From: Bugula neritina
Taxonomy: Eukaryota > Animalia > Bryozoa
Direction: 5' to 3'
Length of the DNA stretch: 64,000 nucleotides
Assembly (NCBI GenBank): GCA_964035545.1
Contig: OZ037766.1
Location: forward strand, 30,680,773 to 30,744,772
The position numbers and the translations under genes were made by a program. The notes under the pieces were generated by a model. It was not told the origin of the DNA, did no database searches, and worked only from the letters and a program-made list of their open reading frames with translations. Below, piece after piece: positions 1 to 64,000 of this stretch (positions within the stretch are counted from its first letter, which is position 1; the number at the start of each line of letters is the position of its first letter).

Positions 1-3000
1 ACACCTGTAACATGTCATCTTGTAGCGATTCCACCTTAGCTGGTTCTTCCAACCCTTCGCGGTCGGCTGATAGAACTATGAAAGCTATGAGCACATTTAC
101 ATCTTCTAGTGTGTAGTTTGCTTTGAGCAGTCTAGCCATGATTCTGTAACGGAGAGTAGAAGAATTACAACTGCTATCATCTCATGACTGAACACATATA
201 GTACGTCTGAGTGCTCTGTATCTATAGACTTCATTGTAGTCTGGTTTCTTACTGGGTAGTCAAATGACTTATTGAAACAATTATGAGGCAATTGGTATCA
301 AGTAACCCAACAATATAACGAAATACATGCTTAAAACTTGTTCTAGTTTTCCTGGCTCAATCACAGTTGTTAGAAGCTGATCACACCATATATGAAGAGA
401 CTAACAGTCATTCCCTATGATAGAAATCGGTGAAAAATTAGCATCAAAAAATAATTTATTAGAATTTCTTAGCAAGCAAAAAGTAAAAATCTAAATGTAT
501 AGCTTCCCTAGATGTTCTATAAATAGTATCTGAATGACACAGTACACAGAAATATCCCAGCTATACTTGTGTGTTATGCCTATAGTACTATTTTTCATAC
601 ATACTTACATGTTATGTTCGTCATTAAACTTAGTAGTGAAAGCACCATGAGGGAACATGTTGATGGGTGTCAGTACCAATTCCTTGGTCTGTTCGCAGAA
701 CATGCAAATCAGGTGCTTGTCAATCCGGCAGGATGGATGACTATAAATGTGCCAATAAAATATAACGTATTACGTTACACAGTACTATTAATATATCATA
801 TTACATTGTTTGCACCATGGCAACCTGTATAGTTGTAAGCTTGCATCTGCACACAATATGCTTACAGAGCTGTTTGAGGAAAACTATTGTCATAACTTAC
901 ATAAGGCATACTAGTCATTAATCAACTGTCCATCCCAAAGCTAATCAGAGGCAGAATAAAGTGCATTTTTATTCATTATAAATAAAAACAAACCTTCAAG
1001 TTGACAAATATTTTTTCATGCCACCAAATTAAGGGAATTTCACAAGAGCTCAGCCACAAAATGCAATCATGCTGTTTGACAGATTGCCAGGTTGATATGA
1101 TTGGACAGAAACGTTAATGCTTCCACCTAATTAACCACGTATTTGCTGTGACATGATAAATTTAAATACGTCTTCTCAATCTATTTTCACATGCATGAGT
1201 CACAGCATGTCTTACAATTTTAAAAAAAAATGACAAAAGTTTGATTATATATTATATATATATCATATATTACATAAGAGGGCAGACAACTCACGCCATG
1301 ATCGTAGACACCTCTACCCGAGCTCCTTTCAGCAGAATTATCCTGTCATTCAGGAGGAGATCATTGAAGCCGGGAAGTTGTTTTGCGAACTTTGTCAGCT
1401 CTACGAACAGGATCTCTGCCACCATCATCCAGTTCTCCCAAAGAAGGTTCACGGCTCTAACATCCTTCCAGGTTTGACCTTCACCTTCAAGGATAAACGG
1501 CGTGGAGTGATGTACTCCGTTACTAGTGGGCGAAACCTGACTGTCTTCGGGTACCTGGGCCGGATCCAAGGCCGGAGTGTCAGATATGTTCAACGAAAAG
1601 GGAATACATTCTCGACTCTTTAGTGATGGAGGTAGTTGGTTGGCCAGGTGGGCAGAAGTGGCAGCATTTATTGCGGCTGCAGCGCGCTTCAATTCGACAG
1701 CATCCGACAGGTTGTCGCAGAAACTCTTGAAGAGCTGTTGACCAGTAGGTCCCGGGGCGTATATCGGGTGATTGGGAATTATGTCCCCTGGACAGTGCTC
1801 TTCCACAAGCTTATCTATTCGATTATATATCTCCTCTTTCTGTGCCATGAATGAATTCATTTCAGGAAAATATTCGGCTGAAAGCTGATTTATGAGTTTT
1901 AGTTTCTCTTCTAGAAACGTAGTGTTGGCGGGAGACGGTGAGCGCACTTGGGGTTCAGTTTTGACGGTCACTTCCTCTCCCTTGATTTCCTTCGTGTACT
2001 GAGTTCTCCTTTCATGGGTGTACCTGCCTTTCTTACTCGCTACAAAATGAAAATATACAATATTTAGATATATCTTTAGAGTTATCCTCCCAATATAGGC
2101 ACCGACTTTCAAAGACACCATAGAGAATAGTCGGCTGGCAGAGGAAAACGAGTAGTTTTAGCTGCAGAATCATTTAGTTACAGCAGCAGTAATTTATTCA
2201 TTTATTCATACTATTGGTGTGTGATTTTGGGTGAAAAATCGAAATTTGTGGGAGAACACAACCCCATATTGTTTATAATGCACAAGTTTTTGGAAAAATT
2301 ATCTGGCAGTTAAAATTGTACAAAACTTTTAAGTTAAAGATTTAAAACACGTTAATGAACCATATTCTAATATATATCAACTTGATATAGTTTTCATTAA
2401 ATGGTAAAATATTTTCGAAAGAATTTGAATCTTGGAAATCGGCCTCTAGTCTTAGCCTTAGCTATCTAGAGATTTAGTCAACATATTATTTAGCATAAAA
2501 TGCTTCACTAAACAGAGAAGAAACTGTGTGAGAATTTCAGCACATAAAATTTAAAGCACATCACAAAAAGTATTGTAAATAAAATTATTTAGCCAATAAA
2601 AGGAGTTGCCTGCTTTGTATAAGGTCATGTTAATGCATAGATAAATCTGCAAGTATACCCACATTACAAAACTCTCAGTGCTGGTGAATTATAGTTAAGA
2701 AGCTATTTCATAGTTAAATTCATTACCCAGAGAAAACCTTCTCATCAGGGACATTGTTTGTGGATGTGATATATAATATTACTGTTATATATAACAACAT
2801 TACGAGAAAGATTATAATGCAATTCATTTATGAGTTGATCAAGGCTACGCGAGAGCTCACCGGACTTGGTCATGCCCGCCTTCAGACACTGAGTCATCCT
2901 ACAGGGAACACAGGCTAGTCTCCCCCTCACTAGGGCCGTGCATCCTCCGTTGTTGGGGCACGTCTTAGATTGGTAGTCTTTGCTCGTACAGCGACGGAAA

Positions 3001-4025
3001 AAAGCCTTGCAAGCCTCACATGTATTGGCTCCTGAAAAGTAATATATAACTATCAGAGTACTGAGTAGTATATAACTATCAGAGTACTGAGTAGTATATA
3101 ACTATCAGAGTACTGAGTAGTATATAACTATCAGAGTACTGAGTAGTATATAACTATTAGAGTACTGAGTAATATATAACTATCAGAGTACTGGAATGTA
3201 AAGAAAATTTTTGTTACATTATGTTGTTAGGTTAAAAATATGTTAATTTTTTAAAACTAAAATGCACGATTTTAAACAGCTGAGACCTTGATATTTTCAG
3301 TACTTTACAGCCGTACTATATACATTAATATTAATTACATTGAAAACATTTCAGCTTTCAACCAGTGCAATAATTGTCACAAGTATATGTTGAAATTTTA
3401 AAAAGATGAAATTATGCACTATTTAAAGAGAAAAAAACTCAATGAGGGTATGAACGAGATTTTTGAAAAGTGGTTTCATTTCAAAAATATTAGTACGTAC
3501 CATTTACTATATCAAAAACTAAATGTCTGTCTATTTTTCCTTCATGGAAAATATTGCCTATATTTATAACTACACTTTATACAGTAGCTGAAACATGCAC
3601 GAAGTTGAAAAAAAATAGACCAAATTTTTTTTACATATATCTGCAATGATTTCCCATAACATCCACATAGCATTTTGAACTGCAGTGTAAACACCGCATT
3701 AATTATTGCAAAAAGTGTAATCTGCAGCCAACATTCTAACAATCGGATTTGAAGAAGTAGCGGAAACCTGCAAAAACTACGAAACCATAAAGCAGTTGGG
3801 CTATTCACCATAGTGGAAGCCGGATGCTATACCACCGCATATACGACACGGTGGAAGGAAACTCGTCACAGAAGAGCTCTTTGGTGCAGGAGGTGAAGAT
3901 TGAGATTCCAATGATGATTGGCTAGGTGTGGACGTTGAAGTGGGCGTGTCTATACTATCTGAAGTGGGCGTGCCCAGACTGTCTGATGTGGGCATGTCAA
4001 GACTATCCAATGAATTAGAATCCAT
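1..4025 (-). CDS. Nuclear hormone receptor, divergent NR1-type (C4 zinc-finger DBD + LBD); 3' end lies beyond the window
   Basis: Coding exons (minus): 4025-3809, 3031-2860, 2039-1295, 740-609 and 143-5, all GT-AG and in phase. DBD: LPPCRICGGIASGFHYG|ANTCEACKAFFRR...CPNNGGC...CVPCRMTQCLKAGM. LBD signature FAKQLPGFNDLLLNDRIILLK, and later DREGLEEPAKVESLQ. Confidence 0.93.
3040..3193. repeat. Intronic minisatellite, 26-nt unit x ~6
   Basis: TATATAACTATCAGAGTACTGAGTAG repeated, abutting the acceptor of the second DBD exon. Confidence 0.95.
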
Positions 4026-6979
4026 TGCAGACAACTGAAAATACATAAAACAATAATATTACTGATAATAAAATGCAAAAAATTTTCAATTGAAAACATA
4101 TTTTCGACAAATTTCAATTGAGCAACTTGTTTGGCAAGTGAGAAAAGGTAACACATTGGACCTGGCGAGTTATAAAACGGACATCATATATGCCTGCATA
4201 TAGATTAATTATCAAAACAGTATTTTTCATGAGAATATGGCTGATAGTGTGATGGAATTTTGGCAATCATCAGCTCCTCTTTGAACTGTTTCCTAAAACG
4301 AGTCACCTAGCATAAACTTGGTGCTGAAAACAGTCTCAGTGTGACGCACTTTAGTTTCATAACAGCAATTTTGAGCGAGGTGGAGCACTTTTTCAAAATT
4401 AGGCAATAATTCTCAGGTATGAGAGTGAGGTCATGTGGAGCAAAAAATCCTTAGCAAAGTAATTTCAACAACTGCGTGAAAACTATGTATTGAAGAAAAA
4501 CATCTCTAAAATCAGGTTAGATATTGTTTTACTTCATTTTACAACGCATAAGCAAATAAATTTGTATCCGTAGAAAATGGATAATAAGCAGTAAAAATAT
4601 TGTACTACTACACAAAGTGTTCTATAGGTTGTAACGTACAAATGCAACTATTTGGATATCAATTTATTCAATTTAGAGAATTTCAGTAGTTTTGAATTGT
4701 ATATTAAAAACATCAGTTTGGAACAAAAATGATAAGTTAGTTAGTCATTACATCATGCAGTTGGTTGTCAGTCAAAATAGTATTTTAATGAGTGTAAATT
4801 AATAATATACAAGTTGAAGAGTACGTGAATACAGTTAGTTATTAGTGACACTAACAGTACATCCCCCAATACTACCCATACTGTATAATTTTATTGGAGT
4901 AAGTTTTGGTTGAGATTAATTCATGTGGTTAGGGCAGAACCTCTGGAGACATTGAAGGTTGATTCAACAGGTCCGTACACTTGGAGCAGGTTATGTGGTG
5001 CCAAGCATGCATATCACTTAGCGATTTGTTATACAGCATTACTTCCAAGTCACATGTTCTAATAGATGAACTCATTAAATGAATTTGCCAGCCGTTATCA
5101 TGAACACTGCCATGTTAGTGAATTATACAATCTATCATTATAGATAAACAAATAGTTTCGAAATGATATATTATATTGCATAGGCATTATTATTATAAAT
5201 TATATTGTAATTACACCAACATGGTGTCATTTCTTAGGTTTTGCAATAATTGTGGATTATCAGGGCTATGAAAGATCAATAATCTATTATAGTACGCAGT
5301 TCAATATTCTTTTAATCACTGTCTAAGTAGCATGGACTACATAATCTGACAGGATGATTTAAGGTCTGGTCACTTGTGTTTATTGCATTTAAACTCTAAC
5401 AAATTTAAATCAAATTATACGAGGAAATCAAGGCCATGTAGAAACAATTGATCTAACAGGAAGTTAACGGTTCAAATTGGGGACAGTTTTTGATAACACA
5501 GCATTGAATTTCCTGTTAAGCAAAAAGTATGACAAACTGTATAATTATATGAATTAGCAACAGCATGAATCTCAGTATTTGATGGGTCATCAAATGTGTA
5601 TTGTAGAATAAATTTCTGAGTCATCCGGTACAGACTGTCTAAAACGCAAAATTTGCGACTAGTATTCGATTCAACAGCTTAGAAAACATTTATAGAATGC
5701 AGAGTTCAAGTTAACAATTGACTAAAAGTTTTGAACAAATTGTTACTAATATCTGTACATTATACTCAACCATCACTAACCGTAGTAAGTTACTACAAGT
5801 AAGGCTAGTAAACTTTTAGGAAATGTAGCCAGGAAAGCAGCAGCACAAAAGGGAAATTAAAACACAAAATTTGTTTACTTAAGAATTAGTTTAAATACAA
5901 TTTTCAATTTCTGCTGCACCAAATCTATATTATATTACTTTATAAATTCATGTTATATGCTAAATTTTTTGAAGAAAAATTATTAGTTTAAAAATTACCA
6001 AATTTTAAAATTTATATACCACATTTAAGCTCACTATAAATTTCGAGACACCTGATTGGTTAAACTCAAATTGTATGGTAACATTACCCAGTAATATAAC
6101 AAAAGTATATTAATAATTACAAACAACAGAAATATTTAGCACATAATAAAACGAATTGAGGGCCTATAGTGAAAGCTGTGAGCACAGACTGTATTGACGA
6201 AGCCTTATATGGAGTTATATTGCATAGCCTACTTAAAATAATTTTTATTTTAATACTTTCTTAAATAAATATTAAAAAGAAACATTACATCAGAATATTT
6301 TAATAATTATTTTAAATATCAACTCTCATACTGCTTTATTATTTTTCATGTAACCCTATTCACAACCCCCATCAGTTTTTCTAATTCCTAATGTGTTTGA
6401 TTTAAGCAGTTTAAACTGTCACATCTAAGAATTTTGTCAACTTCAAAGTAATTCTCTACTCTTTATTTTAAACATATTTAAAATGACAATTGAGAAAATC
6501 CTAAACTAACGCACTATTTGACAATAGTTTACTAGCCGATAATTAAGACAGACAAGTATCAGCATAGTTTCAATTATAGGACAGAACTATAAAAATTATT
6601 TCAATGCAGTATTAGAAAAACTTCATTTTAAATTACAAATCTAGTTGTCAAAGTTCAACAAAATATACGTAATTATAGGCAAGCAAAGTAACTTAGAAAT
6701 GTCATAAAAACTCGGTATGAATACAAGTTTTTAATCATAAGTGAATAAACATATTTAACAGAAATTATTAATTTAAAGGTAATATTTTGAGGTTTTAGAA
6801 GTATCAGAGGCTGTAAATCAAAACAAGCTGCTCATAAATGTTAATTTAAATTATAATATTTTTAATCAAATTAATAGAAAAAACTTGATTAATTATAAAA
6901 GTTGAGATGATATGGCTCAGTCCAGTTTATTTAGTACGAACTTAATTTGAGTTTGCCAGTTTATATATTGTTTGTTTTT

Positions 6980-9650
6980 ACATATTTGTGATTGAATATG
7001 AATATCAAGTGAGAATGATAGTTTCTAAATTCATACTATTCCTTCATTTTAATTATGATTATAATGAAAAATGACACATTAAAATAATTGTAGCAATAAA
7101 CATTCCATTTGATTATTGTCAATATTCATCATATCCTAAAAATTATAATTACAGTCTTAATGGTTGCAACGAATATGATTGTGATAATGGTGATAATCAC
7201 CACATTCACTTTAAACACTTAATAATATAAATATCATAAACTTAAATTGAACAATCAATAATATCAATATTACAACATTTAATTACTAAACCTGAAATCA
7301 ACTTTTACTTTTACAGTTACTGTAACTTTGAAATTTTTAGGACGATGACCAATTGTGAATAATATCCACTATTATAATATTCAACTACCTCAGTTATATA
7401 CTTCAGCAGTTACAACAACTTAGAGCCAGTGAGTAACTTCATAAATTTAGATAAAATACAAAAAAAATCTACTTGAAAAATTACATTTTTTCACGATTAG
7501 TTTCACAAATAGTAGGAGTTAATTAAAATTGAGTTCAATGAGTTAAATATCAAAGTCAATCCGAATACTGTTATATTACTATTTTCCATGATGACGAATA
7601 TTACCGTCATAATAAATATGATAATATCATACAACTATACAACTTTCCTTGCGGTAATTATAAAACTATTTATCAAGATCAAGATGTATTGATAGTCCTA
7701 TTATTCTATGGCACTTGCATTTGCATTAACTTATGCTTACAGTAATAGTTATAGTTACTAAAGTGTTAAACTAAGTCTAATAGTTATAGTAATAATAATA
7801 GCAATCATCAATACTCATAGTGATAGTAAAACTAAGACCTAGTAATAGTTATTAGTTATAGTATTAAAAAAACCTCACCCAAGTTGATGATGAATATTAC
7901 TGTCATAATAAATATGATAATATCATATAACTATACAATTTTCCCTTTTCCTGCGAAAATTATAAAATGATTTATAGAGATCAAGATGTATTGATAGTCC
8001 TATTACTCTATGGCACTTGCATTTGCATTAACTTATGCTTACAGTAATAGTTATAGTTACTAAAGTGTTAAACTAAGTCTAATAGTCATAGTAATACTAA
8101 TAGCAATCATCAATACTCATAGTGATAGTAAAAGTTATTAGTTATAGTATTAAAAAAACCTCACCCAAGTTTATAGTCACTATCCCTGTGAGAAACCCCT
8201 AATGGAAAGAGCTTTTAAAGCAAGCTAATGAATTATTCAGATGAGGCACAGAAGCAATTATGACTGGATGCTTTTCCATACACCACCAATGACCATGACT
8301 TTCAGTCATTAGTTATTGTAATAGGTCTAGTAATATCCAACTTCATAGTTTTATTTATAGTGATATAATATCAAAATATAATACTAAGTCCAATAGCCTA
8401 CTATTACAAAATCCAATATCATTAGTTATACTAATAATAGTTATACTACTTATTTTTAATAATTTAGTTTTAATGAAAACTTCAAGTATAATAATAAAAT
8501 TAAATGCAAAAACATTATGTTAATGCTATTGCTATTTTCACTACATTTTTATTTATTTTTACTAAATAGCTACAAACAGTAAATTTAAAACACAAGTATA
8601 ATTTTTACATTTAGTTTTACTTTTACTACTAAATTTAGTATTAGTGGATACTATTAATGTAGGTATTACTAATAGTAATAGTAATAATATTACTGCTATT
8701 AGCATGAGTAATTAGTACAAGTATTACTCTAACTCTAAGTATGCTCAATAACTAATAAATATTACTATAACTATTGGTATGAAATTGAATATGACATGAG
8801 TGCAAGTAATTTAGTTACTTTTATTTCTGTGTGCTGTAAGTATCAGTTGGTGTAAAACTGATACTCTGATGACTGATAGTGATACTAATACTCACAGTCT
8901 CTGTATGATGATGATAATTTTACTCATTAAGTTATACACTTATAGTTATATTTAAAGTTAAAATTATAGTGGTGATACTGATAGTGATATTATTACTATA
9001 TTGGTCATACGATACTGATAGCCAATGTCATCAGTTATGACTCATGAAGATGGTGAGTCACTGATGACTGGATTAGTGAATGTGAAACACTTACAAGTTA
9101 CACTTATGACTTAGTCTTACAGTTGGTGTTACAGTCATACTCATATTGATATCCGTGATCATAGAGATACTCCTCATACTAAAAGAGTGAAACTCATACT
9201 GATAGTGATACTCATACTGACACTCTGACTCAGTAGTTGAACTTAATCATAATGCCATGGCTAACTACAAGACCAAGTACATGTAAAAGTTTAGCTTGAT
9301 AAAAAATTAATTATTTTATTAATAACTATAAGTATAACTATAAGGTAGAAGTTGAAATAAAAAACATTATTCTATTTTCTAGTGGTAAAATCCATGAATA
9401 ATTACGATGATGAATCTGAAAGTAAATCATGACTGTCACTATCAGTATCAGAATGAGAATGGTTATGGAACAACTTCGACTTGATGAACTTGAAGTTGAA
9501 TTACTGGATTTGAACGGTATGAACTATGAAGCACCGATTAGTTACTGTGAGAGTTTGCAAAAACTGCTACAGCTCATGCTAACGCTAGCAATTCTACTAC
9601 ATTCTGATACAGCAATCAGCAATGTGAATAGGGAATAATTATATCAATAT
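6980..9650. other. 6-bp-phased A[CG]T tract downstream of the nuclear receptor promoter
   Basis: For example 9186-9230 AGT gaa ACT cat ACT gat AGT gat ACT cat ACT gac ACT ctg ACT. Confidence 0.75.
7589..8171. repeat. Tandem duplication of ~290 bp (two diverged copies)
   Basis: Copies ~7589-7884 and ~7885-8171 both end in AAAAAAACCTCACCCAAGTT; they differ by substitutions and a ~16-nt indel. Confidence 0.92.
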
Positions 9651-9739
9651 ATGATAATGATCACAGTTGCGGATACTTATACCAGGGCTACAATGCAATG
9701 ACAAAGCTCAAATCTAACATAAATAAAGCTTATAATCCT

Positions 9740-10030
9740 CACTCGCATGTCGGTGCATTAATAGGAAGAGGTATAAAAGCGTTTCGTTTGACGTACAATA
9801 AATGGTTTCTAGGGGTTTTTCATCGGATTGTGGAATGTATTATCCGCGGTATATTGGTAATATCATAGTAAGCCGTAAAATGTTTCATAACTCAACGAGC
9901 TCACGTGCGCGTTCGAGGCTTGACACAGAGGATCCCACCTTAGCGCGTAATGACGTAAACATTTGCGACAACTTAGCTATAGTCCTTCACGTAGTATAAG
10001 CGACTGAGTATTATACCCGCTCAGCTAGAA
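9740..10030 (-). promoter_or_regulatory. Putative promoter of the nuclear receptor
   Basis: Local CpG cluster with CRE/ATF-like TGACGT (~9790, ~9951) and E-box CACGTG (~9902). Candidate minus-strand donor CTG|GTATAAG near 9683. Confidence 0.5.
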
Positions 10031-10147
10031 AGCCCCAAGGCAATGTATCAAACCAAAGTCAGCTACAGCATTTTGCATTAAGAATTAATCTATAAGCAGC
10101 TCCGAGCTGGAGGTGATTGAGTGCAATAGTTTGAACACTAATCTCAT

Positions 10148-10210
10148 GGTTTTAAACCATTGAACTATAACTATATATATTTTATAGTTGCAGTTCAGTG
10201 GCTTAAACCA
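10148..10210. repeat. Short palindromic dispersed element (second copy at ~52120-52175)
   Basis: AACCATTGAACTATAA...TATAGTT(G/T)CAGTTCAGTGG forms a hairpin; the same sequence recurs 42 kb away. Confidence 0.7.
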
Positions 10211-10614
10211 CTGGACTAGCAATAACATCTCTTTATCTTTATTGGTTCAAACTTCCAACTCATACCCCAACTCCAAAATTGAGAACTTTAAACTACTGCA
10301 CTTTTTCACCCCCAACCCGGAGTGGCTCATAGGATAAGTCCTGCATCAAACTGTTACAATGTCAAAATAATATTATCAAGATCCTCAATAAAACTTTTCC
10401 ACCACACTGATCAAATATATATATAGATTGGTAGAAAGAATTCAGGTCCAAATGAACAGCAGATGTCAATTAAAATATATTATTTTCATGTTGAAACTGT
10501 TATATTGAATATAAAGTGAGGTGGACAGGAACAATGATGCTTCATCTAGTAACTCACATATAAGCAGAGTTTAGTTAATTATATCACACATACAGTAACT
10601 ATTTTAACTGTTAA

Positions 10615-11185
10615 AGGTGACATGCCTTGCCAGCTTTTTTATTTTGAAGACAAAACATTGATCAATTGTTATGCTTAATTATGCTATTCACAATTTTTCT
10701 AGCTGATTTGCTCATCATTTGTTAAACATCGTAGGCATCCAGGTTATTTTGATAAAATCAATTACTGTTAATTAAAAGATCATACTTTTTTAGTTGCATT
10801 CACAAAATATATACAAAAAATCTCAACTCAATATACCAGAAAAAATGAATTAAAATATATGTGTTAATAGCACTGAGATTGACGTGACCGTGGCGCATGA
10901 AAAATCTGAAAGAAGAGTTGTCTTCTATTTTTCTATATTAATATATAGAGCTTGTCGTGAAAATGAAGATTTTTTAAAAAAAATATTGTGATCCTCTGGT
11001 AACTTCCTGAATTTAGAAAATTAACTCATATATTTCTTTTCATGTGGACAACAGCTCACTTTTTTTTAAATTTATTTTGAAGCTCTTTTCGTAAAAAATA
11101 ATCAAAAGTAAAAAATCCAAAATTTTTACAAATTGGTTCGGGGCTTGACGTGAAAGGCATTTGGACGAAGATGTCAAGGTCACCA
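10615..11185. mobile_element. Probable non-autonomous DNA transposon, Kolobok-like
   Basis: Flanked by TTAA on both sides (10611-14, 11186-89). Termini AGGTGAC... and ...GTCACCA are imperfect inverted repeats. No ORF. Confidence 0.5.
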
Positions 11186-11359
11186 TTAATAAATTTATTT
11201 TATCACAATTCACAATACTGCACAGAAAGTTAATGAAGTGGGCTGAAAATTAGGTTGCTAGCATATTCATATTGATATGCATTATATTGATTGTTACAGT
11301 ATTATTTTTTAAATGTGTTTTGTTATCAGTTATGTTTAACTTCTTTATAGAGCTGCTGT

Positions 11360-12000
11360 TAGACTAAGACTAAGAGTAAGACATAATATTAGCAACAATG
11401 AATGATTCAATGATAATATTAATAATTAATATCACTTTAATATTAAATTAAAATTATTATTAAATTGAAATTCACGGTGACGTATCACTATCACTATGAG
11501 TATGAGTATCGTACAAATTAATTATGAGTATGAGTATTACTATGACATTAACTCAATCAGTGATTGACTATTAGTATTACTATGAATATGACTGTGCATA
11601 ACTCAATCACAATGAGAATATCAATATGAATATGGCTTCTAATTCTTGTAACTTTTGACTATCACTATGATGATGCTGATAGTGATAATCACTGCCAGCC
11701 CAAGTCTCATACTCATAGTGATACTATTACTATTGTCTATTAGTATTAATAACTAGTATTACTATTAGTACAACTACTAGTACTGTACTAGTATTACTCA
11801 TAGTTCTGATAATGATGGAGATAATAGTTTTAAAAGTTCTACTTCTACTTTTATAGTAACTGTGAGCTAGATTGTATATGTTGAACTCTACTCATTTTTT
11901 ACTACTAATGCTAATACTAATAGTAATAGTAATACTAATAATAATTATAGTTGTTATAATGATAGTAATACTAATAGTAATAATAACTATTTCAATTTGA
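11360..12000. other. 6-bp-phased A[CG]T tract with no recognised gene
   Basis: For example 11487-11507 ACT atc ACT atg AGT atg AGT, with many similar runs. Confidence 0.7.
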
Positions 12001-13924
12001 TAATTTATGTTTTACAACAGCATTATCGCTTATCAATTACATTGGTTCATAATATGATTATTTTAATTTTGCTTTGTGTGTTTTTTCATGTTGTAAATTT
12101 AAGTTCGTATGGTTATTTAATGAACTAGAGAACTAGCCAAATGTTATGTACCGATTGCAATAATTTACTATAAACTCAGTGAAATTTAAAACCTAATTGA
12201 TATTACTATGACATTGATTGTACAGAGGTAGCTAAAATATACATTAAATTACCAATAATTTTAACTCGCCAATACACTATGAGTAGAACAGTCAAATGCA
12301 ATGATAGAAAATTAATTAGTCATAGCAGCCCGTTGCTTGAGGAACATTGAGCTACAGGTCTAAAATGATTTAGTTTTGTGATCCCTTATATAACAAAATA
12401 ATTTTTTTTAAACTGGTTTAATACTTTTATTATAAACACGCTTATCAAAGTAACATGTTTTTGATGTATATTCTATTAAAAAAGCAATCACATCAGGTTT
12501 TCAATTTGTATGTTGTACAAAGTTTATTATGGTGACAAGTTACTAAATTATATGGTTCAGCTTTGTAAAGTAAAGCTGATAAAATAAATACAATTATGTG
12601 ATTGTTTTACTGCTATATATTAAATTTAAATGAGTTGAATAATATCCTAGTGCATTGAATTAGATATTTTTTTTAGCTTTGGTACACCTGTTTGTTATAG
12701 GCTAACATTCCACCAATAGAAGAATGGTGCAAGTAGAAGAAATTTCAGGTGCAGAAAGCTAAGGAGCAGTCAGAATGCTGCCAGAGTTGTGAAGAGGCAC
12801 TTGAAAAAGCTGAATTTCAATAATGACATGAAATTCGTAACAGATCACCCTGGTGTAATTGAACTGACATGGCCAGCAGAGTTCTCGAAGTCACATACAA
12901 CAGCTATTTACATCATCATGGTTAGCTTAAATGTAATTCCTATATCAGTCTCTAATATATAGTTTGATATCTGCTGTAAATTCGCTTAAGGAGCATACAC
13001 ATAACCAAAACTGAGTTACACTATAGTATTTGTTCTTGAATATATTTACCAAGATAAGTAGATTTGCTAATTCATTAACAGTAAAATTATAATGATACAA
13101 CAATTTTTCTTTTAGATGATTCAATCAATAACACAAGACACTACAACATGGTTTTGCAGTTATAGAGTATTAATTTTCTGGCTCTTTCCAAATCTTCATA
13201 GAAGGCAAAGAAAACCACCGTCAGCTTGCCTTTATAACTGAGTGCACGCGTCTTCCACCTACAGATGATGGTTAACAATTTGCTGGTGTGGAACTTTCTA
13301 ATTTTGTTTACAATGAAGATAGATTATAGGACATTATTCTTTATGTAAAGATTGTCAAGTTTTGTTATAATTAAGAACAGTTTTAGTTTCAATAAATCAG
13401 TTCAACATTATGGACATCATTGCACAAACATTTTAATCTTTACTATCTACAAAGGTATCTGATGGACTACTTAAAAATACAAAACTATGCTCCAGATACA
13501 CAATGCACTGACCAGCAAAGTTAAAATGAGTTGGAGATGTAAAACATAATATCTTGTTCAAGGCTTTTCCCTGCTGTTGGAACCTTCTACTTCAGAACAC
13601 TGAATTGAACAAACATATGTAGATATATGAAACTTTGCAAAAAATAATAATGTGAAATTAGTTGCTAAGTATCACATTGCTAATAAATACAGCATTGTGT
13701 AATGTTTTATTTAATTTTTTTTTGAGCCATTGGATCTATAGGCCCGCATAGTATTTACTATATTATAACTAATAAATTGCAGACACATTATGTCAGACCA
13801 GCTTCCATTTAAATAGAATAGTGTAGGCTATCAAATTTGTAGAAGTAAAAAACCGCATTCATATTTAGTAAAATACTTGCCTTTTTTTTCATGATGCCTC
13901 TACTGCTAAAAAGAGAAGTTTTTA

Positions 13925-15246
13925 TCAATACAGCTCCATCAATCTGTATCCTGATGAAGCTAGTAGTTTAGGAACATTTGTGGGGGGGGGGAGTGTAGGC
14001 TGAGCTGCAGTATAGGAAAAACCCCAACATATGTAATCTATTCAGCACATTATATGTATATTTATTCAAAAAAGGATTTAGAAAATGCTTTATGAAGAGA
14101 TGAACAAAGTAAAAATTAATGCTGGTGAAAGTAATATTATTACACCCATTAGAATTACTAGCAGCTATAGCATTAACATTATGTATTTTCATAAAAATGT
14201 GTCTAATTTATGCTACAAAGTTATTACTGCCAAAGGTTACAAAATTTACCAGTCACATTCATGCAGCTGGCGGAGAATAACTAACTTTCACTTGCAATAA
14301 ATATTATATAATATATTGATAATTATTGGAATCATAATTATATTTATTGTTATGATCATTATGATTATAATTATTTAATATTATCTTTATGTTTGTATTT
14401 AAAGTTGTTCCTTAAATTAAAAGTTGTTTAAGTTTTATAAATTTATTATAATTATATTTCTGTATAAGTATTAGTATAATTAAATTATTATAATTTATAT
14501 TTTATTATTTATATTTATTTCACTTTTTATTTCAAGACCAGCAGTTCAAATTGAAATTAATACTTGTGTCGTTTGCTTTATATTATAACTTACAAGTATA
14601 ACTATTAACATAATAATATTACATTTGCTATTAGTATTACTATGAATATAAATATTTATATTAATATAGCTATCGGTATAACTTATAGTTATAGTTATAC
14701 TTATAGTTATAACTAATATAACTATAAGTATAAGTATTAGTTTCGAAACTGATCCTGCTCCGTAACATTAACATACTGATACTGTCATATGATTATCATT
14801 ATGACTAATAATAGTATTAATAAATATAACCATTGAATATTATTAATAATAGTTCACCAATAGGCGATAGTCATAGACTTAGAGTGAGAGTCAATGTCAT
14901 AGAAATAGAGTTAGACTAGTGACACTCATACTGATACTGATACTCATACTGTGATTCACTTTCAGTTACAAATTTCAAAACTTGGTTTTACGTAGACAAC
15001 TACTAACCTATAATTCATCACAAAACGGTTGAAAATCATCATTTACTGCATATTTAAGAGTAATTTTCTGGTAGTGTGGTCGACATGATAATTGAAATTA
15101 AAATAGGGAAAATAATTATTTTGTGATTTACAGCAAGTTACAAACTAGCGAAATGAAATAGTCCATTTGAAAACAGTTAAATTAGTTACCTTTCTTGATG
15201 TTGCGTAGCTAACGTTAGTTATTAGTAGCCGCCCGAAGAGTAACAT
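13925..15246 (-). CDS. Candidate 55-aa spliced micro-ORF on a transcript divergent from Mtl (may be non-coding)
   Basis: Exons 15246-15190 (AAG|GTAACT), 14280-14250 (G|GTAAAT) and 14004-13925 give MLLFGRLLITNVSYATSRKLFSASCMNVTAQPTLPPPTNVPKLLASSGYRLMELY*. The exon 2 acceptor is weak and no homolog was recognised. Confidence 0.25.
14300..14960. other. 6-bp-phased A[CG]T tract in the first intron of the putative minus-strand transcript
   Basis: 14918-14950 AGT gac ACT cat ACT gat ACT gat ACT cat ACT. Confidence 0.7.
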
Positions 15247-15970
15247 TCATGTGATTTGAGCTACGAATAACGAGAATCTGCGACAAACCCGCTTCTTAAT
15301 AACTTTACGCGATATAAACTCACGCTACAATTGGGCTATTTTGCCATCCCCACGTCACGGAGGGCACGCTCGCGGGCAAGTCTGGGCAAGTCTAAGACAC
15401 CTAATATGACCACTTTTACTTACATTTTTGTAGTGTTTTCGTATAAGAAATTGGGTAAAATGCTGATAAAACAGTTGAAAAGCATGCAAACTTTTGCTCA
15501 AATGTAATAAATAACCTGGAAGCTTACCGCCTTTAAAGGTTTTGCTATAAAAATATTATTTTCATAATCATCTTTATTGACAATATCTGTAAAGACACTG
15601 GCTACATTTACATATCATGATCTTCACCAAAATATTTTAAACATAAGATGCAAATAATATGCAAATATTGTTATAGTAAATAAGACCATTAAAATTATGA
15701 ATAAACATAAAATTTTTATCATAATTTTAAAAAACCGTCAACCTTATTGAAAGTTGTCTTCCTTTGTAAGACTGTCGAACCAATCGACATAACCGGGTGT
15801 GAAGTTGTCTTCTCAATATAACTATAATTAGAAAAGTGAATACTAGCTGGGTTATTTTTATAAACCAATAGAACTTCTGTAATGAAGCGCAGCGCCCTCA
15901 ACCGGAAACCTGATTCTTTTTTTAACATGAAGGTTAGATCAGTGTGAAATGATGATTCAAAACCGGACAA
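15200..15970. promoter_or_regulatory. Putative bidirectional promoter region (Mtl on +, unknown transcript on -)
   Basis: CpG clusters at 15200-15390 (CACGTCACG, tandem GGGCAAGTCT) and 15770-15970 (ETS-like ACCGGAAA at 15901). Phased tracts extend outward on both sides. Confidence 0.5.
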
Positions 15971-16089
15971 TCATTCCTCTTGTGTAGTTTTTTCAGTCAT
16001 CTAGTATATTAGCAATTTGTTTAAGCTTGTTATATTAAATTACAAGTTTAAAAACACATAACAATAATTTATTCGGTAAGCAAAATACT

Positions 16090-17800
16090 TTTAAGTTATG
16101 ATCATTGACATTGGTAATTACACTTACAGTTTGCATTTACTAATTACTTTCACTTTGAGTTTGAAATTTAACTTGAACAGAATAACACCAAGTTAGTGAC
16201 TGAGGCTGTAACGCAACGGACAAAACAGACAGTGACACAGTTGAGCTTGACGTTGTCGAGTGACACTTGCACTGATTTTGAGCATGAAAGTCAAAGCGAA
16301 TGCGAGTCTCACAGTCAGCCTGACGGCGAGTGCATTTTCATGCTCACTTGTAGTTGTTGATGTTCATCGTGATCATCATCACGTTCAATATTCAGTTTTA
16401 TCATTCATACATCATTGTGATTGAATTTGATGTTTTTGACTTCAAGTTCATGTTGAGCCTTGAAGTTGATTCTGGCTCCTGTGATTAATGAGTGAGAATC
16501 AGAGTGACGTGAGCAGATACTCATACTTATACTATCAGTGTCATACTCACTTGATAGTGGTACTGGTAGTAGTATTAAATTTTATGATTATCACCATTAT
16601 TATTGGTAATATAATATTGATAATATTAATCACTACTAATTTTTAAACTTTATACCAACTAATTCAATATTTTTATTAATCAAGCTCAACATTTTGATTT
16701 TGTTTATGCTTCGCATCGTCAACCATCATTGCTATTACAGTTATTACTACTAGGCTTCCATTGTGGACTAGTATTGCTGGTAAAAGTACTAGTATTACTC
16801 TAATAGTAGTACAATCAGCTACAATAGTAATATATTAAATTTAATATTGTAGTTATTTTATCAATTTTATATAACTCACCTATAAGAATTAGAACACTCT
16901 GGTTACAACTACAGGTGAAAAGACACATTAGTGCCTCTTGTGTTGCTTTTTGTTTGGGTTTGTCATATGTCTAAATAAATCTATTCTAGCTAAGTTGAGT
17001 TTAAGTTTTTAATTGTAATGTAAAGAGTTTTAGCTCGTAGCTAAGCTGAGTTTATGTTATGAGATATCTCATTGTGTAATGATTCGAGTGAGAAAATTAA
17101 TGTTAAAAGCCTGTGGGGATGCAGAAATAAATCTAGGTTCTCCTCTTTTGGCTGTGTTGATTTACTGACTTGAATGTAGTAGTTTGATATTTTATTAACA
17201 TTAGTTTAGATATAAGTATAGGTTATACCTATATCGCATATGTGTATTCATTATCTCATGAACTATATTTGTAGTAAATCAAAATATAATAATTTATAGA
17301 AAATAGTATTACAATTATTTATCATTATGCTAATGCTAACTAAATAAATTTAGAGTACTTCTAGCACTTATACTCTTGGTGATGCTAAAACTAACTGTGA
17401 TATTAATGATAAGAGTAAAAGTGATTTTAAAAGTAATGCCTATACTGTAAAACTAAATGATTTAACCAGTTATAATAATGAATACAATAACAATAGATTA
17501 GTTGTAATACCTAATACTAATAGTATTGGTAATGCTGAAAGTCTTGCTAATACTAATAATGGCACAATTAATATTAACTCAGTAATTAATTAGCTTACAG
17601 TTATTATGCTTAAAGTTAATTTTAAACTAAGCTTAAAGATGTTGTACAAATAAATTTATTACTAATACTTATAGAGTAATATTGAAATTTAACCTTACAT
17701 TTATAGTCATTCTCAATGTTATCTCATAGCCATATTGATTATGATAGTTTTACATGTGCAGTGATGAAGACATTTATTCCAAGTTCATATACCCATAGTG
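16090..17800. other. 6-bp-phased A[CG]T tract in the Mtl 5' region
   Basis: For example 16519-16539 ACT cat ACT tat ACT atc AGT. Confidence 0.7.
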
Positions 17801-18644
17801 ATATTTGAATAATACTCAAGTTTGCCTCATATATTAGTTTTTATGTAGTCTAGTTCATTTGAACTTCAAATTCTATTATAAGAGCGTTGAATGATTTTAT
17901 TTTCAGTTGCACTCTATATAATCAACTTCCAATAACTAGACCTGTCTAAAGCTTATCTCTTTAATTCAGTAGTTTATGTTAATCAGCTATTACATAACCA
18001 GTTTGATGATATGGTAGGCAGTAAGTATAGTCTCGTGTATATTACCGCCAACAGTGGCCTACAGTTACCTATATCTGCAGTTATGCTGGCGTTACCTTTT
18101 GACTTGATAATCAACTGTGCATGTGCGAATGTTATGTTTATGATTTTAATTTTTGGTTTAGTGAGAAAAGTAAATACTTCTCAGCTCTATCTACAATAAT
18201 TTAATCGTAAACCTGGTGAACTACAAGCAATTTTATTTTATCTGTGAATTATATAATTTTGATGAATTTATTATTAGTTATGACTTGGCTTTGAAGTTTC
18301 GCAACACAAGCCAGGACGATATGGAATTATATTAATTCTCAACAATAAGTTAGGATTTTACTAATGGTTCGATATGCTGTATTATAGAATATCGAATAAA
18401 CTAAAACCAAAACATGTCTTAACACATCTGTTACTAACCCAACCAAAAGTTATTTAGGATAAATTTTTCACTATGTTATTTAAAAAGGTTAACTTCAACT
18501 TTATTTTAGCTTCTATATGACCATATGCTATACTGAAAATGAGATTTATCCTCAACTGTAGAGTTGACATTAGCATGTTAGACATTGTGTACTTGTAATT
18601 CAGTAGATTCCACAGCAGGGACACATTTGTATAGAGCAGCCAGC

Positions 18645-21600
18645 ATGTCACAAGTGTCAAGGTCAATCAAGTGTGTGGTGGTAGGAGATGGTACAGTTGG
18701 TAAGACTTGTATGCTTATATCCTACACTACAGACAGCTTCCCTGGCGAATATGTGCCCACAGTGTAAGTATACATTCTTTTAGGTCTATACTTACCTCCT
18801 TCTATCACCCAATTAGAGTGTTTTATAATATCTTGTATTTTTCCAACATTATATAAAATCAAATCTAGTACAGTGACAGTTTTATGTTAGAAGATTCAAG
18901 CATTGCAGTTTCTGCAATATGTCGTTCTTTGTAAATGTAATTCCGTTTTAAGGGTCACTGATTCTGCAAATCATTCCTAAATAATTAATACATGAACTCT
19001 ATAGTACGTATCAGTCACTAATGGCATTCTGCAGGTTTAAGGAGTTATAGTTTTGTTCTAGTCGTGCTTGCTCTTGTTATCTAACATGTTTTAATCATAA
19101 CCTGTTGGTTGGTTTAATTCAGAAGTTTTAAATAAGCAAATAATTTAGATTTAGTAAATAGTGTTTTTCTACTCTTGTGGGTGATGGAATTAAGAGGACC
19201 TTCAGTTACATCTCACTATATGTTTTACCATATCTCACTTCACCACACTACAATGTTTGTGTTTAACTTTTTTAACTCTTGACATCTTTGAATAAAATTC
19301 TTGCTTTCCTGACTATATTATCATGTTTCAATTGCGTATTACTTCTTTTTGCGTAGATTTGACAACTATACGGCACCTATAACAGTAGACGGCACACAAG
19401 TCCAGCTGGCATTGTGGGATACGGCAGGACAGGAAGACTACGACAGACTGCGCCCCCTATCATATCCTCAAGTAGGTTCCTCGCTTGTGCTAACCATGTA
19501 TTTCCTGTGTGCAAACTCTCAATTGTGAATTTTCAGTGTTAATGATAATATTTCCTTTCTTTCCAGGTTCAATACATGGGTAATTAAACAGCAATTAATA
19601 TTGGCTTTTATTTTGTTGATTGTTACAAATAATTTAATAGTTATTAACTCTAGTTCTAATTGGGAGTTGTGGCATCAATGACTTAGCGATCCAGAGCTTA
19701 GCTTGTACTATAAGATGTTGAATAATGTTGTTTGGTGACTTACATTTGTGCAGATTTATCGATATATGACTGAGTAAAATATCAGTTATTCTCTACCAAC
19801 ACCTGTGAACACTGAGCAAACTATAATATATGTTGGGAATTCGTAGTTGTCTACCCGAAAAGAACTTGTTTTATCAATTTTCAAGCAGTGAGACTGTTGG
19901 TACGAATAAGATCATTATCCACGCCATTGAGTATCTGTGTGTCATATAGAAACTCGGGAATTGTTCTCTCCTTTATATTAACTCCTGTTTATACATCTCG
20001 GTATTATCGTCCATAGTTGAAGTTTCATTTAAAAAAAAAAATTTTTAACTTGGCTGATTTGAATCAAATTAAATTTAAAGGTTTTCTTTTTAAAAAATAA
20101 TTACTGCTGCCACTGAAATGCAATCACCCTAGCTGCTGCCATCATTCAGTGCTAGCTAGCATTTATCGGCCTAGGCATACTTTGTCGTAACGTAGGAGTT
20201 AATGTGAAACGACAGACAATTTTAAAATGTCCAGGCTGAGCAGTACGGCGTTATGTTTTGTCGAGGATCAAACACTAGTTGATTAAAAAAGTACGCCGGG
20301 CTCCTATTGCATATAAATGTCCAATGAGGTGTCATAAATTCTACCCAATAGCGGACTTTGATAACCTCAGCCCGGACATTTGAATAACGGCTGTTATTTC
20401 GCGTTACGTCCTTCGTTACATGGAAGTGTGCCTGAGCCTCAAAGTCATCTCATCATGTTGAATTTTGTTGGTCAGTTATTGAACCAATAGCAGCCACTCT
20501 GAAAATGTTCTCGGCTAGACTCTGACAACTCATGTTATATTACACTGTTGTAGACGGATGTGTTCTTAGTCTGCTTCAGTATCATGTCCCCCTCCTCATT
20601 TGATAATGTTAGCAGTAAATGGATTCCTGAGATTAGACATCATTGCCCTGATGCTCCAGTTATATTAGTCGGTAAGTGTTGCCTATTTGGAAGTCATTGC
20701 TTTCTTCACAATCTCACATTTTTAGGTAGTGCAGTGAGCAGTCCCTTCTAATTACCGTATACTATACTAGCTCAGCACAATATAAAGATAACGTATTCAG
20801 CCATTAAGCACCACTATGTCTTTTGTTTATCGTATCAATCGAGTGTTAACACCATTTGGGAACATAACTTCTGCATCTAAAAAAAAAAATTAGGCGTTTT
20901 TGTTCAATATGTGAAAAAACTACTGTTTTTTCCGGCATGAAACGATGAATTTCTGAATAATTTAAATTTTTTATTTGGGTCACTGGTGTGCTATATGAGT
21001 TGAAAAATGATCTTATGTAATCTGTCATTTTCTCCAGACACGGAATTATAAGAGTTCCGAGGAAGTGCCAGAGCCCTGGATTTATATCTGATAATATATT
21101 TAAAACTGAGACAATGATATTTGGGGGAAAATAAAATCGTCTTGTATTCATTTAAACATTCTTACTATCACAACCTTGACGTGTCTTGGTGATTGAAGGT
21201 ACTAAACTAGATCTGAGAGACGATAGGCAGTGCCTGTCAGAGTTAGCTGCTAAAGGTCTTTCACCAGTCAAGAGAGAGCAAGGCCAAAAATTAGCGAGTA
21301 AGGTTCACACTAGAAAATATCTTGAGTGTTCAGCCTTGACCCAGCAAGGCCTCAAAAGGGTGAGTCACCGTGGAGTTAGAGTACTATATGAGTTAAAAGT
21401 ACCAGTAGTACTATGATTGGAGTACCAGTAGTACTATGAGTAAGAGTACCAGTACTATGAGTTAGTGTTTAATAAACTCCTTTTTTCCTCCACAACTCTA
21501 CACCCAAGATTCATCTGCTAGAGCAATTCTTTGGGTCATAAAATATTACTTGTATTTCAATCAGCCCAACTGATGTAAATTTTGTGGTTAATTTTAAAGT

Positions 21601-21919
21601 ATACACAACTATTATGTCAGCATTTATACTGTAATTAACTTGAGCCATTTGCGATTGACTTTGTGCTGTATGGAATCTAACTGCATTGTCTTATTTTACT
21701 GATCCTTACAAACACTGCTCTACCTCTTGAACAATAAGTTTGGTTTTATCTCTTATTTTATAAATACCATTTAGAATTATACTATAATGATATTGTATAC
21801 CATACTATTAATTCGGTTTTGTAAAAGTTCCATGCTACTTTTAGATATTCGATGAGGCTGTTAGATCGGTGATTGAGCCAGCTCCTAAGCCGACAAAGAA
21901 GGGTTGTGTTATTCTCTAG
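18645..21919 (+). CDS. Mtl: Rho-family GTPase, Mtl/MIG-2 (RhoG-like) subfamily
   Basis: Exons 18645-18763, 19357-19471, 20554-20671, 21199-21359, 21845-21919. [37 protein letters not shown] (GDGT and YTTD are typical of Mtl/MIG-2), [31 protein letters not shown]-terminal CAAX CVIL. Confidence 0.93.
20168..20438. mobile_element. MITE with ~70-bp imperfect terminal inverted repeats (possibly PIF/Harbinger-like), in Mtl intron 2
   Basis: Left end GGCCTAGGCATACTTTGTCGTAACGTAGGA...AAATGTCCAGGCTGAG matches the reverse complement of the right end, GGCTCAGGCACACTTCCATGTAACGAAGGA...AAATGTCCGGGCTGAG. No clean TSD. Confidence 0.8.
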
Positions 21920-22028
21920 TTTCTGTCGTTCCCTTGCCCACTTGTTTCTTCGGTCATTATAACAATTGTCTCAAAAATGGACTTCACTGTGTTGTGTGAT
22001 GCCAAAAGAACGTAATATGAACACAAGG

Positions 22029-22135
22029 CTGACATCACATCTCATCTTAATGATGTAGCTGCATGATTTGATGACATCACATCTCATCTTGATGGTGTAG
22101 CCGCATGATTTGATGGCATCATATCTCATCTCACT
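22029..22135. repeat. 42-nt tandem repeat x ~2.5 in the Mtl 3' UTR
   Basis: GACATCACATCTCATCTT...GCATGATTTGAT repeated. Confidence 0.85.
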
Positions 22136-23092
22136 CAATTGTTGTTTCATCATTTAGTTTTGGTGTGAAGCCTTACTAAACTTGTCAAGAACTCCTCAAA
22201 TAGTTTTAAAGAACACTTATTTAGAAGATAAGTATTTTCATATCTTTAATCTAAATGTTTATTTCGAATCATTGACAACCAAATATATAAACTTATTTAT
22301 GTAAGCCATGTTCTGTAAAAGTTGTACTCACTGCAACACTTACATAGTCTTATATGGAGTAGTCTGTCTAATATAATTTTGGGCAGATAATTCCCAATAT
22401 TTCTGTGCTAATTTTTGCAGTTTTAAATTGTTTTCATTGTTGAACAGCTTTTGATAGTTAATTTCACTTTTCTGTGACATAAAATAGTTACTGTTATTAT
22501 TAATATTTGGTTGCTAATAATATTTTTATCTTACTCAAATGTTTTTTAATATAATGTAGGCTGAATTTCTAATATATCTATATAAACATGCATAACTATT
22601 GCATCTTATCGGTAAAAGGATAATCTAATAATCTTTAATTTTATGTTGGTTGGAACAGAATAACTCATGTTGTAATTGCATTTATTCAATTAATTTTTTG
22701 TCTGTATAACTTTAATTTTCTTTTTCTTTTAAAGTATTTTTGAATGGTTATAAAATAAAGATACATAGAACACATGAACATCGGCTACTTTAAAAAACTA
22801 GCTGTTGAAAATGTACATGAGTTGATAGTTTTAAATAATGTTCTAAAACATACGCCCGTATATAAATCATTAAGCTGTTCCAATGAACGTTGTGAAAATG
22901 TAGATGAAATCTGGAGGGCTAATGTCGAGTTATCTACTCTTGCTCATGTGCGGAGTAACTCAAAACGGAAACTTACATGTGCGCCATATCCGGTCGAATT
23001 GTTTCTTTGCCGCAAAAGCCAAAGTTGCGTGTATATCACTTTTTCTTTTGTGCTCAAAAATTTTCTTCAAAAGAGATATAATTTTTCATAAT

Positions 23093-28479
<5,387 letters not shown>

Positions 28480-30036
28480 ACTTCTCCCGCCATCACTGAT
28501 TGCCTTGGACTCATGTATTAGATGTTACTTAGTTAGTATTATTCCTACCTGTGTGTCTACCAATACGGACAGTGATATTGTAATAATTTAGTCCTCTACT
28601 GTATTCGTAGGCTGCAAAAAAGCAAGTGATGTTGTATTCACACAACCATGTTGTATTATAATCATGCTGCCTGTTTCGTGTCAGCAATATTATGTCGTCA
28701 GCACCCCCCTCTTACCCCTTAGCATCATCTGGCTCAAAATCACAGCCGAAGCTGTAACTTATGGCCTCTCACTAGTATTATTATTATAAATTATAAACGG
28801 CTGTTCTCAACGATATTAGCTAGAAGTGGCTCTCATTTCTCTCTGGCTGCATGTTTCGTTAGGGCTGGAAGTTTGAGTCGTCTAGTTTTATCTGACATCA
28901 CATTGTAAATTATAGACACTGCAAAGTGCCCAGCTTGCTGGCCAAGAAATTACTCATTAGAATATATTAATGTTAAATTGAATTTTTCTCTAATATTTAG
29001 GTTTTATTCTCTATAATTGGTCAGTTTGTAACTTGAAAATTATAATTATTATTTGCACTCACATCTCTCATGACATGTGAGTACTTGGGATGCAATAACT
29101 TAGGATTTTTTGTTTAAATTCGTGAATTGTTGAGAGCATCGTTTTTGTGGAGTTTTCGTAGCGCTGCTCTACTCTTAGGTAATGTGTACAGTTTTCCGTC
29201 AATTCTTTGTACATAGCTTACTGGCTTATTGCCGGCCTTCCTGATTTCAAAAACTGTGTGAATATTTTAGTCATGTATTCGTATTTTATAGTCCTTGGGC
29301 CTTTACTTTGCAGGGCATCTATGTCACCGCCCGACTTTCTGACCAAAGTCTAACATAATTTGTACGTGTCATGCTTCTAAAATTGTTTGCAAGGCGTCTT
29401 TCAGTTACTACTTATTTAAGCTGATATCTCAATTTGCTGTTTCTCGAGGCCGCTCTCTCTTTTCTCGAGTTTTTCATTACAGGTAATCATTAGTTCTATA
29501 TTCCTAAACTTCTCTAGTGATTTATGTTCTAGCCAGCATGACTCTTGCTAATGTTTGTGGCAATTTAATTTCTCGTTTACGATTGGTGCTAATAATTATT
29601 CTTGTTTTTATCTTGGGAAAGGAAACTTTGGTTATTTTACGACTAGGATATCGTAAGCTTTATTACCGAAATTTACAATTGTCTATATGGCCACAAATTG
29701 TACTATAATTCCAAGTTTTGATGCTATAGCTATGTTGACGACATAGTATTGTATATATAAACTGTTATATACTCACTGCTCCTCAACAACTCCTGCCATC
29801 CTAACATGATTAGGTGCTGCAGGTTCCAATGTTTCTATTTATTAATGGCGCAGTGACATTTCAATAATATAATGGGCAGCAGTATTTGTGTTTTATTGTC
29901 AAATCACATTGTAGTTGTTTTTATCTGATGATCAAATAAAAACATTCTTATCACTTGACAATAGTTGTTCTCTTATCTTTAAAACAAGTTCGATTTATCT
30001 GTTAGTTGATGCAATACTTGTAAATTCAAGTTAATA

Positions 30037-30110
30037 GGGAGCATCTGTGGTCTAGTGTGCTAAGCTAGTGGACTGAATACCAATAAGGCAAGGTTGGAAG
30101 CCAAAACAGC
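30037..30110 (+). mobile_element. tRNA-derived SINE head (degenerate)
   Basis: A-box-like TGGTCTAGTGTG (30048) and B-box-like GGTTGGAAGCC (30092). Shares CTGTGGTCTAG with the element at 42078. Confidence 0.45.
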
Positions 30111-30547
30111 GAAAGCCCATCTTTTCTATCAAGTGTTGTCCGACAGATCTGTTCAGTTGAGACTGACTCAGAAACATGACAAGTGTAAAAGCCAAAATAT
30201 GTAATTAAAATACTGAGCTCTTTCAAAGTTATCAGAGTTTTGCATATCTGAGATGTGGGGATATATGATATCTGGTTGAAAACAATGTTGGTTTGCAGTA
30301 AGTCGGACCTAAATGGTTTGTTACAGAATACACTGCTCAAGTGTTCATAAAATTAGTCAAATTGCACTTGAGTTGGTGCTCAAAGTACTAAACTTCATGC
30401 TATATCCGTGGTTTAATCAAATTTACTCATTGGCTTAAACTTGAGCGTTGCTATAGTATTATTCAGTATGCTTTTATGTAGCAATAACAGGCATCTACTT
30501 GGCAGGAGGAGTTGTCTGCTCTCATTTCATGAAGAAAATGATAGAGC

Positions 30548-30568
30548 ATCACGTGATGGTCATGTGAA
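30548..30568 (+). promoter_or_regulatory. Tandem E-box/M-box (CLEAR-like, MiT/TFE-type) in the CTR promoter
   Basis: TCACGTGA (30549-56) and GTCATGTGA (30559-67), just upstream of a candidate first-exon donor CAG|GTATTG (~30632). Confidence 0.6.
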
Positions 30569-30699
30569 CTCTGCAAGCTGTAACGTATAGTTGATGTATT
30601 ATGAGAAGTTTGTTAAATTTCAGGACTATCAGGTATTGTCATGGTCGAGAGAAACTTTATTACATTATGCTGGGTGACAATCACTTAACTCTTTATGAA

Positions 30700-31330
30700 A
30701 ATGACTATTAATATTAAATATTCTAACTTATATGACATTTTTATTTTTATTTTAGGTTGAGTATAGGCATACTCATAATGATACTGATAGTGATAGCAAT
30801 ACTCAGTATAACTATAACTATGAGTATGAGTATGACTATCAGTATCACTATAAGTTTGAGTATCACTATGGCTATCAGTATTACAAATACTGGTAGTGTT
30901 GCGGTTAGTATTAGACTTAGTATTACGATAAAGTTGAAGTATGAAGTTAAACTGAAAGTAACACCTAATCTTATACTTACAGTTTTATAAAATTATCATC
31001 ATAAATCATTCAAAATCTAGGTAAATATGGCATGTGATTAATAATAGTATTGATATTTATGATGATGGTGATTTAATTTCATTATCATTATGATTAACAA
31101 TTACAATTTCATTGTCATTGTGGATATACTTATAGTGAGTGCTAGTAGTAATATGTCTACTGCTATTAGTACTGCTACTAGTAGTAACATTTATACTAAT
31201 ACTTCCCTGCTACTAATAACTTCACTTTTAGTACTACTATTATAATATAAATATTCATTGTGATTATGACAAGTGATGATCAACTCAATTCTTAACTAAT
31301 ACTATGTACACATTTACATTATACTGAGTG
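30700..31330. other. 6-bp-phased A[CG]T tract in CTR intron 1
   Basis: 30805-30867 has eleven consecutive A[CG]T triplets at 6-nt spacing. Confidence 0.8.
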
Positions 31331-31874
31331 TGACACACCAATTTTTTTTTTTTGCAACCTGAGTTTGTATTTACTGAATTTTATTAGTAATGCTAATTTG
31401 ATTCTGATGTAGCTAATTAATACCATAGTATTTAGTCTTTTGCCTAATTCATGTCAGGAACCTGGCACAAAGCATTAGAAATGAATAGAAAGCTTTCGAT
31501 TAACTAAATAATTTAAAATTATATGATCAACTGTTTTTGATGGACACAAAAATCTCTCCTTTTGAATAAAATGTGTGGTGAATTATTAATACAGGTAAAT
31601 AAATTTGAGTCTTTGCAACAATGACTGGAAAAAATTATTTGGTTAGGCAATAGCTCGTTTTTGAAAAACAAAAGCTATATATCACATCCTTAGGCTTTCT
31701 TCAGTTTAGCAAAATGATTTCAAAGAAAGTTTTTAATCAAGGATTTATGATTTGATTAAAGTACTAAAATCTAGCAACTTTGTAATGTTATTTTATTCAT
31801 ATTTTTTCAAGAATCAAGATGTGAAAGTTCGTTTCCCTCCAGTGAACATTGTAACCTGCTACTGAAAGAACACC

Positions 31875-33503
31875 ATGATGCCTACATATATGTTCAGTTA
31901 CTTTGAGTTTAATCCAATAGTTAACAACTTCTTGTTTCTCAATTGGAACAGTACAAATGGCTCAGGTTTGTTTCTCTATTAATTTTAATATATTTTTCAT
32001 GTAATAACAATAAAAGCCTGTGGCCCAACAATTTCTTGCTAAGTTGCAAATGATGTCACAAAAAAACACTGGCATGTGGAATAATGGTGGAAAATTGCAT
32101 GGCCAAGTTTTAGGAGACAGGACGAGAGTTTGTGAATTCACGCAGCAAGTTGTTTTTAGCTTAGCTGCAAGTGGAATAAAGCACATATTACTGCTTTTTC
32201 AGGTATTACTGGAATATGTGTGGCAGTTTTAGCTCTTATTCTAATTTTGGAGCTCATACGAACTCTCACAGAATACCTCACTCACCTTTCTAAGGTTGAT
32301 CCCCTTAGCCTTAGCACCAGTGTGCCCATCAGCTCTGACAGATCACCACTGTTACGGGCACTGATGATTCCGCCCAGTATTGAAAATGTAAAAAAGTACA
32401 GGTAAGCGAGGTTAGATGCAAAAGTCATCGTGTTTTGTTTGCGAAGCTTTACCGTCAGAAGAAATGTTAATTAACTGCTTTTGCTATTTTAAGATTCAGA
32501 GCTTGTGTTTATTCTCTTTTTGTTGGTTACTGTTTTGTTCTTAAAAAGACAATAGTTAGAAATTGAGTTACCATTCTTATAAGATGTTAGCTTGATTTGC
32601 TAGTGCAAATTATGCTATTGCCTTGATAATTTCTACTGGCATATACTAGTTCTAATTCTCTCAATATGTAATGCTGAATATTATATTAGAGTGTTTTACA
32701 ATAACATTGGGCTATATTGCATGACCGTTATAATTATATTATATATATGCTAACTGCTGGTACACATGTTATAAAGTATAGCGTGAGGTTGCAGCAAAAT
32801 TTCCATAGTCTAGTTAATGTAACGTTGAGCTGTATTCATAATTAAGCAGGCTTTGCTCTGCATATACGAAGAATAGTCTCGCATTTAAATAGTTCATTGC
32901 ATTGTTGTGAAACTGTGTATATTAAAGCTGCCTGTACTGCTGCTATGTTTTAGAATAAAGTTGCACCTGATAAAGTCTCTACTGGTGCCTCTTCAGATGT
33001 TTGCAGGGTTTCTTCTCATGCTTGCTGTCATGACTTACAATACATTCGTATTCCTCACTCTTGTTATTGGTCAGTTTTTTTTTGTTATAGCTTTTTATTG
33101 GTCAATTCTTTTTTGTTATAACTTCTCATTGGTCAGTTTCTTTTGTTATAGCTTTTCATTGTTCAGTAACTATATTCTTATAGCCCATCAACTTCTAGCA
33201 CAAAATAAGTTGAAGAAAAAATGCAAATGCAAGAGGTAGAATTGTGCTTTCCTTTATTAATTCCGTTGCAATGATCAAAGAAAGATGTATTGAAAATTAT
33301 ATCCAGTAAAACATGATTGTATACTTATGTTTGTAGGTGGCGGGGTCGCTTACTTCTTCTTCTCGTACATCAGAGATAGGATAAAGTGTAAATTTGCTCA
33401 ACAAACTAAAAGTTTTTCAGAAGAAAGTGAATTGATACGTCAGGCCATGACTTCATCATCTCGTATACAGCAGTATAATACGATAGAGGGTGCAACTCCT
33501 TAG
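31875..33503 (+). CDS. CTR/SLC31 copper transporter, CTR2-like
   Basis: Exons 31875-31965, 32203-32401, 32954-33069, 33337-33503. Short N-terminus (MMPTYM...FLFLNW), TM1 ending LILELIR, TM2 MxxxM motif (MLAVMTYN), TM3 VIGGGVAYFFF. Confidence 0.88.
33060..33170 (+). repeat. ~30-nt repeat x 4 duplicating the donor site of a CTR exon
   Basis: ATTG|GTCAGTTT...GTTATAGCTTT units start at the real junction. Confidence 0.75.
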
Positions 33504-34327
33504 GTGTATTGAGCAGTAAAATATTACAGTAACTATAGAGATGTAATATAATCAGTAATTATATTAAGTATTATAGTGAGACCATAATCAACATTGCTAT
33601 ACCATGATTGTTTAACAAATATTATAAACACCTAGCAGACATTATTTGAATCTGTTTTGAGCGAAATTTGTGCGGATACTAAACAATAGAGTGATAATAC
33701 AATGGAATAAAGTATAGTTTTCTAGTGCTAGTATATCATGCATTCTATATATTGACATGTTCTATAGGTAATCTGCTGGTACAGTCAGTAACGTCTATAG
33801 GCTCAGTTTTATACTATTTATATTAAGTTACTTTTCATAATGCATAATAATATGTTTAGTCTATGCAGAGTATAAAATATTTTTCTTGCATTGCTTTAAA
33901 TTGTCATTGCTTGATGATTACATGCAGGTTATTGCTTCTATACCAATTTATTATATTTTAATTTTATTTAATAAAACCTTTATGGAACTAATGATATCTA
34001 GTTGTTTTAATAATTTTTATTTTTCATTGTATTATTAATAATTAATATATAATGTTATGAACATGTGCTACTACATAATACTAGTATCACCTTTCTAAAA
34101 CATCACATCCTTTGCTAACGCAAAGAGTTATCTGCACCTGAATGAATACTGTGGTTACTTTTAATATTATTATGTTGCTAAAATAAGATAATTGATGTGG
34201 TAATAAGCTCAATGATGGCAGCATCTGGCAGTTCTCATGATGCACATTTCAGAAGTCACATGGTAGAACTTTTGAATTATATATGATATCTTCATTTGGT
34301 AACTCATTTCAACAGCAGTCCTCTACG

Positions 34328-35427
34328 ATGAAGAGTCTAATATCTTTATTTTTCTGTGCTCTACTTTTTAGTAAGTATATCAGTCAGGAACGTGTAACAT
34401 GCAGGAACTCCTATTAGACTATATATGCACACTGCCGACATACTTTGATGACCTTGACCAACTGTCTCACATACACAACTTGCAAGGCTAACTTATGTAA
34501 CATCTCCAGCTGCAGCTAGCAGTCATTTATATATATAGTATATTTTATTTTATACTGATAGCAATTGCTTGTTTCAATTAAGCTGTGTATATATATATAT
34601 ATAAGCTAAATTATTTTATATTTAGCTGCAGTTCACAGCTGCTACCTGGTCAGATTTCCAGTTTGTGGAACTAATGGCAAGACGTACCACAATGACTGCT
34701 ATTTGAAAGTTGAGAATAGCAGGCTACTCAAGAGCTCTCCAAGTGAGTCCACCATCTTTATGCATTTTACAGATCTGTGTGTGCCTGTGTGTGTGCGTGT
34801 GTAAGGGTCATGCGGGGGGGGGGGGGGGAGGGGGAGGGCTTGAAACAGCTACTGTACACAGATTTAGTTATATATGCAGTCATTTGCAAAAGTTTAAGAC
34901 TCCCTGTCAAAATAACAATATGTTTTATATGAAAAATTTTTATTGCATGACATGGCAATATTTGTCCTATGTAAATACGTCATCACAGCATTGCCCTGAG
35001 CTAATAATGCATGATATTTTGTTTATACATCAACATTTTGTTAAAGTTATAACATAGAAGAAATACAACGCTATTAGTTTTGTCAGTGCAAAAAGATAAT
35101 CAATAATGCTTGATTGTAATAAATGTATATAGTACAAACTGTTTGTGTTTTACTCAGTTATATAATATATTATAGTTGCTGCTGGTTACATAATTGAGAC
35201 ATGGGTAGGGCAGCACTTCAAAAAGTTTTGTGTGCACATTATATAATTATATTCTATTTGCTCAATTTAAATGAATTGTTGGATGCAACTCTAAAATTTA
35301 AATATTTCAGTATTGCTGTTGTTGATACTAAGTTTGTTTTTCTTTTGCAGATGCTACACCAATAGAAACCAAGTATTTGGGAGAATGTGGAAATCCTAGA
35401 GTTGTGCCCTCAATAAACAGAAGATAA
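34328..35427 (+). CDS. Secreted single-domain Kazal-type protease inhibitor, 78 aa, 4-Cys form
   Basis: Exons 34328-34370, 34626-34742, 35351-35427 (237 nt, both introns phase 1): MKSLISLFFCALLFTAVHS-CYLVRFPVCGTNGKTYHNDCYLKVENSRLLKSSPNATPIETKYLGECGNPRVVPSINRR*. Signal peptide plus Kazal PVCGxxGxTYxNxC...GxC. AATAAA at ~35474. Confidence 0.88.
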
Positions 35428-35689
35428 TTCCAACAATATTTCAATGCTGTATGATAATATGTATGTACTGAATAATAAATAATATTCATTCAGACAGGCT
35501 ACTATAAAGTAGCTGAGTGAGTTTCAATCATGTGTCTTTTTATAGTGTGATGTACACCAATAAAATAGTATGCTGCGCCTGCATAATAATAATTATTAGT
35601 TATAATAAAGTTATATGCTATAAAGTAATGAATTGTATGCATTACATACTTAGTATCAAATTATGTATCAAAATAAACAAATATGTCAA

Positions 35690-35820
35690 AACACACCGAG
35701 CACACACCGAGCACACACACACGCACACACACACGCACACACACACGCACACACTCACACGCATGCACGCGCACACACGCACACACACACGCACACACAC
35801 ACACGCACGCACACACATGC
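35690..35820. repeat. Imperfect (CA)n microsatellite
   Basis: CACACACACGCA... tract; the source of five spurious ORFs. Confidence 0.97.
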
Positions 35821-36224
35821 AAATTATATAATTCATACGAGTATATCAATTTAAGTTTTTCATAAGTGGACGGCCACTGCAGTTGAGCATCATATATATA
35901 CTTGATATACCAGTCATAATATTGATTGTAATAACTAAGCTAGAGCTAGAAATGTGTTTTGAAATTACAGAATAGTTAGTGGAAATAATACTATGACAAC
36001 AAGGTATAGACTATAGAGTATAATATCTAGTACCTATATATTTCAGTTTTATCACAAATATACTTTATGCAACAAATTGGTACAAACTATAGAAGGTTTA
36101 AATTGCATGCATATTTACACTGCAATAAAAAATTCCAAATAGTTGTAATTTGAACAACTTAGCAATGGGAAAGAAATAAAAAAGTGAATCAAAATCACTG
36201 CAGTTGTCTTTCTATTATTCGCAA

Positions 36225-36330
36225 CCAAGTCCACGCCCTTACGCATGGTTTGGAATTTTTGGTCGAGCAGTAATCTGATTGGATACTGTGAGCAGGAGTC
36301 AACTAATCAGCATCACGTAGGTCGTTTGCA
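36225..36330 (+). promoter_or_regulatory. Putative HS6ST promoter
   Basis: GC/KLF box CCACGCCC (~36230), CCAAT box CTGATTGG (~36275) and local CpGs, directly followed by a phased tract. Confidence 0.5.
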
Positions 36331-36379
36331 AGTCAAGGTCGTGGAAGGGCAACTAATCAAACTAGTAACAAGGTGGACC

Positions 36380-37570
36380 ACTAACTCTAATACTTTACTA
36401 ATACTAATACTAATACAGTATTACTAATAGTAATAGTAAAACTAAATAGTAATAAGTCTAGCTCTAATGAGAGTTAGTAAATGCCATCTTCTTCTGAAGT
36501 TAAATTACACTTGTTTTCCTATTTAGATATCTGTAAATTTTACATAATAAACAATAGTGTTACTCTGTTAGGGTAAATATAACTCGAGCAGTAACTGTAA
36601 GTCAAAGTGTGACACTAAGTCTAGCATAAGCATTAACTTTAAGTTTAAGTTTAACACTAACAGCATTTTGATTCTCTTGCTGAATTCTCTCATTTTTTTC
36701 ATTCATATTAAATTATTAATTAATATTTACATTTTGATTTTGATTTTACTTTTACTTTTAGGCTTGCAGTGCAGGTGTGAGCATCAGTATGACTATGAGT
36801 ATGTCATGGGCCTGGGGTGATGGAGAGTAACCACTATCATTGTGAAAATGATTATAATTAAATTATAATTATTAGGTATAAGGTATTACTATTAGTATTA
36901 TTATTACGATTAAGCTTGGCTATTGCTTTTGGATGATAGTAAAACTGATTGTAATTCAAATAGCAGTTGTCTACTAGTTTTAGAACTTGCATAGTCAATT
37001 TAATTTTCATTATATTTATCATTTATTATATTCATCTTGCGAGTACCGGTATCACTATCAGTACCACTATGATTGATGAGTGTGGGTGATTATAGCTATT
37101 AATTAGTATTACTATTGCTCTCATAATAATATTCATGCTTGTTAATTAATTTTTACCTAAAATAATAGTTATAGTAATGTGGGCCATCACATTAACTCTA
37201 ACTCGTCATATGACTAATTGGTCTGAGAAGCATTTGCTCACTCATGTCATTGTGATTCTAATTGTGATTATCATTATCATATATGATTATTTTTGTCATT
37301 GAAATTGAAATCATGATCATTGTGCGCAATAACCATTTATCTCAAGTGTAATAACAATCACAATGTGAGTTTGAACTTAAATTTTTTTACTTCATCATTT
37401 ATTCAGTTTGTTATTAATATCATTATGATATTGATAATGACACTGAGAGTGTATCTGATAGTCATTGTGATTGTAACTCACCAACTGACAGTTACACTGT
37501 GGGTTTTAGTAACATTGAAACCTAGTAGTAGTTGTAAAGGTTTTTACTCAAAAGCACCAACAGTTTGTTA
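36380..37570. other. 6-bp-phased A[CG]T tract in the HS6ST 5' region
   Basis: 36594-36650 ACT gta AGT caa AGT gtg aca cta AGT ... ACT tta AGT tta AGT. Confidence 0.75.
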
Positions 37571-38915
37571 ATGTTATACTATGTACTTGTAGGATAAACT
37601 AGTTTAGTATAGCACTTGTGATCATTTTATTTTATAACCATATTTATGATGTCAATGACTGTTTCTACCTAATTTTTTACAGCATTAATGTTGCTGTTAG
37701 ACAAGTTACATTAGATTGTAGCTCATAGTCATTTTTGCTACAGTTTGAGTTTCTATTTCATCAGAAATAATTGGTTCTGGTGTGAATATTGCTATCATGA
37801 ACAATTAATTATACAAATAATTTCCCTTTTGTCATATATTGTTGTCAAAATTAGGTTAACATGTAGACATGTTGATATTGTGTTTTCTAGTCAAGCATCC
37901 GTTGTATTATATCAAAAATGTCAAACAGTATGCTATGTAATATATTATTTTTATGTTGTCAACATAAAGTAAAACATTTGTTGGAGGATTTATATAACAT
38001 CAAGATTTATAAGAATATTGATTATGAGCAACAATAATCATACAGTTTTTATCACTTATTTAGTATCCTGGTGCTATTTTGTTGTACGTATAACAGGCCT
38101 CTGCCTTTCTAAACATCACATGCATATAGTTTTAAATTATGCCAACATTTTCCCAAACCCTGTTTCAAAATGTGCCACCTTCTCATTTAACAGCAACATA
38201 TTAAAGTTTTCTAGCCTAATGTCGTTATAACTAACCAATCCTTGCCAAGAGAAGGGAAAAGGGAAGGGAGAGGTTAAGCAAAGCTGATTCTTTGAAATCA
38301 CATATTTAGACAAAATAAACAGACAATAGCATCTATCTTGTTTTTATATCCTTCAATGTTCTACTCTTGCATGACTGCCTTCATTGTATCTTAATAACCA
38401 TGTTATTTCTATTACTTGCTGTGCTTTATTCTCAGTCCATTTCTCCTATCATTTCTCGGCTGAACTGCCTGAACACTTGGTTGTTGATAAGAATAGCAAA
38501 TATTTGGCAATATACAAGTTGATAGCATAGCAAAGAGATAAACTCTACCTTCTTACATGTAACCAGCAACCTTCTAGATTTGGTTGAAGACAAAATAATT
38601 AGAGGAAGTTCGTAAGAACATTCTATATATGATACTTTCAACAACGCATATTCCATTTTTGATTGCTGCCACTTAGCACTTCCTGTTTTGGCGAATAAAG
38701 TGACACCCCTTCACTTCGAGGACTCTCATGCTACTAACTATCCAAATTCATGGACCATTGTTTTCTGCTGAATTAACAAACAGCCAGTATGTGCCCTTAA
38801 TGATTATACCTTCAATAGCACCACCATACTTCCCACTGTTTATGTTTAATTAAATGGCTTTTTGTCTATTCATGTTCTTAGATGTGAGATGAAGATCAAA
38901 GAGTGATGTCTAACA

Positions 38916-41900
38916 ATGCCTAGTCTGAGGATACTACCATGCAGGTCACTGATTGTGAAGCTTGTCATGCTGCTGATGCCCTCCTTCCTGGTGCTGTTTT
39001 ACCTGCAGATTTCAGATAAACGTTCCTCCCAGGCTAGTCAGGAGCTAATCTCACTGGGCCACTCCACGTACTTGAGTCATTCCAAGTCTGTGAGTCACTC
39101 GAGACGATCACTTAGTCACTCAGTGAAAGTGAGTGAGTCAGTCAAAGTGAGTGACTCCATGAAAGTGAGTGATTTTGTATCACAGAGTCGCTCTGCTACA
39201 GTTTACAGATTCACTGAGGAGGATATCAATAAGCTTCACACTCCGTTTTCAATGGGTTAGTTTCCGTCTGTCAAAGTTAAAAATTGAGTTTTATAATAGC
39301 CGTGTTGGAAGCTGATTGTGATGATACAATACTCTTGATCACTGCCATTCAAGTGTGTCTTGTCTAATATAACAGAGTATAATACACAAACATAAACTAT
39401 ACAGAAATCAAAGTGCTATAGATACATTGTGTTATAAGATAGTGTATCATAATGTAGATTTTGCTAAATTGATAACATTTTGCTTCAAGCTGACTTTCCC
39501 TTTTAACAAAGGACTGTGATTAGGATTGCCTTTAGATAATTAGTAATTACACACAGCAGGCTAGTTATATTTCTGATTCTGTGGGCTAGTCTTATCTAAA
39601 GAGCTTGATTGCATCTGCTCCAGTTGGGGTCACTTGCTGAGTGAAGCAATTTTCATCTCAGTACACGTAATTTGATCAATAGTTTTAAATTATGCATTCT
39701 ATTATATTAGCTAATGATCTATTCACTGTGAACACATGCTGTGTTAGCAAGATCAATTTGAAATTATTGATGCTTTTATTACCTCTTGTTCAAAGGTACA
39801 AATTTACTGTTAATAATATGATACTCCAGAGGAATTCAAAGTATAACTCAGAATATTTGCCAACTCGTAGTTATGTAGAATGTAGGCTGATTTGTCATTC
39901 TTGCCTGCATGTTATATAATCTAGACAGTAGACTAGAATGCTTCTAAGTTTAGATATTGCTTTTTCAATATACCAGGAGATGTATCATGAACAATACTAA
40001 AATACTTTTAGTACAGGTTTTACTCATTATACATTGTTTCTATTTCTAAAATTTTTTCTTTAATTTTTTCTATTTTATTTATGAATTCTGGTTTACTGTT
40101 GGGTAGTGGGGTGGGAAGATGCAGTATCATGTGCTGTGTTGTGGTAGGGTGTTCGCTAGCTGCTAGAAGGAAGTGTAACAGCTGTTCAAATGCTCTACTA
40201 ATATAGTAGTTTTCCCATATCTTGTCTGCTCTCTATAGATGATGCAATAACTGCCTTTTTTCAACTCACAAATATATCAACTTGTAATTTTTATCCAGCC
40301 TGATCTGTATCACTGTGTATTTTATATTTCCACCCTCTTCACTAGTTCCTTACTAGCCTACATCTCTGCTGTTCCTTGGCAGCAGCTCTTCTACATAGAA
40401 GCTGTAATCCAAGTCTCATATATTTTACTCATATTATCCATTTAGGAGTAGTAGTGGAGAAATTCAGTTTGCCTTTGTTTTTTAATTTTTTATTAAATTT
40501 TGGTTTGGAACGTGGGTTGAAAAATTTTTACATAACTTTTGCTATATTTCTAATCCTGAACACAGACTTTTCTCAATATATCCATTACTGCACCTACCTC
40601 ATATATAATCTGTCCTAATGCTTGCAAAATTCACTATTTTAATAGTTTTTCTGTTTTCTATTGCTGCTAGTTGTTCATTCATTTAGTCTTGCAGAATACA
40701 ATAGCCATTTTGACTTGTAATATTGTAAGCAGTGATGGTTTGTAACTACTTCTAACTATTGACACTTTACAGCAAGTTCTATGCTCTTCTATCTCTATCT
40801 CTAACTAGCAGTGGTTTGGGATACAACACTTGAGAAATCCCACAACCTCATTGTTGATGGCATTTTCAGTGACTGAAGGTTGCCCCAGCTGTCTGTAATA
40901 AATGTCACTGTAGTGCTCCATTATATTGTTATAATTTCTTGTGAATAGACAGTAACCTACTGTTGTATTTAGTGCAAGGCGTGTGGGTGCATTGTCTTTT
41001 TATGGCATTTCCTTTTTCAGTTTTTCTCATATTTCACCCTTTTTCCCAGAAAAATTTCTTCGGCAATTTTTGTTTAAAAGTGGCTATGAGATGAATAGCG
41101 TTTTTGTGTGAGTAAAGTTTTGTATTTTTTTCATTCATAACTGATGTTAAAAAGTCAACTTCAGGGGAAATCCTTGTTGATTTTATACTAGACTTTCTAA
41201 GGTTTGAGATTTCCATTGCTGTAATCCTTGTAGATGGCCAACTTTATATACTAGTTGGTTGTCATCCATTTCTCTAGTCCATTACTTCTTCTGTCTGAAC
41301 GCAATCATCGCGTTAAATTTCAAAATATTACAGTCCCTTCGTCTGCTTGCTGGCATTACTTATCTAAACAATGCGATGTCATTCACTCTTCTAATTGGTT
41401 GATTTGAAACACAAGCCGTATTGTTTATATAAATCTTATGATAAATAGTACAGTTCAGTAATCGTATTAGATATTGTATGGTTATTAGATCACAATTAAA
41501 TCTTAGTACATGGGTCAGTAGTACTGGATGTGAGTGATTCATTTAGCGCTGTGTGTAGGCGCCGTCTGCAAGTAAACAGATACGTCTGCAACTGAACAGC
41601 TAAATGGTGGTTTTCACTTTTACCTTTCAACTTAACCCACTAGCAAAAGCTGGTTTCTTTGAACCTATTGATATAGCTACTAAGTTTCAGTTATAGTGGT
41701 ACTTTCAGATGTAATCTTGTCGAACAAAAGAAACAAAACGAAAGGCAAATGGTATCCCTTCTTTTTCACAGTGCTGGTTGAACTAGCATGCTCCCTGAAT
41801 GGTGAACAAGTCTCTTTGATACCAGAATCTCAACAGCCACATTGTTTTGCCTTTTTGTTTTACCTTCATTTCCATATCCTGGAAATCAGCCGTAGAAGTG

Positions 41901-44900
41901 TAGCCATCTTATTCTAGGCCCTAGGGTGTGACAGGTCACAAAGACTTTCTACTATTGTGGCCAAGGAGGAATAATGACTGAATGCCCTTCCCAGCATCAC
42001 CAATGGCCTTTTCTGGAGATCAAACCACTGACGTTGTGTTCACTAAGCCAGTACTCTAGCCCCTAGACCACAGCAGGTCATAGTTTGAGCTCTGTGCATT
42101 CTCTCCTAGTCCCTCACTCTAACTGCTCATCTCTCACTCTTTCCACTTCGTCAACTAAGTAATAAAAAGTCTTATTCCAAGCTTGCAAACTTGTGTACTA
42201 TATCTGCTTAGAGTTGGGGTGTTAGAGCCTTGGGCAATATAGTCTGTTTCCTTTTGAGATTCCTCTAATGGTAGTATATTTAGCTATTGCCAGTTTTTTT
42301 CATCACTTCACTGGTATTTGAATTTCACACAATTTTTATTCCAGGGTTTTCTAGTCGTCTAGTTATTACTACCATTTCCTGTTATTGGAACAGAAAATTG
42401 TAGTGAATCTAAATAATCACCATCTTGCAAATTAGTGTCTTCTTGGAAACTATTATTATTTTGTATATTTAGAGAAAAATGTTTATGTTTTGACAATTTT
42501 CTTCTACATTCCTGCATTCTACATACAATACTGTCACATATTTATGTTACTATATACTGGTACCGTTATTCTTTTGAAATATTTAGTGTATATGTTATTA
42601 TTAGTAGCAGCATTTTTATATTGAATTACAAATAACATGTTTATCTATGGAATTTCAGATAGCATATCCAAATGTTTCATCATTACTAGTGACTAGATGG
42701 GTTGAGCCAATCAGAGTATACACTGCTTCTGCTTTTATACTTTTGTAGATGTAAATCATAGACTTGCCAATTCTGCTTGCATTCTAAAAACTGCTTATAT
42801 TCTAAAATACTTCTGTTGCACTCTAGTACATGCATATACTAACTATAGTGTGGGGAAATAATATAGCATTATTACACCATATTTAGTGCAACAACTCCGA
42901 ATTTTGAGTTAGTAATAATTATATTAGTTGTTTTGTATTTTGTAGTGTAACTGTATAGTTTGATTATTCTAGTAATTTCTTGCAGGCAACGATGAGTCAG
43001 ATGTTATGGTCTTTCTGCACATGCAGAAAACAGGTGGCACCTTCTTTGGTAAGAATCTAGTGAGGAATCTGCAGCTACATACTCCTTGTAGGTGTGATAA
43101 AGGGAAGGGCATGTTGAAGTGCCCCTGTACCAGTCCAGATGGGAAACGGTACGTTGGCTACATCTCAGTAATGTGTGAAAGTAATACGGCAGTTTTAATT
43201 GGCTGTTACACTGTCTTCTTAACTGTAATTGGCTACATTTATTATTCACTCTGTCTTCATTATATGGCTATAGATATTTCTATTTTAATATGAACTTGCT
43301 GTATTCTCTTCATCTATTGGCTATTATATTCTCTTTATAGTTATTGGCTGTTTTATCTCATCAGTTATTGGCTATTATATTCTCTTCAGTTATTGGCTGT
43401 TCTATTCTCTACAGCTATTGGCTGTTCTCTCGATACTCTGTCGGCTGGAAGTGTGGCCTTCACGCTGACTATACAGAACTTACAGAGTGTCTTCTCTCTG
43501 GAAAACTGGACGAATTGGAACAGCAGACGAGGCAGAGAAGGTAGATTTGTGTTGGAGAAATATATAGCTCCCTTACCTCTTTTTCTAAAGAACGGATAAT
43601 AAACTTTTTCACTTGATAAAATATATGACATCACCCTTACACTTACTGGAAATAACATCATATTTATTACATCCTTTCTAGTGTACAGCTCTGCTCTAGG
43701 ATATATCTAACATGTCAGTTATTACAACTAGTGTTTAGGATTGTGTAGCACCTATTCTCGACATGACTTGTATTTCCATGTTGTGTTTGCCAGGTACCAT
43801 TACGTGACCGTACTTCGAGACCCGATGTCAAGGTTTGTCAGCGAGTGGCAGCATGTCTCTCGGGGAGCTTCCTGGATAGACTCCACCCACAAGTACGACT
43901 CTTGATTTCCTGTTGACCTATGAACTCTGTCTACAGTATAGAATATGTCTACAGTATAGAACGTGTCTACAGTATAGAATGTGTCTACAGTATAGAGTGT
44001 GTCTACAGTATAGAGTGTGTCTACAGTATAGAATGCGTCTACAGTATAGAATATATCTACAGTATAGAATATGTCTACAGTATAGAATATGTCTACAGTA
44101 TAGAATGTATCTACAGTATAGAATATATCTACAGTATAGAGTGTGTCTACAGTATAGAATATGTCTACAGTATAGAGTGTGTCTACAGTATAGAATATAT
44201 CTACAGTATAGAATGTGTCTACAGTATAGAATATATCTACAGTATAGAATATATCTACAGTATAGAATGCGTCTACAGTATAGAATATGTCTACAGTATA
44301 GAACGTGTCTACAGTATAGAATGTGTCTACAGTATAGAGTGTGTCTACAGTATAGAATGTGTCTACAGTATAGAGTGTGTCTACAGTATAGAACGTGTCT
44401 ACAGTATAGAGTGTGTCTACAGTATAGAACGTGTCTACAGTATAGAGTGTATCTACAGTATAGAATATATCTACAGTATAGAATATGTCTACAGTATAGA
44501 ATATGTCTACAGTATAGAACATGTCTACAGTATAGAACATGTCTACAGTATAGACTGTGTCTACAGTATAGAATATGTCTACAGTATAGAATATATCTAC
44601 AGTATAGAACGTGTCTACAGTATAGACTGTGTATACAGTATAGAATATGTCTACAGTATAGAGTGTGTCTACAGTATAGAGTGTGTCTACAGTATAGAAC
44701 GTGTCTACAGTATAGAGTGTGTCTACAGTATAGAACGTGCCTACAGTATAGAATATGTCTACAGTATAGAGTGTGTCTACAGTATAGAGTGTGTCTACAG
44801 TATAGAACGTGCCTACAGTATAGAATATGTCTACAGTATAGAACATATCTACAGTATAGAGTGTGTCTACAGTATAGAATATGCCTACCTGCTGCAGGTG

Positions 44901-45654
44901 TAAAGGCAGGTCTCCTACCAAACAGGAACTTCCTCCATGTTACGAGGGCGTGTCATGGTCAAATGTTACTCTAGAAGAGTTCATGGCGTGTCCACACAAC
45001 CTGGCGCGGAACAGACAGACAAGGATGCTGGCCAACTTGTCTCTGATAGGTACGTGTGGTAAATGTGCGGACAGGTGTTCTTCACTTAGACCAGGTTTAT
45101 ATTTCCTCAGCTGATGTTTGGGTTGATCCTCTTCACCTCTCATGCTATCTGTTAGAACTAGAGCTATTTTATAAAACAGCAACTCTGCATGTGTGTATCT
45201 ATAGTAACTCCAAAGTTGGTGAATTTGCTCCAAGAAAGATTATACTTGATAATGGACAGTGTATAATAGATACATCGCTATTGCAGGTTGCTATGCCGAC
45301 GACATGCTTTACAATCCAAGCAAAGGACAAATTCTTCTGGAAAGTGCCAAACAGACACTCCGATCCTTCCCATACTTCAGCATTCAGTCCCTTCTCAATG
45401 AAAGTCAACTGCTGTTTGAGCAGACGTTTGACCTGAGGTTTCAGACGCCAATGTTTGAGCAGAAGAACCGACACAATAGACATTCGGCAGACATTCTCCG
45501 CAGTTTACCAGAGTCTCTACAGAAACAGATCCTGGAGGTCAATTCTCTAGATGTACAGCTGTATGACTACGCCACCCAACTCTTTCATAAACGATATCAG
45601 TATGCCCTGAGACATTTAGTACAACATAGTTCATACCGGGAACCTTATTCATAG
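38916..45654 (+). CDS. HS6ST: Heparan sulfate 6-O-sulfotransferase
   Basis: Exons 38916-39255, 42986-43148, 43415-43540, 43794-43892, 44898-45049, 45287-45654. Type II TM anchor, 5'-PSB VFLHMQKTGGT, WLFSRYSVGWKCGLHADYTELT, 3'-PB LRDPMSRFVSEW, CPHNLARNRQTRMLA, NSLDVQLYDYA. Confidence 0.96.
41735..42078 (-). mobile_element. tRNA-derived SINE (~340 bp) in an HS6ST intron
   Basis: Minus strand: A box TGGTCTAGGGG, B box GGTTTGATCTCC about 35 nt later, then a unique body and a TTTGCCTTT-type tail. Confidence 0.6.
43190..43430 (+). repeat. ~25-nt degenerate repeat duplicating an acceptor plus exon start
   Basis: ...YAG|TTATTGGCT... units at ~43340, ~43363 and ~43389 precede the real CAG|CTATTGGCTG at 43414. 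Confidence 0.8.
43925..44885. repeat. 18-bp minisatellite, ~53 copies, filling an HS6ST intron
   Basis: Near-invariant core TCTACAGTATAG followed by a variable 6-mer (AATATG/AACGTG/AATGTG/AGTGTG/AATGCG/AACATG). Confidence 0.98.
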
Positions 45655-47499
45655 CAGTGGGGGAGGCTTTTCACATAGGATCTCTCTTATTGATTGGAAC
45701 AAGTAAAAGTCGTTTCTGTTTTAGCTAATTTTTTAGGAGCAGAGTCTTTGTTTAGATAGGGGGGAGGGGGTGGTATTGACTCTCCGTAGTTTACTTGGAT
45801 TTACAGTTTTCCAACTGCTTATTTTCTATAACATTTGGAAAGAAAACATTCGAGTTAACATTTGGAAGGACAACTCCCAGTTAGTTGCTAGATCTTAATT
45901 GTCTGCTAGCAGAACATTTAGGCAGTTAGTTTCTCTGTTTATTGAGTTGTATTGTGTCTATGAATTTATATTAATATCTTTTTCTATAGGTTTATATCTT
46001 ATGTGATCAACAATTCTATCTGACAATCTTTCATATTTTTTTCAGGATTGCAAAAGTTATTGAATCAGTTTTGAAATGTCTGCATATTTTCTTCCCTAAA
46101 CACGTGTCTTGCAGCTCAATGTTAGCCATTCTATAGACAGAGTACATTGGTGCTAGTAATATTATTATGTAGTCATATATTCAAATGTGCTTATTTTTTT
46201 AACAGTTTCGTTTATATTTTGTTACATAATTACGTGGTATATTTTACATTTTTCTCACCCTGTTGCGTATCAATCAGTTATAGTGTAGCATTTTTTAAGT
46301 TTTACTATACATTTCAGAATAATCATTTTTTTAGTCTCATGACTCATATTATTGCCATGGCAACGAAACAAGAACAAATAAATTAGTTGACAATCAGAAA
46401 AATAGTTTTCTGTTATTCAGCAATTCTAAATGACACCGTTGCTTTTCTTTATAAATAATATGATGTTATATAGTCCTTACTGTATTATTGCATATCAAAC
46501 ATATAAAGTAGCATACAGGAGGTAACTATAGGTTCAATGTAGCTACCATAACACCTGCGGAAATCAGAGCACCTGCAAGAACCAGATCACCTGCAGCAAA
46601 CAAAGCCCCTGCCCACCTACCTATTACATGTTCTTACCATGTTATGTTACAGGTTCTCTTCTATATTGAGTTCATCAAACAGCTGCTTTTTTATATCTGT
46701 TGGAACTCTATACCCCCCTTCCAGCACATTGTCTTCTGCCTAATATTCCAGCCTCTCTGGCCCTGTACTGTAACTCCATGCAATCTCTTTTCTCTGAAAT
46801 AACCGACTTGTTAGTTTAATTCTATAACCACTCTATGCACTTTAATTCAGCTTCAGTATTAACTAGATTTTTATATTTTCAACTCAAGTGATGCTTATTG
46901 TACTTCTAGGCTGTAACTGGAGATATTATACTGCTTGGATGTTGTTGGATTAAAAACATTTTTTAAGGTCTAAGTGGAACTCTAATTGGATTTTGCAGAG
47001 CTATGGATTGTGTATAATATATAATTATTGTGAAATTTTATGAAACTTTCAGAAAACTATCAACCTGGTGCCATGTTGCTTGAGCAGCATATTGTTATAT
47101 TATGCATCTGGTTACTTGTAGCATACTTACTGGTACAGCTAGTATATAATATATGGAATAGTTAACCAGTAATACAATTTTATTATATATAATGAGAAAT
47201 ATGATACTCGTCATAACTAGAACATGTTTTATCTTGCTTGTACAGTTATAACATGCAGCTGCACAATATGGTAAACTCTGCTAGCATATAATCCATAATA
47301 TAATGTGCAACCAACATCAAGTGGCAATGCAAAAGAGCAGTTAGCACAGGGATAGAAAGATCATTGTTATATTTGAATATTTTGCTGCAAGCTAAAACGC
47401 ATATTATTAAATTGTGAAGAAAGTTTCATTTTAGACATTCAGTTGGATTTGATTGACAAAAGAAATTACAGAAAATGCATAAAGAATTTGTCTTTTTGG

Positions 47500-47570
47500 A
47501 AATTCCCGTGGTGTAACGCAAAAGCACAGCTCATCGCGCATGCGTTATACTCTATTCCGGTGTACACATG
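47500..47570 (+). promoter_or_regulatory. Putative eIF5B promoter with an NRF1-type site
   Basis: GCGCATGCG at 47536-47544 within a CpG cluster; ETS-like TTCCGG at ~47555. Confidence 0.55.
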
Positions 47571-47749
47571 TCTTGCCAATTCCAACAAATTTTAACTTTG
47601 AGTTTCTATTGGATTGCTCCATTTTCAATCATAATTAATTTTTAATACTTGCTGGTGTTCAGAGCTTTCAACCGCGTTATTTTACATGCGGTCATATTTT
47701 TAGTAGTTGTTTTTTGCACCCAGTGGTTTTAAGCTAACCGTAGCGGTAA

Positions 47750-48130
47750 TGTGAAAGTAAAACTGAAGCTAGAACTAGAAGACGAAGTAGAAGTAAAACT
47801 AAAAGTAAAAGGAACCCAAATTCAATAAATATTAAAAATAAATGATTAATTCTAAATGATAGAAGTAGAAGTAGAACATCCACGTAAGACTAGAAGTCAA
47901 AGCTAGATAAAATTTAAACTAAATTAACAATCACAATGCCTAAGCCAAAGAAAGGAAGCAAAAAAGTTGCCGAATCGTAAGTGTTACTTCATGTTTAAAG
48001 ATAAAGTTGAGAATTTAATGAAATTTTTCTATTTTATTATAATTATAAATTGAAATATAATAAATTTAATATTTATAGTACCGGTAAATGTCAGAGCCAA
48101 GATGTAAGTAGTAATACTAATATTACTAAT
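47750..48130. other. 6-bp-phased A[CG]T tract in the eIF5B 5' UTR and intron 1
   Basis: 47756-47806 AGT aaa ACT gaa gct aga ACT aga aga cga AGT aga AGT aaa ACT aaa AGT. Confidence 0.75.
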
Positions 48131-51100
48131 CATATTTTATCAAAATAATTTTTGCATTTATTAAAAATTGAGATTCTATTCAGAATCAGCCCAATCATTC
48201 ACGTGCCTCCAAGTTCAAGACTCAGACTGTTACTCCAGAGTTTGATCATGATCTTTTATTGAATTTATTAATAATTTATTCACCGTCGTCAGCTAATTGT
48301 TCTAGGTTAAGTATTTGCTGATATTTAATACCACTAAATGATGACTTCATTGAAATAAAGTGGTTAACAAATTATTGCAACTCAGCTATATAACTAAGCA
48401 GTATTGAGGTTTGGTTTAGTCAAATTTAGTATATAACAAGTGGTTATGTGACAGAATATTTTATGGCTATTCTAGTGATTCAGATGGAGACTTCGTTGAC
48501 CCAATCAAAGCATCTTTGGCCTCTAATCAGCTTGACGAGGACGACCCTGTATTGAGTCTACCAGCGGCACCTCCTAAACAAAAGAAATCAAAGAAGAAGA
48601 ATAAAAAGAAAAAGTAAGTTGTTTAATTATGTTTTCTAATGTATTAATATCTCATTTTGTTAGTATATTACATCAGCTTTTCTATTAGGTTTTTTGTCCC
48701 ATTTCCATTGCATTTTGTGACTTATATGCAATGTTGTAGGGATGATTATGACGACGACGAGGATGATATAGAGCAAAAACTTAAGGAATTAGCTGTAGGG
48801 GAGTCTGATGATGAAGCCCCTCCACCTCCTGTGAAATCTAAAAGTAAGAAGAAAGCTAAACCTGCAACTCCTGCCATCAGTGCGTTTGCTATGCTGGGGG
48901 ATGACTCTGATAGTGACAAGATGGAGGACGGCGTGAACTCGGTGAGTGAAACATGATGTAATAGTTACATCCAAGTAGTGTTAGTTTGACTATTCTTTCA
49001 GAAGGAATTTTCTGGTATGGCATAATGACTTGAACTGACATTCGTTGAGCTATTTGTTAAGCTCAAACACCCAAGTCTTATTCAAAGCTGATCTACAAAG
49101 AGTAAGTTAGTTTTGACTTCTCTGATAGTATAAGAGTTAGTATATAACCTACTGGCTCCCTTCCTTTCTATTATAATGAATTGTAATAGTCAGTATGTTA
49201 TTATTTCATGTTATAACACAGGGTGGAAATAGTAGTGATGTTGAGGACCCAAAAGAAGATCGGACACCAACGCCCCCACCCGTCACAACTCCAGTGGCTT
49301 CTGAGAAATCCAATAAGAAAAAGGCTAAAAAGAATAAAGGTAGTGCGTTATACTCATTCTATACTTCATTGGCTCTATATTGAGTGACAAGTGACAAGGT
49401 GTAGAGATCTGTGTGTATTGCAATGTAGTTGACTCTTGAAATGTACATTTTTGAATTAGCTAATAGAATATGTTATGAAGGCTTTAGTAGTTTTATAAAA
49501 GTTTAATGCCGAGTTTTTCTATTAGAATCGCAGATGCTGTGAAACAGCTGGTATTGCTAGCCCAAGTTACACATACTGTGGGTATATTGAAGCAGTTTAT
49601 ATTTTGCGATATTACCAATGTTATGCCTGTTAGCCTGAGTTATGCATGCTGCAGGTAAAGATAAGTCTGCAGATAAACTGGCTGAAGATGACGAGTTTTT
49701 GTTGGCCCAGATTGAAGGTGTAACCCAGGTACTGGCCCCATTTCTCTCCCTACATTTCACCTTGATTACTTTTCAGTTGACTTTATTTTTAGGTTTATGT
49801 TTTCTGATTACTGATGGTTTATGTTGTTGTTAGAGACGTGTTGTGTAGATTGTGTCTGAATGTACTCAATCCTCTAGCAGAGTAGTGCAGCATGTTGAAG
49901 GATCCTGTGTTACTTTGTGTTTAGAAGAAAGATGCGGCTGAGGAGGAAGGTCAAGGTGAGAATCAGGTGGAAGAGTCAGAGGCAGCGCGAAAGAAGAGGG
50001 AGAAGAAACAGCGGCAGAAGGAGAAGAAAGAGGCGGAGCTGTCAGGGGTGGCAGTTGGGTCAGCAGCCGATGCAAAGCCGCCGGGAGAAGATGGCGAGGT
50101 TAGTTGTCGGGTCATTTCCTGTCGCACTTCGACCCTTCCAAGCATTAAGCGAGACTTTGTTTTTATTAGTTGCTGTGAAAAATCGTAAATACTCGCTCTG
50201 TTGACTTTCTTGTATGTGAAATTAAGACTAGTAAAAATAAACTCAAACTCTGTAAGTTGACTAATGAAATCAGGAAGTGTCCAACTTGAGCTATCTGTAG
50301 TAGTCATGTGATACATGCTAAGAGTGCACATCCAACTATGTGGTATAGACATAAGGAACTATGTGCTCTTTGTTGTTAGGAGGAAGGAGAGGGAAGTAAG
50401 AAAAAAGGCAAGAAGAAGAAAGGAAAGAAAACCGCAGCCGGTGAAGAGCCAGTTGAAGATGACAAGAAGAAACCTAAAAGCAAAGCCGTGAGTGTAACAG
50501 AAGCTGGTGTCTGTAGTACTACTCTTAGTGTGTTACCAGGTAGAGGCAACTCTGTGTACTGTGTTACCAGGTAGTAACAACTCTGCTGGTAGTTATATGA
50601 TATGTTACCAAGTAGTGACAACTCTACTTTCAGATAGCTGCAATGAAGGAGGCCCTCGCCAAGGCCAAAGAAGAACAGGAGAGAATGGACAGAGAAGAGG
50701 AGGAGAAACAGAAGAAACTTGAAGAAGCGAAACGACTCCGGGAAGAAGAGGTACGTCTGCTGGGTGTGTTGTGTCTTTGTGTTGTGTGTTGTCAGTAACT
50801 TCCAAAAATAATTTTCTTTAAACTTTCAAGAGTCTTTATTTCCCATCTTTCCTTTAGCTGCAGCAACCTGAGCATTTTTATATCTGAAACCTTTTCAGTG
50901 AGCATAGCATAAACTTTAACCTGGTGAGAGGCTGTGGTGCTTTTATGCAGTCGTGCTATGACCTTTGGTTAGCATACTTTATTATCACTTATAACTTGAT
51001 ATTATACTATATTGTAACTGCCATCATCTATAATTATTTCACCGTGTTTCATTGTCACTTTGGTTGATTGTGAACAGAAACAGAGGAAAGAAGAGCAAAG

Positions 51101-54100
51101 ACGTAAGCAGAGGGAGAAAGACAAGGAGCGTAAAAAGAGGCTCAAAGAAGAGGGTAAACTTTTGACCCCCGCACAGAAAGGTGAGCTGTAGCGTCCACGA
51201 TTGTGACATTTCGTATACTGAACTTTCACTGAGTCTAAAAGTTAGATTTAGTCAAGCATTGCTTTGCTATTTTTGTTCTGTGCTAGTGTGGTAGCAGATA
51301 CAGAAACTCATTGTGCTAGTGTGGTAGTTGCTGCAGAAACCTACTGTGCTAGTGTGGTAGTTGCTGCATATAACAATGTTTGTTTGTAGCTGCCCGGGAG
51401 AGAGCTGAGCAAATGTTACTCGCGAGGGGCATTGAAGTGCCGAAACCGGGTGAGAAGCCCGCCAAGAAGCCGTACTACGGTAAACCTAGGAAGAACAAGC
51501 AGCAGCCATCTTCTGAAAAGGTTTCAGCTCAAAAAGAAGACCAACCAGGTTCGTTTTCTTGTTAAAGCAGGTAAATATCTGCCGTTTGTAATAGAATTGG
51601 GAGTCACTCCTCTAAAGTACCTAATTGAATAGAGAGTTGATGGGCATTTCCTCAGTCTAATTAACTTCTGTCTCCTTTAAATGAGAGGTGACTGAGTTAT
51701 ACTGTAGAATGAGTAGCTTACAGAATGTGACAGAATAATAACAGAGTTGTGGGATAGGATACAATATAAGACTACGAAGTAATAGTAGCAATTGTAGAGT
51801 TGAAATATTTGTCTGTAGAATCGAAAGAAGTTGAAGTTAAAGTCGAGGCTAAAGAAGAAACTCCTAAGGTTGTCGAGAAAGAAGATGTGAAGGAATCTTG
51901 GGACGAGGATGTGAAGGAATCGTGGGATATGAGTGATGACGAGGTTACGGAGACTAAGGCAGAAGGTACATTGGGTAATCAGATCTACCGTTGGGTTATG
52001 TGTTAGTTTAGTATACAAGTAATATACTAGTAACTAGTAATGGATCTTTTTATTGAAAAACTATGAACATATAAGTAATAAGTAGTGAAAAACTATGAAA
52101 AAATAAATAATCAGTTTGAGTTTGATATAACCATTGAACTATAATTATAGTTTCAGTTCAGTGGATATAACAACACAAACATGGCATTCAGTTTCACCTG
52201 CACTTTTCATTTACTTTTCATAGTGCAACTGTTGTGAAACATTAATTTGCCAACACTTTATTTTTTGTTTCACTAATTTCAACTTTGTCATAATTTAAAA
52301 TTGTCATATTTGTAGTTGATAAATTATAAACATAACATTGTTATTATTAAGTTACAGAGTAACAACTGAACTAGTAAATTGTCATTCATTGACACTTGAT
52401 GAAGACACGGTTGTAAACAATGGTGGGTGATTGTCTGAATGAAGCATTAAAGATATTTAGATGAGAGTTTATAAATCTAAGTAGAATCAAACTGGTAAAG
52501 AAGGGAATTTCCCTAGAGACAATTAAGGTGGCAGGATGTGCGCAATATTACCTACTACTATGTCTACAGAGAAAGAAGAAACAAAAGTAGTAGAGAATGG
52601 TGCAGAGGTCATTGAGAAGATGGAAGAGACAGTAGAGGATAGTGAAGAGGATGAGGAGAGTGAGGGTAGTGGTGAGGATAGTTCTAGTGAAGAGGACTCG
52701 GATGAGGAGAGCTCCGAGGACGATGACCTCAGCCCCAAGGAGAGGGCACTGATCAGGATTAGAAAGAGACAAGTTGTTGCTGAAGCTAAGAAGTCAACTG
52801 ATAAACTGAGAGCCCCGGTTGTGTGTGTGTTGGGGCACGTAGACACAGGAAAGACCAAGATTCTAGACAAGGTATGTCCGTACTCACAGTGTAATTCCGT
52901 TTTTTAAAGTTGAAACTTTTAAAGCCAGCTCAGTGGTTAAGCTGTGTAATGTAGAAGCTAAGAATAGCATTTAATGAAAGTCAACAGTAATTAGTATTAG
53001 TTTTGTAATACCAGAGCTGAATAGAAACGTCATCTGCATGACCTTAAAGTTTCTTATACAATAAAATAGGTTGAGCACACAACCTCAAACAGTCTGTAGC
53101 CGATAGTAAAGATATATATGAATATTTTAATACTGCATAAATAAAGTGTGTCGGGGATTCTTAAGAAGTATGCAAATGTTTCAGATTTGTCTCCTCATTG
53201 CAAGCAGTAACGTCAGTCTAATGAGTAGAGTATATTTGTAGCTGAGACGTACCAACGTACAGGATGGGGAAGCTGGTGGAATCACTCAACAGATCGGAGC
53301 TACTAATGTACCTCTGGAAGCTATACAGAAGCAGACGTCATTTGTTAAGGACGTGAGTCACTAGACACCATTGTGTGTAGCTGCCTCTCCCATTTGTGTG
53401 TAGCTGCCGTACTGGCTGCCACTGCGTGTGCTGGGACCTGAAGCATGGACTTGTTTGTTTAGCTGAGTGAATGGTTAGCAGACACTTTCCCTCCTGTGTC
53501 TGTGTCACATACTGATATGTCCAACAGATGAGTCTCTGAACAGAGTATTAACTCTCCATTTCCTGCTCCATGATGTCTAGTCTTATAACAACATGTTAAC
53601 TTGAAGTTAAACAGTTCAAGTTGTTAAAGTCATTGATCAGTTTAGGCAGCTGTTTTAGCAAGTAGCAACATCTCGGGTGGGGGGGGGGGTAGAGGTTAGC
53701 CATCTATTGTGTGTCTCGCTATATATGCTAGATTATGTTTATTGGATGTTCTTACGTGGCATGTTGCTTGCTGTGCTGTAGTTTGACCAGCTGGAGTTGA
53801 AAGTACCAGGACTGTTGATTATAGATACACCTGGCCACGAGTCCTTCAGGTAAATATTATACCTTATTACTTTACTTTCTATTAGTCAGGTATGTATATA
53901 TCATATAGATGTAGACACTAGACAGTGCTCAGGTTTCAACATATTTCATAGATACAGACATCAGCTAGGTGAATATATTGTAGATACAAACAGTAGTTAG
54001 GTGTATATATCATACAGATACAGACAGTAGTTAGCTGTGTATATCATATAGATATAGACAGTAGTTAGATGAATATATTATATAGATACAGACAGTAGCT

Positions 54101-57100
54101 AGGTGTATATATCATATAGATATAAATATTCTGTAGCAATCTGAGGACCCGAGGCTCATCTCTGTGTGACATAGCTATTCTAGTCATAGACATCATGCAC
54201 GGTCTTGAACCCCAGACTATAGAGTCCATACAACTTCTTAAGAAAGGCAAAACTCCCTTTGTAGTTGCCTTGAACAAGGTTGGTTCATTTGTTTATTGAT
54301 TTTATTGATTTATTCTTTAGTGATTGTTTTTTGAAACGCAGAGCAAAAATATTGATAAAGACATTGCTTTGACTGTCATCTAACTAGAATGCAGGCGTGT
54401 GTTGTGGCTTGATATTGAGACTTAAACTGTATCTCAAATGTTGCCCTTTTTGGACAACTTTGGCATTGTTAACCAACGTCATAGTGTGTGATTATTGAAA
54501 TGTTTTGTTGCCAAAAATGTTGAATGAAACTCCCTTAAAAAGCCCCCCCCCCCCAAAGTCATTCTAGACAAACTTTTGATTTCTTGATATTCATGTGGTT
54601 CACCATAGTGCTGATAGGGTAATGTATATGTAGCTTGTGTTTTTATATACAGATAGACCGTATGTACGGGTGGAAGTCAAACCCCCACCAAGATGTACAG
54701 GCAGTGATTAAGAAGCAGTCTCAGAATACAAAGTCAGAGTTTGATGAGAGAGCTGCGAGTGTGATAACTCAGTTGGCTGAACAGGTTGGATATTACTAAA
54801 CTAGTCATTACTATTCAATATAGACTAGTAACTACTCACTATTCACTACACAACTCACTATTCACTAGTCACTATTCACTACTCACTACTCACTAGTCAC
54901 TATAGAATAGTAAGTTCTCTCTATTGACTACTCTCTATTCACTATGGACTGCCCACTAATGGCTACTCACTAATAACTAGTAACTTCTCACTAGTAACTA
55001 GTAACTCACTAGAGTATATACCAACACGGGTATTTACAGGGTCTGAATGCCGCCATATTCTATGACAACACAAACCCCAGAGAGTACATATCTATGGTGC
55101 CCACCTCTGCTCACACTGGCGATGGAATGGGCAACCTCATAGCCCTACTCTGTATCTACTCTCAGTCCTTCCTGGCTAGCAGAGTAGCTGTGACAGACAA
55201 CCTGCAGTGTACCGTCATGGAGGTGAAAGCTCTGCCCGGACTCGGTACGTCATTCTATTTATTACTACGCCTACAAGACTCTCCTGGCGTATTAATCTAC
55301 AACAAGATACAAACTCTTCTTTCATTATTTGACATTTTATAGCCATACAATATCTTACCTTAAACAGTGTGATATTAAATGACAGTATTGTACTAGCATA
55401 CTTTTCCCTCTCTATACACTCACAGCATTAACTGGTTAACTGTTGTAGCACTGAACTCAGCTATAATTCCATCATAAAAAGACCATTACTTTGCTTCTAT
55501 GCTCAAAGTTCTTTCAGCTTTTATTTTATTTTCTATGTAATGGAGTTTTGGTCACCTATACTGACAAGATGTTCACCCTTCCATTTGATCCATATTGTAT
55601 GTCAGTGATTGGTCAATTTGTTGGTTGAATACTTCAAATCAGTTATTACCATTGGTGCTAAAACGTTTTAATATGTTCATTAACTACTGTTGGGATAAGC
55701 AGAGTAATAATGGTGAAAGATAACTGAAAACTTGACCGGTTTCTACTTCTCCAGCTCTTTTAAGTCTTGAAAGGTCTTGAATGTGAAGTTTTAAGCATTT
55801 CAATTCTTCAAAGCATAGAGTGACAGCAGAACCTTTTAGAAAGTAGATGTTGGGTACAGAGTGTCCTCGTTATGTGAAACATGTGACTTCCTGTTGCACA
55901 GGTACTACCGTGGATGTGATTCTAGTGAACGGTAAACTGCAGAACGGAGATGTGGTTATTCTGCCCGGTACAGATGGACCAATAGTAACGCACATTAGAG
56001 AGCTACTTATGCCTGAGCCAATGAAAGAGCTCCGTGTGAAAGTACGGCCAGGATTCACTCTATTTATAATGTTGCTATTATGTTCTCTCACTCTTTTTAC
56101 ACTTTTAATATGTTTTCCTTAGACTCTATACTAACATATGTTATACTTAGACTATATACTAATACATGTTATACTTAGACTCTATACTAATACATGTTAT
56201 ACTTAGACTGTATACTAATACATGTCATACTTCAACTCTATACTAATACATATATATACTTAGACTCTATACTAACATATGTTATACTTAGACTAATATA
56301 TGCTGCTGTGTATTATACAGAGTCAGTTTAGGCACCACAAAGAGGTTGAGGCGGCCCAAGGTGTGAAGATTGTAGGTAAAGAGATGGACAAGGTTATGGC
56401 AGGTCTACCTATGTACGTGGCAAAGTACCAGGATGAGGTGGAAGTCTATAAGGTACGGTTGTGTGTATATAGGTGTAATATAGTAATAGTTGACAGTAAT
56501 ATATATCCTAGGTAGCAGTAGTATATGTCCTAGGTAGCAGTAGTATATGTCCTAGGTAGTAGTAGTATATGTCCTAGGTAGCAGTAGTATATGTCCTAGG
56601 TAGTAGTAGTATATGTCCTAGGTAGTAGTAGTATATGTCCTAGGTAGCAGTAATATATGTCCTAGGTAGCAGTAATATATATTATAACTCGCATTGCTAT
56701 AATCTGTCATCATGTTAATAGAATATATATACCTTTTAAATATAGTTGAATACAAATTATTTATTATTTTATCTTCCTAATTCCTATACAGTTATAATAC
56801 ATATGATGGTGAATAGAAGTGATAGTAATAAAACTTAGTAAATTATGATATTTCAGCTTTATTTTATTATCGATATAATATATAAATATGCATACTTCAT
56901 ATACAATGTACCCACATTACGTATGAGCTATTGCTGTATAGAGGGTTGAGAGATCTCATACAGCAATGTACACACCTTTTCATCACACAAGCAGCTGACT
57001 ATTTAATATGTAGCTGTCCTCTCATCACACTGCATTGTTGTAGGATTGGATCACCTCAGCCCTAAAGAGTGTACTCAATGCCATCAAACTTTCTTCCACT

Positions 57101-59225
57101 GGTGTCTTTGTCCAGGCATCCACTCTCGGATCCATGGAGGCACTTTTAGAGTATCTGCGTTCCGTTAAAGTTCCAGTAAGTCGCCTTAAACTAGCTTGAC
57201 AAATAGGTATTTGTGTGTAAGTGATAGGCATAAGTAGGGTATTGTGTGCAAGTAGGGTGGTGGTGTGTAAGTAGAGTGTTGTGTGCAAGTAGGGTGGTGG
57301 TGTGTAAGTAGAGTGTTGTGTGTAAGTAGGGTGTTGTGTGTAAGCTATATTTTTGGTTAAATTGAAGCATGTAGTAAGATGTAAATATATAGTTATATGC
57401 ATTTTTGTAGCTGCAACAGTAGTGGTGTATATACTGTAGTATGCAGGTATAAATATTAGTACATATGCTGTAGTATAAATATTGGTCTATATGTTGTAGT
57501 ATGCAGGCATAAATATTGGACTATATATTGTAGTATGCCGGTATAAATATTGGACTATATGTTGTAGTATGCGGGTATAAATATTGGACTATATGTTGTA
57601 GTATGCGGGTATAAATATTGGACTATATGTTGTAGTATGCAGGTATAAATATTGGTCTATATATTGTAGTATGCAGGTATAAATATTGGTCTATATATTG
57701 TAGTATGCAGGTATAAATATTGGACTATATGTTGTAGTATGCAGGCATAAATATTGGACTATATATTGTAGTATGCAGGTATAAATATTGGACTATATAT
57801 TGTAGTATGCAGGCATAAATATTGGACTATATATTGTAGTATGCAGGTATAAATATTGGACTATATATTGTAGTATGCAGGTATAAATATCGGTCCTGTC
57901 CACAAGAAAGATGTAATGAAGGCATCAGTGATGGTGGAACACGGAGAACCTCAGTGAGTATTACCAGATTGTGACTGTTGAACTGTAATAGGTTGTTGGG
58001 AACTAACGAAGTTGATGTAGGAATTTCCTGCCGGTCTATTTTTAAGTTGATGAACCAACTAGCTTGTTGCCTTTTTACAGAAAACCTTGTCCTTGCAACT
58101 ACTGGTGTTTTGGCCTTTTACTATTAGTTTGTCTATAGTTGCAGTGTTTATAGTAGATGACTTTAGACTTCATTCACTATAACTGTATGCTATATAATTC
58201 TCCTTCATGCATACCTCTACATACTATACTCAGGTATGCAACTATATATACTATATATACTATACTCAGGTATGCAACTATATATAATATATATAATATA
58301 CTCAGGTATGCAACTATACTGGCATTTGACGTGAAGGTAGAGAGAGATGCCAACGAACTTGCCGATAATCTGGGAGTGAAAATATTTACTGCTGACATAA
58401 TCTACCATCTGTTTGACGCGTTTACTAGTTATCAGGTAAGTGGAATATCTCCTGCCTTCTGTGTGTCACACGACCTCTAGACTATGTATACCTGTGTGTA
58501 TAGTACCTTGCGCGTGTTACAGGAAGAGCTCATAGAGAGAGGCAGAAGAGAGAATAACCATTTGAAGGTGTTTCCATGTAAACTTAGGATTCTGCCCCAG
58601 TATATATTTAACTCTAGGGATCCCATAATAATGGGAGTCAGCGTAGAAGCAGGTTTTCTCTCTAATGGAACCCCCATTTGTGTACCAGACAAGGAGGTGG
58701 GTCTTGGTTGTGTTTTATTGGTACAACATAACGTGTTGGCTTTGTTTAATTAGTAAAAATATACAAATCATTGTAACAGAATGATTCCTATTCAAATGTA
58801 ATGTACCGTTTGATAATTATTCTAAAAATTAATGGCCACTGTCTTTTATGCTGTTTATAGTTTGCAATGCTTGGGATAGTCACTTCCATAGAGAAGGAGA
58901 ATAAAACAATGGAAAGGGCACAGAAAGGAATGGAAGTCTGTATTAAAATAGAGAATACACCCGGCCAGGCCCCTCGACTCTACGGTAGACACTTTGACGA
59001 AAAGGATATTTTAGTTAGCAAGGTGTGCGAATATACCATCTCTAACAAATGTACGATTAACAATTCAAGTAACTGACAACTCCTAAGATCCCAAACCTGA
59101 CCTGTTCTTGTTTGTAGATATCGAGAGAATCTATAGATGCTGTAAAGAAATACTGGAAGAAAGACATGTCCAAAGATGACTGGAAATTGATCATAGAGTT
59201 GAAGAAGACCTTTGAGATTATGTGA
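47936..59225 (+). CDS. EIF5B: Eukaryotic translation initiation factor 5B
   Basis: Starts [10 protein letters not shown] (47936). Long K/E/D-rich N-terminus, [84 protein letters not shown], ends LKKTFEIM*. More than 20 GT-AG exons. Confidence 0.97.
53890..54125. repeat. Intronic minisatellite, ~38-nt unit x ~6
   Basis: ATATCATATAGATACAGACAGTAGTTAGGTGTAT. Confidence 0.9.
54795..55012. repeat. Low-complexity intronic repeat (ACTATTC/ACTAGTC/ACTC units)
   Basis: Fills a whole eIF5B intron; 4- and 7-nt units. Confidence 0.8.
56118..56295. repeat. Intronic minisatellite, 28-nt unit x 6
   Basis: CTTAGACTCTATACTAATACATGTTATA. Confidence 0.93.
56500..56680. repeat. Intronic minisatellite, 22-nt unit x 8
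   Basis: TCCTAGGTAGCAGTAGTATATG; each unit contains AG|GT. Confidence 0.95.
57210..57345. repeat. Intronic minisatellite, ~19-20-nt unit x 6
   Basis: GTGTGTAAGTAGGGTGTT variants. Confidence 0.88.
57434..57893 (+). repeat. 34-nt array x ~14 duplicating an acceptor plus the first 20 nt of an eIF5B exon
   Basis: TGTAG|TATGCAGGTATAAATATTGGACTATATAT; only the last copy (exon starts 57874) continues [14 protein letters not shown]. Confidence 0.97.
58222..58320 (+). repeat. 36-nt repeat x 3 duplicating an acceptor plus exon start
   Basis: ATACTCAG|GTATGCAACTATA with AG ending at 58233, 58269 and 58305. Confidence 0.95.
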
Positions 59226-60185
59226 GGAGATAAGCTAAATGAGAGCTACTTAGCACCTTGTGACAACTGCCTTCATTGGATAGCAGGTGCTACGTTGACC
59301 AATGAGAAGGAGCTACTTAGCATAACGTAAACATTATTGACTTGCCTCTTTATCTTAATTGGGCTTGCTCTTTTTACTAGTTTTATGGTCACCGCTATTT
59401 GTCTTCATGATTACAATTGATTGTGTAATCAGTAAAATGAACAGTGACTTCTAAAATGACTGTAAAAGTATTTAGCAGTTGAGATCTGATAGATTTATGT
59501 GTTGCTAATTTTTGAAACTTCTCTATTTATTTTGAGGTTGCTCACTGTCCTCATGTGCTTTTTATTCGAAATAATTTCATTCCTCGAGTCTTATTCATTA
59601 GCTTGTTAGCTACCATCATACACAAATATAATTTTAAAATTATGCTATATATCCTAATACAGCCTGCTATTGTCGAATATGAATATTATTTGGTTTATAT
59701 CACTACAGGAGTTGTCTCACTTTCATTCTACACGAGCAGACAACTGCAAATATTTAGTAAAAATCATGAGAGTAATTGTGTATATAAGAACTCGAGTAAT
59801 GCACTGTTGGCGGCTATGAACAGCACAATCAGGTAGTTTGGTACGCTTGCACTTACAAATAATATGCAAACAAAACAAGAAGCTGTGCAATTTGTAAAAA
59901 AATTATTTTGTGCCTAAACTAAAACTTTGTGAAATTGAATCCATGTCATAATTGAAATTTCAGTTATAAGTATAAAATATTCAAATATTATTAATACACA
60001 TGTAAGCTTAGAAATAGTTCACAAGTGACGGGTGGCTACAATCCCTACAGCATTTATAGCATAAAACAGATATGGAACTGGAGGCTAGAGTCAGTGTCAG
60101 CATGCAAACCTGAAACTAAAAGCTCATACTAAAGTATCCACAATAGTAACATGAAAGGGGATAACTCCCAGTTTGGTATTCAGCT

Positions 60186-63073
60186 TCAAGATTCCATCTC
60201 TCCCCCTCCCTGGACGAGAGGTCTAGCATATTCCACAAAGTCATCTATAAGTACTGGCCATGCACCTGAAACAACACAACAGTTTACAACTACATGGGTA
60301 CATTGTTACATATGTCTGCCCACAGATACACTTGACCTCAATAAAGTGGACAACTCCCAAATGTATGCAAATAGTTTGATAAATAAATATACCCTTCCAT
60401 ATAGAGCTGAATGGATTAAGAGTTACATGAGAGAAAACTTTAGCATATTTCCTTAAATTGAAAGAAGGGGGGGGGGGGGTATACACACCTTCCTCATCAT
60501 AGTTAGACATGGTTTCATTGATAATATTTGAGAAATCCAATAGTAAGTACCAGGTGTCTTTGGGTATACTTCTTTTATGGTGTTCCTACAGACATAGAAA
60601 GTAAACTTGATAGTAGTAGAAGTAGTAGAGAGTTTAATGGTTAACACCCAATATTCTACCCTTTGTTCTGTTTTAGTTAGGGTTATAACAAATCTACCTG
60701 CAGTGAGTGTAGCGGTATATAGTAATGTATAGTAGCTAGTAAGTATAACAGATATACTTACAGTAAGAAATGTGCACCAGAGATTTAAGAATCTAAACCT
60801 TCCTTTCATTACTATATTCCAGTAAGCGAGGGCGACATCCAAATCTACCAGACAGAAACAGTCATACATTCTATTATATACCAATTATACAGTATATACA
60901 AATTACACAGTGTATACTAACTATACAGTATATACTAACAGTACAATACTATATACTAACAGTACAGCAGTCACTGTTGAGACATTTTATGAAAGGACAA
61001 AATAAAACCAGTAGAGGTAATGGCGCTAACAGTAGAATAAATATAGCCCACATTTAAACTATTATTGAAATAATTTTTCTACTAGCCAAAACCTTATACA
61101 TTGTCTAACGGAATGAAACTCATGGCACCAGGAATAGAGAGTTTGTATGAAGAGCATTGAATAATAATATTATAGTAAAACTGCTAAACCATTTCTTAAG
61201 AATGCTATGGTATGAATAAACATATAATTTATCAATCACTGAAACTGCAAACAAATTAATAGTTGAACAACTGAATTCCTCACCCAATCCTTTCTGTCCA
61301 GCATTTTTAGCATAATTAAATGTGAAATGGTAGAACTGACGAAATTTGGACAGATCTGATATTTCTGTTTCGAGAGCGTGAAACTTTGATTTTAATTTCT
61401 CAATGCTGTCACACCTACAAAACAAAATCCACATAACACAATGCTTCACCAACATGGCACACTGGGAGAATATGTTGAACTTTAGAATGGTTCATTTAAG
61501 ACACAGTGGGAAGCCAGAAAACTCTGCAGCTTTTCTCACTCCACGGTAAATGTCACTTTTTAATATGACTATTCACAGGATATGATGTTTTAGGAACATG
61601 CTATTGGCACAGCTTGCATAACACTCTTAGCATCACTAAGCTATCTGGTATGTAATACCATAGCTAGTTGAATTTACACTGAGTGTAGCTTTAACATTGC
61701 TTATTCAATAAACTTTACTTAAAAGCATGATGTATATTCTTTTCTTTAAACTGGTGTTCAAATCCAAAGTAACATTGGTCTGTAGCACTTTTTCATAAAT
61801 TTGACTTTTGAAAAAGGCAAATTTATGAAAATATCATTTATTTACATTAGTATCATGAAACTTTTAATTGCTTTGTTGAAAGTTGTTTTGTAAAATACAT
61901 TCCATTTGACATGACAAATTAATTAGTTTAAAAATTAAAAATGAGTTGAATATGTATTACCCAATCTCCACCATGCCTCTCATAAACTCTTCTTTAGTGA
62001 ATTCACACTGTTTACTGGCTTGAAACTTCCATGCTATGACTAAGACTAACAAGTTGTCAGGAGTTAGCTCCATATCTTCCAAAAACTTCATGACTCCATT
62101 GGCTGTCATTTTGGTAGAATCTCTTTCATCTGCAATAATATTTATTATATAATATTATAATATAAAAAGCAGCAACAGCTGAAATTTCAATATAGGAAGT
62201 TAATGACAAAATTAACAAAAAAATATCTATTTGACCTTTGTAGCGAGAAAAGAGGTGTTCTAGTTTGGCTCGATCCACTGTGCTCCGTGATGAACTGTGA
62301 GAAGAAGATTGAGAGTACCTATCAGCGTGCTGAAAGTAGTGGTCAATTGCTTGGTCTACCTTCCAGTCAAATGATGTGAGACACTGTAGAGCCACCCTCT
62401 CAGCAGCGTGTGTGAATGACATAAACTGCCTTAGTTTGTCTTTCTGTGATGACTTCAACTTTGCTGACTTGAAGTATACATCAAATAGTGTAATGCAGCA
62501 TAGAGAAGCTTAAAATAAAGTGAAGGAGACCAATTAGGTTGCTTTTGCTAAAATAAATTGTATAAATTTATTTATAAACATAAAGTTATGATTATAATTA
62601 AGTTTAACTATTAGTATTAGCATTAGCCATTACTATAAGTAGAACTATAAGATTAAGTATAGGTAATCAGTGAAATTCTACTATAACCTATAACTTATAC
62701 ATATAAGTATAACTAGTAATATCACCAATAGTATCACTATTATTAAATTAATATACTGATATCAATATTACCTTTAGCCTTAAGTTTACTTGTTAACTGT
62801 TGAGGAATATTAAATTTAATATTAATAACAATAATAATATTATTAAAAATATTAATATAGATATAGCGATGGCCCATAATTACTACTGGTAGTAGTACTA
62901 GACAAAGTATGAAAGTTACACTTAAAGTTTCTTCGACACCAACATGAATATTAAATAATCACCAGTCTCAGTGAATGTAATTTGTATTTAAATTCAACGT
63001 TTCGGGGAAACTCAAACTACATCACTGTCAGAATGAGAGTGAGAATGAGAGTCAGAGTGAGAGTGCTTACCAT
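60186..63073 (-). CDS. DCUN1D1: DCN1-like neddylation E3 (UBA + PONY domain), DCUN1D1/2 type
   Basis: Exons (minus): 63073-63071 (ATG only), 62467-62236, 62129-61961, 61414-61284, 60844-60762, 60585-60489, 60265-60186. [69 protein letters not shown]. Confidence 0.95.
62580..63068. other. 6-bp-phased A[CG]T tract in DCN1 intron 1
   Basis: 63032-63064 AAT gag AGT gag AAT gag AGT cag AGT gag AGT, with similar runs at 62600-62780. Confidence 0.75.
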
Positions 63074-64000
63074 TTTGTTTTTGTTTTTCGTTTATTACTA
63101 TTATTATTCTACCGATTTAAACTCGAAACTGGTCCGTATATTTTCAAGCAAAGTATTGAAAGCTTATTTTACATAATAGTATATTACAAAAGAGAGTGTG
63201 GTGAAATACTAAAATTAAAATCTCAGCTTGAGAATGATAGATAGTCCAAAGCTATCAGACTGTTGCAAAATCACAAAGTGATACCAGAAACGCAGTAAAT
63301 CTTCAAGCCGATAAATAAATACGAATTTTTCGTGCCATGCACGATAACGTTAAAATGTAAATATATTTTTTCGACTATTTTCAAAACGAAAGTACGCCCT
63401 TGATTTTCTAGGTTCACGTGCCATTTGTTTAGTAAACATACACGCATGTCACTGGTGTTAAAAAACCACAATGGCTGCAATAGTTACAATTATGAAAACC
63501 ACTAAATTTAAACTTGAGCATATTAAATAAATGTTTCATGAAGTATTTAGTAGTTTTTGTTACTGCAATTGACACTTAGCATTGCAATGGTGCAATGGCA
63601 GCATATTTTTAGTAAATATACTACACTTGTCTCAAAATAACAATGATGATTCATAACACAATGCATTATTTTTATATCAACTCCATGCTCATCATCAGCA
63701 ATACTATGTTTGGTTTCTAAAAAAGGCATTAAGTTTATGTCCATCATTGAAAAGCAGTGAACCTTAAATAATTCAAACTAAAAATTCATCAAACAAGTCA
63801 TGCAGTTATATTCGTCACATATATTAAATATTTGAGTTGCACTTATTTCAGCTCTAACTTGTATGCACTGATTGATAATGTTGAACAAATAAAAACTGTA
63901 CAAGCAGCTTCCTGAAGTTAAAATATAATTGACATATAGGCTATTTATCACATTCATTAGTGATATAATTATGAATATGAAATAATTTGACGTACATCTA

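Follow-up and report, generated by a model that had tools for sequence, protein, structure and literature searches.

Phased A[C/G]T tracts downstream of Bugula neritina promoters, a putatively functional promoter-linked DNA signature

Tracts of A[C/G]T in the bryozoan Bugula neritina appear to form a promoter-linked DNA signature with a putative function. We analyzed a 64-kb window of contig OZ037766.1 (assembly GCA_964035545.1, tzBugNeri2.1), in which a first-pass annotation had described nine tracts with A[C/G]T recurring at a period of 6 nt. In each proposed interval, A[CG]T pairs at lag 6 were counted and compared with 300 dinucleotide shuffles. All nine tracts exceeded the shuffles (z 7.5-18.6), which contained 0.8 to 6.4 lag-6 pairs and reached the observed value in 0 of 300 cases, and the autocorrelation of A[CG]T peaked at lags 6, 12, 18 and 24. 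The tracts are where they were said to be, but their borders had been drawn too wide, and objective cores are narrower, as for the NR and Mtl tracts (Table 1). Tract sizes range from 0.3 to 2.7 kb. Positions 14478-14520, within the right transposon tract, were masked or skipped in later counts.

Table 1. Tracts, transposon features, promoters and gene landmarks in the 64-kb window
Feature	Positions	Strand	Placement and properties	Lag-6 pairs; z
NR tract	6980-9650		Predicted intron 1 of NR1D/E75-like nuclear receptor gene (minus strand); core 7741-9496	58; 18.6
Left transposon tract	11360-12000		Just inward of element's left end, upstream of KolX-like relic	27; 16.3
Right transposon tract	14300-14960		Inward of element's CpG-rich right end	19; 15.8
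Mtl tract	16090-17800		Mtl intron 1; core 16259-16570, weaker beyond	19; 7.5
DDX3 tract	23180-23530		Fills most of DDX3 intron 1	12; 10.0
CTR tract	30700-31330		Intron (1 or 2) ahead of first coding exon of Ctr copper transporter, ATG 31877	24; 14.7
HS6ST tract	36380-37570		Directly behind HS6ST promoter, ahead of first coding exon, ATG 38916	25; 12.9
eIF5B tract	47750-48130		Around first coding exon, ATG 47937; 5' part is 5' UTR or UTR intron	8; 7.9
DCN1 tract	62580-63068		Starts at first splice donor of DCN1 (minus strand)	14; 9.2
Tandem duplication inside NR tract, about 290 bp	7589-8174		88% self-match; missing from sibling (287-bp alignment gap)
Young nonautonomous DNA transposon, Kolobok-like, 4.8 kb	10722-15536 (insert 10726-15532)		TTAA target duplication; imperfect 24-bp terminal inverted repeat (18/24)
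KolX / P2X7 ballast-like decayed coding pieces	12700-13240	+	Stops and frameshifts; resemblance by eye; no Pfam or PDB match
CpG-rich promoter-like stretch, transposon right end	15000-15400	-	CpG o/e 1.22; adjoins tract in many copies
NR first coding exon	3801-4046	-	Start of zf-C4
NR promoter and predicted noncoding exon 1	9677-10020	-	Donor near 9680; CpG o/e 1.23 in 9501-10000; low CpG loss vs sibling; predicted TSS
Mtl promoter and predicted noncoding exon 1 (Mtl/Rac-like GTPase)	15780-16075	+	Donor at 16076; Ras-family match at gene; predicted TSS
DDX3 promoter and first coding exon	22940-23137	+	ATG 23095, donor after 23137; DEAD match in gene
Kazal-domain secreted-protein gene, negative control	34329-34745	+	No tract, no CpG peak
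HS6ST promoter-like stretch	36220-36372	+	CCAAT, GC-box and E-box-like words; predicted from sequence
eIF5B promoter, CpG-rich	47500-47745	+	CpG o/e 1.06
DCN1 exon 1 (ends with ATG) and CpG-rich promoter	63069-63420	-	CpG o/e 1.16

Other properties claimed for the tracts were borne out. Spacer triplets vary freely, falling into 25 strand-folded classes, and the tracts are not homologous to each other, with mutual matches limited to short low-complexity segments. A one-unit microsatellite or satellite was not found, as TRF returned only short, low-scoring pieces and extended homology among the tracts was absent. The signal is strand symmetric, with 322 AGT and 313 ACT in transcript orientation, which argues for a DNA-level rather than an RNA-level signal. 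It is missing from internal introns, most internal-exon control loci and the Kazal gene.

Seven tracts had been described as promoter proximal. They do follow a short CpG-rich promoter closely on its 3' side, mostly within a predicted intron 1, but the CTR tract may occupy intron 2; it is 1.3 kb away from the CpG-rich stretch. Intron-1 placements and TSS positions were deduced from gene structure, with spliced gene models searched exon by exon. Across the LBD exon, the NR gene shares 95% identity with B. neritina KAF6028828.1, and matches were found to Ctr (Pfam) for the copper transporter, to a sulfotransferase for HS6ST and to UBA for DCN1 exon 2. Unidirectional promoters have tracts only on their downstream side, and bidirectional ones are flanked by tracts on either side. 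The best flank of tracts was CpG enriched in Bugula (13.5 versus 8.7; p=0.005) and in a second animal described below (21.4 versus 16.1; p<0.001). Genome-wide, CpG pairs and GpC pairs near tracts numbered 369 and 1158 (0.32; locally 0.14-0.22), a weak comparison confounded by transposon copies and asymmetric counting.

Two broader statements in the first-pass annotation did not stand. Tracts at nearly every gene proved too strong a claim, given about 5,000-10,000 tracts for 20,264 genes; outside this housekeeping cluster, no such tract was found in the 100 kb upstream, which holds tandem lineage-specific genes, or at an intronless rhomboid gene. The idea that regulatory genes carry the longest tracts was confounded, since tract length follows first-intron length (Spearman 1.0, n=7) and not gene class.

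Two of the nine tracts sit in a transposon, behind its own inward-facing ends. Its insertion splits the head-to-head NR/Mtl promoter pair, duplicating TTAA at 10722-25 and 15533-36, and a sibling genome has the empty site with a single TTAA. The genome holds at least 30 copies, 21 of which are full-length at 98-100%, and no transposase was seen in the insert. The element resembles Kolobok (Kol0; PMC9587614) in its TTAA target duplication, short terminal inverted repeats and putative KolX-like relic, and it differs in the phased tracts behind both ends and in its left terminus. Kolobok termini follow a 5'-RR and YY-3' rule, which the right end (CT) fits, whereas the left end starts with AC.

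Comparison with the sibling genome revealed how the tracts change. Both the NR and Mtl tracts are kept there, the NR tract at about 89% identity, and divergence was 10.6% and 12.5% in tracts versus 10-13% in control introns. The first-pass annotation had proposed checking indel step size between orthologous tracts, and 6-bp units were indeed gained and lost, with 6-bp indels accounting for 11 of 49 in tracts and 4 of 61 in controls (p=0.024). In Bugula, nearby direct copies were enriched 4-7 fold, and in the second animal 12-33 fold; for nearby inverted copies the enrichment was mostly 1.3-3 fold, up to 7. Phased motifs were not better kept than a lag-matched control (18 of 68 versus 55 of 176 lost; p=0.53; low power), and an apparent two-fold conservation of these motifs vanished under that control. 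Where neighboring units have identical spacers, C and G centers alternate in 57 cases against 22 (p=1e-4). Together with the depletion of CCC/GGG triplets (13 of 105; p=0.002), this is the opposite of pure slippage. The alternation points toward a sequence constraint, though base-level conservation was not detected.

Our preferred reading, at a probability of roughly 45%, is that the tracts are slippage-built, strand-symmetric arrays weakly selected as a putative binding platform behind active promoters. Replication slippage would build degenerate tandem arrays in place, in 6-bp units and in the second animal also in 4-bp units, just downstream of promoters that are presumably active in the germ line. 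Weak, distributed selection may then act on how dense and how evenly spaced the self-complementary A[C/G]T trimers are, and not on single bases. The likely reader would be a DNA-binding factor, possibly a multi-finger or polymerizing protein, that tolerates C or G at the center and loads on repeated sites, and it may label as active the first nucleosomes in broadly expressed genes. C2H2 clusters on chromosomes 5 and 8 are among the candidates for such a reader. Transposons needing transcription would carry the same A[C/G]T mark behind their own promoters. Counted for such a platform are the same trimer and phase at many nonhomologous loci, the C/G alternation in both animals, the promoter-linked placement with a CpG-enriched flank, the lack of sense/antisense bias, and the missing tracts at the Kazal gene and tandem lineage-specific genes. 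Counted against it are the intron-like divergence, phased motifs that are not better kept in a comparison of low power, Watersipora housekeeping promoters that work without tracts and the lack of AP-1 enrichment in Bugula tracts. A bolder version, which we hold as a possibility and more tentatively, is a dedicated promoter-identity code in some bryozoans and perhaps other spiralians, in which constitutive or germ-line transcription would be licensed by a factor reading the phased A[C/G]T arrays that follow start sites, resident transposons would copy the code to escape silencing, and Watersipora would have lost or never gained it.

Ranking closely behind the binding platform, and a credible possibility in its own right, is a neutral footprint, in which mutation or repair linked to germ-line transcription near promoters writes functionless arrays into noncoding DNA after start sites, through slippage and occasional fold-back copying that turns ACT into AGT. 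Neutral-rate divergence without detectable motif conservation, the excess of 6-bp indels, the enriched direct and inverted copies, the scaling of tract length with intron room, the tracts in a transposon with decayed genes and the lack of tracts in Watersipora are all consistent with this process. However, evenly spaced A[C/G]T is not favored by any known process, the enrichment of fold-back copies is only modest, and the center base alternates while A and T stay, though no substitution class is rarer than C-to-G (about 7% in control introns).

Base composition bears on a third explanation, which we consider improbable: sequence mechanics without a specific reader, in which AT-rich, A-tract-free DNA with flexible TA/TG/CA steps and odd palindromes changes nucleosome behavior or absorbs supercoiling behind the promoter. 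Similar mechanics have been proposed for the PATCs of Caenorhabditis elegans (bioRxiv 10.64898/2026.08.08.743475). In tracts, AA/TT is low (o/e 0.83-0.84), TA (1.13) and TG (1.24) are high, and sense-strand A5 runs are depleted (1.1 versus 4.5 per kb); compared with 12-mer block shuffles, tract single strands also fold better (mean z -1.2 and -1.5 versus -0.1). Against these mechanics, base identity at lags 10-11 equaled background (0.288, 0.278), a clear nucleosome-length GC period was sought in the tracts and rejected, and no net curvature is expected from periods of 6 and 4, which do not keep phase with the helix. Translations of tracts as alternating beta-strand peptides were dismissed as a by-product of T at a fixed phase, as they appear in different frames.

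Less probable still is an RNA-level element, in which arrays of words resembling 5' splice sites and branch sites would be bound by U1 or U2 and keep nascent RNA from terminating early, or would raise expression in the manner of promoter-proximal introns in plants. It is true that tracts start at the first donor and contain words similar to GTRAGT and CTRAY, and that GTRA is slightly sense biased in Bugula (164 versus 124; p=0.02). However, sense and antisense counts are even for GTRAG (20 versus 21) and GTRAGT (10 versus 10), AGT equals ACT, AATAAA is not depleted, and the second animal has no strand bias; U1 telescripting was rejected. Equally improbable is an origin of the tracts from a single transposon or satellite family whose remains seeded promoters. 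In its favor, a young transposon holds two of the nine window tracts, another tract, 20 kb beyond the downstream end of the window, overlaps sequence with a 25-bp inverted repeat at its borders, and PATCs are reported to derive from Helitron minisatellites. On the other side, host tracts share only 30-100 bp of low-complexity matches with the transposon and each other, those of NR and Mtl are single copies in synteny that predate the insertion, DNA homology is missing in the second animal, and a search saturated by a CA repeat showed no genome copies of the CTR and HS6ST tracts.

The proposal that tracts exclude methylation was not supported in Bugula. Relative to the sibling genome, CpG transitions affected 24 of 34 sites in tracts, 76 of 110 in control introns and 9 of 27 in promoter sequence (p=0.005), and this loss, like that of methylated introns, argues against a methylation shield in Bugula. 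With a GC content of about 27%, 6.5 CpG per kb and a CpG/GpC ratio of 0.31, Bugula tracts fall short of the high CpG o/e and GC of CpG islands. Tracts of the second animal are undepleted in CpG (CpG/GpC 0.93-1.05 versus 0.63).

This second, unrelated-looking animal, from sediment metagenomes (JGI 3300022223/3300022205), has the same layout without DNA homology to Bugula. Its tracts have periods of 6 and 4, occur as pairs flanking CpG-rich bidirectional promoters and carry 6- and 4-bp allelic indels, and among unselected tracts C and G alternate at period 6 by 47 to 23. Lineage restriction, as suggested in the first-pass annotation, was supported by the missing tract at the RPS17/NDUFV3 bidirectional promoter of Watersipora, where no tracts were seen at housekeeping promoters; other matches in Watersipora proved to be a 25-bp minisatellite. 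No usable further bryozoan orthologues came out of searches with DCN1, HS6ST, rhomboid and ten window ORFs.

We found no description of a promoter-linked A[C/G]T signature in the literature searched, which excluded most subscription journals. CpG islands and unmethylated promoter regions likewise mark the 5' ends of broadly expressed genes by their composition and occur on either side of bidirectional promoters, whereas Bugula tracts are CpG poor and adjoin the short CpG-rich promoter instead of covering it. Promoter-proximal simple repeats with repeat-binding factors include plant GA/CT 5' gradients with BPC and the targets of Drosophila GAGA factor and CLAMP. These share slippage-prone short units just downstream of start sites, but they are near-perfect runs of one unit, whereas tracts fix three of six positions and alternate C and G. 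IRF elements are GAAA[G/C]T hexamer repeats on which IRFs load at 6-bp spacing, and AP-1 sites are TGA[C/G]TCA; both have an A[C/G]T core with an interchangeable center, but neither is enriched in Bugula tracts (AP-1, 4 versus 7.4 expected; IRF-type repeats, 0), and in the second animal IRF-type repeats number 12 and form a minor class.

PATCs, to which the tracts had been likened, are the main precedent, with another period and motif. They too are abundant, lineage-restricted, degenerate, periodic noncoding DNA in introns of expressed genes, for which an origin by transcription-linked remodeling of repeats, followed by protection of expression, has been proposed (PMC4947018, bioRxiv 10.64898/2026.08.08.743475). 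The likeness is useful as a working analogy, but the 10-bp period of A/T-run clusters that matches the helix is missing from the tracts, which have period 6 (also 4 in the second animal), a unit of A[C/G]T, depleted A-runs and confinement to the first 0.3-2.7 kb. PATCs are also enriched in genes expressed in the germ line, with a proposed protection from silencing.

These findings bear on how animals without classical CpG islands mark broadly expressed promoters and tell their own genes from foreign DNA. Roughly 5,000-10,000 sites, found in two animals without DNA homology, borne by a transposon and missing in another cheilostome (Watersipora), provide a natural comparison. If functional, the tracts would point to a new reader or chromatin mechanism and offer a rule for designing transgenes in a species that produces bryostatin; if neutral, they would record an undescribed transcription-linked mutation process. 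In either case, they may be used as a marker of 5' ends in annotation.

ACT or AGT (A[C/G]T) recurs at 6-nt spacing in all nine intervals, as the first-pass annotation had proposed: lag-6 pairs occur at 5 to 15 times the dinucleotide-shuffle frequency (z 7.5-18.6), and harmonics appear at lags 12, 18, and 24. Its view that the intervening triplet varies, so that the tracts are not one microsatellite, also held. We counted 25 strand-folded spacer classes (most commonly AAT/ATT, ATA/TAT, ATG/CAT, and ATC/GAT), and Tandem Repeats Finder returned short pieces only. These tracts are real, are widespread in the B. neritina genome, and are present in a second animal. As far as we searched, they are undescribed; we found no description in the literature searched, and the passages searched in bryozoan genome papers do not mention them. 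They are neither a CpG island nor a satellite family, and the system that they most resemble in working, PATCs (PMC4947018; bioRxiv 10.64898/2026.08.08.743475), is defined by a 10-bp A/T-run period that the tracts lack.

We assembled gene structures by reading splice sites and coding exons in the sequence, and start sites are inferred. The tracts of NR, Mtl, and HS6ST lie 3' of a CpG-rich promoter-like stretch and 5' of the first coding exon, those of DDX3 and DCN1 fill intron 1, beginning at most about 45 bp from the first donor, and that of eIF5B encloses the first coding exon. These placements agree with the earlier proposal that seven tracts sit just behind promoters; at CTR, the CpG peak is 1.3 kb away from the tract, which is located in the intron preceding the coding start. 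Of a tract's two flanks, the richer one held 13.5 CpG per 600 bp versus 8.7 at random positions (p=0.005). On chromosome 1, a DDX5-like gene has a tract ahead of its second exon. Ranked by length, the tracts come in exactly the order of their first introns, which explains the contrast previously seen between long tracts at regulatory genes and short ones at housekeeping genes and leaves its link to gene class unsupported.

The idea that nearly every gene has a tract was not supported. Assembly tzBugNeri2.1 comprises 216.0 Mb in 321 sequences, with a second chromosome of 33.58 Mb and 20,264 annotated genes (PMC11480708). Five perfect in-phase units occur 25,437 times genome-wide, and the first 100 of these matches fall into 21 clusters, which extrapolates to about 5,300 clusters. 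Since such a run is present in only 6 of 11 local tracts, a reasonable upper estimate is roughly 10,000 tracts, transposon copies and plain microsatellites included, or about half the gene number. Two tracts lie in the 100 kb downstream of the window and none in the 100 kb upstream, where lineage-specific genes for membrane proteins stand in tandem. Tracts are also missing from the intronless rhomboid gene and, as first noted, from the Kazal gene. Separately, small contigs of this assembly (C33, C66, C85, C101, C110, C114, C160, C175, and others) contain intron-poor Ras/proteasome matches that read through TAA/TAG but hardly ever through TGA. This is the pattern of the ciliate genetic code, so the unplaced scaffolds probably include ciliate contamination.

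Locations of features in and around the tracts (no prefix, window position; G000, assembly GCA_964035545.1; L, compared stretches)
Feature	Location	Description
Insert between NR and Mtl	10726-15532	TTAA duplication (outer limits 10722-15536); imperfect terminal inverted repeat
Internal introns of DDX3, HS6ST, eIF5B	24827-60967	many hold unrelated 14-54 bp minisatellites
Example minisatellite	43928-44888	18 bp x 53 copies
Kazal gene	34329-34745	
Tandem array of related genes	L011-L020 (100 kb upstream); L026-L027	exons L-domain-like, discoidin-like, Thr/Ser-rich mucin-like; no tracts
Rhomboid-family gene	L021:781-1647 (minus)	288 aa; no tract nearby
Promoter-following tract, MEGF8-like gene	L021:4250-5650	interrupted by LINE reverse-transcriptase fragment (about L021:4690-5290)
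Inverted repeat, MEGF8-like gene	L022:7884 to L023:762	25 bp (88%), around strong tract; probably another tract-carrying DNA transposon
C2H2 zinc-finger gene clusters	G000:C5:14.56-14.72 Mb; C8:8.45-8.57 Mb; C8:10.73-10.78 Mb	candidate tract readers
HOGA1 coding region, second animal	L143:10001-10954	intronless
HOGA1 coding region, Bugula	G000:C4:17512613-17514067	two long exons

As comparison genome we used the draft B. neritina assembly GCA_010799875.2 (S genotype). Divergence from it is about 11% for introns and 5% for the NR protein (the NR exon is 95% identical to B. neritina KAF6028828.1), in line with cryptic species. The NR and Mtl tracts are 87-90% identical between assemblies, the control-intron rate, and no base-level conservation of the phased motif was detected against a lag-matched control in this small sample (p=0.53). 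Indels of exactly 6 bp accounted for 11 of 49 in tracts versus 4 of 61 in controls (p=0.024), and nearby direct copies were enriched 4-7 fold in tracts, demonstrating that slippage builds the arrays. Slippage alone would predict identical neighbors; instead, the center base of same-spacer neighboring units alternated in 57 cases and repeated in 22 (p=1e-4), with three equal centers in a row being depleted (p=0.002). CpG sites had changed in 24 of 34 cases in tracts, 76 of 110 in control introns, and 9 of 27 in the promoter (p=0.005). Because tract CpGs decay as in introns and unlike the promoter, Bugula tracts are probably not methylation-free, contrary to the suggestion that they exclude methylation.

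The small sample from Watersipora subatra, consisting of two nuclear-receptor genes with their surroundings and the bidirectional promoter shared by RPS17 and NDUFV3, contained no tract. When JGI metagenomes were scanned for a 24-base phased pattern, 102 matches were obtained. A single animal, present in two samples that we take to be San Francisco Bay sediments, contributed 48 of these. The GC content of this animal is 42%, and its DNA shows no homology to that of Bugula. Its HOGA1 shares 70-71% identity with the Bugula protein and about 56% with the human one, so the animal is probably another bryozoan; its PLAG-like protein is only 39% identical. We inspected five of its genes (Rab18, a GNAT gene, TXNL4A, HOGA1, and a zinc-finger gene), and in every one a CpG-rich promoter is followed by a tract and then by the coding exons. 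Distinct tract pairs number 13; in 12 of them the two tracts flank a 250-700 bp gap whose CpG density is 40-64 per kb, versus an average of 27. Tract spacing is 6 and 4; in tracts not selected by the pattern, alternation was 47 to 23 at period 6 and 86 to 86 at period 4. CpG is undepleted within these tracts. The CpG o/e values of about 0.78 for Watersipora, 0.6 for the second animal, and about 0.4 for Bugula suggest different methylation levels.

We favor, at a probability of roughly 0.45, the reading that slippage built the tracts and that weak, distributed selection acts on them as a platform, behind active promoters, for a putative DNA-binding factor. The core of AP-1 and IRF sites is the same as that of the tracts, yet neither site is enriched in Bugula tracts. 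Nearly as good an account, and a serious possibility, is that germ-line transcription near promoters leaves a neutral footprint; this is favored by the neutral divergence of the tracts and their absence in Watersipora. Sequence-encoded mechanics fits less well than either and appears unlikely. In transcript orientation, AGT and ACT are balanced (322 versus 313), and splice-site-like words and poly(A) signals are likewise equally common on the two strands, so the signal is strand-symmetric, as first claimed; this argues against an RNA-level role, which fits less well than a platform or a footprint and is very improbable.

Of the nine separate tracts first reported, two are carried by the insert between NR and Mtl. 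This segment is absent from the comparison genome, where NR and Mtl are arranged head to head with one tract on each side, and is a young Kolobok-like transposon within their bidirectional promoter. At least 30 copies exist in the genome, 21 of them full-length at 98-100% identity; a second subfamily, at 91-94% identity, carries about 555 extra bases. The insert holds decayed pieces resembling KolX, for which we found no database match; such pieces fit a non-autonomous Kolobok-like element (compare PMC9587614). Both of its tracts lie just inward of an insert end, and transposon and host-gene tracts have the same layout. The host tracts predate the insertion and do not derive from it. Tracts match one another only in low-complexity sequence, consistent with the original claim that they are not homologous, and a single-family origin, which again fits less well than a platform or a footprint, is hardly credible.

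The platform reading accounts for the convergence on one trimer, the C/G alternation, and the transposon copies. In this reading, the slippage-built A[C/G]T arrays behind active promoters would be kept by weak, distributed selection as a platform on which a putative DNA-binding factor sits.
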